From contig CAWCTR010000014.1 in NCBI GenBank assembly GCA_963798485.1, forward strand, positions 256,001 to 320,000: a stretch of DNA of 64,000 bases, given 5' to 3'. The DNA is from an uncultured delta proteobacterium (GTDB lineage: Bacteria > Desulfobacterota > Desulfomonilia > UBA1062). Positions 1 through 64,000 of the stretch are shown here, piece after piece. The notes below the pieces were generated by a model. The model did not search any database. It had not been told where the DNA came from and saw only the letters and a program-made list of their open reading frames with translations. Every line of letters begins with the position of its first letter. Within the stretch, counting starts at the first letter, position 1. The position numbers and the translations under genes are program-made.

Positions 1-375
1 CACATGGGATATGCGTTTTTTTCCCTGGAGGTGATGGGCGAGGATCGGGTGAAGAAATTCGTCCGTATGGATATGACCCTTCATCAGGGCCTTGACCTCA
101 CCCTTTTCAAAGAGCTCTACGCCCTTCTCGGCCATTGCATCCTCAACCGGGGCATGGATAATACGGAATTGCCTTGTGCAGGTGATGGTCTTCAAAATAT
201 TTCGAATACTGTTTTCATCCCCGATTAAAATGGGATCCACATAACCGGCTTCGGCTGCCTCGCATGCGCCTTCCAGCACATGCCGCTCATCCGCATCTAT
301 GACGGCAATGGGCATGGCAGGAAGACCTTGGACAGCCTTAAGCATGTCCTCAAATGTGGCAAATTCAACGCTCAT
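1..375 (-). CDS. Phosphate acetyl/butyryltransferase, N-terminal part (runs off window edge)
   Basis: Not in the ORF track; translated by hand from ATG at 375 (ATGA overlap with ackA stop): MSVEFATFEDML...VLEGACEA...ALMKGHIHTDEFLHPIL...RISHV, typical of the Pta/Ptb family. Confidence 0.85.
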   Translation of the reverse strand, partial: MSVEFATFEDMLKAVQGLPAMPIAVIDADERHVLEGACEAAEAGYVDPILIGDENSIRNILKTITCTRQFRIIHAPVEDAMAEKGVELFEKGEVKALMKGHIHTDEFLHPILAHHLQGKKRISHV

Positions 376-1559
376 GGTTTATCTCCCTGCCTGCCTTTTA
401 AGAGTAGCGCCCGGGTATGCCGGGCAATCATCAGGTCCTCGTTGGTGGGAATAACCCGCACGGTGCAGTGACTATTGTCTCCAGAGATGATTCCTGCATC
501 GGTATCGTTATTCATGGGGTCGATACGTATTCCAAGATAATCGAGGCCGTGGCAGATCATCCACCTTACCGGTGCGGCCCTTTCGCCTATACCTCCGGTG
601 AACACCAGGGTATCCAGGCCGCCGAGGACGGCGGACAGTGCTCCGATATACTTGCGTGCCGTGTAGCAGAAAAGCTCTATAGCCTCTGTGGCATGAGGTT
701 CCGTGGTGCGCTGATCCAGGAGGGTTTTCATATCGGAGCTGATCCCGGAGACCCCGATGAGCCCTGAACGCTGGTAGAGCAGCCTTTCAAGCTGGCGGGC
801 ATCATAGCCTTTTTCGTCCATGAGGTAGAGCATGATGCCCGGATCGAGATCACCGCATCTCGTGCCCATCATGAGCCCCCCCAAGCCGGAGAACCCCATG
901 GTGGTGTCCTGGGGGTGTCCGTCTTTCAGGGCTGCCATGCTGGCGCCGCTGCCAAGATGGGCAATGATGACCAGTCCTTTCGTATCGTTGCCCAGAGCAC
1001 TGACTATATATTCATAGGAAAGACCATGGAACCCGTAGCGGTGTATTCCCTCGTGCCGGAGGCTGCGAACTATCGGCAGCCACTGGGCCACCTCAGGTAT
1101 CCGCCGGTGAAAGGCGGTATCGAAGCAGACCACTTGGCTAAGTTCCGGGTAGTGCCCGGCTACTGCATCGATGCCTTTGATCTCGCTGGGCAGGTGCAAG
1201 GGGGCCAGGGGGATGAGGCCTCTCAGGGTGAGCATCAGTTCCGGCGTCACCACTTCGGGGGCCATGTGTTTCGGCCCTCCATGGACCAGCCTGTGTCCGA
1301 CCCCATCCGGAGACGGAAAATGTTGTTCCTCAATGGCTATGGTGAACATCGCCTTGACTGCCTCTTTGTGGTCGGAGAAATCTGCGTGACTGTCCACAAG
1401 GCGTTTACCCTGGCCATCCTTCAGCCAGAGCCAGCCGCCTAGCAGACCGATCCGTTCCACCGCCCCTTCGGCTATGAGTCTTTCGGTTGTATCGATAAGG
1501 TACATGGCAAACTTCATGGATGAAGAGCCGCTGTTGATGCAGAGAATATGATGTTTCAT
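372..1559 (-). CDS. ackA: Acetate/propionate kinase
   Basis: INSGSSSMKF, GHRLVHGG, APLH, FDTAFH, YGFHGLSY, HLGSGAS, FTGGIGE, TNEDLMIA motifs. Confidence 0.95.
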   Translation of the reverse strand: MKHHILCINSGSSSMKFAMYLIDTTERLIAEGAVERIGLLGGWLWLKDGQGKRLVDSHADFSDHKEAVKAMFTIAIEEQHFPSPDGVGHRLVHGGPKHMAPEVVTPELMLTLRGLIPLAPLHLPSEIKGIDAVAGHYPELSQVVCFDTAFHRRIPEVAQWLPIVRSLRHEGIHRYGFHGLSYEYIVSALGNDTKGLVIIAHLGSGASMAALKDGHPQDTTMGFSGLGGLMMGTRCGDLDPGIMLYLMDEKGYDARQLERLLYQRSGLIGVSGISSDMKTLLDQRTTEPHATEAIELFCYTARKYIGALSAVLGGLDTLVFTGGIGERAAPVRWMICHGLDYLGIRIDPMNNDTDAGIISGDNSHCTVRVIPTNEDLMIARHTRALLLKGRQGDKP

Positions 1560-1626
1560 GTAATCATCCTTGCCGGCATTTAATCATGCTGCAATGACAC
1601 GGAGCGCGGCCCCATGACGAACCTGT

Positions 1627-1829
1627 TTATTCCTTGTTGTTCGTAATGACAAAGTGGTCTCTTCTGTTCTTTGCCCAGGCCTCTTCGTTATTCCCCGGGT
1701 CAAGGGGTTTTTCCTTCCCGTAGCTTATCGTAGAGATCCGTCCATCGGCTCTTTCTTTGCACAGCCGACCATAAGGAATCCAAACCCTACGGTCAACACG
1801 ACTAATGTTGCCAACCAAGACCTTTTCAT
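1627..1829 (-). pseudogene. pal: Pal (peptidoglycan-associated lipoprotein) remnant with internal deletion/frameshift
   Basis: GGAGG + ATG at 1829 gives lipoprotein signal [28 protein letters not shown], then stop; another frame gives the Pal/OmpA C-terminus [30 protein letters not shown]. Confidence 0.75.
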
Positions 1830-1886
1830 TGTTTTCCTCCTATGTTTTATGAAGTGACCTTTTATTCCGTAAGGCTGCTCCCTTAC

Positions 1887-2249
1887 TTATTGCGGAGGAA
1901 CAGACGTGTTGAATGTGTAAGAAACAACAACTCCATTTTTATCGAATCGTACTACGAGGTCTTTTGTGTATGTTCCGCTGAATAGCCAGTAGTTATACAT
2001 CCCATAAGTCCATGTCTGCCGGCCATCTTCGATTCCGACCCGCCATGGCGGTCCAAACATGGAACGGATCTCTTTCTGCGTAGTCACATTCATCTGTATC
2101 GTAGACACCTTCTCATCCGGGAAATCACGGCCGATAGTGGCGCAAGAAGCCATAAACAGCATAATCACAACTATAAAACACCAGAAGACCTCACGCAGGA
2201 AATTACCATTCCCCTTAGAATAAACAGACAATGAATGATAGTTATTCAT
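1887..2249 (-). CDS. SmpA/OmlA (BamE-like) outer-membrane lipoprotein
   Basis: Lipobox MASC; TTQKEIRSMFGPP...WTY...DLVVRFDKNGVV pattern. Confidence 0.7.
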   Translation of the reverse strand: MNNYHSLSVYSKGNGNFLREVFWCFIVVIMLFMASCATIGRDFPDEKVSTIQMNVTTQKEIRSMFGPPWRVGIEDGRQTWTYGMYNYWLFSGTYTKDLVVRFDKNGVVVSYTFNTSVPPQ

Positions 2250-2540
2250 TTTGCTTTTTCTCCATTAAACAATCGTTATCTTCAATGTCAGTTGCTTAAT
2301 TATGCCCATGATGGGTAAGTTACACCGCAATCTTTGGCAGATTTTAGTGAGACTCCCTGAGGCAAGCCGCAATGTATTCTACAAAGGTTTTTGATAAATT
2401 AATAAACTTGATTTATCATTTGTCAAGGTAAGCATAGTTATAGTTATAATAATATGCAGCACAAAGACCTGCCGCACATCTGCCATATATCTTGACTGTG
2501 TTGTTATGAGACTTAATATTATGCCACAAAGGAGATTCCA

Positions 2541-4028
2541 ATGAAGAGATATCATATTTATGCAGTGGCAGGTATCATGTTCTTTACAGTATCATTCTCT
2601 GCATGCGCAAAGGAGAATGCAGCCTCCCCAGACACAGGAATAAAGCAGGCCGCCCCAGTTACTGCTCTTGCTTCTTCTCAGAACAAGATAAATCAGGGCA
2701 GCAACGCAAACAACTTCCGGAATGCCATAATTAACGTCACAAATAAAATTATACCTTCAGTAGCGCACATCGAAGTGACCCAGAGCCAGGAGGTCCAGAA
2801 TCCTTTCATGCCGTTCGAAGGTGATCCGTTCTTCAAGAGGTTCTTTGACTCTCCCCAGGTACCAAAGAAGTTCAAGAGGGAGTTGAAGGGCATCGGAACA
2901 GGAATGATCATCAACCAGGATGGCTATATTCTGACAAACAATCATGTCGTAGCAGGAGCAACCCAGATACAGGTGACCCTGCCTGATGAGAGCCAGTACG
3001 AGGCCAAGGTCGTCGGCACCGACCCAAAGACCGATTTGGCGGTTATAAAGGTCAATACAAATAAAAAGCTCCCCTATGTAACCTTCGGCGATTCCGACAA
3101 GGTGCAGGTGGGGGAATGGGTAGTGGCCATAGGCCATCCCAGGGGCCTTGATCAAACCGTGACACAAGGAATAATCAGCGCCAAGCACAGGCAGGGGATA
3201 ACCGACCCCAACACATACCAGGACTTCCTCCAGACCGATGCGGCGATAAACCCCGGAAACAGTGGTGGTCCGCTGCTCAACCTTGATGGACAGGTCATTG
3301 GGGTAAATTCCATCATTGCTTCGCAATCAGGAGGCTCCGAAGGCCTGGGGTTTGCCATACCGAGTAACATGGCCGTCCATATAGCGAACGAACTGATGAC
3401 AACAGGGAAGATCCATCGGGGCTGGCTCGGTTTATCTCTCCAGGATATTGCATTTGATAAGATGAAGGCCCTCAAGCTCACCTCGACAAAGGGCACCGTG
3501 GTGATGGATGTGGTGCAGGGAGGGCCTGCGGACAAGGCCGGCATGAAAAAAGATGACGTAATCATATCGTACAATGGAACGGATATTCATGATTCCGGTG
3601 AATTGAGGAACCTTGTCGGCAACACAACCATTGGGAAAGAAGTGAGTATCGGCATACTCCGTGACGGAAGGAAACAGACAATAACGGTAAAAATCGGCAA
3701 TCTCGAGGACGCATCCAAGATGATGGCCTCATCTGTAAGAGACAAACTGGGCGTGGATGTGAGACCGGTAACGGAAAAAGAAACGAACAGATACGGTATT
3801 GAAAAGGATCAGGGGGTTGCAATCAAGTGGCTCGATGCGAAAGGTCCGCTTGCCAAGGCAGGATTTGAGATTGATGATGTTATCCTCCGGATTAACGATC
3901 AGCCCATTGACGGCATGGAGAAATTCGTATCCATGCTAAGCGCCCTGCAACCTCACCAGCATGTCACCATCCTTGTAGTCGACCACCGGTCCGGCCAGAC
4001 CGGTACTATTCAAGTGGAGGTGCGGTAA
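2541..4028 (+). CDS. Do/DegP/DegQ family periplasmic serine protease with two PDZ domains
   Basis: Signal peptide; TNNHVV, TDLAV, QTDAAINPGNSGGPL catalytic motifs; C-terminal PDZ domains. Confidence 0.95.
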   Translation: MKRYHIYAVAGIMFFTVSFSACAKENAASPDTGIKQAAPVTALASSQNKINQGSNANNFRNAIINVTNKIIPSVAHIEVTQSQEVQNPFMPFEGDPFFKRFFDSPQVPKKFKRELKGIGTGMIINQDGYILTNNHVVAGATQIQVTLPDESQYEAKVVGTDPKTDLAVIKVNTNKKLPYVTFGDSDKVQVGEWVVAIGHPRGLDQTVTQGIISAKHRQGITDPNTYQDFLQTDAAINPGNSGGPLLNLDGQVIGVNSIIASQSGGSEGLGFAIPSNMAVHIANELMTTGKIHRGWLGLSLQDIAFDKMKALKLTSTKGTVVMDVVQGGPADKAGMKKDDVIISYNGTDIHDSGELRNLVGNTTIGKEVSIGILRDGRKQTITVKIGNLEDASKMMASSVRDKLGVDVRPVTEKETNRYGIEKDQGVAIKWLDAKGPLAKAGFEIDDVILRINDQPIDGMEKFVSMLSALQPHQHVTILVVDHRSGQTGTIQVEVR

Positions 4029-4051
4029 TAATAACCCCATGGTAAGAACTT

Positions 4052-6742
4052 ATGCATTTCTTTAGGCGCGGGTTAAAGGCGTTCCGGGTATTTCTGATCC
4101 TGACAATATATGCCGCAATTACCTGGAACCCCAATCTCCGGGCTGCCGATCAGGAAGAAGGGGTAGTCAGGGCGACCCTTGATAACGGACTGCGTGTAGT
4201 TATAGTTCGTAATCAACTTGCTTCGGCAGTGACGACCGTCATCAATTATCTCGCAGGTTCGAATGAAGCCCAAAAAGGGTTCCCGGGCATGGCGCATGCG
4301 CAGGAGCATATGATGTTCCGGGGCAGCCCCGGACTCTCGGCAGGTCAGCTGGCAAACATAACGGCTGCCATGGGAGGAGATTTCGATGCGGATACCAGGC
4401 AGCATGTGACCCAGTATTTTTTCACCGTACCGGCAGAAGACCTGGATGTTGCCTTGCACATAGAGGCTATCCGTATGAGTGGTGTCCTGGACAGCGAACA
4501 ACTATGGAAACAGGAAAGAGGCGCTATAGAACAGGAGGTGGCCCAGGACCTCTCCAGTCCGGGATATATTTTTTATACCCGGCTCCTTGCAGCCATGTTC
4601 AAAGGCACGCCATACGAACACGACGCCCTGGGAACCCGCGCATCCTTTGACAAGACCACAGGGGCCATGCTCAAGAAGTTCTACCGGACCTGGTATGTAC
4701 CCAACAATGCCATCATGGTGATCGTCGGCAATGTGAAGCCCCAGGACACCCTGGCTGAAGTGAAGAGGCTCTTCAGCAATATACCTGCTCGGAAACTCCC
4801 GCCTAGGCCAGTTGTCAAATTGAATCCCGTCGAAGCCACGACCATCTCTCTGAAAACCGACGAACCCTATGGCACGGTAATAGCTGCTTTCCGAATGCCG
4901 GGATACGACAATCCGGATTATGCTGCTGCCAAAGTGCTGGCTGATGTTCTGGACAGCCGGCGGGGAAGTCTGTATGAACTGGTCACCCAAGGGAAGGCAT
5001 TGGATACCGGGTTTCAGGTTGAAGGCCTGCCCAAGGCCGGGCTCGGCTATGCTGTTGCGGAATTTCCCCAGGGAGCCGATGCGAAGGCACTGAGCGAGGA
5101 ACTGGTGAAAATCCTGTCGTCATTAAAGAAAACAGGCGTTCCAGCGGATCTGGTGAAAGCTGCCAAACGGCATAAAGTAACGGATGCGGAACTGGAGAAA
5201 AATTCGGTTTCCGGGCTGGCCATGGCCTGGTCAAGGGCACTGGCCCTCGAGGGCAGACGATCCCCCGATGATGACGTGAACGCCATAAATAGAGTCACCG
5301 TGGAAGACGTGAACCGGGTAGCTCGCATGTACCTGGACCAGGAACACTCCATAACAGCAATCCTCACTCCTGTTCCTTCGGGTAAGCCTGTTTCTACCAA
5401 AGGATTTGGAGGCAAAGAGTCTTTCGCTCCTGAACAGGTCAAGCCTGTCAAGCTTCCCGAATGGGCGGATAAATCGCTGAAGAGGCTCACCATTCCCGGC
5501 TCCACTCTGAATCCTGCCGTTCATTTCATGCCCAATGGAATCACGCTCATCGTGCAGCCTGTATCCGTGAGCAATACCGTTACTGTATACGGCCATATAA
5601 AAAATAGACCTGAGTTGGAAGTGTCTGCCGGAAAGGAAGGCGTAGATGAAGTAGTCGATAAGCTCTTCCCCTTCGGGACCACGTCCCTCGACCGGCAGGC
5701 ATTCCTGAAGGCTCTGGATGAAATTGGCGCGAATGCATCTGCCGGTACGGATTTCACCCTTCAGGTATCTGCAGATCAATTCGACCGTGGCATACAGCTC
5801 CTGGCAGATAATGAGTTGCGCCCGGCGTTGCCTGAAAAGGATTTTGAAATTATACGGCAGCAGGTGGCCGGGATCGTTGCAGGCCGACTGAGAAGCCCCG
5901 AGTATCTTACAGACAGGGCTGTCAAGAAGGCCCTTTATCCTGAACAAGATCCGACCCAGCGGCAGGCCGTGCCCGCAACGGTGACGTCTCTGACCATTCA
6001 GGATGTGAGGGACTATTACCATAAGGCCTTTCGTCCGGACCTGACAACCATCGTGGTCATCGGCAAGGTCGAGCCGGATCAGGCTGAAAAGGTCATTGAG
6101 AAGTATTTCGGCGGATGGAAGTCCTTGGAGGAGCCTAAGCCTGATACCATCCTGTCTTCCGTGCCTGCCAACAAACCATCGAGCACTGTCGTACCGAATG
6201 CAAGCAGGGTCCAGGACAAGGTTATTCTGGCTGAAACCCTTGGTATCAACCGGTCCAATGCGGATTATTACGCCCTGCAACTAGGCAACCACGTTCTTGG
6301 CGGGGCCTTTTATGCCACCCGCTTGTACAAGGATCTGAGGGAGAATGCCGGCCTCGTGTATTTTGTATCTTCATCTTTTGAAGTGAACCGGTCACGCGCA
6401 CTCTATGTGGTCGAATATGCCTGCGATCCGTTGAATGTGAGCAAGGCAAGGGCTATTGTAGAGCGCAACCTGAAGGATATGCAGAATATCCAGGTGAGTT
6501 CGGATGAACTGCAACAGGCCAAGGCATTGCTGCTCCGGGAGATCCCCCTATCTGAATCGAGTGTGGATTACTTAGCCTTGGGATTTATACAACGGACCGA
6601 CCTGGATCTGCCATTGGATGAGCCGACCAGGGCCGCGCAGCGTTATGTGAAGATCACTGCAGAGCAAGTTAAGGAGGCTTATTCTAAATGGCTTCGACCT
6701 GATAACTTGATCCAGGTGACCGAAGGACCGAATCCTCGGTAG
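4052..6742 (+). CDS. M16 family zinc peptidase (two-half fusion, exported)
   Basis: HAQEH inverted zinc motif (HXXEH), duplicated M16 halves, RLYKDLRENAGLVY. Confidence 0.92.
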   Translation: MHFFRRGLKAFRVFLILTIYAAITWNPNLRAADQEEGVVRATLDNGLRVVIVRNQLASAVTTVINYLAGSNEAQKGFPGMAHAQEHMMFRGSPGLSAGQLANITAAMGGDFDADTRQHVTQYFFTVPAEDLDVALHIEAIRMSGVLDSEQLWKQERGAIEQEVAQDLSSPGYIFYTRLLAAMFKGTPYEHDALGTRASFDKTTGAMLKKFYRTWYVPNNAIMVIVGNVKPQDTLAEVKRLFSNIPARKLPPRPVVKLNPVEATTISLKTDEPYGTVIAAFRMPGYDNPDYAAAKVLADVLDSRRGSLYELVTQGKALDTGFQVEGLPKAGLGYAVAEFPQGADAKALSEELVKILSSLKKTGVPADLVKAAKRHKVTDAELEKNSVSGLAMAWSRALALEGRRSPDDDVNAINRVTVEDVNRVARMYLDQEHSITAILTPVPSGKPVSTKGFGGKESFAPEQVKPVKLPEWADKSLKRLTIPGSTLNPAVHFMPNGITLIVQPVSVSNTVTVYGHIKNRPELEVSAGKEGVDEVVDKLFPFGTTSLDRQAFLKALDEIGANASAGTDFTLQVSADQFDRGIQLLADNELRPALPEKDFEIIRQQVAGIVAGRLRSPEYLTDRAVKKALYPEQDPTQRQAVPATVTSLTIQDVRDYYHKAFRPDLTTIVVIGKVEPDQAEKVIEKYFGGWKSLEEPKPDTILSSVPANKPSSTVVPNASRVQDKVILAETLGINRSNADYYALQLGNHVLGGAFYATRLYKDLRENAGLVYFVSSSFEVNRSRALYVVEYACDPLNVSKARAIVERNLKDMQNIQVSSDELQQAKALLLREIPLSESSVDYLALGFIQRTDLDLPLDEPTRAAQRYVKITAEQVKEAYSKWLRPDNLIQVTEGPNPR

Positions 6743-6768
6743 AGCAAGATGGTATCCTCCTTGTGGGA

Positions 6769-7419
6769 TTATTTCCCGGGCAGGATTTTTTTGCCAAACC
6801 TTGATATTGCATCCCCCATGCTTTTCAGGCTCTTGCCGACCTCTTCGGATACATATCCAGTGCCTTGGACAAGTTTGCCGGAGATCTCGCGTCCTGTTCT
6901 GACGGCTTCAGATGAGCCAGTGTCAAGTTTATGGCCTGACCAATTTGCAGCCTGCTCCATATGCTCTGCCGCTGAATTAAGCGCATGACCGGCCTCTTTT
7001 GTTTCTTTCTTGGACCATGAATCTGATGCCTTAAGATAGTAATTATTGGCTAAAGCATGTTCAGCCCTGGAGAATGCATCTTTTAGATTTTTGTCTGATT
7101 TAACAGCCCCTTTTTCTATATCATCAGCCATCTTGCCCAGTTCCTGGATAGAGGCCGTTAACTCTTTTTTCCCTTCACCATTGGCAGATTGTGCCTCTTT
7201 CTTTAAAAAAGCCGAACCCTTTCGTATTTCATCAGCAGACGCCTTAAACTCCTTTTTAAGAAAGGACTCATGGGCCTTTTGAAAGTCGACCTTTGGCCCT
7301 CCTGTCTTGCTTTGGGTCTCTATTGCAGTCTGAGAGTAAGCTACAGGGGCAACAGCCACTTGACTAAAGACAATAGATGCAAACAACCCTGCCACCAAAA
7401 TAATTTTGTGTATCATCAT
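6769..7419 (-). CDS. Exported alpha-helical hypothetical protein with an internal repeat
   Basis: Signal peptide; two similar A..(F/W).KKE.K.A segments; SD AGGAGG upstream. Confidence 0.7.
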   Translation of the reverse strand: MMIHKIILVAGLFASIVFSQVAVAPVAYSQTAIETQSKTGGPKVDFQKAHESFLKKEFKASADEIRKGSAFLKKEAQSANGEGKKELTASIQELGKMADDIEKGAVKSDKNLKDAFSRAEHALANNYYLKASDSWSKKETKEAGHALNSAAEHMEQAANWSGHKLDTGSSEAVRTGREISGKLVQGTGYVSEEVGKSLKSMGDAISRFGKKILPGK

Positions 7420-7452
7420 GATACCTCCTTTTTATGTGATGGAGACATATGT

Positions 7453-8040
7453 TTAACGCTTTCCCCCTTTCCCGGCAATAGAATGAAGCATCCAGATCAC
7501 CAGGCCTGAGAGTATGATGGCTCCCATCACAATGAATTCATACTGTTTGATGTCATGAAGAAGAAGCTCGGCAGCATGTCCGAACACATATCCCAAGCTG
7601 GTTATTGCCAAGGCCCAGGTTAATCCGCCCAAGGTATTTAACGCTATAAACTTCCATGCAGGAATGCCGCTTGCACCGATGAGGAATGGGGTAATGGTGC
7701 GGATCCCATAGATGAACCTGAACAAGAGGATCACCAAAGTCTGATGTTGCTGCATCAGCCTCAGAACGCGTTCGGATTTTATCTTCCAGGAGTGGTGGGT
7801 ATCAAGATAAGCCATCCCCTTTTTCCGACCTATAAAAAAATAGAGCTGGTCACCGGCAAATGTACCTGCAAATGCAAACAGAACAACAAGAGAAAATGCG
7901 AGGTAACCACGGTGTGCCAAAAACCCGGCCAATATCAGTACGGTCTCACCTTCAAAGAAGGTGCCCAGCAGAATGACTAAATATCCGTAATGGATGATGA
8001 ATGCCTCAATCCCCATGGATGTTATTCCCCAATGCCACAT
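7453..8040 (-). CDS. DedA family membrane protein
   Basis: FFEGETVLILAG, GDQLYFFIGR, FRFIYGIR motifs. Confidence 0.92.
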   Translation of the reverse strand: MWHWGITSMGIEAFIIHYGYLVILLGTFFEGETVLILAGFLAHRGYLAFSLVVLFAFAGTFAGDQLYFFIGRKKGMAYLDTHHSWKIKSERVLRLMQQHQTLVILLFRFIYGIRTITPFLIGASGIPAWKFIALNTLGGLTWALAITSLGYVFGHAAELLLHDIKQYEFIVMGAIILSGLVIWMLHSIAGKGGKR

Positions 8041-8096
8041 TCTTTGAGCTTTTACATCTTATCAAATATTCTATAGATAGTTCTGGGATAAATCGA

Positions 8097-9548
8097 CTAG
8101 CCACCTTTTTCTACTTCAATGTTTACCATCACCATGGGTATTTGGTTGTCTTTGAATAATATATTGCTAGGGTATATGATTTTCACATTTATGGAATGAG
8201 AAACAGTAAACCCCGATAGATCAATGGGTTCGGTTGTTATAAAGATCTTACTCTCTTGTAACGAAGAGGGTGCAAGAACCACAACCGAATCCGGAGTTAC
8301 ACTAAGACCCTTGAGTACATACCCCTGAGGAAGGTGGCCGACTGTATCAATATTGATAGGGACCTTCCTCGGGACAAGTCGATGGGCAGCGATTGTAATT
8401 TTATCTGGATGAATCTTCATGAGCATCATATTTGAGGGAATGTCCACCATGTTCTCCGTGAGCTTGATGGTCTGTCTCCCCTCTGCCAATGAAGAGAGGT
8501 CTATGGATACCTTGAGGGTTTTGGGGTCAAGAAGACTGAAAGCTTGTGATGAACCCATCAAAGTCAGCGTAGCCTCATTAACTTTTGATTCTTCGGTTTC
8601 CAATTCATGGGATATATTTTGGTATACGATGGGGACGACATAATCCTGTTGTAGCGATTCCTTTTGGTATCCAAATACCAACCAAAGCCCGAGAGCGAGC
8701 ACGATTGCTAAAAACTTTTCTGCGGTATTTTGTCTGAACCAATAGCCCGAGAGTTTCCTGGTCTGCGCAATCAGCTTGTCCTCATAGTATTTCTCAATTA
8801 TAGTGCTGAGTTCTGTTGGGTTATTTAAGCACGTGAGCTCTCTGTTTAAAGCAACGGTGATGGTCCCTCTCTCTTCTGAAACAATAATGCATAGGGCATC
8901 GCTGCGCTCTGATAGTCCAAGGGCAGCTGTATGCCTCAGGCCAAGCACACCGAATTTCTCCGCATTAAGCGACAGGGGGAGATGGCACCCGAACCTTGCA
9001 ACGGTGTCTTTGTTGATGATGACCGCCCCGTCATGACCGACCGAGTGGACATCGAATATGCTTTCAAGAAGTGGTTTCGTTACCACTCCGCCAAGGGGGT
9101 ATCCACCTTTCATATGTCTCTCAAGTGGGTCCTGGCCCTGTAGAACGATGAGGGCACCGGTCTTTTTCAATGCAAACTCAGCTACACTCTCAATGATGGC
9201 CTCTATCATGCTGTTGTGAGCAGTATCCCTCTCTTTAGGAAACTTGCCAAAATATCGTAAGGATGCAATACGCTCGAAGAATCTCCTGATGTCCTCCTGA
9301 AAAATCACTACAAGCGCGATAATGAGAACCGTGAAGAAACCCTGAAGTGCAACAGTCGTGAGGTAAAGATTGAAAAGACGAGCAAGGATGTAGACACCTC
9401 CTAGAATGCTGATCCCCACAAAAACGAGGCGATACGCAGTAGTCTTGAACCAGATGAGGAGAAAGTAAATTAACGAGGTTATGATGAGTACGTCAAAGAA
9501 GTCCTGGATTCGGAAACTTTTGATAAAAGAAAAAACGATGCTTTTCAT
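8097..9548 (-). CDS. Diadenylate cyclase (CdaA-type, 3 TM + DAC) fused to TM + YbbR/CdaR domains
   Basis: VIFQEDIRRFFE, GALIV, HDGAVII, GLRHTAALGLSERSDALCIIVSEERG; C-terminal YbbR-like beta segments; probable start ATG 9548. Confidence 0.88.
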   Translation of the reverse strand: MKSIVFSFIKSFRIQDFFDVLIITSLIYFLLIWFKTTAYRLVFVGISILGGVYILARLFNLYLTTVALQGFFTVLIIALVVIFQEDIRRFFERIASLRYFGKFPKERDTAHNSMIEAIIESVAEFALKKTGALIVLQGQDPLERHMKGGYPLGGVVTKPLLESIFDVHSVGHDGAVIINKDTVARFGCHLPLSLNAEKFGVLGLRHTAALGLSERSDALCIIVSEERGTITVALNRELTCLNNPTELSTIIEKYYEDKLIAQTRKLSGYWFRQNTAEKFLAIVLALGLWLVFGYQKESLQQDYVVPIVYQNISHELETEESKVNEATLTLMGSSQAFSLLDPKTLKVSIDLSSLAEGRQTIKLTENMVDIPSNMMLMKIHPDKITIAAHRLVPRKVPINIDTVGHLPQGYVLKGLSVTPDSVVVLAPSSLQESKIFITTEPIDLSGFTVSHSINVKIIYPSNILFKDNQIPMVMVNIEVEKGG

Positions 9549-9574
9549 AAATAGTATGTGAACCCTTTTGATAT

Positions 9575-10066
9575 TCAGTTCAAAACCCAGTTCATCAGGA
9601 TACAATCAATAATGGCCCTGGCATTCTCTTTCACGCACGGGTCCATGGTGCTTCCCAGACGCGCGCACCGGATCTGAATGCCCACCAAATGAACCTCGCA
9701 GCTTAAGTCTTCCTCTATGAGCTGCGCGATAACCGTGATGGGAAAACGGTGCGTACTCAACGGTGCCTCATGCACGCGTGAATGGGAGAACGTCCGCACT
9801 TCGCCGGGCATGCCGTTGAAATCGGCGGCATCGATGATGACGGTCTTAGCGGGACGTGCCTCAAGTACACGGTGAAAGATCCTCTCAGGGCTGTCTCCGG
9901 CATTGATGATGATGATATTATCATGATCCGCAGGGAGATTTTCCGCTATGAAAACCCCGGCCCCGTCGTCTCCCCGCAGTGAATTACCCACCAGGACATA
10001 TGCCGTCCGGCCTGCATGGGCCGGGAGGAGTGCATTCCTTACCTCTTGGGACAGACTCTGGTTCAT
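9575..10066 (-). CDS. Hydrogenase maturation protease (HycI-like)
   Basis: VGNSLRGDDGAG, IIDAADF, LSTH motifs; ATGA overlap with large-subunit stop. Confidence 0.9.
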   Translation of the reverse strand: MNQSLSQEVRNALLPAHAGRTAYVLVGNSLRGDDGAGVFIAENLPADHDNIIIINAGDSPERIFHRVLEARPAKTVIIDAADFNGMPGEVRTFSHSRVHEAPLSTHRFPITVIAQLIEEDLSCEVHLVGIQIRCARLGSTMDPCVKENARAIIDCILMNWVLN

Positions 10067-11391
10067 GAATTTTCGAATCTCACATCCAGGAAATGCGCCG
10101 AACATGAGATGCAGGGATCATAGGCCCTCACCAGCATCTCCAGGGCGAGGGTGATCTCCTGCTCCGTCTTGTCAAGGATGCCGGGAACCAGGCTCTTCAT
10201 GTCTTGTTCGATGTTGTTGATGTTCTGGGCGGTCGGGATAATGCAGTTGGCGTTTTTTATCATTCCCTTTCCGTCCGTCTCATAGTTGTGATACAGGGTG
10301 CCGCGCGGGGCCTCGACGGCGCCCACACCGTTTCCTGCCCTTACCGGCAGGGTGTGCTTTTCATTCAGGCCCACGAGCATCAGTTCCTCCTGTTTAATAC
10401 CATGCTCCATGAAGTATTCGATGATGCCGATAGCATGGTCGAGGCAGTGGACGCATTCAATGAGCTGGGCCACGGTATTGAGGTACGGATTGTGAACAGG
10501 CGGTTTGTACCCGGCTGCATTGGCAACCATCTTGGCGCCTGCACAGAGCTTGTTAAAATTCAGGTTCGTCCTGGCCAAGGCGCCGACGGCATAAGATTCC
10601 CTGCTTAATCTCGCATACTTCGCAGAAGAGTGCTCGACAATGAATTCATTCGCCACCTTTTTATAGTCCTTCTTGTGCAGGCGTTTCCCGTCCGACGACC
10701 CGATGTCACCTGTGAGCAGGGGGTAGCCGGGCCCGTCATTCACGAGCCCCACATATTCGGTTTCCCTTTCGAATTCAGGAAACCTGAGCTGAAGCGCAAG
10801 GTCCACCGTTGCATCCATGTCGGGCTGCATGCCCATAAGGAGAGAGTGCATGGACTCGAGGTCTTTTGCATGGGGAAGCTTCGTGAAGCCGCCTACGATG
10901 CATGAGATGGGGTGGATATGCCTGCCCACAAGTATGTCGCACACGTCATTGCAGGTCTTCTTCATGCGCAGCGCCCTTCTTACAACCTTGGGGTGCGTGT
11001 CGATGAGGGGCACGAAACTCTTGACGCCGAGCAGGTCGGGCGCGGCAAGCAGGTATATGTGGAGGATATGGCTGTCCAGGATCTCCATGTCCAGCAGGAG
11101 CTCGCGCAGCTTGGTTGTCTGATCGGTCGGCTCGATGCCCAGGGCATCCTCCGCTGCCTGGACGGATGCCAGCGTATGGGCACATGCGCAGATGCCGCAG
11201 ATCCTGGAGGTGATGTGCTGGGCCTCGAATATGGACCTGCCCCTGAGCATGCCTTCGAAGAAACGGGGCGCTTCGACGATTTCCAGGTTGCATTTTTTGA
11301 GCACTCCGTTTGTTACGTCCACCACGATGTTCCCGTGTCCTTCCACCCTGGTCAGATATTCGACGTTCACCGAGATGTTTTTATGCGCCAT
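10063..11391 (-). CDS. Group 3b-type [NiFe]-hydrogenase large (alpha) subunit
   Basis: TRVEGHG, L1 RICGIC, EAPRG, L2 DPCISCSAH plus short cleavable tail; beta-gamma-delta-alpha gene order. Confidence 0.93.
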   Translation of the reverse strand: MAHKNISVNVEYLTRVEGHGNIVVDVTNGVLKKCNLEIVEAPRFFEGMLRGRSIFEAQHITSRICGICACAHTLASVQAAEDALGIEPTDQTTKLRELLLDMEILDSHILHIYLLAAPDLLGVKSFVPLIDTHPKVVRRALRMKKTCNDVCDILVGRHIHPISCIVGGFTKLPHAKDLESMHSLLMGMQPDMDATVDLALQLRFPEFERETEYVGLVNDGPGYPLLTGDIGSSDGKRLHKKDYKKVANEFIVEHSSAKYARLSRESYAVGALARTNLNFNKLCAGAKMVANAAGYKPPVHNPYLNTVAQLIECVHCLDHAIGIIEYFMEHGIKQEELMLVGLNEKHTLPVRAGNGVGAVEAPRGTLYHNYETDGKGMIKNANCIIPTAQNINNIEQDMKSLVPGILDKTEQEITLALEMLVRAYDPCISCSAHFLDVRFENS

Positions 11392-12133
11392 CTTCGTCCA
11401 GCTCTCTGCATTTATTATACATGTCCATCTTTTTCATCACCAGGTCCAGCGGTATCTTGTACATTTCAATTACATCCTTCATGGCATTCTCGGCAGGATT
11501 GGTCACCATGCCCCGGCATCCGTAACAGATGTTGCCATGGTTGATGCACCATGAATTGCACCCGGCCTTGGTGACCGGGCCCAGGCAGGTGACGCCCCGG
11601 TCGTACATGCAGACATTCTCGTTGAGCTTGCATTCGACGCACACTGCCTTGTCCGGCACATGGTAGGGGACGCCTAAAAGGGCCGATTTCAAAACCTCGA
11701 TGAACTCTGGCTGGTAGATGGGACACCCGTTCACGAAGTAATCCACGTCCACCACCTGGTGGACGGCCCTGGTCTTTATCGTCGGGAAGAATGCATGGTC
11801 CTTGCCGTAGACATAATGTCTGATATCCTTAAGATCGAAATTGTTCTTCATCCCGTTCACGCCGCCTATGGTTGCGCATGATCCGTATGCCATGATGATC
11901 TTTGAACGCTCCCGGATCTTTTTGATGCGCTCCACTGCATGCTCGGTGGTGATGCTCCCCTCGATGATGGAGATATCATAATTCTTGTCCCATTTCTCGG
12001 ACATGACCTCCCGGAATTCCACCAGATCGATGGATCCGATGATATCGAGCAGCATCTCCCCGAAGTTTGCCACCTGCAGTTGGCACCCTTCACAACAGGC
12101 GAAATCGAAAAAGGCCACTTTCGGTTTGATCAT
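11381..12133 (-). CDS. Group 3b hydrogenase small (delta) subunit
   Basis: CCEGC, GSCA, GCP, CVEC...CLGP...GC...CYGCRG cysteine pattern. Confidence 0.92.
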   Translation of the reverse strand: MIKPKVAFFDFACCEGCQLQVANFGEMLLDIIGSIDLVEFREVMSEKWDKNYDISIIEGSITTEHAVERIKKIRERSKIIMAYGSCATIGGVNGMKNNFDLKDIRHYVYGKDHAFFPTIKTRAVHQVVDVDYFVNGCPIYQPEFIEVLKSALLGVPYHVPDKAVCVECKLNENVCMYDRGVTCLGPVTKAGCNSWCINHGNICYGCRGMVTNPAENAMKDVIEMYKIPLDLVMKKMDMYNKCRELDEDGA

Positions 12134-12976
12134 TCAGATTGCCCCCCGCAGGTTTTTTATCCGGTTGTAGCGGAAGACGGGTCCGTCCTGGCAGCAGTAG
12201 ATGTTGTGGATCTGGCAGTGGCCGCACTTCCCCAGGCCGCACTTCATGTGCCTTTCCAGGGAAACCAGGATCTGGTCCTCCGGGACGCCCTTTGCGAGCA
12301 ATTCCTTAATGACGAATTTGTACATCACCGGCGGCCCGACAATGATGCCGAAGGTATAGTGGGGGTTGATGGTTTCTTCGGGTATCAGCGTGGTTATCAC
12401 ACCCACATGGCCCTTCCAGTCCGGGTCGGCCTTGTCCACGGTGCATTGAAAGCTGACATCGATCCGTTTGCCCCACTGGTCCACCTCATCTCCGAAAAGG
12501 ATGCTCTGGGGCGTGTTGCAGCCCAGGAGGATGGAAACCTTTCCAAAGTCGCGCCGGTTATCGATGACGTAGTTGATCAGGGAGCGCAATGGGGCAAGCC
12601 CGAGGCCGCCCGCGATCATGAGGAGGTCGTTCCCTTCCAGGATACTCACCGGGAAACCTTTCCCGTAGGGGCCGCGGATACCGATCTCGTCACCCACTTC
12701 CAAGCCGTGCATGACGGAAGTCAGCTTGCCTATCTTTCTGACGCACAGTTCGAAGCTCCCGCGGAGTGTGGGAGAGGAACATACGGAAATAGGTGCCTCC
12801 CCGGCATCCAGGATGGACACCTCGACAAACTGCCCCGGTTCATGGTCCAGATACTCCCCATTGTTGAAGCGGATCTCGAACAGCTGCTCTTTGTCCGTCA
12901 GGACCTTTTTGCGGATGATCTTTGCCGGTTTTATCTCGTATGCGGAGTCCCTGATCACTACCTTTTCCAGGCTCAT
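12134..12976 (-). CDS. Group 3b hydrogenase gamma subunit (FAD/NAD(P)-binding, 2Fe-2S)
   Basis: PGQF, RGPYGKGF, AGGLGLAP, GPPVM, MKCGLGKCGHC...CQDGPVF; start ATG 12976 overlaps beta stop. Confidence 0.92.
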   Translation of the reverse strand: MSLEKVVIRDSAYEIKPAKIIRKKVLTDKEQLFEIRFNNGEYLDHEPGQFVEVSILDAGEAPISVCSSPTLRGSFELCVRKIGKLTSVMHGLEVGDEIGIRGPYGKGFPVSILEGNDLLMIAGGLGLAPLRSLINYVIDNRRDFGKVSILLGCNTPQSILFGDEVDQWGKRIDVSFQCTVDKADPDWKGHVGVITTLIPEETINPHYTFGIIVGPPVMYKFVIKELLAKGVPEDQILVSLERHMKCGLGKCGHCQIHNIYCCQDGPVFRYNRIKNLRGAI

Positions 12977-14007
12977 ATGCCCACCTTTTTCAACGAGGTG
13001 ATCGTTTCCTTCAGGTTGATTTTTGCCATGCAGGTTCTGCTGCATCTCCCGCATCCGGTGCAGTAGAACCGGTTGAACCGGTCGTTATGGTACTTGAATT
13101 TCCGGTAGAAACGGTGACGCAGCCTGTCGCTTCGCTCACCCCTGAAACTCTCGCCGCTTGCTATCTTGGCAAAGGGTTCATTCTGGCATGAATCCCACAC
13201 ACGCACCCTCCTGCCCGTCTTCAGATCCAAGTTCGGGATATCCATGACATCGAAGCAGTAACACGTGGGACACACGTTCGTGCAGTTGCCGCATGATACG
13301 CATCTTTCCCCGATCTCCTTCCATACGCCGTGATCGAACCCCCTATCGAACAAGGCCGGGATTTCATTCCTGTCGACATCCACCTCATTCCTGAAAATGT
13401 GCCTTTTCTTCACCCTCAGGTCTTCAAGGGCCTTGAGATGAGGTGAACGTGCTTCCTTGATGAAGTTCATTTTCTCTATCAGGGCATCGCCGGTCTCGGT
13501 CTGAATGTGGATGAGATAGTCGTCCCCGATGTCGGTGAAAAAGAGGTCGTACCCGCCGAAGGGGATATGATTGCCCATGAGCGCACAGCTTGCATAGCCG
13601 TCACAGTAATCGTTGCACTCGAATCCCATGATGATCAGTTTGTTCTTCCTGAAGAGATAGTGGAGATCCTTGGGTCTGTCGGACAGGACGATGTTCAGGC
13701 ACTGGATCCCCGCCAGGTCGCAGGTATGGACCGCGAAGAGAACCAAGGGTTCATATTCCACGACCACCTTTGTCTTCGGGCTTTCGTTGAGGTCGTACTC
13801 GATCAGCGTCTCATACTGGGGCATGAAGTACTTCTTGGGTGGTATGATGGTGGGTATATACTCCATTGAGATCTGATCAGCGGACGCTACCTCTTCAAAG
13901 GCGTAATTGTTGTATCCCTTGTGAACAGGGGCGACCACTTTCTGTTTCGCGGAGAGCTGTACAATGAAACTGTTCAACTGTTTTTTTTCCAATACCACAT
14001 AGTTCAT
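12973..14007 (-). CDS. Group 3b hydrogenase beta subunit (AsrA-like 4Fe-4S protein)
   Basis: CVSCGNCTNVCPTCYC, WDSC, CTGCGRCSRTC. Confidence 0.92.
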   Translation of the reverse strand: MNYVVLEKKQLNSFIVQLSAKQKVVAPVHKGYNNYAFEEVASADQISMEYIPTIIPPKKYFMPQYETLIEYDLNESPKTKVVVEYEPLVLFAVHTCDLAGIQCLNIVLSDRPKDLHYLFRKNKLIIMGFECNDYCDGYASCALMGNHIPFGGYDLFFTDIGDDYLIHIQTETGDALIEKMNFIKEARSPHLKALEDLRVKKRHIFRNEVDVDRNEIPALFDRGFDHGVWKEIGERCVSCGNCTNVCPTCYCFDVMDIPNLDLKTGRRVRVWDSCQNEPFAKIASGESFRGERSDRLRHRFYRKFKYHNDRFNRFYCTGCGRCSRTCMAKINLKETITSLKKVGI

Positions 14008-14230
14008 CTTACTTCCTTAATCCGGGGTTACGGATCATTTTCTTTAAACACCCGCTAAAACTATACTGTTTATTATTATAAGAGACCGTGACATGCAGGC
14101 AAGGGGTGTATCAGTGTTTGAAAAGTGCATGGAGCCGGCCCTGGTTATTACCAGGAGGTATTGACTATGTCGATTTGCAGGCTATTTACGCTATGAACAT
14201 ACATGAGCAAAACTCGAAAGGAGTTCTCTT

Positions 14231-14902
14231 ATGAAAAAAGTTGCATTAATTCTTCCTTCTCTCATAGCACTCCTTATATGTTGTTCCTCCTTATCAGCAG
14301 CTGATGTAAATAAAGAAACGAACAACAACTTATCGCTCAATCAGGCATTGCAGGAGATCATGAAAGCCCAAGGTGTTAATGATGTTAAATCCATTGATTG
14401 CAGCAAAGTGACGGAAAAGCAGCTGCAAGTTCTTGGTGATGCGTTCATGGATATTATGCACCCGGATTCTGCAGAGCATGATTTCATGGACAGGATGATG
14501 GGCGGTAAAGACTCGCCGACACTGGAATCGATGCATAGGATTATGGGTGCCCGGTATCTGGGCTGTTATGGAGGAGATGAGTCATTCGGCATGATGTATC
14601 CATTTTGGGGCGGGAGGGGTTACGGAAATGGGGCTGGAAATTATAACAGGAGGTGGCCGCCGATGATGTACGGGTATGGCCCTTATGGTCAATGGGGAAT
14701 GATGGGCACTTATGGAGGAATTTACATGTGGATCCTATTTCTTATAATACTTGCTTTCGTTGTCTACCTGGTGGTGAGATGGACAAAACCTGCAGGAGCC
14801 GGTACGGGTGAATCGCCACTCGACATTCTCAAGAAGAGGTATGCCCGCGGCGAGATCACAAAGGATGAGTTCGAGCAGAAGAAAAAAGATCTCGGCCTGT
14901 AA
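14231..14902 (+). CDS. Exported Met/Gly-rich membrane protein with C-terminal SHOCT domain
   Basis: Signal peptide; MHP..EHDFMDRMMGG; TM helix then PLDILKKRYARGEITKDEFEQKKKDL (SHOCT). Confidence 0.8.
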   Translation: MKKVALILPSLIALLICCSSLSAADVNKETNNNLSLNQALQEIMKAQGVNDVKSIDCSKVTEKQLQVLGDAFMDIMHPDSAEHDFMDRMMGGKDSPTLESMHRIMGARYLGCYGGDESFGMMYPFWGGRGYGNGAGNYNRRWPPMMYGYGPYGQWGMMGTYGGIYMWILFLIILAFVVYLVVRWTKPAGAGTGESPLDILKKRYARGEITKDEFEQKKKDLGL

Positions 14903-14963
14903 GAAACCGGAGCCTGTTTCCGTGCCTTGGGTATAATGGTGCATATGTATTCCAGGGAGATGT

Positions 14964-15350
14964 ATGAAATACTATTTCAGTAAAACCCTCGACATTCACT
15001 TTGATGAAACGGTTTCAAGAGTTATGGATGAGCTGAAAAAAGAGGGTTTTGGAGTTCTCACTGATATCGATGTTCAGAAGACATTGAAGAACAAGCTTGA
15101 TGTCGACTTCAAGAAGTACAGGATCCTAGGCGCCTGCAACCCGCACTTTGCTTACAAGGCCCTGCTTGCAGAGGACAAGATCGGCACCATGCTTCCCTGC
15201 AATGTCATAGTACGAGAAGCTGAGGGTGATAAGGTCGAGGTCGCTGCCATCAATCCTATCACTTCCATGCAGGTAGTCCAAAACTCTTCACTAGGAGAGA
15301 TCGCTGCACAGGTTCAGGCTAAACTGAAAAAGGTAATAGATTCCTTATAA
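14964..15350 (+). CDS. DUF302 domain protein
   Basis: GFGVLTDID...YRILGACNP...IGTMLPCNVIV. Confidence 0.9.
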   Translation: MKYYFSKTLDIHFDETVSRVMDELKKEGFGVLTDIDVQKTLKNKLDVDFKKYRILGACNPHFAYKALLAEDKIGTMLPCNVIVREAEGDKVEVAAINPITSMQVVQNSSLGEIAAQVQAKLKKVIDSL

Positions 15351-15367
15351 TTTTAGCATCTACATAT

Positions 15368-15823
15368 TTAATAGACGGATTTCATCCACCCTGTTTGTTT
15401 GTTAACCATGAGTTTATCCACAAGCGAACCATCTTTGGTGACGATCTCCGCCTCGAAGTATTTATCGTTATCAGTGATTTTTCCACTCTTGAGATTAGGA
15501 TTCCCCATGGTGGTAAGATAATGTTCCACAAGCACCTTTGCCTGATCCATCGTTATGGGTTGTCCGGAACGGTTGTAACTACGATGTCCGTAGCCTGGTC
15601 CGGACCCCATCATGCCTCCTTGTCCCCAACCAGGACCTCCGCTCCAGTCTCCACGATTCCACATCATTCCCGGCCCCATGCCGTCTTGACCGGCCCATGG
15701 GCAGAACCAGCCTTGATCTTGAGAAGGAGTAGGCCCACCCTTTTCATCAGCGAAAGAGAGCTGGAAGGCACCAATCGCCAAGGTAACTAAGAGTGCTAGA
15801 CCAAACATTTTTGTTATCTTCAT
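15368..15823 (-). CDS. Exported Gly/Met-rich protein with PepSY-like C-terminus
   Basis: Signal peptide, GMGPGMM/GMMGSG segments, FEAEIVTKDGSLVDKLMVNKQTGWM; SD AGGAGG before ATG 15823. Confidence 0.7.
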   Translation of the reverse strand: MKITKMFGLALLVTLAIGAFQLSFADEKGGPTPSQDQGWFCPWAGQDGMGPGMMWNRGDWSGGPGWGQGGMMGSGPGYGHRSYNRSGQPITMDQAKVLVEHYLTTMGNPNLKSGKITDNDKYFEAEIVTKDGSLVDKLMVNKQTGWMKSVY

Positions 15824-15883
15824 AGATTCCTCCTTTGAGCAAATTAACAATGAATAGGGGTTAATGATGAGAAAACAAGATTC

Positions 15884-15910
15884 AACATTGATTTATCTCA
15901 TATCAATGTT
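15884..15910. promoter_or_regulatory. Perfect 9-bp inverted repeat AACATTGAT-N9-ATCAATGTT, candidate operator
   Basis: Read directly; lies between divergent genes (15823 minus, 15997 plus). Confidence 0.4.
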
Positions 15911-15996
15911 ATATTCTGTAAACTAAACAATGTACTCAATCGTCTGTATATAGAAGACAACATAATGGAATTATCAATAAAGAGATCGGAGTTGTA

Positions 15997-16281
15997 ATGA
16001 AAAGGATATTGATAACTCTCAGTGTCCTTTTGCTGTTCTCTGCCGTATGCCTTTCATCTCAAGCCACAAAATCTGTAAAAGCAATGCCTTATGCAAACAC
16101 CGCTTACAAGGCCTCTCTCGTCAATAACATGAAAGGCAGCGTTGAGGAAGCTCCCTTAGCCATACTTGGTCCAGAAACCAGCGCTGTAATAATAATTGCA
16201 AAAAATGAACAGAGATACGTTGTGTCATCATGGTCAGCTCAACCACTATCTACCTTATATGCAAGACCACCCCCTTTCTAA
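15997..16281 (+). CDS. Small exported protein ending in RPPPF; candidate ribosome-arrest leader peptide
   Basis: N-terminal signal peptide, C-terminal LYARPPPF-stop, SD GGAG upstream. Confidence 0.6.
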   Translation: MKRILITLSVLLLFSAVCLSSQATKSVKAMPYANTAYKASLVNNMKGSVEEAPLAILGPETSAVIIIAKNEQRYVVSSWSAQPLSTLYARPPPF

Positions 16282-16460
16282 AATTACCTGAGATCAATCT
16301 TCAAGTACTGGATATCGGCATTATTCTCAGGTATTCAGTCATCAATAGCCTGAAGTCTGAAATGTAAAGTTACTACATTAGGCCATTGATGATCAGGGGG
16401 TTTATAACCAGGACAGTAATAGCCACCTTCATATGCATAAAATAAATACCTGAATGGAGG

Positions 16461-16904
16461 TTGCCCATGAAAAATTCATGGCTATTTATACTTGTTTTCA
16501 TGGTTCTAGGTATAGAAGTGATTCTTCTGTATGGTGCTAAGAATATTGTTGATAAAGCAGATGAGGATAATACCTATATTCAACAAGTGGTCACACAACC
16601 AATCCTTTCCGCCCCAACAATAAAAGCAGATGTATCTGCTCCAAAGCAAAGCCTGGCAGATGGGACAGTGGCTCCAGGAACTAATGAAATCCATTTCGAT
16701 TCTGTCATGCCCTATCTCGAGCCTGATGTGCCGGATATATTGAATCCAAAGATGTTCTTCCTCAAGTCATCTCCTGATTTTAAAATTCAGGTCAAACAAA
16801 GTCCTGCCAGTAAAAATACTGGGGGAGAATACCCCTCACGTGGTGACCGGAGAGATAGGACGTACCATAACTATCTTGCTGAGTCGAGGGTTGAGAGAAA
16901 ATAA
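16461..16904 (+). CDS. Hypothetical protein with N-terminal TM anchor
   Basis: SD GGAGG at 16456-16460; hydrophobic N-terminus; no recognised motif. Confidence 0.55.
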   Translation: MPMKNSWLFILVFMVLGIEVILLYGAKNIVDKADEDNTYIQQVVTQPILSAPTIKADVSAPKQSLADGTVAPGTNEIHFDSVMPYLEPDVPDILNPKMFFLKSSPDFKIQVKQSPASKNTGGEYPSRGDRRDRTYHNYLAESRVERK

Positions 16905-16937
16905 CCCTTATCCATATCCTTCTTTCGAGGTGAAACC

Positions 16938-17246
16938 ATGATAGAAAATAATTCACAAGGTTTAAAAAGTCATCATATCCTCTCTACTTCATCAAATTTG
17001 CTGGGGATATGTTTTTTGATTTTCAATATAATAAGGGTATCAAAAATGCACGAAAAGACCTTGCTTGATACTATATGCTTGGTCCCAATGCTCCTGTTCA
17101 TGGCAGCGAGCATATTTTCATATGTTTCGATTCGTTCTTCGACAAATCAAGTTTCCTATGAACAGTGTGCGGATATGATATTCATTGGCGCTTTATGTTC
17201 TTTGTGCGTGATTACAATAGTGTCTGTTCTTGGGTTAGTCTATTAG
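16938..17246 (+). CDS. Small 3-TM hypothetical membrane protein
   Basis: HILSTSSNLLGICF start, three hydrophobic segments, SD GAGGTG. Confidence 0.65.
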   Translation: MIENNSQGLKSHHILSTSSNLLGICFLIFNIIRVSKMHEKTLLDTICLVPMLLFMAASIFSYVSIRSSTNQVSYEQCADMIFIGALCSLCVITIVSVLGLVY

Positions 17247-17271
17247 TGGCATTAAACATACAAAGACAAGC

Positions 17272-17733
17272 TTAAGTGCGAAATAATCTATCCAGACTCT
17301 TAAAGGCTTGTGTGAGATTTTCCTTGGCCTTTTCCGACAGCCCTTCCCCATGCTCGAAGTCATAGCCTCGTATGGCAAGGAGCCAGGCCTCGGGGCAGGT
17401 ATGGTAGAGCACCTCGGTCAGCGCAAGGATACCCCCGCAGGTGATCTGGTGGAACAGGGGCAATGTCGAAGCTTCAGGGAAGACCCTGCTGAGCTTGACA
17501 GGATCCCCTTTAACGGCCGCGTCCACGAACACGACCATGTCGTATTGGCTAAGTGTTTCTGCCAGCTCAGGGTATATGCCGCCAACCAGCAGCACATCGG
17601 CGCCCGGCAACGTTGATCGTTCGACGAGGCGTATCCCTACGCCGTCGTCCCTGCGGTACTCGTTGCCGACACCGACAACAAGCCTTTTCTTATGATCGCT
17701 TCCGGGCGTCAACGAGGTTTCCTGCATGATCAT
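17272..17733 (-). CDS. Hydrogenase maturation protease (HoxW-like)
   Basis: GVGNEYRRDDGVG, FVDAA, PELAE motifs; downstream of hoxH. Confidence 0.88.
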   Translation of the reverse strand: MIMQETSLTPGSDHKKRLVVGVGNEYRRDDGVGIRLVERSTLPGADVLLVGGIYPELAETLSQYDMVVFVDAAVKGDPVKLSRVFPEASTLPLFHQITCGGILALTEVLYHTCPEAWLLAIRGYDFEHGEGLSEKAKENLTQAFKSLDRLFRT

Positions 17734-19111
17734 AGAGCTCCACTACCATGGGCATCTTGCCCACTGCATGGGTGGAGCAGGACAGACAGGGGTCGTAGCA
17801 TCTGATTGCCCCTTCGATCCGGTTCAGCACCCCCTCGGGAACGTCGCTGCCGGTGATATAACCCCTGGCTATGCAGTCCACCGCCTTGCTCATGGCCCAG
17901 TTGTTGTGGCCCGATGCAACGATGAGGTTCGCCTTGGTGATCATGCCGTCCCCGTTCACCCAGTAGTGGTGGAACAGGGTGCCCCTGGGCGCCTCGAGGG
18001 CGCCAACCCCTTCTGTGCACTGCACGGGTCCTTCGTGGAGGAGATCGCTGGAGAGGATGTCCGGGTCTTCCAGGATCTGTCCGGCCCGTTCCAGGGCATA
18101 GACGGCCTCTATGAGCCTGGCATAGTGGTAGTAGAAAGAGCTCTCTGCGGGTTTGCCGCTGTTCATGGCCCTGAAGCGGAGGAACTCCTGCTGGGCAATA
18201 GGTGTGCTGATCCTGTCCGCCACGTTGAGCCTGGCCAACGGGCCAACCCGGTAGAACCCCTCCTCGCCCAACGGCTTGAAGAAGGGGAACTTGAGGTAGT
18301 TCCAGTCCTCCACCTTCTCGCCGATGTGGCTGAGGTAGTATTTCGCCGGGAACTCATCGATGACCTTGCCGTCGCTGCCTGCGACCCTGACCATGCCGTC
18401 GTAGAGTTCCAGGGCGCCGTCCTCACCCACCAGGCCCATGTAGGCCGACGGGAACGAGGCGAAGTTGTCGCTCTCCTGTTTGTGATCGAGGATGAAATTC
18501 CGGATGATCGCCACACCCTCCAGGATATGCTTGATGTATTCGTCGATGCCCTTAAGGAGCCCGTCGCGCTTTTCTGCGGTCAGCGCCGTGTTCACGCCCC
18601 CGGGGATGGCGAATGTCGGGTGGATCCTCCTGCCTGTAACGGACTCGATGATGGTCTGGCCGTATTTTCTCAGCCTCACCGCTTTCAGCGCAAGCTCGGG
18701 GTTGGCCTTTACCAGCCCCACCACGTTGCGCAGCGCCGGGTCCGAGTCCCACCCGAGGATGATGTCGGGCCCTGCCAGCTCGAAGAAGTGCATGGCATGC
18801 GATTGGATGACCTGGCCCATGTGGATGAGCTCCCTGAGGAGCTTTGCCGTCCTGGGAATCTTCACGCCCAGGATCTCGTCGCATGCCTTGGCCGCGGCCA
18901 GGTGGTGGCTTACCGGGCAGATACCGCAGATACGCGGCGTTATGACCGGCATCTCCGGGAAGAACCTGCCTTCGGAGAACTTCTCAAATCCCCTGAACTG
19001 GTCCACGTGGAAATAGGTTCGGTCCACCTGACCTTCGTCGTTCAGGTATATGGTTACCTTGGCGTGTCCTTCTATCCTTGTGACCGGTGATATGGTTATC
19101 TTCTTTGACAT
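17690..19111 (-). CDS. hoxH: Hox-type (group 3d) [NiFe]-hydrogenase large subunit
   Basis: PVTRIEGHAK, RICGICPVSHHLA, EAPRGTLFHHY, DPCLSCSTHAVGKMP; start ATG 19111. Confidence 0.92.
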   Translation of the reverse strand: MSKKITISPVTRIEGHAKVTIYLNDEGQVDRTYFHVDQFRGFEKFSEGRFFPEMPVITPRICGICPVSHHLAAAKACDEILGVKIPRTAKLLRELIHMGQVIQSHAMHFFELAGPDIILGWDSDPALRNVVGLVKANPELALKAVRLRKYGQTIIESVTGRRIHPTFAIPGGVNTALTAEKRDGLLKGIDEYIKHILEGVAIIRNFILDHKQESDNFASFPSAYMGLVGEDGALELYDGMVRVAGSDGKVIDEFPAKYYLSHIGEKVEDWNYLKFPFFKPLGEEGFYRVGPLARLNVADRISTPIAQQEFLRFRAMNSGKPAESSFYYHYARLIEAVYALERAGQILEDPDILSSDLLHEGPVQCTEGVGALEAPRGTLFHHYWVNGDGMITKANLIVASGHNNWAMSKAVDCIARGYITGSDVPEGVLNRIEGAIRCYDPCLSCSTHAVGKMPMVVELYDHAGNLVDARKRS

Positions 19112-19121
19112 GGCGGCACCT

Positions 19122-19664
19122 CTAGTCGTAGTACAGGAGATCCTGGGTAAGCGCCGGAACCCTGCCTTCCACAAGCTCGTTCAACACATGGTAGATCACG
19201 TCGGCAGGCGGCGGGCACCCGGGGATGTAGAAATCCACCTTTACGGCCTCATTAACGGCGAGCACCTTGGGGAGGTGCTTTCCCAACTCATCCGAGGTGG
19301 GCGGCGTACCGTTCACCGTGCTCTCGGTCGTGACATAACCACGGTGGAGTAGCTCCTCCACGGTAAAATAATTCCTCATGGTATTGATCCCGCCGAACAC
19401 GGCGCAGTCGCCCAGGGCCACGATCATCTTGCACCGGTGCCTGAGCTCTTTAACCTCTTCCAGGTGGTGGTCCGTTGACACGGCCCCCTCTATGATGCCG
19501 ATGTCGGTGCCCATGGGGGGTATCTTCAGGTCGGTGATGGGTGTCGCAGTCAGAACAAGCCCTTTCCCGATGAGCTCCACGAGACGCTCATCCATGTCAA
19601 GCAGTGACATGTGGCATCCCGAGCACCCCTCGCACCAAGTGGATGCTATCTTAATGGTATTCAT
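19122..19664 (-). CDS. hoxY: Hox-type hydrogenase small subunit
   Basis: GCSGCHMS, GDCA, PGCPP; short (180 aa) proximal-cluster-only type. Confidence 0.92.
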   Translation of the reverse strand: MNTIKIASTWCEGCSGCHMSLLDMDERLVELIGKGLVLTATPITDLKIPPMGTDIGIIEGAVSTDHHLEEVKELRHRCKMIVALGDCAVFGGINTMRNYFTVEELLHRGYVTTESTVNGTPPTSDELGKHLPKVLAVNEAVKVDFYIPGCPPPADVIYHVLNELVEGRVPALTQDLLYYD

Positions 19665-19667
19665 GTC

Positions 19668-21329
19668 TCACCCCTTTGCCAATAAGCTGGAAAGCACGGT
19701 TTTGAGATCGATTGCACCCGGGCCGGCCTTTAATACCGGCACGCGCTCCATTCGGTCCCCATCAAGATTGTAAAAGGTCCCTTCCCTCTCAAACCCGTCC
19801 CTGATGGGAACGACCAGGTCCGCCCTTAGCGTCAGGTTGTTCTCGTACGGGCTGAAGCAGGCGACAAAGGTCCCGTCCTCGATGGTCATCCCAGGGATGT
19901 CCTTGCCGAAGAAAAAGACCGGGCTTCCTTGTGCTGCGGCATACCCTATACCGAGCCTTGCGATACCCAGGGTATTGGTCTCGGGCGGCAGCCAGAGGAA
20001 CCTTACCCCATCAAGCTTGCCAAGGGCCTCTTTCTCCTTCTCATCGAGTTCCTGGTAGACGATCAGGCAGTTCGTGCCCTTTGCTAGGGTCTGAGCACGG
20101 GCCAGGAAATCATCAGAGGTGAGGCGTTCTCTTGGGAAGATTGAAAAGGTGTTCTTCGGTGCATCGACCAGTATGAACCGCGCCTTGTTTTCCGCAACCC
20201 TCCTCTTGACCAGCGAACCGAGGACACCATAGCCGGCATCGAGATCAAGACGGAAGATGATGACAGTGTCTGCCGTGTTCAGGTCTTCCATGCGTGCCGT
20301 CGAGGCGACCGGAGGGGTTACGGGTCTAAGCGAATTGACCTTTCCTTTGAAGAGCGTCTTTATCATCTCCAGCTCTTCGTTATAAAGGGATCCATCGACA
20401 TACGCCGTCGCTCCGTTGATCTTATCCCTGATCACGCTGCTCAGATCGCTTATAGCGATATCCTTCATTCCATTCCCTGTGCGCATGCGAGGGGAAGCCA
20501 TTTTCCGGTGCTCTTCATAGACTGACAGATACCTGCCCTGCCGGCATAACAGGCCGCCAGATGGCTTTGCGGCCCAGTCGCCGTGGATCTTTATCACGGC
20601 ATTAGTGCCGGGATTCTTATACACCTCGATGCCGCAGCCTACCGGGCACATGTCGCAAACGGTCTTTATCTGCTCGTTTTTGTCCCTGCTCCTCTGGTAT
20701 GCCGCCCTCTTTTCAATGAGGGCCCCTGTAGGGCATACCTGGACGCAGGCGCCGCAGGAGACGCAGCTCGAGAGTCCCAGCGGCCTCTCAAGATCGGCCA
20801 CGATCAGTGTCTTGACCCCCCTGTTGCTCTCCGTGAGCACGTAGTGGCCTGCCAGGTCGGTGCAGGCTCGTACGCACCTGCCGCACAGGATGCACCGGTT
20901 GTGCTCTATCATAATGTACGGGTGTGATACATCGACGGGATAGCGCTTTTCATACGTCTCGAAGTTGTAGTGGTCCATGCCGAGCTTATATCCCAGGTCC
21001 TGCAGCTCGCAGTTTCCGCTCACCTCGCAGTACATGCAGTAGTGGTTCCTGCTCGTGAAGATCATCTGGATGGTGGTCTTACGGATGTGCTGTATCCGGG
21101 GTGAATCGGTGATGATATCCATGCCGTTCTCCACCGGCATGGTGCACGATGCCTTCAGCCTCCCCTTGTCTTCCACAATGCACATGCGGCAGGCCCCCCT
21201 GGGGATCAGGGCCTCATGGTGGCACAGAGTCGGAATGTATATCCCGAGTGTCTGGGCCGCCTCAAGGATGGTCTTACCCTGCTCCACCTCGATATCTATT
21301 CCGTTGATCCGCAACTTCACCTTGCTCAT
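19668..21329 (-). CDS. HoxU-like Fe-S subunit extended with a NuoG/molybdopterin-oxidoreductase-like domain
   Basis: 2Fe-2S (PTLC..GACRMC..SC), H-C-C-C cluster (HYCMYC..C), CILCGRCVRAC, CVSCGACVQVCP, extra CDMCPVGC..LC, FEREGTFYN tail. Confidence 0.8.
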   Translation of the reverse strand: MSKVKLRINGIDIEVEQGKTILEAAQTLGIYIPTLCHHEALIPRGACRMCIVEDKGRLKASCTMPVENGMDIITDSPRIQHIRKTTIQMIFTSRNHYCMYCEVSGNCELQDLGYKLGMDHYNFETYEKRYPVDVSHPYIMIEHNRCILCGRCVRACTDLAGHYVLTESNRGVKTLIVADLERPLGLSSCVSCGACVQVCPTGALIEKRAAYQRSRDKNEQIKTVCDMCPVGCGIEVYKNPGTNAVIKIHGDWAAKPSGGLLCRQGRYLSVYEEHRKMASPRMRTGNGMKDIAISDLSSVIRDKINGATAYVDGSLYNEELEMIKTLFKGKVNSLRPVTPPVASTARMEDLNTADTVIIFRLDLDAGYGVLGSLVKRRVAENKARFILVDAPKNTFSIFPRERLTSDDFLARAQTLAKGTNCLIVYQELDEKEKEALGKLDGVRFLWLPPETNTLGIARLGIGYAAAQGSPVFFFGKDIPGMTIEDGTFVACFSPYENNLTLRADLVVPIRDGFEREGTFYNLDGDRMERVPVLKAGPGAIDLKTVLSSLLAKG

Positions 21330-21613
21330 CGAACACCCCTCTCGCAGTACTTAAGAACTTGTGTTCCTCCCCTGGGACATCGACGTCTCCTTCCATACAT
21401 CCAGGAAGATTATATCTATGTCCGGCAACGGTCTGATAAAATATACACCAGAGCAAAAAAAATGAAAAGTATTAAATAATAATCATTCCTGATAGAGATA
21501 ACTGAATTGGATAAAAAAGATCCTTTACTGCATCCAGGATAATGGAATCTTCATATCATCCCGGGTGCGGCAAAGGATCTGAGAATGCAGCCAAATTTAT
21601 ATACAGGAGGTGG

Positions 21614-22180
21614 TTATTTCTTGTCACCAAGCGGCAGGACGACCCTCCCAAAGTTCTCGTTTATCACCTGTGCCATTGCACAGTAAATGGCGGAAGCCCC
21701 ACAGAAGATCCCCTCATACCCGGTGATAATCGCCCAGGAACCCTTCCACCCGAAGCCGTCCCGCGCAGCCAGCATCCAGAAAAGTATGGTGAGCGATAAA
21801 AATACTACCTGAAGGCCCCTGTTGGCCTTCCATGTGCCGATCCACATGAAAAACGTGAAAAGCCCCCACATGAACAGATACCAGGACATGAACACCTCGG
21901 AGTTTTCACCGAGACCCAACTGCTTATTGAAATAGACAAGAAACACGAGGGTAAACCAGAATGCCCCATATGAGGTAAAGGCCGTGGTTCCGAAGGTGTT
22001 GCCCTTCTTGAATTCCATGATCCCTGCAATCACCTGTGCCATACCCCCATAGAAGATCCCCACTGCCAGGATCCCGGCGCACATACCGAAGATCCCTGCA
22101 TTGTGAAGATTCAGCAGTACCGTTGTCATACCAAAGCCCATGAGTCCAAGTGGTGCCGGATTTGCAAGATTGTTTGACAT
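21614..22180 (-). CDS. satP: Succinate-acetate/proton symporter (GPR1/FUN34/YaaH family)
   Basis: Signature ANPAPLGLMGFGMTT, GNTFGTTAFTSYG. Confidence 0.93.
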   Translation of the reverse strand: MSNNLANPAPLGLMGFGMTTVLLNLHNAGIFGMCAGILAVGIFYGGMAQVIAGIMEFKKGNTFGTTAFTSYGAFWFTLVFLVYFNKQLGLGENSEVFMSWYLFMWGLFTFFMWIGTWKANRGLQVVFLSLTILFWMLAARDGFGWKGSWAIITGYEGIFCGASAIYCAMAQVINENFGRVVLPLGDKK

Positions 22181-22223
22181 TACACTCCTCCTATTTTTTA
22201 ACGATTATAGAATGATAGTTAAT

Positions 22224-22250
22224 CATGTCAGAAGGTTCGTCTCTGACATG
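22224..22250. promoter_or_regulatory. Inverted repeat CATGTCAGA-N9-TCTGACATG upstream of satP
   Basis: Perfect 9-bp arms about 45 bp upstream of the satP start. Confidence 0.35.
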
Positions 22251-22348
22251 TAACCTCCCCCGCACATGGTTTTAAAAAATTGATACAATAGCCCGCGTAT
22301 ATACTGTTATCAGGGAGATTTGTCAATTGAATAGTGATTCATTTATGG

Positions 22349-23578
22349 CTAATCAGATCCCTCTTCAAGGAGGCTCTGCTCATAGGGGAATGGCGACAAA
22401 GCCTTCTTCAACACCCCGTGCACATAGGATATGGCGACCCCGTAGTTGGTGATGGGAATTGCCCTTTCGTGGGCCTCTTGTATCCTTCCCAGCATCTCCT
22501 TGCGGTTGATCATGCACCCGCCGCACTGGATGATGAGCCGGTAATCACGGATGTCCCTGTCCAGGATGGACCCGGCATGGACATCGAAGGCGATGTCCTT
22601 GCCGGTATAGAGCTTTACCCACCTGGGGATCTTGACCCGGCCGATGTCGTCCGGCAGGGGGTGGTGGGTGCACGCCTCACAGATGAGCACCCTGTCGCCG
22701 TCCTTGAGGGTGTCGATGGCCTTCACGCCTTCGACGAATTCAGCCAGATCGCCCTTGAGCCTGGAGAACAGGATGGAAAAGGTGGTGAGTTTGGTCGACG
22801 GAGGCAGGTCGCCAGCCACCTTCAAGACCACCTGTGAGTCACAGATCACGAGTCCCGGAGGGGTCTTGAGGCTGGCCAGGACGTACTCGATCTCGCGCTC
22901 CTTGACCACTATGGCTGCCGCGTCGTTGTCCAGGATGTCCCTGATGACCTGGACCTGCGGGAGGATAAGCCTGCCCTTGGGCGCGCCCAGGTCTATTGGC
23001 ACCACCAGGAGCACGATATCGCCGTGGCTGATGATGTCGCCCACGATGGTGGAACGCTCCGCCTCCAGGGTCTTTGCGATCTCCACGATGCGCTCGCGTG
23101 CCTGGCCTATGTTCTCTCCGGTCAGGCAGCACACGGCCGCAAACGGTATCTTGGCCTCATCCATCTCAGATGCCGTCTTTGTATCAACAGGGAACAGATC
23201 GATCTTGTTGAAAATGAGAATGGTTTTGGCCCCCCTCACCTTGAGCTCATCCAGCAGGGCCTTGTCTGCCTGGTCAAAGTCTGCAAAGGTGCTCACCACA
23301 ACGGCAAGGTTGATCTTGGCCATGATGGCCTTGGTGCGGTCCACCCGCATATCCCCAAGATCTCCGGTGTCGTCGAGACCGGCGGTATCGTAGATATAGA
23401 CAGGCCCGATGCCATGGATCTCCATGGCCTTGCCCACCGGGTCGGTGGTAGTGCCTGCCACGGGAGAGACGATGGACACGCTCTGGCCGGTCAAGGCATT
23501 GATGAAGGACGACTTGCCGGAGTTACGCTTCCCGAAGATGCCTATGTGCAGCCTGTTGGCTACTGGCGTGGTGTTCAT
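22349..23578 (-). CDS. hydF: [FeFe]-hydrogenase H-cluster maturation GTPase HydF
   Basis: GKRNSGKSS, DTAG, NKID, APKGRLILPQVQ, EACTHH..DDIGRVKIPRW, CGGCM, TNYG. Confidence 0.95.
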   Translation of the reverse strand: MNTTPVANRLHIGIFGKRNSGKSSFINALTGQSVSIVSPVAGTTTDPVGKAMEIHGIGPVYIYDTAGLDDTGDLGDMRVDRTKAIMAKINLAVVVSTFADFDQADKALLDELKVRGAKTILIFNKIDLFPVDTKTASEMDEAKIPFAAVCCLTGENIGQARERIVEIAKTLEAERSTIVGDIISHGDIVLLVVPIDLGAPKGRLILPQVQVIRDILDNDAAAIVVKEREIEYVLASLKTPPGLVICDSQVVLKVAGDLPPSTKLTTFSILFSRLKGDLAEFVEGVKAIDTLKDGDRVLICEACTHHPLPDDIGRVKIPRWVKLYTGKDIAFDVHAGSILDRDIRDYRLIIQCGGCMINRKEMLGRIQEAHERAIPITNYGVAISYVHGVLKKALSPFPYEQSLLEEGSD

Positions 23579-24963
23579 TTCTTGTACCCCATCATACGGA
23601 TCCTCTCGGGTGAGACAAGCTCTTCAAACTCATGGCCGGTCAGGATCTTTTCGTCAATGATGATCTCTTTGAGGGTCCTTTTGTCATGTCTCATGGTCTG
23701 ATAGATACGTGATGCCGCGTCATGGCCGATGTATTGGGAGAGATAGGTCAGGATGGCAACCGAATTGGTCAGGTTCGCATCGATCTTCTCCCTGTTCAGC
23801 GTTAATCCCTTGATGGCCTTCTCCTCAAACTTGATCAGGGCAAGGCTCAGCAGCGACATGGACTTGAGCATAAGATAAGATACCAGGGGAAAGAACTGGT
23901 TCAGCTCAAGGTTGCCAAGGGCCGCGGCCTGGGCGATGGTATTGTCATAGGCAATGACAAGAAGGCTGATCTGGGTGGTGAACTCGCACATGACCGGGTT
24001 GACTTTGCCCGGCATAATGGAAGAACCTTCCTGTACTGGGGGAAGGATCACCTCGCCGATCCCCCCTGAGGGGCCTGAGGAGAGGAGCCTGAGGTCCTCT
24101 GATATCTTCATCAGGTTCACTGCACAGGTCTTCACCAGGCCCGACACCTCCACGATGGCATCCAGGTTCTGAGTGGCATCCACCATGTTCTCGGAGCGCG
24201 TGATGGCAAGGCCGGTGAGATCCTTAAGCCTTTCGATCACGAGAAAGATGTATTTCTGGGGCGCATTGAACCCGGTGCCGATGGCAGTGCCCCCTATATT
24301 AAGCACCTTGATGCGCTCGCGCGCCTTGAAGATCCTCCATCTGTCCCGGGCTATGGCCTCGGCATAGGCAGCGAACTGCATTCCCGCCGTAATAGGCAGT
24401 GCATCCTGGAGTTCGGTACGGCCCAGCTTGAGGATACCGGCATAGGCCTTCTCCCTTTCCTGGAGGGCCTCCTGCAGGTTGATAAGAAGCCCTTCCATCT
24501 TGTCCAGATGCATAAGCATGGCCACCTTGAGCGCCGATGGATAGGTGTCATTGGTGGACTGGTGCATGTTTACGTGGTCAAGGGGATGGATGTATGCATA
24601 GTCGCCCTTGGCTCTTCCGACAAGCTCAAGGGCCTTATTGGCAATGACCTCGTTCACGTTCATGTTCAGCGAGGTCCCTGCCCCTCCGCTTAAGGGACTT
24701 ACAACAATGTCTTCAAAGTGCTCACCGGTAAGCATTTTATCAATGCCCTTGATGATGGCTTGGGCCTTTTCTTTCTCAAGATATTTCAGCTCTGCATTCA
24801 CCAGGGCGGCCGCCTTTTTAACCAGCAGATAGGCCTTCACAAAGAGCGGGTCGTGCCGCTCGCCTATGTTACCGAAATTGCCGAGTGCCCGGGCGGTGTG
24901 CACTCCATACAGGCTCTCATCCAGTATCTCAAGGCTGCCTATTGAATCCTTTTCTCTCCTCAC
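23575..24963 (-). CDS. aspA: Aspartate ammonia-lyase (fumarase/aspartase superfamily)
   Basis: GGAGTS.NMNVNEVIAN, QSTNDTYP, GRTELQDA, GSSIMPGKVNP. Confidence 0.88.
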   Translation of the reverse strand: MRREKDSIGSLEILDESLYGVHTARALGNFGNIGERHDPLFVKAYLLVKKAAALVNAELKYLEKEKAQAIIKGIDKMLTGEHFEDIVVSPLSGGAGTSLNMNVNEVIANKALELVGRAKGDYAYIHPLDHVNMHQSTNDTYPSALKVAMLMHLDKMEGLLINLQEALQEREKAYAGILKLGRTELQDALPITAGMQFAAYAEAIARDRWRIFKARERIKVLNIGGTAIGTGFNAPQKYIFLVIERLKDLTGLAITRSENMVDATQNLDAIVEVSGLVKTCAVNLMKISEDLRLLSSGPSGGIGEVILPPVQEGSSIMPGKVNPVMCEFTTQISLLVIAYDNTIAQAAALGNLELNQFFPLVSYLMLKSMSLLSLALIKFEEKAIKGLTLNREKIDANLTNSVAILTYLSQYIGHDAASRIYQTMRHDKRTLKEIIIDEKILTGHEFEELVSPERIRMMGYKK

Positions 24964-25202
24964 GTAGACACCTCATGTTGTGTCATTCCTGCGAAACAAA
25001 TAATAGGAAGGAAGTGTACATTCTGGGTACAGAAGGCGCAAGGGTATTATCTCAGAGGTAACTCGTATTATTAATATCATACTGATAAAATCATTGCAAA
25101 AGGGTTGGAAGATTTTATCAGAATGTTTAAAGCCCCTCATCTCCCATTAAGGGGCATGTTTTATCTTGACTGCCCGCAAAACGAGACGTACCTACAGGCA
25201 CA

Positions 25203-26375
25203 ATGGCAAATCATCCCGAGACATTATACGACTTCGATACCCCTGTGGAACGCCGCAATTCTGCGAGCCTCAAATGGGACAAATACAAGGGCAGAGACAT
25301 CATCCCCTTGTGGGTGGCGGATATGGACTTCAAGGCCCCTCCGGCTGTTATTTCGGCGCTTCACCGGCACGTGGCCCATGGGGTGTTCGGCTACACCTTG
25401 CCGCCTGATGACCTCCTGGAGGCTGTTATGTGCATGCTGGAGCGCACACATGCATGGACCGTGAAACCCGAGTGGGTCGTGTGGCTGCCCGGCCTTGTAA
25501 GCGGCCTGAACATTGCCTGCCGCGCCGTGGGGAAGCCGGGTGATGCAGTCATCACCACCACCCCGGCCTACCCGCCGTTCCTCAGCGCCCCTTCCCTCTC
25601 ACAGCGCACCCTCTTCACTGTCGCCCATGTAGATGACGGCGGTAACTATATCTTCGACTTCGCCGGTATCGAACGGTCCATCACAGCCCGTACACGGATG
25701 TTTATCCTGTGTAACCCGCAGAACCCGACCGGCAGGGTCTTCACCCGTGACGAACTATTGCACCTGGCCCGGATCTGCCTTGGTAATAATATCATCATCT
25801 GTTCGGATGAGATCCACTGCGGCCTTGTGCTGGACCATGACAAAGGACACATAACCCTATCCACCCTCGATGAGGACATAGCCCGGCAGACCATCACCCT
25901 GCTTGCCCCCAGCAAGACCTACAACCTCCCGGGCCTGGGCTGCTCTTTTGCCGTGATCCCTGACAAAGGACTCCGGTCATATTTTAAAACTGCCATGAAC
26001 GGCATCGTGCCCCATGTCAATGCCCTGGGGTTAACCGCTGCCCTGGCCGCATACCGGGATTGTGAAGAATGGCGACTGGCACTCATTGACTACCTCAGGC
26101 AAAACCGGAATCTGGTGGAGGATTTCGTGGCAAACACCCCGGGGCTTGGCATGCACCACACCGAGGCCACCTATCTCGCCTGGATTGATTGTCGCAACCT
26201 GGATGTGCCGAACCCTGCAGCCTTCTTTGAAGACTCGGGTGTCGGCCTCTCCGATGGTGCTGACTTCGGCACACCGGGATTCGTGCGTTTGAACTTCGGC
26301 TGTGCCCGCAGTCTCCTGGTAGAGGCGCTTGGCCGGATGGGGGATGCACTGGCCCGGTACCCCGGGCGCTCCTGA
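25203..26375 (+). CDS. PatB/MalY family PLP-dependent C-S lyase
   Basis: KWD, PLWVADMDF, LCNPQNPTG, SDEIH, APSKTYNL, RLNFGC. Confidence 0.93.
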   Translation: MANHPETLYDFDTPVERRNSASLKWDKYKGRDIIPLWVADMDFKAPPAVISALHRHVAHGVFGYTLPPDDLLEAVMCMLERTHAWTVKPEWVVWLPGLVSGLNIACRAVGKPGDAVITTTPAYPPFLSAPSLSQRTLFTVAHVDDGGNYIFDFAGIERSITARTRMFILCNPQNPTGRVFTRDELLHLARICLGNNIIICSDEIHCGLVLDHDKGHITLSTLDEDIARQTITLLAPSKTYNLPGLGCSFAVIPDKGLRSYFKTAMNGIVPHVNALGLTAALAAYRDCEEWRLALIDYLRQNRNLVEDFVANTPGLGMHHTEATYLAWIDCRNLDVPNPAAFFEDSGVGLSDGADFGTPGFVRLNFGCARSLLVEALGRMGDALARYPGRS

Positions 26376-26421
26376 TTCTCGGAGAGAAGCACCCTTATTA
26401 TCTGGTATTATCCAATCATCA

Positions 26422-26451
26422 TCGTTCCCAAGCCGGGGGGATTGGGAACGA
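26422..26451. repeat. Palindromic hairpin TCGTTCCCAA...TTGGGAACGA (REP-like or bidirectional terminator)
   Basis: 10-bp perfect arms between convergent patB-like and DEAD-box genes. Confidence 0.5.
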
Positions 26452-26473
26452 GACACTTTGTGAGATGTTGTTT

Positions 26474-27733
26474 TCAGCGTGCAGAGATCTGTGTACGATA
26501 TCGATCCCCGGCCTTGCGTTGCCTATCCATGGGAGACTGCGCTGCCGGACGTGCCACACCCTGCCTTTGCTGCTTTGTCCTGGCCGCCTGGAAAGGACCA
26601 TCGGCCTTGGGCTTTTTGTAATCGAATCCCGACAGGGTCTTTTGTTCCACTGCCGCCCCGAGGATGCATTCAATAGTATATGCCATGGATGTGTCTTCGT
26701 TCGTTACAAAGGTGAAGGCCTCACCTGTTCTGGAGACGCGTCCTGTCCGTCCGATGCGGTGGGTATAGGCATCAGCGGTGTCGGGCATATCAAAATTGAT
26801 GACATGGGTGATTGCAGACACATCTATTCCCCGGGCCGCAATATCCGTAGCGACAAGGATCTTGAAAGAACCGCTGCGGAAGCCTTCAATGGCATTCTGA
26901 CGCTGATTCTGTGACAGGTTGCCCTGTAGTGAGGCGGCCCTGAACCCGGCATAACCCAGTTGTTCTGCCAGCTTCTTTGCACGATGTTTGGTTCGGGTGA
27001 AGATCAGGACAGAATCCGTTTCAGTGCGTTTGAGCAATTCCTTTAAAAGTGCGGTCTTCAGATGTTGTTCCACCGGGTAAAGCACATGGGATATGGTTGC
27101 AACCGGTTTCGTATGGTCGATCTGGACCGTGACGGCATCGCGCAGTATGTCTGAAGACAGGCGGCGGATATCATCCGGCATGGTGGCTGAAAAGAGCAGG
27201 TTCTGCCTCTTGGAAGGGAGTTGCTTGGTTATCCGGCGGATATCGGGCAGGAAGCCCATGTCGAACATGCGGTCGGCCTCGTCGATGACAAGGACTTCGA
27301 GTGAAGACAGATCGATGTTGTTGCGGGACATATGGTCAAGAAGCCGGCCCGGGCAGGCCACAATAATCTCTACACCGCGCCTGAGCGCCTTTATCTGAGG
27401 GTCCATACTCACACCGCCGAAAATTGCGGCACTGTGCAACCTGGTATGCCTGCCGAGAGAATTGACGGCCTCATGGATCTGGGAGGCCAGCTCACGTGTG
27501 GGGGCAAGGATCAATGCCCGAACCTTGCGGCGCTCTCCGTCCATGAGCTTCTGGAGAAGCGGCAGCACAAACGCCGCTGTCTTGCCGGTTCCGGTCTGGG
27601 CCAGGCCCAATACATCGCGCTTGTTCAAAATGTGGGGAATTGCCTTTTCCTGTATGGGGGTTGGGCACGTGTATCCCTGCTCAGTAATGGCAGCAGAGAT
27701 GTCCGTATGAAGATTGAAGTGTTCGAATGTCAT
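26474..27733 (-). CDS. rhlE: DEAD-box RNA helicase (RhlE-like)
   Basis: TPIQ, AQTGTGKT, PTRELA, DEAD, SAT, ARGID, HRIGRTGR. Confidence 0.9.
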   Translation of the reverse strand: MTFEHFNLHTDISAAITEQGYTCPTPIQEKAIPHILNKRDVLGLAQTGTGKTAAFVLPLLQKLMDGERRKVRALILAPTRELASQIHEAVNSLGRHTRLHSAAIFGGVSMDPQIKALRRGVEIIVACPGRLLDHMSRNNIDLSSLEVLVIDEADRMFDMGFLPDIRRITKQLPSKRQNLLFSATMPDDIRRLSSDILRDAVTVQIDHTKPVATISHVLYPVEQHLKTALLKELLKRTETDSVLIFTRTKHRAKKLAEQLGYAGFRAASLQGNLSQNQRQNAIEGFRSGSFKILVATDIAARGIDVSAITHVINFDMPDTADAYTHRIGRTGRVSRTGEAFTFVTNEDTSMAYTIECILGAAVEQKTLSGFDYKKPKADGPFQAARTKQQRQGVARPAAQSPMDRQRKAGDRYRTQISAR

Positions 27734-28088
27734 TGATGCTCCTTTGTTTATAGTGTTTCTGACAAGGGGTCTCTGCTCATTAAAGGGCAGGCCCTGTCTT
27801 CGTGGGAACCACTGGGATTCGTTTCAGCGGAACTGCTTAAAGACTCCTGACAGATCTTGTCTTGTTCGGAATAGTGAAGGAATAACTTGATACTGTTACC
27901 TTTTCCCTTTATGGATTATTCAGGTAAGACCGATTCGCTTTTTTAGATTGTGCCTATCCGTACGTACTATCCCGCTGATTGTCAAGGATAAAAGGTAGAG
28001 CTTTTCAGACCGAGGGAATGTTCATGCCGAATTCCGTCTCAGTGCACCCGGGCTTGACCGTCTTTAAGCTTGAGAGTAGAAATACACA

Positions 28089-28778
28089 ATGATTCCGGAC
28101 ATGATACAATATTGTGAGGCCTCCGCTACCGTGGACAGCGACAACCCGGTGGTCATCGAGTTTGCCAAGAGGAACACTGGCAGTTCCCCTGACCCCAAGG
28201 GGCAGGCCATAAGCCTGTTCTATGCAGTCAGGGATGGGATACGATACGACCCGTATACCCTCGACCTAACCGTGGGCGGGCTGAAGGCGAGTACGACACT
28301 GGGCGCCAAAAGGGGTTGGTGTGTGTCTAAGGCAATACTTCTGGCGGCCTGCTGCCGTGTTGTGGATATTCCTGCCCGGCTCGGTTTTGCCGACGTGCGC
28401 AACCACCTGACAACTACGCGCATGCGTGCGCTCATGAAGACCGACGTGTTCTTCTGGCATGGGTATACGTCAATCTTTCTGGATGGGCAGTGGGTAAAGG
28501 CAACGCCTGCCTTTAATAGAGAGCTCTGCGAGAAATTCAGGCTTCGCCCCTTAGAGTTTGACGGCATAACCGATTCTATCTACCACCCCTTTGACCTTGA
28601 GGGTAACAAGCACATGGAATACCTCAGGTATCGGGGAGAATTCGTCGATGTCCCGCTGAATGACATGATGGATACCTTCCGCAGGGAGTATCAGCCTGAC
28701 GTGTCCTGGAAGGACGAGTCATGGAAACAGGATGCTGACTTCGACAGAGAGGTCGAGCAGGAGAAGTCGAAAGGATAA
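28089..28778 (+). CDS. Transglutaminase-like family protein
   Basis: VRDGIRYDPY, GWCVSKA, WHG, WVKATPAFN. Confidence 0.85.
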   Translation: MIPDMIQYCEASATVDSDNPVVIEFAKRNTGSSPDPKGQAISLFYAVRDGIRYDPYTLDLTVGGLKASTTLGAKRGWCVSKAILLAACCRVVDIPARLGFADVRNHLTTTRMRALMKTDVFFWHGYTSIFLDGQWVKATPAFNRELCEKFRLRPLEFDGITDSIYHPFDLEGNKHMEYLRYRGEFVDVPLNDMMDTFRREYQPDVSWKDESWKQDADFDREVEQEKSKG

Positions 28779-28781
28779 ACT

Positions 28782-29285
28782 GTGGGGCAACATAAGCCCA
28801 ATATCGAGATTGTCAGAGGTTATCTCCCCGGGGCAATCGGAAGGGTTGCCGAGCTTAATGGGACCTACTATCACAAGAATTGGGGGTTCGGGCTCATCTT
28901 CGAGGCCATGTGCGCCACTGACCTTTCGGAATTTCTCAAGCGTTATGATGAAACCCAAGACGGCTTCTGGACTGCCAGGCTTGATGGCCGCATTGAAGGC
29001 CATCTTTCCATCGACGGGATTCATTCTGACACCAAAGGGGCACATTTGCGGTACTTCATCGTGTCGGATGGCATAAGGGGCCAAGGGGTCGGCAACAGGC
29101 TCATGACTACGGCAATGGATTTCTGCAGAAGCAGCGGCCACAAGCAGGTGTATCTCTGGACCTTCGAAGGCTTGTGGGCGGCAAGGCGCCTGTATGAAAA
29201 GGCCGGGTTCAGGCTTGCTGAGCAGCGCAGGGGTTCCCAGTGGGGTGTCGAGGTTAATGAGCAACGGTTCGAGCTGTTTTTCTGA
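28782..29285 (+). CDS. GNAT family N-acetyltransferase
   Basis: RGQGVG acetyl-CoA motif, LWTF, ARRLYEKAGF. Confidence 0.9.
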   Translation: MGQHKPNIEIVRGYLPGAIGRVAELNGTYYHKNWGFGLIFEAMCATDLSEFLKRYDETQDGFWTARLDGRIEGHLSIDGIHSDTKGAHLRYFIVSDGIRGQGVGNRLMTTAMDFCRSSGHKQVYLWTFEGLWAARRLYEKAGFRLAEQRRGSQWGVEVNEQRFELFF

Positions 29286-29571
29286 CCAGCCTCTCAAGCA
29301 ATCGGACCGTTATAGAATATATCGAGGACACTGTTGTCGATGTAAGGCAAATCGTAGAAAGTAATATAAGCGGCTTCAGCCGCGATTGGAATCAATGGTT
29401 CACAATACTTTATCGCGCCTGAAGGTGCTCCTACTTTAACCTTAAACCACTGCGCACGAAACTGCTATGGTCATATTCAGATGCATAATATGGGTTAAAC
29501 CTTGCCCATCAACAGACCCCATGATAATGAATATTCAAGCTATAACATCCACCCCTGATGAGGTTGTGCCT

Positions 29572-30282
29572 ATGCATATCAACAATGTAAGATTCCATCC
29601 TGAGAGCTATCCGGCGAACAACACCTACCCATTCAATCTCCAGGCCTTTCACAGCACCCCTGGCCTTACCTTTGAAACAAACATCACCTTTTTCATCGGC
29701 GAGAACGGCTCGGGCAAATCCACACTGCTCAAGGCCATTGCCAGGCGCTGCGGCATACACATCTGGGAGGAGGAGCGTGGGCGCTTCGGTAATAATCCCT
29801 ACGAGGAGGATCTTTTCAAGTACATCGATGTTTCCTGGAGCGATGACAAGAAACCCGGTGCGTTCTTCTCCTCTGAGAGATACCAGCACCTTGCCAAGAT
29901 CATTGATGAGTGGGCCATATCAGACCCAAAGCTGCTGGACTACTTCGGAGGGAAGTCCCTTATGTCGCAGTCCCACGGAGAATCTTTCATGGCATTCTTT
30001 CAATCACGCTACAAAATCGAAGGGCTCTACTTCCTGGATGAGCCTGAGACCGCGCTTTCACCTCGCAGACAGATTGAATTCGTGCGGTTGCTTATGAACC
30101 AGAGCAGGGACGGCCATGCCCAGTTCATCATAGCAACTCACTCGCCCATCCTGCTCAGCTGCCCGGGTGCCACAATAGTATCCTTTGATCATCAGGCATT
30201 GAAGATACTTGCTTATGACCAGAGTGATTACTACCTCATCTACCGTGACTTCCTGCTCAACCGCGAGAAATATCTCGTTTAA
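29572..30282 (+). CDS. ABC-type/AAA ATPase (COG3910-like)
   Basis: GENGSGKST, SHGESF, LDEPETALSP, IIATHSP; probable start ATG 29572. Confidence 0.88.
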   Translation: MHINNVRFHPESYPANNTYPFNLQAFHSTPGLTFETNITFFIGENGSGKSTLLKAIARRCGIHIWEEERGRFGNNPYEEDLFKYIDVSWSDDKKPGAFFSSERYQHLAKIIDEWAISDPKLLDYFGGKSLMSQSHGESFMAFFQSRYKIEGLYFLDEPETALSPRRQIEFVRLLMNQSRDGHAQFIIATHSPILLSCPGATIVSFDHQALKILAYDQSDYYLIYRDFLLNREKYLV

Positions 30283-30363
30283 TGCATAGATATCCCTTAA
30301 ATTTATGACTTCAAATGAAATTATCTGTTGACAAGTACGATTGTTGATCGTATAGCTGATCTT

Positions 30364-30576
30364 ATGAAGGTTACAGCACTCATACCCAATGATCTCATTA
30401 ATGAACTTAGGCATTATACCAATGGTAAAACCTTAACAGAAAGTTTGACTATTGCGCTTGAGGAATGGCTTGCACTCAAGAAGATTAAGGAATTGAACGA
30501 GAGCGTGAAAGACAAGCCACTCGAATTTTCAAAGGGTTTTTCGGCAGAGAACGTACGTTCAGTAAATCGCAGATAA
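30364..30576 (+). CDS. VapB-like antitoxin (DUF2191-type)
   Basis: 70 aa MKVTALIPNDLI...; stop overlaps PIN gene start. Confidence 0.75.
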   Translation: MKVTALIPNDLINELRHYTNGKTLTESLTIALEEWLALKKIKELNESVKDKPLEFSKGFSAENVRSVNRR

Positions 30577-30953
30577 TGGTTATCCTCGATACCTCTATCT
30601 GGATTGAGTTTTTCAAGGTTAACGACGAAATTTTCCCTGCAGTTAAAATACTATTGGAGGGTCGTAAAATAATCGGTCTGGAGTGGATATTCGCCGAGCT
30701 TCTTCAAGGAGCCAAGAACAAGCGTGAATCCGATTTAATCCTGGGTTATTGGAACAATATATCCAAGATTGATGCACAGGGCATATGGATAGAGGCAGGT
30801 AAGTATTCAAATGCGACCAAGCTGCTGTCAAAAGGTGTAGGTTTGATAGATGCAGCCATAATGAGTGCCGCCTTGAGATTGGATGCTGATGTCTGGACCC
30901 TTGATCGGAAACTCGACGCGGTGTTGCCGGTGCATCTCCGCTTTCAAGCCTGA
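30576..30953 (+). CDS. PIN-domain VapC toxin
   Basis: ILDTSIWIEFF, ELLQG, GLIDAAI, WTLDRKL. Confidence 0.9.
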   Translation: MVILDTSIWIEFFKVNDEIFPAVKILLEGRKIIGLEWIFAELLQGAKNKRESDLILGYWNNISKIDAQGIWIEAGKYSNATKLLSKGVGLIDAAIMSAALRLDADVWTLDRKLDAVLPVHLRFQA

Positions 30954-31005
30954 GATATAGAAAACAGCGCATTCATCGGCACCTCTCTAGAATCTGAAAA
31001 ACAAA

Positions 31006-31031
31006 ACGGCCCCTGTAAAACCGGGGGCCGT
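31006..31031 (-). terminator. Intrinsic terminator of the etf-DUF224 operon
   Basis: ACGGCCCC...GGGGCCGT stem followed by a T-run on the minus strand. Confidence 0.7.
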
Positions 31032-31059
31032 CAAACTTTGCAGCTAAGCAAATCCGTTT

Positions 31060-33033
31060 TTATCTCAGCGCTTCTGCAACAACCTCTGCGATGTCCTTTA
31101 CCGCAACCTTATCTGCGTTCTTGTCTTTCAGACCATCCTCGAACATGGTCATGCAGTAGGGGCATGTCACGCATACGGTGTCGGGGTTCTTCTTAAGGGC
31201 TTCAGATACCCGTTCCAGATTGATGCGGGTGCCGAGGTGCTCTTCCATCCACATCCTGCCGCCGCCTGCGCCGCAGCAAAAGGACTTGCTGCCGGTGCGG
31301 TCCATCTCCGTGGGGGCCTTGCCTGTTGCCTTACTGATGATGCTCCTTGGTGATTCGTAGATGTCGTTGTGCCTTCCGAGGTAGCACGAGTCATGGAATA
31401 CGACCTTGCCCATGTCGGCAGACTTCTTGAGTTTCAGCTTGCCTTTGGCGAGAAGGTCATTGATGAAGTCTGCATGGTGGATCACCTCTCCATCAAAGCC
31501 ATATTGTTTGTAATCATTTTTCAGGGTGGAGAAGCAGTGCGGGCAAAGGGTAATGATCTTTTTTACGCCCTTGTCCTTGAAGGTCTTCACATTATCTTTG
31601 GCCATCTTGTCGAACACAAACTCGTTGCCCAGCCTGCGCACACTGTCGCCGCAGCACAGCTCATCTTTGCCCAGTATGCCCCAGGAGATTCCGGCTGCAT
31701 CGAGGATGTTTGCCAGGGCCAGGGTTATGAGCTTGTTCCTCGAGTCAAATGCCCCGGCGCAGCCCACATACAGCAGGTACTCACTGGATGCATCGAAGGG
31801 TTTCACGTTGATCTGCGAGCACCACTTGGTCCTCTCGGTGGGCGCTATGCCCCACGGATTACTGCGCTGTTCCATATTCTCAAAGAGGTTCAACAGCTCT
31901 TCGGGAAAATGGGACTTCATCTCTACCAGATATCGCCTGAGCTGGAGCAGCTTGGGCATCTGCTCGATAAATACCGGGCAGACCTCCATGCATGCGCCGC
32001 AGGTTGTGCAGGACCATATCTGATCCTCTGTAATGCTTCCCTCTGCCTTCGTGCCGTTGCTGCTGATGAGCGGCAACGTGGGTTTCTGGCCATCCTTCAT
32101 GGACGGGCCGTTTGTCAGGAGGTTGATCTTCAGGTCATGGATCACCTGCCTCGGGTTCAGGGGTTTGCCGGTGTTTGCTGCAGGGCATGCAAGCTGGCAG
32201 CGGCCGCACTCGGTGCATGCATAGGAATCAAACAGGTCTTTCCAGGTGAACTGGTCAAGCGTCTCGACACCGAACTTGTTACCTTTCACAAAGGTTTCAA
32301 GAGGCAGGGTATTGGCCTTGCCGAAGCGCCTGAAATAGCAGCTCGGGATGGAGGACAGGATGTGCATGTGCTTGCTGTACGGCAGATAGTTCAGGAAGAA
32401 GAGCAGCACAATGGCATGGACCCACCACCAGAAGGTGATGAGCGACTCGGCGCTTTCAGGTGTAATCCCTGAATAGAATGCCTCTGCAACAGCAGATGAG
32501 ATGGGCATAAAGGAGGAAGCGGTTTCCTGGCCGATGGCTACCTCTACGCCCTTCAGGTTGAAGAACGCGATCATGAGCATGGCAATCATGGAAAGGATGA
32601 TATAGGCGTCTAAGGTTATTGCTTCAGGATATGGAGGGGCAACGATGCGCCTGATACCGGCAATAATTACACAGGCCAAGGCAAAGAGCGATACCATATC
32701 GAAAAGGAATACCAGCGGATTGTAGATCACGTCAGGCAATAGCCTAAAGCTGATACCAGGGACTACACCGTGAAAGAGGAACTCGGAGTTTGCCAGCAGC
32801 AAGGTCATAAATGACCAGAACAGGACAAGGTGGTTGATACCGAATGGCTTCTGCAATACCCGCTTCTGGGCGAATGCATAGATAAAGGTATCTCGTAACC
32901 TGGCTGCTACGTCATTGAAACGGTCTTCCGGCTTGCCGATGGTTACAAGGCTGAAGCGGCGGATACAACTCCATGTGAATATGGCGATTGCCGCTAACAA
33001 AACCGCTGCAAAGATATAAGGGTTCGGTATCAT
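31060..33033 (-). CDS. Membrane-bound Fe-S oxidoreductase (DUF224/EMO, HdrD-like with heme-b TM domain)
   Basis: TM domain with candidate heme His (INH, WVH, SKHMH), CTECGRCQLACP, CTTCGACMEVCP, two CCG motifs. Confidence 0.9.
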   Translation of the reverse strand: MIPNPYIFAAVLLAAIAIFTWSCIRRFSLVTIGKPEDRFNDVAARLRDTFIYAFAQKRVLQKPFGINHLVLFWSFMTLLLANSEFLFHGVVPGISFRLLPDVIYNPLVFLFDMVSLFALACVIIAGIRRIVAPPYPEAITLDAYIILSMIAMLMIAFFNLKGVEVAIGQETASSFMPISSAVAEAFYSGITPESAESLITFWWWVHAIVLLFFLNYLPYSKHMHILSSIPSCYFRRFGKANTLPLETFVKGNKFGVETLDQFTWKDLFDSYACTECGRCQLACPAANTGKPLNPRQVIHDLKINLLTNGPSMKDGQKPTLPLISSNGTKAEGSITEDQIWSCTTCGACMEVCPVFIEQMPKLLQLRRYLVEMKSHFPEELLNLFENMEQRSNPWGIAPTERTKWCSQINVKPFDASSEYLLYVGCAGAFDSRNKLITLALANILDAAGISWGILGKDELCCGDSVRRLGNEFVFDKMAKDNVKTFKDKGVKKIITLCPHCFSTLKNDYKQYGFDGEVIHHADFINDLLAKGKLKLKKSADMGKVVFHDSCYLGRHNDIYESPRSIISKATGKAPTEMDRTGSKSFCCGAGGGRMWMEEHLGTRINLERVSEALKKNPDTVCVTCPYCMTMFEDGLKDKNADKVAVKDIAEVVAEALR

Positions 33034-33061
33034 GACTATCCTTCTCTCGTATATAGGGTGT

Positions 33062-34405
33062 TTAACAAACCTTGGGTGTCCCTCTGGTTGCCTTGGCCTT
33101 CCGTATATGGTCCGTTATCGCCGGAACTATCTGGAAGAGATCGCCGACAATGCCGAATGTCGCTACTTCAAAGATCGGTGCTTCATGGTCGCGGTTAATG
33201 GCAATTACCAGATCCGAATCCTGCATGCCTACCAGGTGCTGAATGGCCCCGCTGATGCCGCATGCTATATATATCTTGGGTCTGACCGTCTTTCCGGTCT
33301 GACCTACTTGACGGGCTACCGGCATCCATCCTGCATCCACTGCGCTTCTGGAGCATGCCACAACTCCGTTGAGCTCATCCGCGAGATCCTGCAGGATCTT
33401 GAAGTTTTCCTTTGACATCATGCCTCTTCCACCAGAAACGATAAACTCGGCACCACCGATATCAACGCTGTCTAAATGGCCGGCATCGTCTATGATCTCG
33501 AGCACCTTGGTAAGGACGTCCTCTTCCTTCATGGAGATCTTTTCTCTGATGATTTCGCCTGTGGCGGCCTCGTTTTTGGCCGGCATGGGCATCACATGAG
33601 GGCGTACCGAAGACATCTGCGGTCGTCTCTGCTCGCAGAAAATGGTTGCCATGATGTTCCCGCCAAAGGCCGGACGTGTCTGCAGCAACTGCCTTTTATC
33701 ATCGACGCCGAGGCCTGTGCAGTCTGCTGTCAGACCGGTTCTCAGCCTTGTAGCCACAGCGCCGGCCAGGTCCCTGCCAAGACCGGTAGCGCCCATAAGC
33801 ACGATCTCGGGCTTGTACTTCTCAACCAGCGAGCAGAACGCCTCAAGGTATGTGGCTGTTCGATAATTGTGCAGAATAGCGTCATCAATGAGATATGCCT
33901 TGTTGGCACCATAAGAAAATGCTTCCTGGCAGAGCTTTTCCACATTATGCCCGAGGACAACGGCGCAAAGCTCAACCTTAAGTGCGGCAGCAAGTTGTGC
34001 GCCTACCCCCAGAAGCTCCCAGGAAACCTTGGCGGGTGTACAGTCCGTCTGCTCGATAAAAACCCATACATTGTGATACTGCGCCAAAAATTTCTTGAGC
34101 TTGGCCTCTTCGGAGTCTTCTTCCTCCTCTGCCGGTGCCCCTGTAGCCTTTTCAGCAGCAAGATGTTTAAGGATCTCAAGCTCCTCTGGTGTAAAGAACA
34201 TTTCTAATGCTTCTGCAGGGCATATCTTAATGCATTTCTGGCAGCCGATACATTTGTCTGCAAGGATGAGGGGCTCACCCTTTTCGTTCATCTCGATCGC
34301 TTCTGCAGGGCAGGAGCTCTGACAGCGCGCCCCGCATGCAATACACTTGTTGGGGATGAGAGATGCTTTTCCTCGCGGCTTTTTAACTTTCTTTGGTTTT
34401 TCCAT
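33062..34405 (-). CDS. etfA: Electron transfer flavoprotein alpha subunit with N-terminal 2x[4Fe-4S] domain
   Basis: CIACGARCQSSCP/CIGCQKCIKICP; GLTADCT, RPAFGGN, QVGQTGKTVRP, GISGAIQH. Confidence 0.93.
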   Translation of the reverse strand: MEKPKKVKKPRGKASLIPNKCIACGARCQSSCPAEAIEMNEKGEPLILADKCIGCQKCIKICPAEALEMFFTPEELEILKHLAAEKATGAPAEEEEDSEEAKLKKFLAQYHNVWVFIEQTDCTPAKVSWELLGVGAQLAAALKVELCAVVLGHNVEKLCQEAFSYGANKAYLIDDAILHNYRTATYLEAFCSLVEKYKPEIVLMGATGLGRDLAGAVATRLRTGLTADCTGLGVDDKRQLLQTRPAFGGNIMATIFCEQRRPQMSSVRPHVMPMPAKNEAATGEIIREKISMKEEDVLTKVLEIIDDAGHLDSVDIGGAEFIVSGGRGMMSKENFKILQDLADELNGVVACSRSAVDAGWMPVARQVGQTGKTVRPKIYIACGISGAIQHLVGMQDSDLVIAINRDHEAPIFEVATFGIVGDLFQIVPAITDHIRKAKATRGTPKVC

Positions 34406-34446
34406 CAGCTTAGGTCTCTCTTCTTTTATAAAGTAAGGGTACTTTC

Positions 34447-35268
34447 TTACAGGGCAAGCAATTCCCTCTGGACCAGTTTTTCCACCAGGATCTTCGCTGT
34501 TCCGGTCGGGTCATTTGCACCATCGCCGACTATCTCGCCTTTATCACGTTCGGGGGAGAAGATCTTTCTCACCGCGGTGGGTGAACCCTTGAGTCCGATC
34601 TGATTGACGTCAAGGTTCATGACCTTATTGTCCCACAGGGCCACACTCATGTCCTGTGCCTCAAGACGCATGGGCACCGAGGGATAGCGTGGCTTGTTGA
34701 TCTCTCTGACAACAGTCAGCAGTGCGGGCAATTTGGCCTCGACTATTTCATGGCGGCCTTCGAGCTTCCTGCTTACCCTGATCTTCTTGTTCCTGAGGTC
34801 GAGATCGTCTATGCGGTCGACAAGGGTCAGGGGGACATATCCATTGCGGATGGCAATGCCCGGGCCCACCTGGGCCGTATCGCCGTCGATGGTTTGCTTG
34901 CCGCAGATAACCAGGGCCAGTCCATCCTTGTCCTTTTCAGCAAGCTTCTTGACTGCCTCGGCAAGGACCATACTTGTGGCCAGGGTGTCGGCGCCGCCAA
35001 ATGCGCGGTCTGAGAGGAGGACTACCTCGTCTACCCCCAGTGCAAGGGCCTTGCGAAGAGTCATCTCGGCATTGGGCGGCCCCATGGAGATGGCAGCGAC
35101 CCGCACGCCTGGATATTTATCTTTCAGGCGGAGAGACTCCTCCAAGGCATGCGTGTCAAAGGGGTTCATGATGAATGGAATCCCCTCACGAACCAGGGTG
35201 TTGGTCACCGGATCGATCTTTACCTGTGTTGTGTCAGGCACCTGTTTGATACATGCGATAACGAGCAT
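34447..35268 (-). CDS. etfB: Electron transfer flavoprotein beta subunit
   Basis: CIKQVPDT, NPFD, GADTLATS, GKQTIDGDTAQVGP, GLKGSPT. Confidence 0.95.
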   Translation of the reverse strand: MLVIACIKQVPDTTQVKIDPVTNTLVREGIPFIMNPFDTHALEESLRLKDKYPGVRVAAISMGPPNAEMTLRKALALGVDEVVLLSDRAFGGADTLATSMVLAEAVKKLAEKDKDGLALVICGKQTIDGDTAQVGPGIAIRNGYVPLTLVDRIDDLDLRNKKIRVSRKLEGRHEIVEAKLPALLTVVREINKPRYPSVPMRLEAQDMSVALWDNKVMNLDVNQIGLKGSPTAVRKIFSPERDKGEIVGDGANDPTGTAKILVEKLVQRELLAL

Positions 35269-35835
35269 TGGCTACCCTTCCTTAATTGTTTCTCCCCGGT
35301 ACGGGTTTGCATTAAAATATTTTGCCTCAATGAGCGTATCAACCCTTAACAAAAGCCTAATAACCATCGCCTTCATGGAGGACCTTTCGACTCGATATTC
35401 TCGTTTGCCCGAACATGAGTGAATCATCATTCATCACCGTGGAAACATACAATAGCCATTTGTTTACTGTCAAGATTATTTTTCTATAACAGCTGCATTT
35501 AATCAAGCGTTAAGGCCTATATATCGGCAGGTCATTTCTTATTTTACCTATGGCAAGGAATTAGTCTAAATCGGACCAAATTAAATTTTACTGTCTATTA
35601 TTCAAACTTGGCAAGGTGGGAGTAATCTAATTCGTGATCTTGAATATGTATATCTAAAGGCAATTAACAGAACACCTGCCATCATGGTTTTCAAACCATG
35701 CAAAGCCAATTTATGGGAGAATGATACAGTGAATTACATCTCCCCTGAATTATCTATACAATATTCTCACAAATATCTGCTATAAGTTGAATCAACTTCT
35801 TCGCGGTTTGTATTTGGAATTATGCTTCTGTAAGG

Positions 35836-36489
35836 ATGCATATGACGAGGAAAACAACACAACACATATCAGATCGATTTACAAAGAACAGAACAACCTC
35901 GACAAGTTCACCAATACCCCCTGATAATGCCGGGTTTACTGCAAGCGATCTTCCCGAGTTGGACAAGGAATGGGTTCAACTTGCAGAAGAGCTTTCACTG
36001 ACCAATGTCGCTACAGGCATGGTTAGAAGGCATAAAATGCTTATGAGATTGTATTGCGGTCAGGGAAATAATATACCGGCATCGCGAAAGCGACCTCAAA
36101 ATATAAAAAGAAAACCCACAATACCATCTATTATCAATACGAATGATCTTGAGGGGCAACTTAAACATCTTTTTGAAGAGGAGCAGATTTTCTTAAGGGA
36201 TGAATTGACGCTGTCCTTCCTGGCCCACGAAATCGGGATTGAACCTCACCACCTTTCCAGATTCCTGAACATCCACCTTCATACTACGTTCCATAACCTT
36301 GTAAACTCCTACCGTGTCAACAATGCCGCAACCATGCTCATCAGCTATCCCGAAAGCTCTATCCTCGATATCGCCTTTGCTTCCGGTTTCAATTCAAAGG
36401 CAAGTTTCAACAGGATCTTCAAGAAGACAACCGGTTCAATACCAAAACAATACCGACATACAAAGGACAGCCCTCATTCTAAAGATTAG
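35836..36489 (+). CDS. AraC family transcriptional regulator
   Basis: C-terminal HTH: LSRFLN..F..LVNSYRV..ILDIAFASGFNSKASFNRIFKK. Confidence 0.85.
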   Translation: MHMTRKTTQHISDRFTKNRTTSTSSPIPPDNAGFTASDLPELDKEWVQLAEELSLTNVATGMVRRHKMLMRLYCGQGNNIPASRKRPQNIKRKPTIPSIINTNDLEGQLKHLFEEEQIFLRDELTLSFLAHEIGIEPHHLSRFLNIHLHTTFHNLVNSYRVNNAATMLISYPESSILDIAFASGFNSKASFNRIFKKTTGSIPKQYRHTKDSPHSKD

Positions 36490-36553
36490 ATTGATTCATG
36501 CCTCTGATTGCTTTAGCCTTATAAGCTACCTGAATAAGGAAGAGGAGGTGCCC

Positions 36554-37423
36554 ATGGTCACTGGTGAACCTATAGATCTTTCCCAACAGATACCATCCTT
36601 GATCAGAACGTTTCTCGATGACCCTAACGAGAATACCCTCTGGCAGAACTCAGGGGAGCGGGCATGGGCAGACCCTCTTGTAGGCTTCTCCAGGGGTGGT
36701 GATCCGTTGTGGTTATCCCTTAAGGATGTTATCGGCCCGTTCCACTGGACCCCTGCAGAAATATTCTCACAGGCATTTCCTGCCATGAATGTCACTGCGG
36801 GAGAGCTCACCATAATCAGCTGGGTCCTCCCCCAAACAGAGGCAACAAAGGCTGACAACCGTCAGGAGACTTCCTTCCCCTCGCACCGCTGGGCACGCAC
36901 ACGCACCTTCGGCGAAGAGATCAATAATAGTCTTAAAAAACATGTGGTCTCATCCCTCCAGGAATCAGGCTATGAAGCAATAGCCCCTACGCTCCATGAC
37001 GGTTTTTCATGGCAGAACTCGGATATCTATGGGCTTGCATCCAACTGGTCGGAACGCCATGTTGCCTATGTATCCGGTCTGGGGACCTTCGGCCTGTGTG
37101 ACGGGCTCATCACCCCTGCCGGAAAGGCCATGCGCTTAGGCTCTGTGGTGGCCCATTTGCAGATCCCTCCTACACCCAGGCCATATACGTCCCATACGGA
37201 TTACTGCCTCTTCTATTCAAAAGATGCCTGCGGGAAATGCATATCCCGATGCCCGGCAGGTGCCATCAGCAATGCCGGCCACGACAAAAATAAATGCCTG
37301 GAGTATGTTTTTGGCAAAGCAATACCGTATATCAAGACAACCTATGGTTTTGACGGTTACAGTTGCGGGCTGTGCCAGACAGGTGTGCCCTGCGAGTCAG
37401 GAATTCCACACATTCTTAAATAA
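36554..37423 (+). CDS. QueG-like 4Fe-4S protein
   Basis: SNWSERHVAYVSGLGTFG, RLGSVV, CGKCISRCP, CGLCQTGVPC; start ATG 36554 after GAGGAGG. Confidence 0.75.
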   Translation: MVTGEPIDLSQQIPSLIRTFLDDPNENTLWQNSGERAWADPLVGFSRGGDPLWLSLKDVIGPFHWTPAEIFSQAFPAMNVTAGELTIISWVLPQTEATKADNRQETSFPSHRWARTRTFGEEINNSLKKHVVSSLQESGYEAIAPTLHDGFSWQNSDIYGLASNWSERHVAYVSGLGTFGLCDGLITPAGKAMRLGSVVAHLQIPPTPRPYTSHTDYCLFYSKDACGKCISRCPAGAISNAGHDKNKCLEYVFGKAIPYIKTTYGFDGYSCGLCQTGVPCESGIPHILK

Positions 37424-37468
37424 TGATGATATGAGTTATGCGATTATTCGACTGAAAGGGGATTTTGT

Positions 37469-38344
37469 ATGAAAGGAATAATTCTCGCAGGGGGATCAGG
37501 GACAAGACTTTATCCCATAACTCAGGTTGTAAGCAAGCAACTCTTGCCGGTCTATGATAAACCGATGATTTATTATCCCTTATCTGTCTTAATGTTGGCT
37601 GGAATACAAGATATCCTGATAATCTCTACCCCCTCAGATCTTCCACGATTCGCCGAACTGCTTGGTGATGGTTCTCAGTGGGGGGTGTCATTTACCTTTG
37701 CAGAACAACCAAAACCGGAAGGGATAGCGCAGGCATTTATTCTAGGCCGTGATTTTGTAGGAAAGGAAAATGTCTGCCTGATACTTGGTGACAATATATT
37801 CTATGGTTCGGGTTTATACGACCGATTAAAAAGCGCAGGCTCGCTTCTTAAAGGCAGCGTTGTTTTCGGGTACTGGGTGAATGATCCCCAGCGTTATGGG
37901 GTTGTCAGCTTTGACTCGTCCGGAAAGCCTGTGGATCTAGACGAGAAGCCTTCTCATCCAAAATCAAACTGGGCTGTGACCGGTCTCTATTTCTATGATA
38001 ACAGCGTCCTCGACGTCGCACAAAACCTCATCAAACCATCCGGCAGAGGTGAACTCGAAATAACTGATGTCAACAAATATTATCTCCGGATGGAGACCTT
38101 ACGCGTCGAACGGTTGGGAAGAGGGTTTGCCTGGCTGGACACAGGAACCCATGAAACCCTTCTCGCTGCAAGCGCATTCATTGAGACCATTGAAAAGCGC
38201 CAGGGGTTGAAAATCGCCTGCGTTGAGGAGATCGCATACCGCATGGGTTACATTAATGCTGAACAGGTTCTCAGAATTGCCCAACCCTTGAAGAACAGCG
38301 GATATGGGGAATACCTTATAAACATGATCCATCAGGAAGAATGA
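37469..38344 (+). CDS. rfbA: Glucose-1-phosphate thymidylyltransferase
   Basis: [38 protein letters not shown]. Confidence 0.95.
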
Positions 38345-38943
38345 ACAATAATTCTCAACCCTTAAAATTGATCGTACGGGGGGGCAGCATCCCTGCAGGT
38401 GTCGGAGTAACAAGGGGATATGTCGACATACTGGAAGACTTCTTGATAGATCGAGGAGTTAAGGTCATCAACCGATCCGTACCCGGCGACAATACCTTTG
38501 ACGGGATATGGACCTTTCAGAAGGATCTTGCCCCTTTCTCTCCTGGAATCCTTATACTCCATTTCGGGGTAGACGATGCGTTCTACCCGGTTTACCGATC
38601 CGAGTTCAAGGAAAACCTGGTGAGGATGGTGCGCTCATCAAGAGAGCTCTTCAATCCCGTCATTCTCATTCCGACTTCACACACCTTTGATGATCCTTAT
38701 GAGATGGATGCCGTTAACATATACTACCGCACCATCAGAGAAGTCTGCATTGATCTGGACTGCGAAATGGTCCCCGTACATACCTGCTGGGCGGGTTATC
38801 TCCAGGATTACGGCCTGTCAAACACCGAACTGGTGCAGAAAGATTGCCGCCTCCCCAATGAGCGCGGGCACGAGGTCTTTGCAGAGGTGATCATCCAAAG
38901 GCTCAAAAGGATCATTAGTGAAGTCACTGCCTTAACCCGCTGA
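38341..38943 (+). CDS. SGNH/GDSL hydrolase family protein (divergent motifs)
   Basis: GGSI block I, INRSVPG, FGVDD, D..LPNERGH. Confidence 0.7.
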
Positions 38944-40402
38944 GGAACATGCCGTAATGGGCCATATGGGCAATAATGGTCACTGCATCTTCAGGGGTTG
39001 ACAGGGTAACCACGGTTCCAAAGCTTGTCTGTTTCAATGCAAGGCCTTCCTCCGTGAGGGCCACTACGAGGATGGGCTTGCCCGTCTCCTTCTGTATACT
39101 GCCTATCCCTGATATGACACGGTCTTCGGCCTGGATCTGTGCCTTGAGAATGGAAAGCTTGAGCTCCTTTGTGTAAAGCTTGCCGTCAAAACGTTCCTGG
39201 CAGGCAATAAAGTCTTCCACGTAATGCGACCTTCCCACGATGCCCAGGGCTATTACCGCATCCACCTCATCCCACCCGGCAAGTGTCCGGATCACATGGA
39301 GATACAGTCCCGGATCCCCCTCACCCACCACGTCTACCGGGTTCTTCCTGTTCCAGTATTGCGGGAGGTGTGCATCAAGATCTTTGATGATGGCAGGGGT
39401 GAGCTGCGGCAGGACAAGACCCTTGTCTTCACATTGGTCTGCGGCGATAATACCCCACCCACCACCCATGGTCATAATGGCGGCCCGGTTGGACCGCGGT
39501 GTGGGTAAAACGGTCATGGCTGCAGAGACATTCAACAACTCCGTGGGTGTGTCCACCTGGATGATTCCTGCCTGGGTGAACATGGCCTTATAGGTGGCAT
39601 ATGATCCTGCCATGGAGCCGGTGTGAGACTGGGCGGCCATTGATCCTGCCTGCGAACGGCCGGACTTGAGGGCAATCACCGGCTTCTTTTTCGATACCTC
39701 ACTTGCAATCTCCAGGAACTCCCTGCCGTTTGTAATACCTTCGATGTACATGGCAATGGCCTTAACCTCGTCGCGTTGTCCCATATACACAAGTAAATCG
39801 CTTGCATGCAGCATGGCCTCGTTGCCGGTTCCGGCATATAGGGAAAGACCTATGCCCTTCTGGGCGATCCATTTCATGATTTGAAGGCCCAGGTTACCGC
39901 TCTGTGAGATAACTGCAAGACCGCCCGGTTTCGCCGCTGTTGAGGTCGGCAAGGCCTCAAAAAATTGATGGGCCGATGCAATGCCCATGGTGTTCGGGCC
40001 GATGAATACAATGCCGCCTTGCCTGGCGATATCCACGATCTCTTTTTCGATCCGTGCGCCCTCCTCACCCATCTCCCTGAATCCTGAAGAGATGATGACT
40101 GCAGCAGGGATACCCTTGGCAGCGCACTCTTTCATGGCAGCGGGTATGTATGGAGCAGGTATGACAAGAACGGCAAGGTCGACACCTTCAGGGATAGCTG
40201 TCAGGTTCGGGTAGCACTTAATGCCCAGGATCTGCTCCTTCTTGGGATTCACCGGAAAAACCTTTCCTTTATACTCCCAACCCAGGATTGATGTAAGAAT
40301 GAGGTTACCCCACTTCACCGGCACTTCGGAGGCACCCACTACGGCAACAGATGAGGGGTAGAACATCTTGGTGAGTTTATTGTTCAGCTCGGTCTTATCC
40401 AT
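38924..40402 (-). CDS. Acyl/acetate-CoA ligase (ADP-forming) alpha subunit
   Basis: VAVVGAS CoA-binding domain, GPNTMG, SQSG, catalytic SHTGSMAG, NPVD; no ATP-grasp domain. Confidence 0.88.
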   Translation of the reverse strand: MDKTELNNKLTKMFYPSSVAVVGASEVPVKWGNLILTSILGWEYKGKVFPVNPKKEQILGIKCYPNLTAIPEGVDLAVLVIPAPYIPAAMKECAAKGIPAAVIISSGFREMGEEGARIEKEIVDIARQGGIVFIGPNTMGIASAHQFFEALPTSTAAKPGGLAVISQSGNLGLQIMKWIAQKGIGLSLYAGTGNEAMLHASDLLVYMGQRDEVKAIAMYIEGITNGREFLEIASEVSKKKPVIALKSGRSQAGSMAAQSHTGSMAGSYATYKAMFTQAGIIQVDTPTELLNVSAAMTVLPTPRSNRAAIMTMGGGWGIIAADQCEDKGLVLPQLTPAIIKDLDAHLPQYWNRKNPVDVVGEGDPGLYLHVIRTLAGWDEVDAVIALGIVGRSHYVEDFIACQERFDGKLYTKELKLSILKAQIQAEDRVISGIGSIQKETGKPILVVALTEEGLALKQTSFGTVVTLSTPEDAVTIIAHMAHYGMFLSGLRQ

Positions 40403-40423
40403 TCGAGTCTTTCCTTTCTTGTA

Positions 40424-41416
40424 TCAGGCATATCCGTTTTTTCTGAACCAATTGATGGAATCCTGTAACGAATTCTCTACAGGTTTGAAGGTCAGGCCAA
40501 GTTCGGAAACCGCTTTTGTGTTGTCGAAATAGAGGTACTGCGAGGCGTAGGCGATCTCTGCAGGAGTTGACATGGGAGGCTTGTGGCTCACATAGTCGGA
40601 CCACATCTTGAGAACAGCAGTACCTGCCTTCATCGCCGGTATGGGCAACTTGAGAAGCATGCAACCATCAAAACCGGCCTCACGGCAGGCCAGCCTCATG
40701 AAATCCTCCATAGGGATATTCCTGTTACCCAGAATATACAGGTTACCTGCCCTGCCCTTCTTGGCAGCAAGTACATGCCCCTTTGCCACATCACGGACAT
40801 CAACGATATTAATCCCACCGTTGAAGGAGAATCGGTTTATGCCTTTGAGCACATCTACGATGATCTGCCCTGTGGGTGTAGGGGCAAGATCCATGGGCCC
40901 GAAGGGGAAGCAGGGATTTACGACCACAAGGTCGAGCCCGTTGCGTGCAAACCCCAGGGCCTCCTGCTGTGACAGATACTTGGTGAGCACATAGTGATTG
41001 CCCAGTGTGTACTGGTTGAAGGGGGTGTCTTCGGTACTCAATGCCTTTCCGGGTGCTATACCGATGGCGGCTATGGAGCTTGTGAAAACCACCCTCTCGA
41101 TTTCCTCTTTCAGGCAGGCCCACAAGACGTTGCGGGAGCCATGGATGTTCACCTCGTAGATCCTGCTCCAGTCTTTCATCCATATGGAGTATATGGCAGC
41201 GAGGTGAAATACAGTATCTACACCAGACAGGGCCTTCTCAACCGCAGCGCTATCAAGGATGTCCCCGGTGAGCATCTCGACATCAAGCCCGTCCAGGTTC
41301 CCCGTGGGCTCTCCAGGCTTTATCAAACACCTCACCTCGACATTTTCCTCCAGGAGTTCCCCGACGACATGTGAACCTATAAACCCTGCCGCGCCGGTCA
41401 CCAAGGCCTTATTCAT
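40424..41416 (-). CDS. NAD-dependent epimerase/dihydroflavonol-reductase-like (HpnA-like) SDR
   Basis: TGAAGFIG, FHLAA, YVLTK (YxxxK), PTPTG, VDVRDVAKGH. Confidence 0.85.
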   Translation of the reverse strand: MNKALVTGAAGFIGSHVVGELLEENVEVRCLIKPGEPTGNLDGLDVEMLTGDILDSAAVEKALSGVDTVFHLAAIYSIWMKDWSRIYEVNIHGSRNVLWACLKEEIERVVFTSSIAAIGIAPGKALSTEDTPFNQYTLGNHYVLTKYLSQQEALGFARNGLDLVVVNPCFPFGPMDLAPTPTGQIIVDVLKGINRFSFNGGINIVDVRDVAKGHVLAAKKGRAGNLYILGNRNIPMEDFMRLACREAGFDGCMLLKLPIPAMKAGTAVLKMWSDYVSHKPPMSTPAEIAYASQYLYFDNTKAVSELGLTFKPVENSLQDSINWFRKNGYA

Positions 41417-41714
41417 CACAGCAACTCCTTCTTGTACAAGATGTAAAAATCGAATAGAATTGCTCAAGATATTTTATGTATATAATGTATATAATGGATA
41501 AGTGGAAGCACGGTGTCAATGGCAGGAAAACAAAAAGCTGTTAGGTTTTGGATTAATGCGCCCAGATGTCTACCCAGCTATTCTGCTTGACGGTAAATTA
41601 TATATGCGTAATATTTGATGGTCTTGTTGTCTTTTCTTTTTATCTCCAAAACATTTGCTATCGCCTGCTTCTCTATACTAAGAATGTTTCAAACAACAAT
41701 ATGGGGAATGGAAA

Positions 41715-42812
41715 ATGCAACAGAACAGAAAGATCATATTATCTCTCCTGATCGGCCTTGTCTTCTCATGTGCTGCCATCTATATATCTTTTAAGAATGT
41801 CCCCCTTGTACAGCTCCTGGGCTACATGAAGACCATAAACATTTGGTGGATCATTCCCTCTACACTCATAGCACTTTCCACGTACCTAGTGAGGGGGTTA
41901 AGGTGGAAAATTATCTTGAAACCGATCAAGAATATCGGCTTCTGGCATGCGTTTCACCCGGTCGTCATCGCATTCACTATCAACTGTCTCCTTCCAGGTC
42001 GAGTGGGTGAGCTTGCCAGGCCGGCCATCCTTTATAAGAGGGATAAGGTCGAGTTTTCCAAGGTTCTTGCAACGGTGGGTGTGGAGCGGATCTTTGATAT
42101 TGTAACCCTTCTGTGTATTTTTATCTTCATCATGAGCAACATTCAAATAGACCCATCCCTAAGTCTTACATTCAACGGCTACCAGATAAACCGGAAGACG
42201 CTCCTCGACATAAGGGCAAAGATGATTCTGGCTGGTATTATCTTGTTGTGTCTGATCTTCCTGTTCATGCTGCCCGTCACCAGACGGGCAATTAGCCGTT
42301 TCATTTCATTTCTACCGGGATTGCTCTTCTTCGCAACACCTCATTTCAGACAGAGTATGACCAAGCAGTTAAACACACGATCCCATGCTGTCCTCGATAA
42401 TCTCGCCCTGGGTTTTGAAGTCCTCAAGGATCCCTACAAGATACTTGCCTGCCTCCTGCTCTCAGCCGGTGTATGGCTGCTCACATTCTGCTCATTCTAT
42501 GTCTTGGCCCTTGGTTGTAAGGGGGTGAACATCACCTTTTTCCAGACGGCTGCAGCAGTGATCATCACGTGCTTTTTCATTATGCTGCCATCAGTGCCCG
42601 GTTATTGGGGCATATGGGAAATCGGGGGCATCTATGGCCTGATGATCTTCCAGGTCCCGAAGATAGAGGCTGCAGGATTGACGCTTACTTATCATTTTTT
42701 CTCGATTATCCCCCTCATACTTGTAGGATTATTGTCTTCATGGTTGACGGGAGTGAACGTAATGCAGGCTGGATTACATTCACAAGAGAGGATAACTGAA
42801 GAAGATATTTGA
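41715..42812 (+). CDS. Flippase-like membrane protein (UPF0104/LPG-synthase TM domain)
   Basis: RGLRWK, NCLLPGRVGELAR, VERIFD, PSVPGYWGIWE. Confidence 0.85.
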   Translation: MQQNRKIILSLLIGLVFSCAAIYISFKNVPLVQLLGYMKTINIWWIIPSTLIALSTYLVRGLRWKIILKPIKNIGFWHAFHPVVIAFTINCLLPGRVGELARPAILYKRDKVEFSKVLATVGVERIFDIVTLLCIFIFIMSNIQIDPSLSLTFNGYQINRKTLLDIRAKMILAGIILLCLIFLFMLPVTRRAISRFISFLPGLLFFATPHFRQSMTKQLNTRSHAVLDNLALGFEVLKDPYKILACLLLSAGVWLLTFCSFYVLALGCKGVNITFFQTAAAVIITCFFIMLPSVPGYWGIWEIGGIYGLMIFQVPKIEAAGLTLTYHFFSIIPLILVGLLSSWLTGVNVMQAGLHSQERITEEDI

Positions 42813-42834
42813 TAAATACTATATTCCGAGTCCG

Positions 42835-45036
42835 TCAGCCGTTGTTTCTTTTTATTAAGTTCTTATAAAATTGCGTACTTCTCAGATTATCAAGATCCTT
42901 ATCTTTCTGTATCAGTGCCCAATTCTTGAACCCTTTATCTATTGATTTAGTTAACCATTCAATAGACTCATCTACCTTTTTCTCTTTGGCATATATGCAT
43001 GCAATATTATAATACCCATCTGGATTACCCGGCTGAAGCCTGATCAGTTTCTGTAACATATCCAGAGCCTTTGCATTATCACCGTGATAGGAATACAATA
43101 CTGAGAGTTTCTTTAATACGTCGGTATTATCAGGTTCCTTTGACCTTTTCTGTTCAAGCAGTGCGACATCTTGATCTATCTTTCCTGATAAATTTGATGC
43201 TGCCGTTAAATAATTCCGAGCCTCGATGGAGTCAGGGGCAATTTTCAAGGCCTCCTTAAAATGAGAAACGGCATCATTTACCTTTCCCTGATTCATAAGA
43301 ATAACCCCAAGGGCACAATGGGATTCTGCATCATTGGGGTGAAGATTCAAGGCCGATGTGAAATACTCTAAGGCTTTATTCATCTCACCCCTTTTTGCCG
43401 ATATAATGCCAAGATTATAATATGCCTCAGCATATTTTGGATCGAGAGTGATCACATAAGAAAATTGTTTGATGGCTCCATCCAGATCCCCTTTGGCAGC
43501 ATAAACAGTTCCCAGCTCAAATTTTGCTTTTGTGTCTTTGGGATTGTAGCGTACTTCTTCAGAATAATAGTGAACTGCTTTATCTTGCAGTCCCAATTTG
43601 TTATAGAGATGCCCAAGCCCATCCAATGCTACAACATCGTTAGCATGTATTCTTAGCGCCTCTTGGAAATGATGGATTGCCATCTCTGCTTTTCCCAGGT
43701 TTGTATAAGCTACTGCGAGATTGACATGAGCAACATAATTATCAGGATTGAGGGCAACACAATGTGAAAAGAGAGTGAGATCATCCTTCCAGTATCCGAT
43801 CTGGAACCAGGTCCGTAGTGCAAATACGATCAGCACGACGGCGGCGGCAGCCGCCATTATATCCCTTTTACGATTAACCCGGGCCAGCAGATCAGGGACC
43901 CCCCAGGCAACAATGATGAATAGTCCTATGTACGGGACATATGCCCATCGCTCACCGATTGCCGGCCAGAGACCTGCCTGTATGATTCCCAGCACCGGAA
44001 CGAGCGTTCCGAGAAACCAGAGCCAGCCTATGATGAAATAAGGATATTTCCTGTATTTAAGCAGCGCCGTGGTTGTAATCAATAGAAGAACGGCTATCGA
44101 TCCAACTACCTCCCACATGGGGATTGCATCGGGAAACGGGTAGAATATGGAAAGGTCTTTCGGCCAGGCCATCTTTCCCATGTACATGAGGTATGAGACA
44201 ATGGCGTTCTTGATCTTGAGATCCATTGGAGAAAGATCCGAGGCCATGATGGTATGGGAGAACTTGAGAGAGAGCATGGTGGCATAGAAAAAAACAGAAG
44301 AAAGAATCGTCAGGGGGATCTTCTCAAGGACCAGTTTGAGGAGATCACGATAAAAAGATGACCATTTTGCCTTATCCTCACTCCACAAAGGGAAAGTTAT
44401 CCGGCCCAAAGGCCAGTAGTCGAGAAGCAACAGAACAAACGGCAGGGTCATCAGCATGGGTTTGGCAAGAGAACCCAGGCAGAATGCCCCGATGATGAGC
44501 AGGTACATACCGATATTCGGCTTCTTCGTGTAAAAAAAGTACGTGATCATGGTGAGCATCCAGAAAACGGTGCTCAGAAGATTTTTCCGCTCTGCAATCC
44601 ATGCCACCGAATCCACATTGACCGGGTGAAAGGCAAACAAGGAGGCGACAAACGCGCTCTTCCAGACCGATCCGGTCATCCATCTCAATGCCAGGAAAAG
44701 CAGCATGGCACTGATGGCATGAAGGAGCACATTGCTCATGTGATGCATCCCGGCATTCAGCCCGAAGAGCTGGTAATCCACCATGTGGGAAATCCAGGCA
44801 AGAGGATGCCAGTTGGTCACTTCTCCTTGTTTGGAAAGGCTGAAGGCCCAGCTGATACTTTCCAGAGACAACCCCTTGTGCACCTGCCGGTTGTTCACAA
44901 CATACAACGGATCATCCAATGAGATGAAATTGTAGTTGTGCATTTGGAAATATATCAGGAATATCGAAAAGAAGAGAAATACAAGGACAAGTATATCTCT
45001 GTGCTGCTCCAGAAACCCTTTATTCAGATCTCGCAT
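42835..45036 (-). CDS. TMTC-like GT-C glycosyltransferase with TPR repeats (paralog 1)
   Basis: FISLDD.LYV, WHPL.WISH, HP.NVDSVAWIAERK, KPML.TLP, ERWAYVP; TPRs; YYNIACIYA...KD.DL tail. Confidence 0.85.
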   Translation of the reverse strand: MRDLNKGFLEQHRDILVLVFLFFSIFLIYFQMHNYNFISLDDPLYVVNNRQVHKGLSLESISWAFSLSKQGEVTNWHPLAWISHMVDYQLFGLNAGMHHMSNVLLHAISAMLLFLALRWMTGSVWKSAFVASLFAFHPVNVDSVAWIAERKNLLSTVFWMLTMITYFFYTKKPNIGMYLLIIGAFCLGSLAKPMLMTLPFVLLLLDYWPLGRITFPLWSEDKAKWSSFYRDLLKLVLEKIPLTILSSVFFYATMLSLKFSHTIMASDLSPMDLKIKNAIVSYLMYMGKMAWPKDLSIFYPFPDAIPMWEVVGSIAVLLLITTTALLKYRKYPYFIIGWLWFLGTLVPVLGIIQAGLWPAIGERWAYVPYIGLFIIVAWGVPDLLARVNRKRDIMAAAAAVVLIVFALRTWFQIGYWKDDLTLFSHCVALNPDNYVAHVNLAVAYTNLGKAEMAIHHFQEALRIHANDVVALDGLGHLYNKLGLQDKAVHYYSEEVRYNPKDTKAKFELGTVYAAKGDLDGAIKQFSYVITLDPKYAEAYYNLGIISAKRGEMNKALEYFTSALNLHPNDAESHCALGVILMNQGKVNDAVSHFKEALKIAPDSIEARNYLTAASNLSGKIDQDVALLEQKRSKEPDNTDVLKKLSVLYSYHGDNAKALDMLQKLIRLQPGNPDGYYNIACIYAKEKKVDESIEWLTKSIDKGFKNWALIQKDKDLDNLRSTQFYKNLIKRNNG

Positions 45037-45200
45037 ACTATGCTGCCCAGTCTTTGATTAATCCCAAATGTATTTGATTACGTATTAATAAATACTATGC
45101 CATAATCTCACCGCACATACTATCATAGTGACTACCATTGATATATTATATTTCTTCTCTACTACAACTATCCAATAGTGGATGGCGTATATATGAATAG

Positions 45201-45443
45201 GCAGTATATATAGGAGATAACCTGAGACTCAAAATGCTGGTTGAAAGAGTTTATCTCGTATCAAAGAGGTTCTTCGGCATCCCCACCTTCTTCAACTACG
45301 CGATCGCTGACGGTCTGTATAAGCTCCTCTTTCCAGATAAAACCGGAATCAACAAGGAGGCAAAAGTAATAAAACCCGAGTTCCAGTTATGCTTCAGCTT
45401 TCTGGAGTGAGAGCGGATAGAAATAAAACTCAGGAAACTCCAG
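45201..45443 (+). mobile_element. IS4-like transposase C-terminal remnant plus probable end
   Basis: Hand translation AVYIGDNLRLKMLVERVYLVSKRFFGIPTFFNYAIADGL...QLCFSFLE*, resembling DDE transposase C-termini; no start; family recalled, not searched. Confidence 0.5.
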
Positions 45444-45450
45444 TTACCTT

Positions 45451-46096
45451 CAATCTTTTTACAATTTGTATCTGACAAGGGCATAATCAACTTTCACTTT
45501 ACCTAAGTTCAATAAACTATAAACCTCGCCGATTCCTGGTGCGAAATAAGAGATACCCTCGAAATGTTGCGATCCATTACTCGCCTGGAAGGATACTTTG
45601 AGACATTTTACATACTTTTTGTCATTCAATTCGACAGTTTCTATCTTCTCTGCTTTAAATTGTGTCTGGACGTCTGATGTCTTTGTCGTCCAGATATTCC
45701 CTACCTTCATCGGAAATGGCGTCGTTAAATATTCTTGCCTCGTTTTGTCATCTATTTTGTAGATACCCTCTTTTGCCCTTCTGTTGTAACTGACATGTGT
45801 CCCAGCACCTGGTACCCCTTTTGTAAGAGTGATTTGCTTATAGTATGTCTTCCCATTGATGGTCTCTTCACCACCAATTTGGATTAGCATTCCTCCCGTC
45901 TGTACCCCTTCAGGGGCTGAATACCTTATACCGTATGCCCATTGTGCTCCATTAGAGCCTTTTGGGTAGTAGATATCACCCTGGGGTTGTCCCTGTGGTT
46001 GTTTAGAGCATGCAGACAGAGTCAATAAGGTTATAATGATCATATAAACAAGTCTTCGCTGCATGTTTCTCTCCTTTTATCAGTTTATCAAAAGTA
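45451..46096. repeat. Direct repeat copy 1 (~645 bp)
   Basis: Near-identical to 60194-60839 (offset 14,743 bp). Confidence 0.95.
45459..46064 (-). CDS. Beta-rich lipoprotein, copy 1
   Basis: Lipobox LSAC; YFAPGIGEV motif; protein identical to 60202..60807. Confidence 0.85.
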   Translation of the reverse strand: MQRRLVYMIIITLLTLSACSKQPQGQPQGDIYYPKGSNGAQWAYGIRYSAPEGVQTGGMLIQIGGEETINGKTYYKQITLTKGVPGAGTHVSYNRRAKEGIYKIDDKTRQEYLTTPFPMKVGNIWTTKTSDVQTQFKAEKIETVELNDKKYVKCLKVSFQASNGSQHFEGISYFAPGIGEVYSLLNLGKVKVDYALVRYKL

Positions 46097-46210
46097 GTAA
46101 AGTTATCATATACCATAAATATTTCTTACCCTTTTTACAAGAGAGATTATTCTCGGACGCTTACGGAGAAATACTCTACGTAAGAAGGGGGGCAATCAAC
46201 ATGATTCAAT

Positions 46211-46978
46211 CTATTTTTGGAGAAATATCTTTGCAAACATCCCTAGTTTCAGGTTCATCCGTCCGAGTATAGATTCTATATATTCCCAAAATCTATAGGT
46301 GATACCCGGCATGATGCTCCGGAGAGATATACCGCCCGAGAGAAGATAGACAAAGGGCTTTTCCACTTTGATGTTTTTGATGGAAAGCCCCGGATATTTC
46401 AATTCAAAAAGCCTTCTGTCGCGTTCAAACACTATCCACGGCAAGGCAGAGTTCGCCCCGGAGAGTGGGCCTGATATGGGAAATGACCACTGCTTAGCTT
46501 TTATATCGACAGGCTCATGATGAATGTGAGTATATACCAACGACGACCACGGGGTTATCCACGGCTCCACCATCAGGATCGTGCCGCCAGCACGGAGGCA
46601 TCTTACCGCTTCGATCAAGAAAATATCAACATCCGGGATATGGTGGAATACATCGACCATTATAATAGATTTTAGAGAGTCGTTTTTGAAGGGCATGAAG
46701 CATCCGTTCATAACCATTTTCACGAATGGGCAGAAGAACACTTCCGTTGTTATAACCTCAGGAATTAATTCATCGAGAAATCCCGCTCCTGATCCTAGTT
46801 CCAGAATACTTCCGTCTCCGGAAGGAATGTTTGCTGCAATCCATGTATACCAATCCTTATAGATTCTTCTCAGAAACGGCTTTTGCTGGATGATCTGCTT
46901 GCGCAGATGTGTTGTTCGCGGATCATCAATATCGATGTTCCTGGTTAGGGGGTGTTTAAGAAAATTAAGCATATCCAC
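46211..46978 (-). CDS. Class I SAM-dependent methyltransferase
   Basis: ILELGSGAGF motif I, DVFHHIP, GG.ILMVEP. Confidence 0.88.
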   Translation of the reverse strand: MDMLNFLKHPLTRNIDIDDPRTTHLRKQIIQQKPFLRRIYKDWYTWIAANIPSGDGSILELGSGAGFLDELIPEVITTEVFFCPFVKMVMNGCFMPFKNDSLKSIIMVDVFHHIPDVDIFLIEAVRCLRAGGTILMVEPWITPWSSLVYTHIHHEPVDIKAKQWSFPISGPLSGANSALPWIVFERDRRLFELKYPGLSIKNIKVEKPFVYLLSGGISLRSIMPGITYRFWEYIESILGRMNLKLGMFAKIFLQK

Positions 46979-48435
46979 TAAATGAATTTAATTTTTTCCA
47001 TGGCATATACTGTCATCTTAAGGAGCAGCCAACCATGTTTCCATCTTTCGATGTTTGTTGTGCCGTATCTCCGCTCGGCATAGCGGATGGGCATCTCCAC
47101 GATCTTGAGATTCTGCCTGACTGCACCAAAAAGAAGGTCAAAGTCGCCGAAGGGATCGAAGTCGCCAAAATAGGCCCTGTTCGTCGCTATCCTATCATAA
47201 TTTTGCCTGCTTAAAACCTTTGTCCCGCACAGTGTGTCTTTGATGGGCTGGCCCAGAAGCCAGGAGAAGGCAAGAGAGAAAAACTTATTACCCAGAAGGT
47301 TAAGGTAGCGCATGGCCTCTTTTTCCATAGGATAGATGAGTCTCACTCCATTGATAAACTCTCCATCGCCTGACATAATCGCATCATAGAACCTGGTAAG
47401 ATCTTCCGGAGGAACAGTCATATCGGCATCAAGTATCATGAAGATATCGCCTGAGGCATTCTGGTAACCGAGACGTACTGCGTCGCCTTTGCCCTTACCG
47501 GTCTGTCTGAAAAGCTTACATCTCTTCTCGGGATGGGCAGAAATTGTCCTCTCGATAACCTCGTAGGTGTTGTCGCTGGAGTTCCCCTCAACGAAAATCA
47601 GCTCTGTGCCCCGGCCCATCTCGGGAATACGCCGCAGGATTTCATCTATATTCCCTGCCTCGTTACGGGCCGGAATCACAACGGAAACTATCGGTTTTGC
47701 CTTCTTGTTTTCCTCTGTAGGTTTCCTGCGTGCAATCACAAAGTTTGTAAGAGCCAAATGAGATAGAGGCCACAGCTTCACTGCATATTTATTCAGAAAG
47801 CTCGACAAGATAGGGGTTGAAAGAGGCCATAGGATCTCCTGCCAGGTCCTGATTACCTCAAAGCCTGCCAGATTGAGCATGTTTTTGACATCCTCAATGG
47901 TGAGCCAGTTCTGGGATAATAATGGCGTAGAAAGTCCAAACAATTGGGCAAAGAAAAGGGGTAGTTCCCACAGGCGGCTATACATATTCAAAATGATACG
48001 CGTCCGAGGAATGGATACATTTCTGAGACCCTCGAAGACATTTTGAACATCCCAAAGATCATTTGCAAGATCTGATAGAATGATGACATCAAATGTCTCG
48101 TCAAGCGCAAGCTCGTGTGCATCCGCTTGGATAAAACGCAGTTCCGGAAACTTCTGCATCGCCCTCTTGACCATCTCGCCTGAAAGGTCGACACCGACAC
48201 CGACAGAAGGTTTGAGCTTGGCAAGAAGCTCTCCAGTCCCGCAACCTATCTCAAGAATCTTCTGGCCGGGAGACACGATGTGCGCGTACAACTGACCCAG
48301 CCTCTCGTGATAATACGTACCGAGCGATTTCCAGGAATCCTTTTCCCGAGCGATCTTGTCCCAGTGAATCTGCCGTGCTTCCCGATATTCCCGGGCAGTT
48401 GCCAACTTTGCAGAAACCCCACGATCCGTCTTCAT
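46978..48435 (-). CDS. SAM-methyltransferase domain fused to GT2 (polyprenol-phosphate-sugar synthase-like)
   Basis: LEIGCGTG; IPARNEAGNI, GKGDAVRLG, ILDAD (DXD), DTLCGTK, EMPIRY; probable start ATG 48435. Confidence 0.88.
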   Translation of the reverse strand: MKTDRGVSAKLATAREYREARQIHWDKIAREKDSWKSLGTYYHERLGQLYAHIVSPGQKILEIGCGTGELLAKLKPSVGVGVDLSGEMVKRAMQKFPELRFIQADAHELALDETFDVIILSDLANDLWDVQNVFEGLRNVSIPRTRIILNMYSRLWELPLFFAQLFGLSTPLLSQNWLTIEDVKNMLNLAGFEVIRTWQEILWPLSTPILSSFLNKYAVKLWPLSHLALTNFVIARRKPTEENKKAKPIVSVVIPARNEAGNIDEILRRIPEMGRGTELIFVEGNSSDNTYEVIERTISAHPEKRCKLFRQTGKGKGDAVRLGYQNASGDIFMILDADMTVPPEDLTRFYDAIMSGDGEFINGVRLIYPMEKEAMRYLNLLGNKFFSLAFSWLLGQPIKDTLCGTKVLSRQNYDRIATNRAYFGDFDPFGDFDLLFGAVRQNLKIVEMPIRYAERRYGTTNIERWKHGWLLLKMTVYAMEKIKFI

Positions 48436-48448
48436 AATTCTTGTCCCA

Positions 48449-49390
48449 TTATGCTGTTTTATTTTGCAGATACCACTCGTATGTGTTTGCAATACCTTCT
48501 TTAAGTCCGATCTTTGCCTTCCACCCCAGTTCCTCAATTCTCCTAATGTCGAGTAGCTTCTGAGGAGTTCCGTCAGGTTTGGAAAGGTCCCATTGGATCT
48601 CACCGGTATAACCGACGATGTCTCTCACCAATTCTGCAAGTCTCTTGATAGTTAAATCCATGCCGGTTCCTATATTCACGAATTCACCCACTGTAACGGC
48701 TTCATACCTGTTCATAAGAAATACCAATGCTTCGGCAAGGTCATCCACGTGAAGGAATTCGCGTCTCGGGCTGCCGGTGCCCCAGATCATTACATTATGC
48801 CCGCGGTTCTCCTTGGCTTCATGGAAACGTCTGATAAGGGCCGGCAAAACATGGGATGTCACAAGGTCAAAATTGTCGCCGGGGCCATAGAGATTTGTGG
48901 GCATCACTGAAATAAAATTCGTCCCATACTGGGCATTATAGTATCTGCATAATTTTATGGCCGCTATCTTTGCAATGGCATATGGCTCGTTGGTCGGCTC
49001 CAATGCTCCGGTAAGCAGGGAATGTTCACTGAGAGGCTGCGGTGCTAATTTCGGATAGATGCATGATGAACCCAAGTTGAGCAGCTTTTTAACTCCATGT
49101 TTGTAACTTGAATGAATAACATTGGCGGCTATCATTATGTTGTCATAGATGAATTCTGCAGGGTACGTGCTGTTGGCGAGTATCCCGCCTACTCTGGCTG
49201 CACAAAGAAATACGTATTCGGGTTTCTCTTGTGAAAAAAATACCTCAACATCTCGCTGGCTGATAAGGTCAATGTCCGGATAAGAACGGGTTATAAGGTT
49301 ATCATACCCCTCGCTCTCGAGTTTCCGTTTTACTGCAGAACCCACTAAACCAGTATGCCCGGCAATGAAAATCTTATTGTTTTTATTCAT
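48449..49390 (-). CDS. fcl: GDP-L-fucose synthase
   Basis: [54 protein letters not shown]. Confidence 0.95.
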
Positions 49391-50501
49391 GGCGATTCAT
49401 TACGGTAAATCCGCTGTTTTTACAAAGGACATCCATCTGGGTTTCCTTAATATCATGTTTTACCATCTCGGCTATCATTTCTTCAAAGCTGATCTCCGGT
49501 TTCCATCCTAGTTTATTTCTCGCCTTTGACGGATCGCCCAACAACGTTTCCACTTCTGTAGGCCTGAAGTAGTGTGGGTCAACCTGCACGACCACATCAG
49601 CGGGTTTGACATGTTCACTTCCTTCAAAGGGTTCTGCCGAACTTACCACGCCCTTCTCCTTCAGTCCAGTTCCCTGCCAACTCAACTCGATACCGACGTT
49701 AGAAAAAGCCAGGGTGCAGAGCTGTCGTACAGAATATTGCTTTCCAGTTGCGATTACATAATCTTCCGGCTGCTCCTGTTGGAGCATAAGCCACTGAGCC
49801 TTCACGAAATCTTTTGCGTGGCCCCAGTCACGCAATGCGTCCAAATTACCGACATACAGCTTCTCTTGCAGACCAAGGGCGATCCTGCTGGCTGCCCTGG
49901 TTACCTTGCGGGTGACAAAGGTCTCACCACGGATGGGTGATTCGTGGTTGAACAGGATGCCATTGCAGGCATACATACCATAGGCCTCGCGGTAGTTCAC
50001 CGTAATCCAAAACGCATAGAGCTTTGCCACCCCATAAGGGCTCCTGGGATAAAATGGGGTTTCCTCATCCTGAGGAATTTTCTGTACCTTGCCAAAGAGC
50101 TCGCTGGTGGATGCCTGGTAAAACCTCACCCTCTTTTCCATCCCTAGTATGCGTAGAGCTTCCAGTATTCTGAGTGTTCCCAAGGCGTCTGCCTGGGCCG
50201 TGTACTCAGGTGTTTCAAAAGATACCTGCACATGGCTTTGAGCCCCAAGGTTATATATCTCATCCGGCTCAACATCCTGTATGATTCGGATGATATTCGT
50301 TGAGTCCGTAAGATCTCCATAGTGCATGAGGAACCGCACATCTTTTTCATGCGGGTCCTGATACAAATGATCAACACGGTAGGTATTGAAGCTCGATGAT
50401 CTCCGTTTGATGCCATGTACATAATACCCTTTGCCTAAAAGAAATTCTGCAAGATATGCCCCATCCTGGCCGGTAATCCCGGTTATCAAGGCCTTTTTCA
50501 T
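49383..50501 (-). CDS. gmd: GDP-mannose 4,6-dehydratase
   Basis: [48 protein letters not shown]. Confidence 0.96.
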
Positions 50502-50701
50502 CTCAACCCCCAACTCTTATCTATTAGCGCGATACTATCTATTCGGAAGTACAGCTATTATCACTTAACTGCATATTTGTCATCCACATGCCATAGAGAT
50601 GAAATGTCATGTTGATTTTTCTCGATTCATCCCGATTCCCCACCTAAAAAGTACACATAACTCTAAGCATCAAAATTCCTATATCAAGGTAACACAATGA
50701 T

Positions 50702-52696
50702 TTAACGAGGTTGTTTTGTAACCGGCGCTCTGCCCAACAACAGACTATGAAGTTGTGAAAGAGTCTCAGCAATGTCATACCGTGCCTTGCTTGACAAAGG
50801 ATTAAGGGATAGTGCAATCTGATATGCTGCAACAGCCTGTTGCTTATCACCCTTCCTGATATATATCTCCGCAAGCTTTACATGGAGATCAGAATTCCTT
50901 GGCTCTATCTTCAATGCTTCCTTCACCTGAGACATGGCATCATCGGCTCTACCTATCTTCAACCATGCATCTGCGAGATTAATGCGGACGTTTATATTAT
51001 CAGGATTCGTCTCAAGTGCTTTAAGATAGTGCCGGACAGCTTCATTGAGATTGCCCTTTTCAACTAGGAGTAATCCAAGGTTATTATGGGCATTTTCATG
51101 CAAAGGGGACCTTTTCAAGACCTCACGATACTGCCTGATAGCCTCATCTTTTCTCCCCATGTCAGCGAGTGCAACACCCATGTTGTAATATGCCTCGAAA
51201 TAGCCGGGCTTGATCCTCAAACATTCCCGGTAATGGTCAAAAGCCTCTCTATAAAGCTTCTTGCTTGCAAGGGCCAATCCCAGGTTGCACTGGGCATTTA
51301 CGTAATCGCTCCTCAGTCTGATGGACTCCCGGTCATGTTTTATGGCCCCTTCCACATCCCCTCTTTCAAAAAGGGCTACCCCAAGGCTGTTTTGAGCCAG
51401 ATAATTGTCTCTATTCACAGCAAGGGCATGGCTGAACAAGGTCTCACTGTCTTTCCAGATCGATACCTGGTGCCATGACAGCCATGATAGAAGCAGCAAC
51501 AAAGAGACAGATGCCGCACACCAAGCTGCCTTGAAATAGCCTTGCCTGCCGAGGATGTCTTCAAGACCCCACACAGCCATGATGAATATGCCGATCGAAG
51601 GAATGTAGGTATACCGGTCCGCCATGGACTGTGATCCCACCTGCACGAGACCAATGACAGGTATCAGTGTTACAACATACCAGAACCAACCAGTGATCAG
51701 GTAGGGCCACTTTTTTGCTGTTGCGACTGCTATAATACTCACTGCAATAAGAAATATGAAGCATATACACACAATTATCAGGTTGAAATGCTTCGGATAC
51801 GGGTAAAATACCGAAAGGTTCAATGGCCATACCATTTTCAGGAGATAGTCTGCATAGGATATGATGGCATTCTGGATCCTCATTGTCAGGCCCAGCCGGT
51901 CCAGAGAGCTCACTGCCCCTCCTGCAGACTGTGCATAGAATGTTTCGCCACAGGCTGCAAAAGCCATTATGATGAGGGGAATCTTTTCCAGAAAAAGAAA
52001 CTGTATGGCTTCATGGTCTCTTATTACCGGCTGAGTTCGAACATTCTCAATGATATTTGAAGGATTTAAAATGAACTTTTTACTCCTGAGCGGCCAAAAG
52101 TCTAAGAGCAACAGTACGAAGGGCATTGTCACGAGCATGGGCTTTGCCATGAGCCCGAGGAGGAATAAAGAGGTAACCAGTAGATATCGGTTAATGTTGC
52201 GGCGCTGGACATACCAGTGGTAGCCGAGCATGGTGAGAAGCCAGAACAAAGTGCTCAGTACGTCCTTGCGCTCGGATATCCAAACCACGGATTCCACATG
52301 GAGTGGGTGCAGGGCAAAGAGTGCAGCAACGAATGCGCTCTTCCAGAGTGTCCCGGTCATCCTTTCAATGACGATAAAGAGCAGAATGGAGTTCAACATG
52401 TGGAGAAAGACATTGGTAAGGTGGTGCATGCCAGGGCGCATGCTGTACAACTCAACATCCACCATGTGGGAGATCCAGGTGAGGGGATGCCAGTTTGAGG
52501 CATATACAACGCTAAAAGCCCACTTTGTTCCTTGCCAGCTGATCCCATGCTTGATAATGGGGTTGTCTTTAACATATACAGGGTCGTCGAAGTTTATAAA
52601 ATCAAAACTGATTACTTGATAGTACACAGTGAATACCGATACTGCAATAATCAAGGATAAGATAGCTTTCATCCAGGACTTATTGGTTGTTTCCAT
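50702..52696 (-). CDS. TMTC-like GT-C glycosyltransferase with TPR repeats (paralog 2)
   Basis: FINFDD, NWHPLTWISH, HPLHVESV.WISERK, QSMADRYTYIP; TPRs; lacks the YYNIAC tail. Confidence 0.85.
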   Translation of the reverse strand: METTNKSWMKAILSLIIAVSVFTVYYQVISFDFINFDDPVYVKDNPIIKHGISWQGTKWAFSVVYASNWHPLTWISHMVDVELYSMRPGMHHLTNVFLHMLNSILLFIVIERMTGTLWKSAFVAALFALHPLHVESVVWISERKDVLSTLFWLLTMLGYHWYVQRRNINRYLLVTSLFLLGLMAKPMLVTMPFVLLLLDFWPLRSKKFILNPSNIIENVRTQPVIRDHEAIQFLFLEKIPLIIMAFAACGETFYAQSAGGAVSSLDRLGLTMRIQNAIISYADYLLKMVWPLNLSVFYPYPKHFNLIIVCICFIFLIAVSIIAVATAKKWPYLITGWFWYVVTLIPVIGLVQVGSQSMADRYTYIPSIGIFIMAVWGLEDILGRQGYFKAAWCAASVSLLLLLSWLSWHQVSIWKDSETLFSHALAVNRDNYLAQNSLGVALFERGDVEGAIKHDRESIRLRSDYVNAQCNLGLALASKKLYREAFDHYRECLRIKPGYFEAYYNMGVALADMGRKDEAIRQYREVLKRSPLHENAHNNLGLLLVEKGNLNEAVRHYLKALETNPDNINVRINLADAWLKIGRADDAMSQVKEALKIEPRNSDLHVKLAEIYIRKGDKQQAVAAYQIALSLNPLSSKARYDIAETLSQLHSLLLGRAPVTKQPR

Positions 52697-52890
52697 TGCT
52701 TCTCCGCACCTTTTTTTCAATAACATAACTTTGATGAGTAATAAGTGAAAACCAGTGAATACTCAACAATAAGATAGAATACATAAGTGATAGTACGGTC
52801 TTATGATTTTAAGCACAAATTCTTTCGCTTCAATCTATGGAAATATATACATGCCTTATTTGTGTAGATATTTCTAATTAGATAAATATA

Positions 52891-55170
52891 ATGATCATGC
52901 ACATAAGATACTTATGCGTAGTTCAAAAAATAATTAGATACCGAATGGAACACACCATGGAGATCTCAAATAGATTTTATAAGATATTATGTATTTGCCT
53001 GCTGCTTACTGTTGCAATACTTTCTATATATTGGCAGGTGACGGGTTTTGATTTCATAAACTTTGATGACCCCAGTTATATAACTAAGAACTATGTTATC
53101 AAGCAAGGATTTACCCTTAATGGAATCCGATGGGCATTTTCAACAAATTATGCAGCTAATTGGCATCCATTGACTTGGATTTCACATATGCTCGATATAG
53201 AGCTGTTCGGATTAAATCCAGGATTACATCATCTAACTAACTTGGTGTTTCATGTTATTAATTCCGTTTTACTCTTTTTAGTTTTCGAGAGAATGACCGG
53301 TGCGATTTGGAGGAGCGCTGCGGTGGCTGCTCTTTTTGCTCTTCACCCCTTCCATGTGGAGTCGGTAGCATGGATCGCAGAACGTAAGGATGTGCTAAGC
53401 ACCTTTTTCTGGATACTCACTATGATGGGTTATGTATGGTATGTTAAATGCCGCAGCTTACCAAGATACATCGTTGTGGCTCTATTATACATTCTCGGAC
53501 TCATGTCCAAGCCAATGTTGGTGACTCTGCCGTTCGTATTGCTCTTTCTGGATTACTGGCCTTTGAACAAGATGAACCAAGCTGATCTGGGAAAGTCAAA
53601 CAGTTGCCATGAAAAAGATATGGAAAGGTATAGAGAGAAAAACTCACGGGTTTCAGTACTTTTTCTTGAGAAAATACCACTTATTGTCTTTTCAATTATT
53701 GCATGCTGCATCACCATTTATGCGCAGAAAAGCTGGAAGGCGGTTGGATCTCTTGAGAAACTGCCAATTGATTTTCGGATAATCAATGCAATAGACTCTT
53801 ATGTCATCTATCTTGTGAAGATGTTTTGTCCGATTAATCTTGCAATATTTTATCCTTATCCTGATAAATTTTTGCCCTTAGTTGTAATACTATGTGCCTT
53901 GCTTCTCTTGCTGGTCACGCTCCTCGTTCTGCTTATGGCGAAGAAACTGCCCTATTTAATGGTGGGATGGTTTTGGTACCTAGGAACTCTCGTCCCAGTG
54001 ATTGGGTTCGTACAAGTGGGTTCTCAGTCAATGGCAGACCGTTATACTTATATACCCCTTATAGGAATATTCCTTATGATGGTATGGGGTGTTGAATTCC
54101 TATCCAGGCGTCTGCGTAATGGGAAGGTCATCTTCGGGACTGCTTCTGTGGTTGTAATTATTTTACTTATGATTTTCACGTGGGTACAAGTCGGTTATTG
54201 GAAAAACAGTGAGACACTTTTCAAGCATGCATTTCAAGTCACTACAGACAATTATGTGGCGCACAATAACCTTGGGCTTGTCTTTTTAGACAAGGATGAT
54301 CTTGATGGGGCCATCAGAGAGTTCCAAGAGGCTTTGCAGATAAGGCCGAACTTCACGTCTTATAATGGACTTGGGGTTTGCTTCACATTAAAGAATGAGA
54401 TGGGACGTGCTGTTGAGTATTATTCAAAAGGGTTGCAGTTCGAACCTTACAATATCGACATCCATATGAATTTAGGCATTCTCTTGACATCTCTCGGCAG
54501 AATTGATGAAGCTATTCGTCATTTCAATGAAATCCTCATGGTGTATCCGGATAACATAAGGGCTCACTTTAATTTAGGTAAAGCTCTCATACAGGCGGGA
54601 AATGTGCAAGGGGCTATCACCCAGTTTAAGGAAGTACTGCATATAGATCCCACCCAAGTGGAAGCGCGAGATTATCTTGAAAAAGCAATGAAATCTATGG
54701 GAAGAACTGAAGAATTAATAGCAGGCTTGAATAAGTTAATAATAGTTGAACCCAAAAACGTGGCGCTGCACACTCGACTCGGCGACCTCTTTCGACAACA
54801 GGGCGATTATGATAAAGCCGCCTCTCAATACAGAGAAGCAATCTCGATTCAACCCAAATTCATTCAGGCTATGAACGGTCTAGTGCTGGTTTATTCCAAT
54901 CGCCAAGAGTATACAAAGGCACTTGATGTGTTACACGGTATGAAGCAGATCCAGCCTGATAATCCAGCAGTCTACTATAACATTGCATGTATCTATGCTA
55001 AGCAGAATATGAGTGATAAATCTATTGAATACCTGAAACAGTCAATTGACAAGGGATTTCACGATTGGGAACTGATTAAAAGAGACCCTGATCTTGCTAG
55101 CATTAGAAACACAGCTTTTATAAATGAATTGATAAAAAATCACACTACTGTCCCAACGTTAATCGAATAA
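52891..55170 (+). CDS. TMTC-like GT-C glycosyltransferase with TPR repeats (paralog 3)
   Basis: FINFDD, NWHPLTWISH, ESVAWIAERK, QSMADRYTYIP; TPRs; YYNIAC tail; true start may be slightly downstream. Confidence 0.85.
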   Translation: MIMHIRYLCVVQKIIRYRMEHTMEISNRFYKILCICLLLTVAILSIYWQVTGFDFINFDDPSYITKNYVIKQGFTLNGIRWAFSTNYAANWHPLTWISHMLDIELFGLNPGLHHLTNLVFHVINSVLLFLVFERMTGAIWRSAAVAALFALHPFHVESVAWIAERKDVLSTFFWILTMMGYVWYVKCRSLPRYIVVALLYILGLMSKPMLVTLPFVLLFLDYWPLNKMNQADLGKSNSCHEKDMERYREKNSRVSVLFLEKIPLIVFSIIACCITIYAQKSWKAVGSLEKLPIDFRIINAIDSYVIYLVKMFCPINLAIFYPYPDKFLPLVVILCALLLLLVTLLVLLMAKKLPYLMVGWFWYLGTLVPVIGFVQVGSQSMADRYTYIPLIGIFLMMVWGVEFLSRRLRNGKVIFGTASVVVIILLMIFTWVQVGYWKNSETLFKHAFQVTTDNYVAHNNLGLVFLDKDDLDGAIREFQEALQIRPNFTSYNGLGVCFTLKNEMGRAVEYYSKGLQFEPYNIDIHMNLGILLTSLGRIDEAIRHFNEILMVYPDNIRAHFNLGKALIQAGNVQGAITQFKEVLHIDPTQVEARDYLEKAMKSMGRTEELIAGLNKLIIVEPKNVALHTRLGDLFRQQGDYDKAASQYREAISIQPKFIQAMNGLVLVYSNRQEYTKALDVLHGMKQIQPDNPAVYYNIACIYAKQNMSDKSIEYLKQSIDKGFHDWELIKRDPDLASIRNTAFINELIKNHTTVPTLIE

Positions 55171-55384
55171 AGTCAGCTGGTTGACTAGTACTGCCTCTGG
55201 AACTTGACCATTTGAATCTGTAAGTGCTTGTCTTATACCTATTCATCAAGACTGTTGATCTTGAATCTAGGGTATTGTATTAAAGAGATTGAAGTATTAC
55301 ACAACAGATTGTTGTAATGGAGATTGTTGTACTGGCATATGTTCAATTTAGATCAAATAAAGTTAGTCATTCTGGAGCATCGAG

Positions 55385-57625
55385 ATGTTTTTGGCAACTA
55401 TAACCCAATTCTCTACATCTTGGAGAAATCTGCAAGAAACATCAAGACGTTTATTTCTCTTGCCTTTAATTTGTACAATCCTCGCAGCTTTAACATTTAT
55501 GGTCTATTGGCAAGTAAGGGGCTTTGGCAGTATCAACTTGGATGATGGCTTATATGTATTTGGAAACCATTTCGTCAGACAGGGTATTAATCTAGCCGGC
55601 ATTAAGTGGGCCTTTACTTCTGTATACGCAGACAATTGGCACCCGTTAACTTGGATCTCTCATATGATAGATATTCAGCTTTTTGGGATCGATCCAGGAA
55701 TGCACCACATCACCAACGTTATTTTTCATATATTAAATACCGTATTACTTTTCATCTTACTAGAAAGGATGACTGGAGCATTATGGAAGAGTGCTATGGT
55801 AGCAGCTCTCTTTGCTCTACATCCTCTTCATGTAGAATCAGTTGCATGGATATCAGAACGTAAAGACTTGTTGAGTACGTTTTTTTGGATAGTCACCACA
55901 ATGGGGTATTTCTGGTATGTGAAGAATAGGAGCATATCGAGGTACCTCATTATAATCCTCTTTTATATCCTTGGACTCATGTCCAAACCCATGTTGGTTA
56001 CCTTGCCGTTTGTTCTTCTGCTCCTCGACTTTTGGCCATTAAATCGGCTTAATATTATTGAGATCGAAGATAATAATTCAACTAAAAATGTCAATAAAAC
56101 AATTGGATCTGATGGCATGAGAAGGGTTTTAATATTATTAATAATAGAGAAAATACCGCTCATCTTATGTGCGCTGATATCATGCGGCATTACCATATAT
56201 GCACAGAAAAGTTGGGGTGCTGTGAGCTCCCTATATAGATTCCCCATCGAGACGAGATTAGCAAATGCTCTTACTTCTTACATAGCTTATCTCTGGAAAA
56301 TGGTTTGGCCCGTAAACCTAGCTATATTCTATCCTTATCCGGATTTCTTTAATCCCCTTAAGGTTGTTCTTTGCGCCCTATTTCTTTTAATCATATCTGC
56401 CTTAGCTATGTATAATGCAAGGAAACTCCCTTATCTCTTTGTGGGGTGGTTATGGTATATCGGGACTTTAGTGCCCGTTATTGGAATTGTACAGGTGGGA
56501 GGCCAGTCAATGGCGGATAGGTATTCTTATATCCCGCTTATAGGATGTTTTTTGATGATTGTATGGGGTGTTGCTGGTTACTTCAATAATTGGCACCATG
56601 GGAAGATAATAAATGGATTCATAGCACTTTCCGTTCTCTTTATCTTAGTCCTTATTATTTGGAGACAGATTGGATATTGGAAAAATACAGAAACACTCAT
56701 TAGACATACAATTGCTGTAACAGAAAATAATTATATGGCTCATCATCAACTTGGATGTATCTTGTTCAGTAAAGGTGATCTGGATGGCGCTATCAAGGAG
56801 TATCGAGTTGCTCTGCAGGCCAAACAAATCGCAGAAGCTTATAATGGTCTTGGAAATGCGTTCGGTGCTAAAAATGATATAGGTAATGCTATTGACTGTT
56901 ATTTAAAAGGGTTGCAGATTAATCCATACGATATTAGTATTCTTTATAATCTAGGATATCTTCTGGCATCAATGGGTAAAACGGTTGAGGCCACTCAATA
57001 TTTCAACAAGTTGTTCAAGATTAACCCATACAACATTGAAGCCCACAATGCATTTGGTAATGCTTTACTTCGGAATGGGAAAGTTAATGAGGCGATCAAT
57101 CAATTTAATGAAACGCTCCGTCTGAATCAACAAGACCAGGAGGCACAGAGAGGAATAAAAGAAGCTAAAGTAATCCAGAAAAACTCTGAATCCTTAGTAG
57201 CCAAAATAAATGTATTGATTAAGACAGATCCTCATAATCCTGCACTGTATACAAAATTGGGCGACATCTACTATCAATTAGGTGAATATTATGGGGCTAT
57301 TGTTCAATATAAGAAAGCACTCTCAGTTCAACCGAAATTTATAAGTGCCTTAGAGAGGCTGGTCAATATTCACGTTGACAGACAAGAGTACGGGGAAGCC
57401 CTAGATATACTCCAGAACATAAGACAATTACAACCTGATAAACCTGATGGATATTATAATATTGCGTGTATCTATGCAAAACAGGAGAAGATCAATGAAT
57501 CTATTTACTGGTTGAAACAGTCTGTAGATAAAGGTTTCCACGATTGGGATCTTTTAAGAAAAGATCCTGACTTGGCAATCATCAGAAACACATCTTATGT
57601 TAATGAATTAATGAAGAATCATTAA
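55385..57625 (+). CDS. TMTC-like GT-C glycosyltransferase with TPR repeats (paralog 4)
   Basis: INLDD, NWHPLTWISH, ESVAWISERK, QSMADRYSYIP; TPRs; YYNIAC tail. Confidence 0.85.
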   Translation: MFLATITQFSTSWRNLQETSRRLFLLPLICTILAALTFMVYWQVRGFGSINLDDGLYVFGNHFVRQGINLAGIKWAFTSVYADNWHPLTWISHMIDIQLFGIDPGMHHITNVIFHILNTVLLFILLERMTGALWKSAMVAALFALHPLHVESVAWISERKDLLSTFFWIVTTMGYFWYVKNRSISRYLIIILFYILGLMSKPMLVTLPFVLLLLDFWPLNRLNIIEIEDNNSTKNVNKTIGSDGMRRVLILLIIEKIPLILCALISCGITIYAQKSWGAVSSLYRFPIETRLANALTSYIAYLWKMVWPVNLAIFYPYPDFFNPLKVVLCALFLLIISALAMYNARKLPYLFVGWLWYIGTLVPVIGIVQVGGQSMADRYSYIPLIGCFLMIVWGVAGYFNNWHHGKIINGFIALSVLFILVLIIWRQIGYWKNTETLIRHTIAVTENNYMAHHQLGCILFSKGDLDGAIKEYRVALQAKQIAEAYNGLGNAFGAKNDIGNAIDCYLKGLQINPYDISILYNLGYLLASMGKTVEATQYFNKLFKINPYNIEAHNAFGNALLRNGKVNEAINQFNETLRLNQQDQEAQRGIKEAKVIQKNSESLVAKINVLIKTDPHNPALYTKLGDIYYQLGEYYGAIVQYKKALSVQPKFISALERLVNIHVDRQEYGEALDILQNIRQLQPDKPDGYYNIACIYAKQEKINESIYWLKQSVDKGFHDWDLLRKDPDLAIIRNTSYVNELMKNH

Positions 57626-57629
57626 GATA

Positions 57630-57920
57630 TCGGTCCAACTTCACTACCGAATCCAGGTATATCACCCTATAGAACCCCATGTCATTTTTAAAGATATGTT
57701 CAAAGTTTTTTTCCTGCATCAAATCTTTTTCTTTCAATTCCGGGATAAGAGGTGAACAGACCAAGTAAAGATCTAGAAATAAGATATTTACAAACAAACA
57801 TGCAATAATATGTTCATTATGAATGAAATGAAATGTGCTCAAAACTACAAAACCCCAAAAGGTGAATAACAATGCATATCCAATTGATGTTGAGCTTAAT
57901 GGTACTCCTTGTAAGATCTC
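57630..57920 (-). pseudogene. Fragment of a membrane protein, possibly YfhO-like
   Basis: Open frame with two TM segments then FLDLY...P...KNDMGFYRV; no good start; weak resemblance only. Confidence 0.3.
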
Positions 57921-58023
57921 TTTTCAAGAACCTCTATGATTTTTTGATTGACTGTGATTAACTTTTCTATTTTAAATATAATTTAGTTTTGAACATTATT
58001 GAATTATTTTTGTTGAGGTAAAT

Positions 58024-59697
58024 GTGCCACCAGCAAATAAATCGATAAAAAGTTATATTTTAATACCTATTCTATTTTTTATTACTTTAGCAATGAGCAG
58101 TTTATCTATAAAATATAACAACCAATTAGGGATGCTGGGCGGTCTTTCAGAAGAATATTATGTTATCGGCCTACATTTTTTTCAAACTGGGTCACTGTGT
58201 TCTAATTATGAATACCCCATTTCGACTTCAGTTTTTAGACCCCCTGGGTACTCGTTTTTTATTGGTACAGTTATAAAAGTATGGGGTGAAATAACCCATA
58301 ATGATAGTGCATTACGGCATAAGAATACTGAAATGGATCCCAAAGCAGTAAATCAATCAGCGGACGCTATCTTTTTTGCGCAGGCCCTGTTATTATCACT
58401 ATCCACCGTTGTTCTTTATATTTGGCTTTCAACTTATATATCTTTAAGTAACTCATTTATAATATCTCTCATCTTTGGTTGTAATCCGTATATGATAATA
58501 ATGACTGGCCTCATGCATTATGAAATATTGCATATATTTCTGATAATTATTTCAACCTACAGCCTTATTTATATAATTGATAAACATAGTGATAGCAGAT
58601 GGAAAATGATATTACCTGGAATATTATGGGGGCTTGCAACCCTTACAAGACCTACCACACTTATATTACCAGCATTTGTTTTTCTATTATTTTGTATAAT
58701 ATTCAAAAAATCAAAGAAAAAGATAGCTACACTAAGTTTGTTATTCATACTTGGTATGAGTATTGCGATCATGCCATACACCGTAAGAAACTATATCATC
58801 ACAAAAGAATTTATCCCAGTTAACGCACAGGGTGGATTAGCATTATATGCCGGAACAGTCACAAAATTTGAAAGAATCCCCAATCATTATAGATGGTGGA
58901 CTGTTATGTTTAAATATGTATGTCCGATATATTTTAGGGAGATTCATGATCCTCTGGATGATCCTCGATTGTGCAAAAGTAAATACCAAGAGCATGCATT
59001 GCAACTTGATAGTGTATTCAAAAAAGAAGCCATAAATAACATTATTAATAATCCCCAAATATATTTTTATAACACTTTAATTAATTTTGTTACTATTAAC
59101 CTTGATATAAATTCTGTCTTTATTAAACTATTTCAAGCAAAACAAGACACTTATAAAGATAAGGATATAGAATATAATTGGAGTATTCCTGGAAATCCTC
59201 AAACATTCTATTCATCTGACGGGCAGACTGTATTTGGGTTTTTCATATATACACTTGAGTTATTAAGTTTATTTGGAATAATTATCTTTATAAAGAAGTC
59301 ATATAATACTTATCATTCTTCCAGGAATCACATTAAATCTGAGATATCTGGCTTAAATACTCCTATGACAAGGAAAATGAGAAAAGAAATGATACGGGAA
59401 ATGGCTAATCAAGAACCTGAAAACACTTCTAAAGAATTGTCAGAATCGTTTTGGTTAGAAAATACATGGTTTCTAGTTTCAATTATGATATATTTAACCA
59501 TTTGTATAGCTCACTCTATAACCTACATTGACTTAATGCATTATTACAATAAGGTTCCATTTTTATTTATATTTACTGGTTATTTCCTCAATGAGATGGA
59601 TAAATATCAGTTAACCAGCGAAATTAAATTATCAAGTATATTTTCTATGTCTTTACTAATGTATGGAATATTATTAATCTTAATAATAATTCTTTAA
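58024..59697 (+). CDS. ArnT/PMT-like GT-C membrane glycosyltransferase (very AT-rich gene)
   Basis: EEYY acidic loop, FRPPGY, GLATLTRP, PYTVRNY, GLALYAG; multiple TMs. Confidence 0.75.
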   Translation: MPPANKSIKSYILIPILFFITLAMSSLSIKYNNQLGMLGGLSEEYYVIGLHFFQTGSLCSNYEYPISTSVFRPPGYSFFIGTVIKVWGEITHNDSALRHKNTEMDPKAVNQSADAIFFAQALLLSLSTVVLYIWLSTYISLSNSFIISLIFGCNPYMIIMTGLMHYEILHIFLIIISTYSLIYIIDKHSDSRWKMILPGILWGLATLTRPTTLILPAFVFLLFCIIFKKSKKKIATLSLLFILGMSIAIMPYTVRNYIITKEFIPVNAQGGLALYAGTVTKFERIPNHYRWWTVMFKYVCPIYFREIHDPLDDPRLCKSKYQEHALQLDSVFKKEAINNIINNPQIYFYNTLINFVTINLDINSVFIKLFQAKQDTYKDKDIEYNWSIPGNPQTFYSSDGQTVFGFFIYTLELLSLFGIIIFIKKSYNTYHSSRNHIKSEISGLNTPMTRKMRKEMIREMANQEPENTSKELSESFWLENTWFLVSIMIYLTICIAHSITYIDLMHYYNKVPFLFIFTGYFLNEMDKYQLTSEIKLSSIFSMSLLMYGILLILIIIL

Positions 59698-59903
59698 AAA
59701 TATGGTCTAAGATTCTAAAAAGGGTATCCATTGTTCAATAGCCGGATGGCTCACTATATTACTACTTTTCATTATAATGTTCCCCTACCGTGATCTTCCC
59801 GATTATCATTGGTACAGTCATTAGGGGATCACTATAATTATTCCAATTCTCAAAAATATAATATTACGAAACCATTTTCCTTAAAGGTGATTTTGCGATA
59901 ATT

Positions 59904-60109
59904 GGTCACTAAAGCGTACCTGGACTCATGCAGAGCATAGATTTTCAGTTTAAGGAATTCTTTATCCCTGTAGCCATAAGCCTGTTTTTGAAGCGTTTTG
60001 ATTTTGTGTTGTTTGTACCCTCCAGAGGGCCGGTCGATATGGGGTAATCATAATAAGCTAATATCCCTCGGCGATGTATGAGAAGAGTGTTTGCAAAGTG
60101 AATAAGCTT
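59904..60109 (-). mobile_element. ISL3 family transposase C-terminal remnant (frameshifted)
   Basis: Hand translation HFANTLLIHRRGILAYYDYPISTGPLEGTNN / IKTLQKQAYGYRDKEFLKLKIYALHESRYALV. Confidence 0.8.
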
Positions 60110-60193
60110 GTAACTATTAGGTTATTAAGCCTACTAACACTAATCTCTTATATAATAGTATCAACGTAATCATAAGTTTATTAAAATTCGTAA

Positions 60194-60839
60194 CAATCTT
60201 TTTACAATTTGTATCTGACAAGGGCATAATCAACTTTCACTTTACCTAAGTTCAATAAACTATAAACCTCGCCGATTCCTGGTGCGAAATAAGAGATACC
60301 CTCGAAATGTTGCGATCCATTACTCGCCTGGAAGGATACTTTGAGACATTTTACATACTTTTTGTCATTCAATTCGACAGTTTCTATCTTCTCTGCTTTA
60401 AATTGTGTCTGGACGTCTGATGTCTTTGTCGTCCAGATATTCCCTACCTTCATCGGAAATGGCGTCGTTAAATATTCTTGCCTCGTTTTGTCATCTATTT
60501 TGTAGATACCCTCTTTTGCCCTTCTGTTGTAACTGACATGTGTCCCAGCACCTGGTACCCCTTTTGTAAGAGTGATTTGCTTATAGTATGTCTTCCCATT
60601 GATGGTCTCTTCACCACCAATTTGGATTAGCATTCCTCCCGTCTGTACCCCTTCAGGGGCTGAATACCTTATACCGTATGCCCATTGTGCTCCATTAGAG
60701 CCTTTTGGGTAGTAGATATCACCCTGGGGTTGTCCCTGTGGTTGTTTAGAGCATGCAGACAGAGTCAATAAGGTTATAATGATCATATAAACAAGTCTTC
60801 GCTGCATGTTTCTCTCCTTTTATCAATTTATCAAAAGTA
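60194..60839. repeat. Direct repeat copy 2 (~645 bp)
   Basis: Near-identical to 45451-46096. Confidence 0.95.
60202..60807 (-). CDS. Beta-rich lipoprotein, copy 2
   Basis: Identical protein to 45459..46064. Confidence 0.85.
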   Translation of the reverse strand: MQRRLVYMIIITLLTLSACSKQPQGQPQGDIYYPKGSNGAQWAYGIRYSAPEGVQTGGMLIQIGGEETINGKTYYKQITLTKGVPGAGTHVSYNRRAKEGIYKIDDKTRQEYLTTPFPMKVGNIWTTKTSDVQTQFKAEKIETVELNDKKYVKCLKVSFQASNGSQHFEGISYFAPGIGEVYSLLNLGKVKVDYALVRYKL

Positions 60840-61171
60840 TTAAATAGTTGATTCATATATCTAGAATAAAGTCAAGTCTCCATTTTTCTAAATTAGTCTT
60901 AAAAAGGCCTATTTTTTAATAATGTCATCATTCCTAAAAGGTATCAGTTAATGATTACAAATTGTTACTGGTTAGTAACATAGGTTAGGAGATCATATAA
61001 AATGGAAGAGAAACAGCCACTAATCAGCCTGGCCATAAACTATAATTTGCCCATAAGCGAGGCAAGGGACCACGATGTTCAATGTCATAAACATCATTAA
61101 GGCGACCCAGTGATAACAAGATCTATATTTTTCTGACGTGATGAATCATCCCACAACTTGATGCTGTTAAT

Positions 61172-61561
61172 TCAATCGGCCGGGATTGTAAACTCAAGTA
61201 CAGCAGGTGTTCCGCCTTTTTGAGACATAGTATTTTCTTTTAAAGAATCAATGTAGATAGTGGCATCAAATATATCAGTACTATCACCGAGAAGTGTTGC
61301 AGAAAGGTACAAATAAGTTCCGGTTTTTGCATAAAATGAATATGTCCAAGATTTGTTCGTCACATTTACACTTGGAAGTTCCACGGTTTTGCCATCCTCG
61401 TCGATATAGGTAATAGAGACAGGATTGCTGGAATATGTGCTTACTTCATACTGTACATAATGCATATCACTAGACTGGGTACTGCCTCCGCCACTTCCCC
61501 CACACCCGGTCAAGGTTATGATGAGAATATACACTAAGATTATTTTACTAAGGTTCTCCAT
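61172..61561 (-). CDS. Small Ser/Thr-rich lipoprotein with probable Ig-like beta-sandwich
   Basis: Lipobox LTGC, GGSGGGS linker, alternating beta pattern (YEVS, ITYID, WTYSF, LYLSA). Confidence 0.7.
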   Translation of the reverse strand: MENLSKIILVYILIITLTGCGGSGGGSTQSSDMHYVQYEVSTYSSNPVSITYIDEDGKTVELPSVNVTNKSWTYSFYAKTGTYLYLSATLLGDSTDIFDATIYIDSLKENTMSQKGGTPAVLEFTIPAD

Positions 61562-61660
61562 AAATGACCTTTTGGTTATTTAATTGTCTCACAAGGGAAC
61601 CTGTAAGACAAGATTATTGATTGTACAGGGGGAAAACAACCTTCCACTTCCTTCCTATTA

Positions 61661-61677
61661 AAGGCATTGCCTTTGCT
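61661..61677 (+). promoter_or_regulatory. Putative sigma-54 (-24/-12) promoter
   Basis: aaGGcattgcctttGCt with GG-N10-GC spacing and TTGC, about 37 bp before ATG 61714. Confidence 0.45.
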
Positions 61678-61713
61678 GATGATAGGACTATAATAATACT
61701 GAGATAAAGAGTT

Positions 61714-62418
61714 ATGAAAAGCGCACTGCTGTTTTTTATTGTCTTTTTGCTCCCATTTTCCGCCTGGGCAATGACCCCTGTCTCTGATTCCGAGCTCTCA
61801 AATGTCACTGGTCAGGCAGGTGTAAGTATCAACCCCGATCTGACCATGGACATAAATATCGGCACAATAGCTTGGGGAGATTCTGATGGTCTTGGTTCAA
61901 ACAACATCTGGGGAGAGAAAACTAATGGTGGTTATTTCGGAGTAACGAATTTCAACATCACCAATCTCCAGATCAAGCTTCGTGATAATGACAGTTATAA
62001 CGGATACAATTCTCTTATGATGAAGCCGATTACTATCGACGTAGCAACTGTTGGATCTTCTGCCCTTGATGTGTACACGACACCCAGCGCAGGTCCAGCT
62101 CCTATCGGCGGTATTCTGACAGAATCCATTCCCCCCAACACGACATTTGTCCGCATCGGTCTAGGTGCTCTCAAGATCAGCACGGACCAGATGCAATTTG
62201 CTGTTGCACTAGGACCCTATGTAGATACCAGTACCGGTGATACTCCGGTTTTAAAACAGGTTCTAGGAGTTGCTACTTTGGGTCCAATGGATGTGTACGT
62301 TAACCCACAAAGTTATGTTGATGTCTACTCACCACATGCCAGTCATGGGGTTGTCTTTGATGTGAAGGTGACTCTTGACCATGTTAGTATCCCTTATATG
62401 TCATGGGGTGGACATTAA
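61714..62418 (+). CDS. DUF6160/FilA-like secreted beta-rich protein
   Basis: Signal peptide followed by AMTPVSDSELSNVTGQAGVSI signature, WGDSDG motif. Confidence 0.75.
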   Translation: MKSALLFFIVFLLPFSAWAMTPVSDSELSNVTGQAGVSINPDLTMDINIGTIAWGDSDGLGSNNIWGEKTNGGYFGVTNFNITNLQIKLRDNDSYNGYNSLMMKPITIDVATVGSSALDVYTTPSAGPAPIGGILTESIPPNTTFVRIGLGALKISTDQMQFAVALGPYVDTSTGDTPVLKQVLGVATLGPMDVYVNPQSYVDVYSPHASHGVVFDVKVTLDHVSIPYMSWGGH

Positions 62419-62491
62419 GTATAAGATGGATACCTTTAATTATCCGATAGCAGAGATAACTCCCGAGACTGTCGCCCATTAAAAGGTTCTG

Positions 62492-62944
62492 TCAATGAGA
62501 AAATGATGCTTTCAAAGCCACCTTGTCCTGAATAATGGCTTGGAGAGTCTTCCTGGAGCAATCAGGGGCAATCTGGTTATACACCTTCCCCTGCCTTTTC
62601 AGAACTCCAAAAACCAGGATCTTGCCCCCGGCTCCCCTTCCTCGTATCCCTCGAACTCTCCTCGCTCCAAAGTATGCTTCATCCACCTCAATCTCACCAG
62701 AAAAGGGCGACTGACTTTCACAGAATTCCGCCAGTCTCTTTCTCGGCGCTTTGAGAATATGGTTGACGCTGTTCCTGCTCACACCAGTAAGTTCTGCAAC
62801 TCTTGTGGCCTCAAGATCCATGGCAAAATACCTTATGATCTGCCTAAAATTCCTCTCACAAATGTGCGAACAATGACAATACTTGTTAACCCTGTTCATA
62901 AGCCAACTTATAGCACCTTTCATGTGCTAAAGTTATCATGAACC
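62492..62944 (-). mobile_element. Truncated IS1595 family element (transposase 62492..62923)
   Basis: HTH plus FSGEIEVDEAYFG..RGIRGRGAGGKILVFG.LKR; stops before the rest of the DDE domain; GGTTC-starting end near 62944. Confidence 0.8.
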
Positions 62945-63015
62945 TTGATTTATTGGGGAAAGAACTGATATTATAAATCTATATTAGGTTAATAAATTGT
63001 GATTTAGGAGATACT

Positions 63016-64000
63016 ATGGATGATAACACCTCATTTACAGAGATCGGCCAGCATGCTCAAAAAAAAGCAACATTATATCAATTGATAATCATCTGTGTGC
63101 TGCTTGCAGTTGTGATATTGACATTATATTGGCGTGTAAAGGGCTTCGATTTCATAGGTTGTGATGACCCAGTTTATGTTGCAGATAATTTGCATGTAAA
63201 AGACGGGCTATCGCTTGAAGGCTTAAAATGGGCTTTCCATCTAACAAGAGCAGGAGATGTAAGTTATTATCATCCATTAACCTGGCTTTCTCTCATGGTG
63301 GATTATGAGCTTTTTGGCCCTAAAGCAGGAATGTACCATCTGATTAATGTTCTTTATCATGTTCTGAACACAATATTACTTTTTATTGCATTACGGCTGT
63401 TCACAGGTTCCACATCGAAAAGCGCTTTTGTGTCAATGTTATTTGCAATTCATCCCATAAATGTTGAATCGGTAGCATGGATTGCAGAGAGAAAAAATCT
63501 CCTCAGTACTTTTTTTTGGATGCTGACATTACTTCTCTATTATTATTATTTTAAGAAACCATCTCTCGAAAGATATCTTATTGTATTTTTAATATTTATT
63601 CTTGGCCTCTTGTCTAAACCAATGCTCGTCACACTCCCCTTTGTATTACTACTTCTAGATTTTTGGCCAATGAATAGAATCCGTTTAGTTGGTGAAAATA
63701 TAACAGATATCTCTAAATCCATCCTAAATATGAATAACGCGAAATTGATAGTAGAGAAAGTGCCTTTGATAATACTTTCTGCTGTAATGATTGTATATAG
63801 TTCAAGGTCAATGTCAAATATTGGTTCATACATATCGATAAAAGCAGTTCCTATGAACCTCAGAATTAAAAATGCGATCGTATCATACATTCTCTATATC
63901 GAGAAAATGTTCTGGCCGGATAACCTGACCTTTTTTTATCGATTTCCTAATGAAGTACCACTGTGGGAGGTCGTGGGGGCCTTAATCTTTATCTTAATCA
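63016..64000 (+). CDS. TMTC-like GT-C glycosyltransferase (paralog 5, runs off window edge)
   Basis: Not in the ORF track; AGGAG + ATG 63016; FDFIGCDDPVYV, YHPLTWLS, HPINVESVAWIAERKNLLS, SKPMLVTLP. Confidence 0.88.
   Translation, partial: MDDNTSFTEIGQHAQKKATLYQLIIICVLLAVVILTLYWRVKGFDFIGCDDPVYVADNLHVKDGLSLEGLKWAFHLTRAGDVSYYHPLTWLSLMVDYELFGPKAGMYHLINVLYHVLNTILLFIALRLFTGSTSKSAFVSMLFAIHPINVESVAWIAERKNLLSTFFWMLTLLLYYYYFKKPSLERYLIVFLIFILGLLSKPMLVTLPFVLLLLDFWPMNRIRLVGENITDISKSILNMNNAKLIVEKVPLIILSAVMIVYSSRSMSNIGSYISIKAVPMNLRIKNAIVSYILYIEKMFWPDNLTFFYRFPNEVPLWEVVGALIFILI

Follow-up and report, generated by a model that had tools for sequence, protein, structure and literature searches.

A multiplied family of TPR-bearing GT-C glycosyltransferases interleaved with a conserved fucose operon: a candidate periplasmic glycosylation system in a sulfate-reducer-like bacterium

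On balance, the locus described here appears to encode a system that glycosylates acceptors in the periplasm from a "lipid-linked monosaccharide"; these acceptors are most likely exported proteins, and a conserved operon probably makes lipid-linked fucose for an array of membrane enzymes. The window (the whole stretch of DNA that was analysed, 64,000 nucleotides) comes from a sulfate-reducer-like bacterium that carries multiple copies of a TPR membrane glycosyltransferase (TPR-GT-C) of TMTC-like build. The TPR-GT-C family is very common (74,019 clusters), its function being predicted from sequence and models; the interleaving of the paralogs with donor-pathway genes far exceeds chance.

The window contains five paralogs, and each translation shows a DD pair in the loop that directly follows TM1. 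Paralog A (42835..45036, minus strand; SLDD, 733 aa), which consists of a GT-C membrane domain and C-terminal TPRs, closes the donor operon, and paralog B (50702..52726, minus strand; NFDD, 674 aa) precedes gmd in the same orientation. Paralogs C (52891..55170; NFDD, longest ORF 759 aa) and D (55385..57625; NLDD, 746 aa) are both on the plus strand, as is paralog E (63016..64000; GCDD), which runs off the end of the window and encodes 947 aa in the genome, including a 513-aa TPR region. Open reading frames, translations and alignment agree with the starts and loops given for all five in the preliminary description, and the proteins can be aligned across the entire membrane domain with 37–50% identity to A and 60+ invariant columns. 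The C-terminal TPRs, previously claimed for the four complete paralogs, are strongly matched there (A–D) by profile search and extend to E, whose long TPR domain continues past the window end. The five are thus real, but the earlier count of "at least five" was too low; the same contig holds 11 (10 intact copies and one split copy, C14:298,838 to 366,386, 67.5 kb), and the genome holds 17 TPR-GT-C genes together with one fragment at a contig edge.

The membrane domain, as modelled, is a GT-C fold. AlphaFold models of the A N-domain (pLDDT 93.8) and full-length C (pLDDT 94.2) were obtained, and eleven long helices followed by TPRs are read from the model secondary structure, with the TPRs coming after the last TM helix; the DD pair is present in every copy. 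Using VIA, the A N-domain model (residues 3–425) matches yeast STT3 (8age_A; Z 20.1, rmsd 4.8 Å, 343 aligned), followed by Pmt2 (6p25_B; Z 18.3), Pmt4 (Z 17.6) and ArnT (5f15; Z 16.3), with Z>=8 for 54 chains, and the top 37 Foldseek matches are all GT-C enzymes or the GT-C-like PIGU. As a result, the GT-C fold that had been attributed to the array is borne out by structure search, in which this model matches GT-C enzymes only. In Pfam, 18 of the 34 family N-domains examined match PMT_2 (best E 2.2e-10), and none of the 34 matches any other Pfam family. The TPR part of the C model resembles OGT-type TPR superhelices.

The donor operon, on the minus strand, begins with gmd (GDP-mannose 4,6-dehydratase, 49383..50513; TIGR01472 3e-176, 585.6 bits with the cut-off at 415) and fcl (GDP-L-fucose synthase, 48449..49390; NF047922 5.5e-147, 489.1 bits, just short of the 500-bit cut-off). 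These are followed by a methyltransferase-GT2 fusion (MTase-GT2, 46978..48603; Glycos_transf_2 5.8e-21, Methyltransf_25 3.7e-14), whose longest ORF is 541 aa and whose real start is probably later, because relatives align from about residue 49–71, and by a SAM-methyltransferase of 255 aa (46211..46978; Methyltransf_11 5.8e-07, Methyltransf_23 2.3e-06). Best NCBIfam matches of MTase-GT2 are polyprenyl-phosphate glycosyltransferases throughout (AglJ 5.6e-31, Dol-P-hexose transferase 2.4e-16, ArnC 1.5e-11; all under curated cut-offs), and among PDB sequences its GT2 domain matches P. furiosus Dol-P-Man synthase (5mlz, 5.7e-16) and ArnC (1.2e-10); from these similarities, it is predicted to be a polyprenyl-phosphate sugar synthase. 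No polyprenyl-phosphate fucose donor was named in the literature searched. Divergent from the operon is a flippase-like membrane protein of 365 aa (41715..42812, plus strand; PF03706 LPG_synthase_TM 8e-43, TIGR00374 2.3e-22) with several hydrophobic segments, for which a sequence search found no solved relative; the flipping of polyprenyl-P-sugars by PF03706/TIGR00374 proteins is a putative role.

The remaining genes include a second kind of GT-C enzyme, F (58024..59697, plus strand; 557 aa), which is without TPR and matches PMT_2 (1.3e-06, 29.2 bits with the cut-off at 26.1) and the LA_3751/LA_3752 family (8.3e-09). The DNA there has 31% GC. One relative carries a homologue of F with 49% identity, at a distance of 3 kb from the gmd operon. 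A truncated FilA/DUF6160-like gene for a secreted fibre subunit (61714..62418, plus strand; DUF6160 3.1e-13, pilus_FilA 2.7e-10, the latter below cut-off) encodes a signal peptide and ends at "SWG", where full-length relatives go on; it is followed by an IS1595-family transposase fragment (62492..62923, minus strand; NF033547 1.2e-18, below cut-off; DDE_Tnp_IS1595 7.9e-08). Two identical 201-aa lipoproteins (45459..46064 and 60202..60807, minus strand; lipobox LTLSAC) belong to no Pfam or NCBIfam family, the first copy having 100% nucleotide identity with 60194-60843, and a small lipoprotein of 129 aa (61172..61561, minus strand; lipobox LTGC, 25% Ser+Thr) likewise has no match in these two collections. 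The interleaved genes of the preliminary description, namely gmd, fcl, the GT2, the flippase-like gene, the second GT-C and the secreted proteins, are all borne out, by profile search or, for the lipoproteins, by their lipobox. Just upstream of the locus are rmlA and an HpnA-like sugar epimerase gene.

Conservation of the donor genes was compared among seven family-level relatives, these being the ones that possess the GT2. The order gmd-fcl-(MTase-GT2) is contiguous in all seven loci; an A-type TPR-GT-C starts 70-1,530 bp downstream of MTase-GT2 in six, a flippase-like orthologue lies within the same locus as the gmd operon in five, and SAM-methyltransferase orthologues are present in two. 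In the tree, A and E share a clade (support 85/88) with all six downstream copies, so that A groups with every copy that follows MTase-GT2 in relatives; B groups with a relative's copy adjoining a short GT2. Four genus members (G006, G007, G009 and G010) have TPR-GT-C copies without MTase-GT2. In 73 loci from other taxa, true MTase-GT2 orthologues occur in two and gmd or fcl orthologues in none, four gmd matches having been rejected as other SDRs (identity at most 27%). The sole recurrent neighbour there, besides further copies, is a GT2 (12 loci) that aligns over its full length with the ArnC model (1.8e-64, below cut-off). Linkage to donor genes, as had been anticipated, is therefore conserved in relatives that have the GT2 but hardly extends to other taxa; the association of the fucose operon with TPR-GT-C is lineage-specific.

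With regard to the acceptors, exported proteins are most likely by analogy with TfpW, TMTC, TMEM260 and PMT, among which the FilA/DUF6160 fibre subunits and the lipoproteins of the locus are candidates; DUF6160 genes are found also in genomes without a family member (G003 and G014). Median identity among paralogs is 52.3% for the N-domains and 35.4% for the C-terminal parts, with N exceeding C in 92 of 105 pairs, and the genome holds one MTase-GT2, one short GT2 and two flippase-like genes for its 17 TPR-GT-C genes. With about two dedicated synthases for 17 transferases, and with faster divergence in the TPR domains than in the catalytic ones, most paralogs probably differ in acceptor rather than in donor, and a difference in acceptor site is plausible from these sequence comparisons.

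ArnT and the GtrC-type GT-C enzymes of three-component systems follow the same donor logic with lipid A or glycans as substrates. Accordingly, a possible, though clearly less probable, explanation retains this logic and places the sugar on a non-protein acceptor, such as lipid A/LPS core, O-antigen, exopolysaccharide or some other glycan or lipid of the envelope, with the TPR domain docking onto envelope assembly machinery. GT2, flippase and GT-C together form the layout of glycan-modifying three-component systems, as described in the available part of PMC11127046; moreover, ArnT is among the structural matches, the rmlA and HpnA-like genes lie close by, and no acceptor protein is conserved beside the family across the 73 loci. 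However, the characterised TPR-bearing GT-C enzymes (TfpW, TMTC and TMEM260) all modify proteins, to the extent that the available portions of the sources describe them; the faster divergence of the TPR parts fits many macromolecular partners, and the best structural matches are the protein glycosyltransferases STT3, Pmt2 and Pmt4, with ArnT at most 4 Z units away.

It is improbable that MTase-GT2 is instead a cytoplasmic enzyme for a methylated fucose-containing glycan or glycolipid, in which case TPR-GT-C would use another donor and the linkage would reflect a common envelope product rather than a donor-transferase pair. This would be consistent with the finding of no TM segment in MTase-GT2, with scores below the curated cut-off for every named NCBIfam equivalog, and with weaker matches to soluble GT2s (e.g., glucosyl-3-phosphoglycerate synthase, 1.4e-10), but the best family and structure matches all point to polyprenyl-phosphate glycosyltransferases. 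GT-C enzymes require a lipid-linked donor, for which MTase-GT2 is the sole candidate synthase in the tightly conserved operon, and other phyla again show an ArnC-like GT2 as the one recurrent neighbour of the family. Least credible of all is that many paralogs are non-catalytic or decaying in a mobile-element-rich island, with little current function of the array. This would fit the one TPR-GT-C gene that is broken into two ORFs, the IS fragments and transposases interspersed with the genes, a GC that falls to 31-40% and the 0 to 8 matches in genomes of the genus vs 17 here. Against it, 16 of the 17 genes are uninterrupted reading frames (629-960 aa), close copies retain DD and most also the WHPL, ERK(D/N), KPxxxT and (D/E)RxxY blocks, and N-domain identity of 40-88% indicates that most paralogs are old and maintained.

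In the favoured reading, periplasmic glycosylation of exported proteins, GDP-L-fucose would be made by Gmd and Fcl, which are strong family matches, and MTase-GT2 would transfer the sugar onto polyprenyl phosphate at the cytoplasmic face, as its similarity to Dol-P-Man synthase, AglJ and ArnC suggests; the sugar may be O-methylated by the methyltransferase of this fusion or by the neighbouring one. The MprF-TM-like flippase-like protein would then carry this lipid-linked sugar across to the periplasmic side. Its transfer onto an acceptor held by the periplasmic TPR domain would be the task of paralog A, predicted to be an 11-helix GT-C enzyme whose first periplasmic loop bears the DD pair, and probably also of E, from the same clade. 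The other paralogs would be enzymes of the same kind, at least one clade of which may pair with the different, short GT2. The earlier proposal of a complete route from donor synthesis through flipping to transfer is thereby partly supported, by donor genes linked in all seven relatives, a GT2 nearest to Dol-P-Man synthase and ArnC, and the GT-C fold, but as a lineage-specific arrangement.

Among known systems, the three-component type (GtrA/GtrB/GtrC, ArnC/ArnE-F/ArnT) also encodes GT2 synthase, flippase and GT-C together. Its flippases are GtrA or small multidrug-resistance-like, whereas the candidate here is of the MprF-TM/TIGR00374 type; at this locus, moreover, GT2 and methyltransferase form one polypeptide that lacks TM helices, and the GT-C bears TPR and is multiplied 17-fold. 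Known three-component systems modify glycans or lipid A.

Animal TMTC1-4 (CAZy GT105) are ER protein O-mannosyltransferases for cadherins. Their layout is matched here: a GT-C domain of 11 TM, whose first luminal or periplasmic loop carries DD, and non-cytoplasmic TPRs. Counterparts of several TMTC motifs (PMC7801869) are collinear with similar spacing, namely DD itself, (W)HPL for (Y)RPL at +35, R-K-D for RxD at about +109, K-P-M-L-V-T for KE(T/Q)xxT at about +151, where the metal-binding Glu of TMTC is Pro, and (D/E)R(Y/W)xY for ERxxY; no counterpart of the DW and PxxP motifs was placed in the array proteins. DUF1736 (PF08409), matched by all human TMTCs at E<1e-30 in the same study, which also mentions prokaryotic TMTC homologues, was detected in 0/6 proteins, 0/34 N-domains and nowhere in the genome at E<=10. 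The designation "TMTC-type" hence holds only for architecture and some motifs, membership in GT105 is not supported, and the donor is probably not Dol-P-Man. The protein O-mannosyltransferases TMEM260 (CAZy GT117) and PMT/POMT (GT39) have the GT-C fold and PMT_2 clan in common with the array. TMEM260, for which the accessible part of PMC10214176 gives 11 TM, a partly TPR C-terminal region and distant bacterial homologues, has a single catalytic Asp in contrast to DD, and PMT has a MIR domain that the array proteins lack.

The view that bacterial TMTC-like proteins are largely uncharacterised is about right, except that TfpW of Pseudomonas aeruginosa (group IV pilin) is a studied GT-C and TPR protein glycosyltransferase. 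According to the available part of its preprint (bioRxiv 10.1101/2020.04.19.049825), TfpW has a cytoplasmic N-terminus, 11 predicted TM, a DDX motif and periplasmic TPR, uses a polyprenyl-phosphate monosaccharide donor, whose synthesis genes are clustered with the transferase in some species, and is needed for O-arabinosylation of pilin, a secreted fibre subunit. TfpW is single-copy, transfers D-arabinofuranose and is encoded directly after pilA, whereas there is an array and a predicted GDP-fucose-derived sugar here, and a scan of 16 ORFs showed no type IV pilin gene. As a bacterial inner-membrane GT-C enzyme with DD in a periplasmic loop and C-terminal TPR, features shared with the array as far as that source describes them, TfpW comes closest in architecture among characterised bacterial analogues.

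The preliminary description had placed a series of TPR-bearing GT-C paralogs with an intact first-loop acidic pair in the window, and all five open reading frames were confirmed in the window ORF listing at 42835 (A) and 50702 (B) on the minus strand and at 52891 (C), 55385 (D), and 63016 (E) on the plus strand. Their translations carry the DD pairs SLDD, NFDD, NFDD, NLDD, and GCDD (A to E, respectively), about 10 residues past the first hydrophobic helix, and can be aligned across the entire membrane domain, with 37–50% identity to A and more than 60 invariant columns. The TPRs claimed for the four complete paralogs are strong Pfam matches over the C-terminal 240–310 residues, while paralog E, cut by the window end, has 947 aa in the genome and a TPR region of 513 residues. 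For paralog C (52891–55170), the stored gene call (P0002, 660 aa) begins about 100 residues inside the ORF and omits TM1 and the DD loop; since homologues cover 99–100% of residues 20–440 of the longer ORF, the public start is probably wrong.

Family searches also recovered the interleaved genes as described: gmd (TIGR01472, 3e-176), fcl (5.5e-147, its 489 bits narrowly missing the curated cut-off of 500), a methyltransferase-GT2 fusion (46978–48603, minus strand) with a second methyltransferase, a flippase-like membrane protein (41715–42812, plus strand; PF03706 8e-43, TIGR00374 2.3e-22), a further PMT_2 GT-C that lacks TPRs (F, 58024–59697, plus strand), and, as secreted proteins, three lipoproteins and a DUF6160 protein with a signal peptide. 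Here gmd, fcl, the fusion, and paralog A form a donor operon from which the flippase-like gene diverges. Two copies of about 650 bp (45451–46100 and 60194–60843) are 100% identical, each exactly spanning the gene of a 201-aa lipoprotein of no known family; one adjoins paralog A and the other adjoins F, and no homologues of this lipoprotein were found in seven related loci of family-level relatives. The pair may have arisen by recent duplication or by gene conversion. The window also holds an electron-transfer module at 31060–35268, unrelated to the array, in which a CCG/4Fe-4S protein neighbours an EtfAB-like pair that bears ferredoxin domains.

The membrane domain was proposed to be of the GT-C type, and its structural model bears this out. 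The N-domain of A (pLDDT 93.8) has STT3, ArnT, PglB, AglB, Pmt4, DPY19, and ALG9 as its top Foldseek matches, all at probability 1.00; by VIA-align, it matches 54 chains at Z ≥ 8, including, each over residues ~3–425, yeast STT3 (Z 20.1, rmsd 4.8 Å, 343 residues aligned), Pmt2 (Z 18.3), Pmt4 (17.6), and ArnT (16.3). No solved TMTC structure is among the Foldseek or VIA matches listed, and the full-length model of C (pLDDT 94.2) retrieved only TPR proteins, e.g., OGT, in the fold search. As read from the models, TPR hairpins begin near residue 418, straight after 11 long helices, and, given the basic N-terminus, the DD loop and the TPRs would both be periplasmic. D41 and D42 are invariant in alignments of 97–100 rows, and the pair is kept in every copy of the genome. 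Pfam assigns the N-terminal parts weakly to PMT_2 only (E and F score 29.2 bits, while B and C stay under the cut-off), with 18 of 34 N-domains matched. A PDB sequence search with a single N-domain returned no match, and a 34-row N-domain profile returned only chance aquaporin matches (E ~1); kinship to the solved GT-Cs is thus visible by fold alone.

The earlier count of at least five paralogs holds for the five themselves and is too low for the genome, in which the N-domain of C and a family HMM, used as queries, identified 17 genes and one fragment at a contig edge. Ten intact genes and one split into two ORFs lie on the window's own contig (C14, of which the window covers 256001–320000), all within the 67.5 kb from 298,838 to 366,386, and six further copies, including a distant one with 28% identity, are distributed over other contigs. 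The split member (C14:329800–332120, or L001:10797–13105) comprises a 275-aa N-part and a 476-aa C-part and is therefore a broken copy. Across the 30 relatives searched, the distribution is patchy: 10 of 14 same-genus genomes contain one to eight matches at E ≤ 1e-20 and the other four contain none at this threshold, three of these being 92–98% complete; the present genome therefore holds the largest set among the genomes searched. The array region is island-like: GC drops to 31–40% at 52–64 kb of the window, and genes for an IS3 transposase, for two ISL3 transposases, and for an integrase lie in or past the array, as does an IS1595 fragment. Where the paralog-rich region ends (L003:8824–11357), two adjoining ISL3-family transposase genes of 404 aa each are followed by a phage-type integrase. 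A recent tandem burst as the origin of the array was rejected, because N-domain identities are mostly 40–60% and several old clades are common to the relatives. In a promoter and terminator scan of 44–64 kb, terminators did not exceed the shuffled background, with 12 found against 14.6 expected.

The decisive evidence for the donor pathway is synteny, which upheld the proposed linkage of donor genes with TPR-GT-C genes. Full-length orthologues of the fusion are present in seven family-level relatives, and gmd, fcl, and the fusion stand in tandem in all seven loci. A TPR-GT-C gene starts 70–1,530 bp downstream of the fusion in six of them; in the seventh, the nearest copy is 8.8 kb off with an F-like GT-C in between. 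Five of the seven loci have the flippase-like gene next to gmd in divergent orientation or no more than 2 kb away. Four genus members that have family copies lack the fusion gene. By sequence, the GT2 domain of the fusion is nearest to polyprenyl-phosphate glycosyltransferases: its NCBIfam matches are AglJ (5.6e-31), Dol-P-hexose transferase (2.4e-16), ArnC (1.5e-11), and PgfS (6.5e-10), all below curated cut-offs, and its solved relatives are the Pyrococcus Dol-P-Man synthase 5mlz (5.7e-16) and three ArnC entries (~1e-10). A hydropathy scan found no TM segment in the fusion.

In a maximum-likelihood tree of 28 N-domains, in which many deeper forks are unresolved and the midpoint root is set by one long branch (C23), all six copies downstream of the GT2 fall into one clade with A and E (support 85/88), and B, C, and D lie outside it. 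Paralog B groups (98/92) with a relative's copy that follows a short GT2 of 259 aa, an AglJ/PpgS-like protein (4.4e-16 and 5.2e-12) that in the present genome is located between two other copies, directly upstream of the split member (L001:13121–13900). The association of the fusion with the A/E clade and of the short GT2 with a B-related copy thus indicates at least two donor-transferase pairings.

Beyond these relatives, the family is very large, the N-domain recovering 74,019 clusters at 50% identity (E ≤ 1e-3), or 18,946 at E ≤ 1e-30. Among bacterial membrane-enzyme families without an assigned function, the TPR-bearing GT-Cs are one of the largest. A word-based search gave at least 8,000 matches, the best 120 of which are mostly unnamed or called "tetratricopeptide repeat protein" and derive from MAGs of Desulfomonilia and other Thermodesulfobacteriota; some matches carry the JGI name "protein O-mannosyl-transferase", under which KEGG lists the TMTC orthologues. 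Members at 38–48% identity were found by a species-genome scan in Verrucomicrobiota, Planctomycetota, Acidobacteriota, Nitrospinota, Nitrospirota, Myxococcota, Gemmatimonadota, Chlorobiaceae, Hydrogenedentota, and contigs labelled Saccharibacteria. Since 25 of 73 loci from other taxa have two to five copies within ~21 kb, paralog arrays are a general habit of the family.

In these 73 loci, fusion orthologues (61% identity) occur twice and short-GT2 orthologues (57–72%) six times, and the four gmd matches, at most 27% identical, are other SDRs. When all 831 flanking ORFs were clustered, the family itself accounted for 123 members in the 73 loci and the sole other recurrent neighbour (16 members in 12 loci) was a 312-aa GT2 that matches the ArnC model end to end (1.8e-64, below cut-off); a GT2 resembling Und-P-sugar synthases is therefore the family's general partner, and the fucose operon is a lineage-specific version of this partnership. 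At one locus, on a contig labelled Candidatus Saccharibacteria (L052:3556–5270), a short-GT2 homologue of 72% identity and an ArnC-like GT2 stand beside a family member, which could reflect horizontal transfer or a binning error.

The acceptor was approached through the TPR parts and the exported neighbours. Among 15 close paralogs of the genome, median identity is 52.3% for N-domains against 35.4% for C-terminal parts, and the N-domain is the more conserved in 92 of 105 pairs. Moreover, the 17 transferases of the genome are accompanied by a single GT2 of each type (the fusion and the short form) and by two flippase-like genes, so most paralogs must share donors. In several genomes, FilA/DUF6160 fibre-subunit genes are found no more than 10 kb from a family member or from the flippase gene: four of the eight DUF6160 matches in the present genome are that close to a copy (C14:317714, C14:342489, and two at C22:21797–24048), and such genes adjoin a copy or a flippase-like gene in G005, G008 (twice), G011, and G012, although these genomes are kin and the adjacencies are not independent. 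DUF6160 genes are present also in two genomes without a family copy (G003 and G014), and no exported-protein family emerged as a conserved neighbour across phyla among the 73 loci.

Past the array, a Fil-like set comprises a FilD FadL-type barrel (8.8e-78), FilC (6.4e-27), a FilB C39 peptidase (9.6e-61), and FilA, all matches falling below curated cut-offs. This surface-fibre set, at C14 ~336,900–343,200 (L001:17933–19612 and L002:3–4181), has two or three FilA/DUF6160 genes, of which one seems to be split; their products show a Sec signal and then a conserved, double-glycine-leader-like block, D-x-E-L-S-x-V-T-G-Q-A-G. The window DUF6160 gene (61714–62418) stops at "SWG", full-length relatives running 100–200 residues on to a conserved "...GSWVDIWAH"; with an IS1595 transposase fragment (62492–62923) 74 bp past its end, it looks truncated by insertion. 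Used as a profile against the PDB, the DUF6160 alignment had no matches, no paper found in the DUF6160/FilA literature search named DUF6160, and for Fil the only papers found concerned a FilF vaccine and Acinetobacter Tol 5.

The original interpretation of the locus as a TMTC-type protein glycosylation system is supported in part, namely for the GT-C fold and the donor-gene linkage; the DUF1736 signature of TMTC/GT105 is missing. With moderate confidence, the locus is read as a periplasmic module dependent on lipid-linked (methyl)fucose, in which many TPR-guided GT-C transferases act, probably on exported proteins. The main rival, in which the same chemistry acts on glycans or lipids, is considered rather unlikely. 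Within the exported-protein reading, a narrower version is quite doubtful: the operon would make lipid-linked (methyl-)L-fucose, an MprF-TM-type protein would flip it, and the 17 TPR-GT-Cs would O-fucosylate exported proteins in the periplasm, with the TPR domain of each paralog selecting clients of its own, FilA/DUF6160 subunits among them. Animal TMTC enzymes pick specific protein clients, and their loss causes disease; if O-fucosylation is true, the locus would be a bacterial counterpart of this client-specific O-glycosylation with a different sugar.

Systems of GT2, flippase, and GT-C are already known, as are TPR-bearing protein glycosyltransferases; the new elements are a donor operon for fucose that includes methyltransferases, a candidate flippase of the PF03706 type, and the multiplication of the transferase to 17 genes next to a Fil-type fibre locus. 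In the open-access literature searched, no paper was found on a lipid-linked (polyprenyl-phosphate) fucose donor, nor any functional study of the bacterial family besides the TfpW preprint. The locus joins one clade of the family to a putative donor pathway that is complete, conserved, and unusual (GDP-fucose, methyltransferase-GT2, flippase-like protein), and this pairing makes the chemistry testable. If the reading is true, it would add a new lipid-linked donor, give PF03706-type "flippase-like" proteins a function, and provide a first handle on the role of a huge family.

Compared with known systems, the locus resembles three-component systems in that a GT2 polyprenyl-phosphate glycosyltransferase is encoded with a GT-C, here by homology only; their GT-C acts outside the cytoplasm, and a GT-C fold is predicted here by the model. 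Their flippase is of the GtrA or ArnE/F type, whereas a PF03706/TIGR00374 "flippase-like" protein occurs here and no GtrA-type gene is among the window ORFs scanned with Pfam. PMT/GT39 enzymes combine a PMT/PMT_2 membrane domain with a luminal MIR domain, in place of which the family has TPRs; no MIR match was given by Pfam in the window paralogs.

The proteins were initially called TMTC-like, and they share with TMTC the GT-C fold of the N-domain, a DD in the first non-cytoplasmic loop, and, as read from the models, 11 TM segments followed by TPRs that would lie on the non-cytoplasmic side. Membership by the DUF1736/GT105 signature did not stand, however: DUF1736 (PF08409), located between TM7 and TM8 in TMTC, was sought three ways and matched none of six N-domains at E ≤ 10, none of 34 at E ≤ 1, and nothing across the whole genome at E ≤ 10 (13 candidates scored). 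According to PMC7801869, all human TMTCs match DUF1736 at E < 1e-30, prokaryotic homologues exist, and motifs M1–M7 of TMTC1-4 are tabulated, with M2–M7 being SHKSYRP, RxD, KE(T/Q)xxT, DW, PxxP, and ERxxY. Compared by eye with that table rather than by alignment, and with positions counted from the DD, the family has (W)HPL at +35 in place of (Y)RPL, so that SHKSYRP is partly kept; R-K-D at ~+109 keeps RxD; K-P-M-L-V-T at ~+151 partly keeps KE(T/Q)xxT, with the metal-binding Glu replaced by Pro; (D/E)R(Y/W)xY keeps ERxxY; and no counterpart of DW or PxxP was placed. TMTC uses Dol-P-Man for O-mannosylation of cadherin-type domains, whereas the linked genes here point to a putative GDP-fucose-derived donor rather than Dol-P-Man.

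Similarly, TMEM260 is described in PMC10214176 as a GT-C of 11 TM segments whose tail is in part made of TPRs and which has "distant homologs in bacteria"; it has the 11-TM GT-C and TPR-bearing tail in common with the family. By architecture, compared by description, the closest characterised bacterial protein is P. aeruginosa TfpW, which according to its preprint (bioRxiv 10.1101/2020.04.19.049825) is 646 aa long, has its N-terminus in the cytoplasm, 11 predicted TM segments, a DDX motif, and a periplasmic C-terminal TPR domain, was modelled on ArnT, and is required for pilin glycosylation, which is lost without it. The GT-C with a DDX motif and the C-terminal periplasmic TPRs are common to both; the TfpW gene immediately follows a type IV pilin gene, whereas the family here has no such neighbour, none of the 16 ORFs in 41.7–64 kb giving a pilin-type Pfam match and the nearby fibre-subunit genes being of the FilA/DUF6160 type. 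From the comparison with TfpW, TMTC, and TMEM260, the proteins are filed as bacterial GT-C(PMT_2 clan)+TPR enzymes, not as shown members of GT105, that by analogy may work like TfpW and TMTC.
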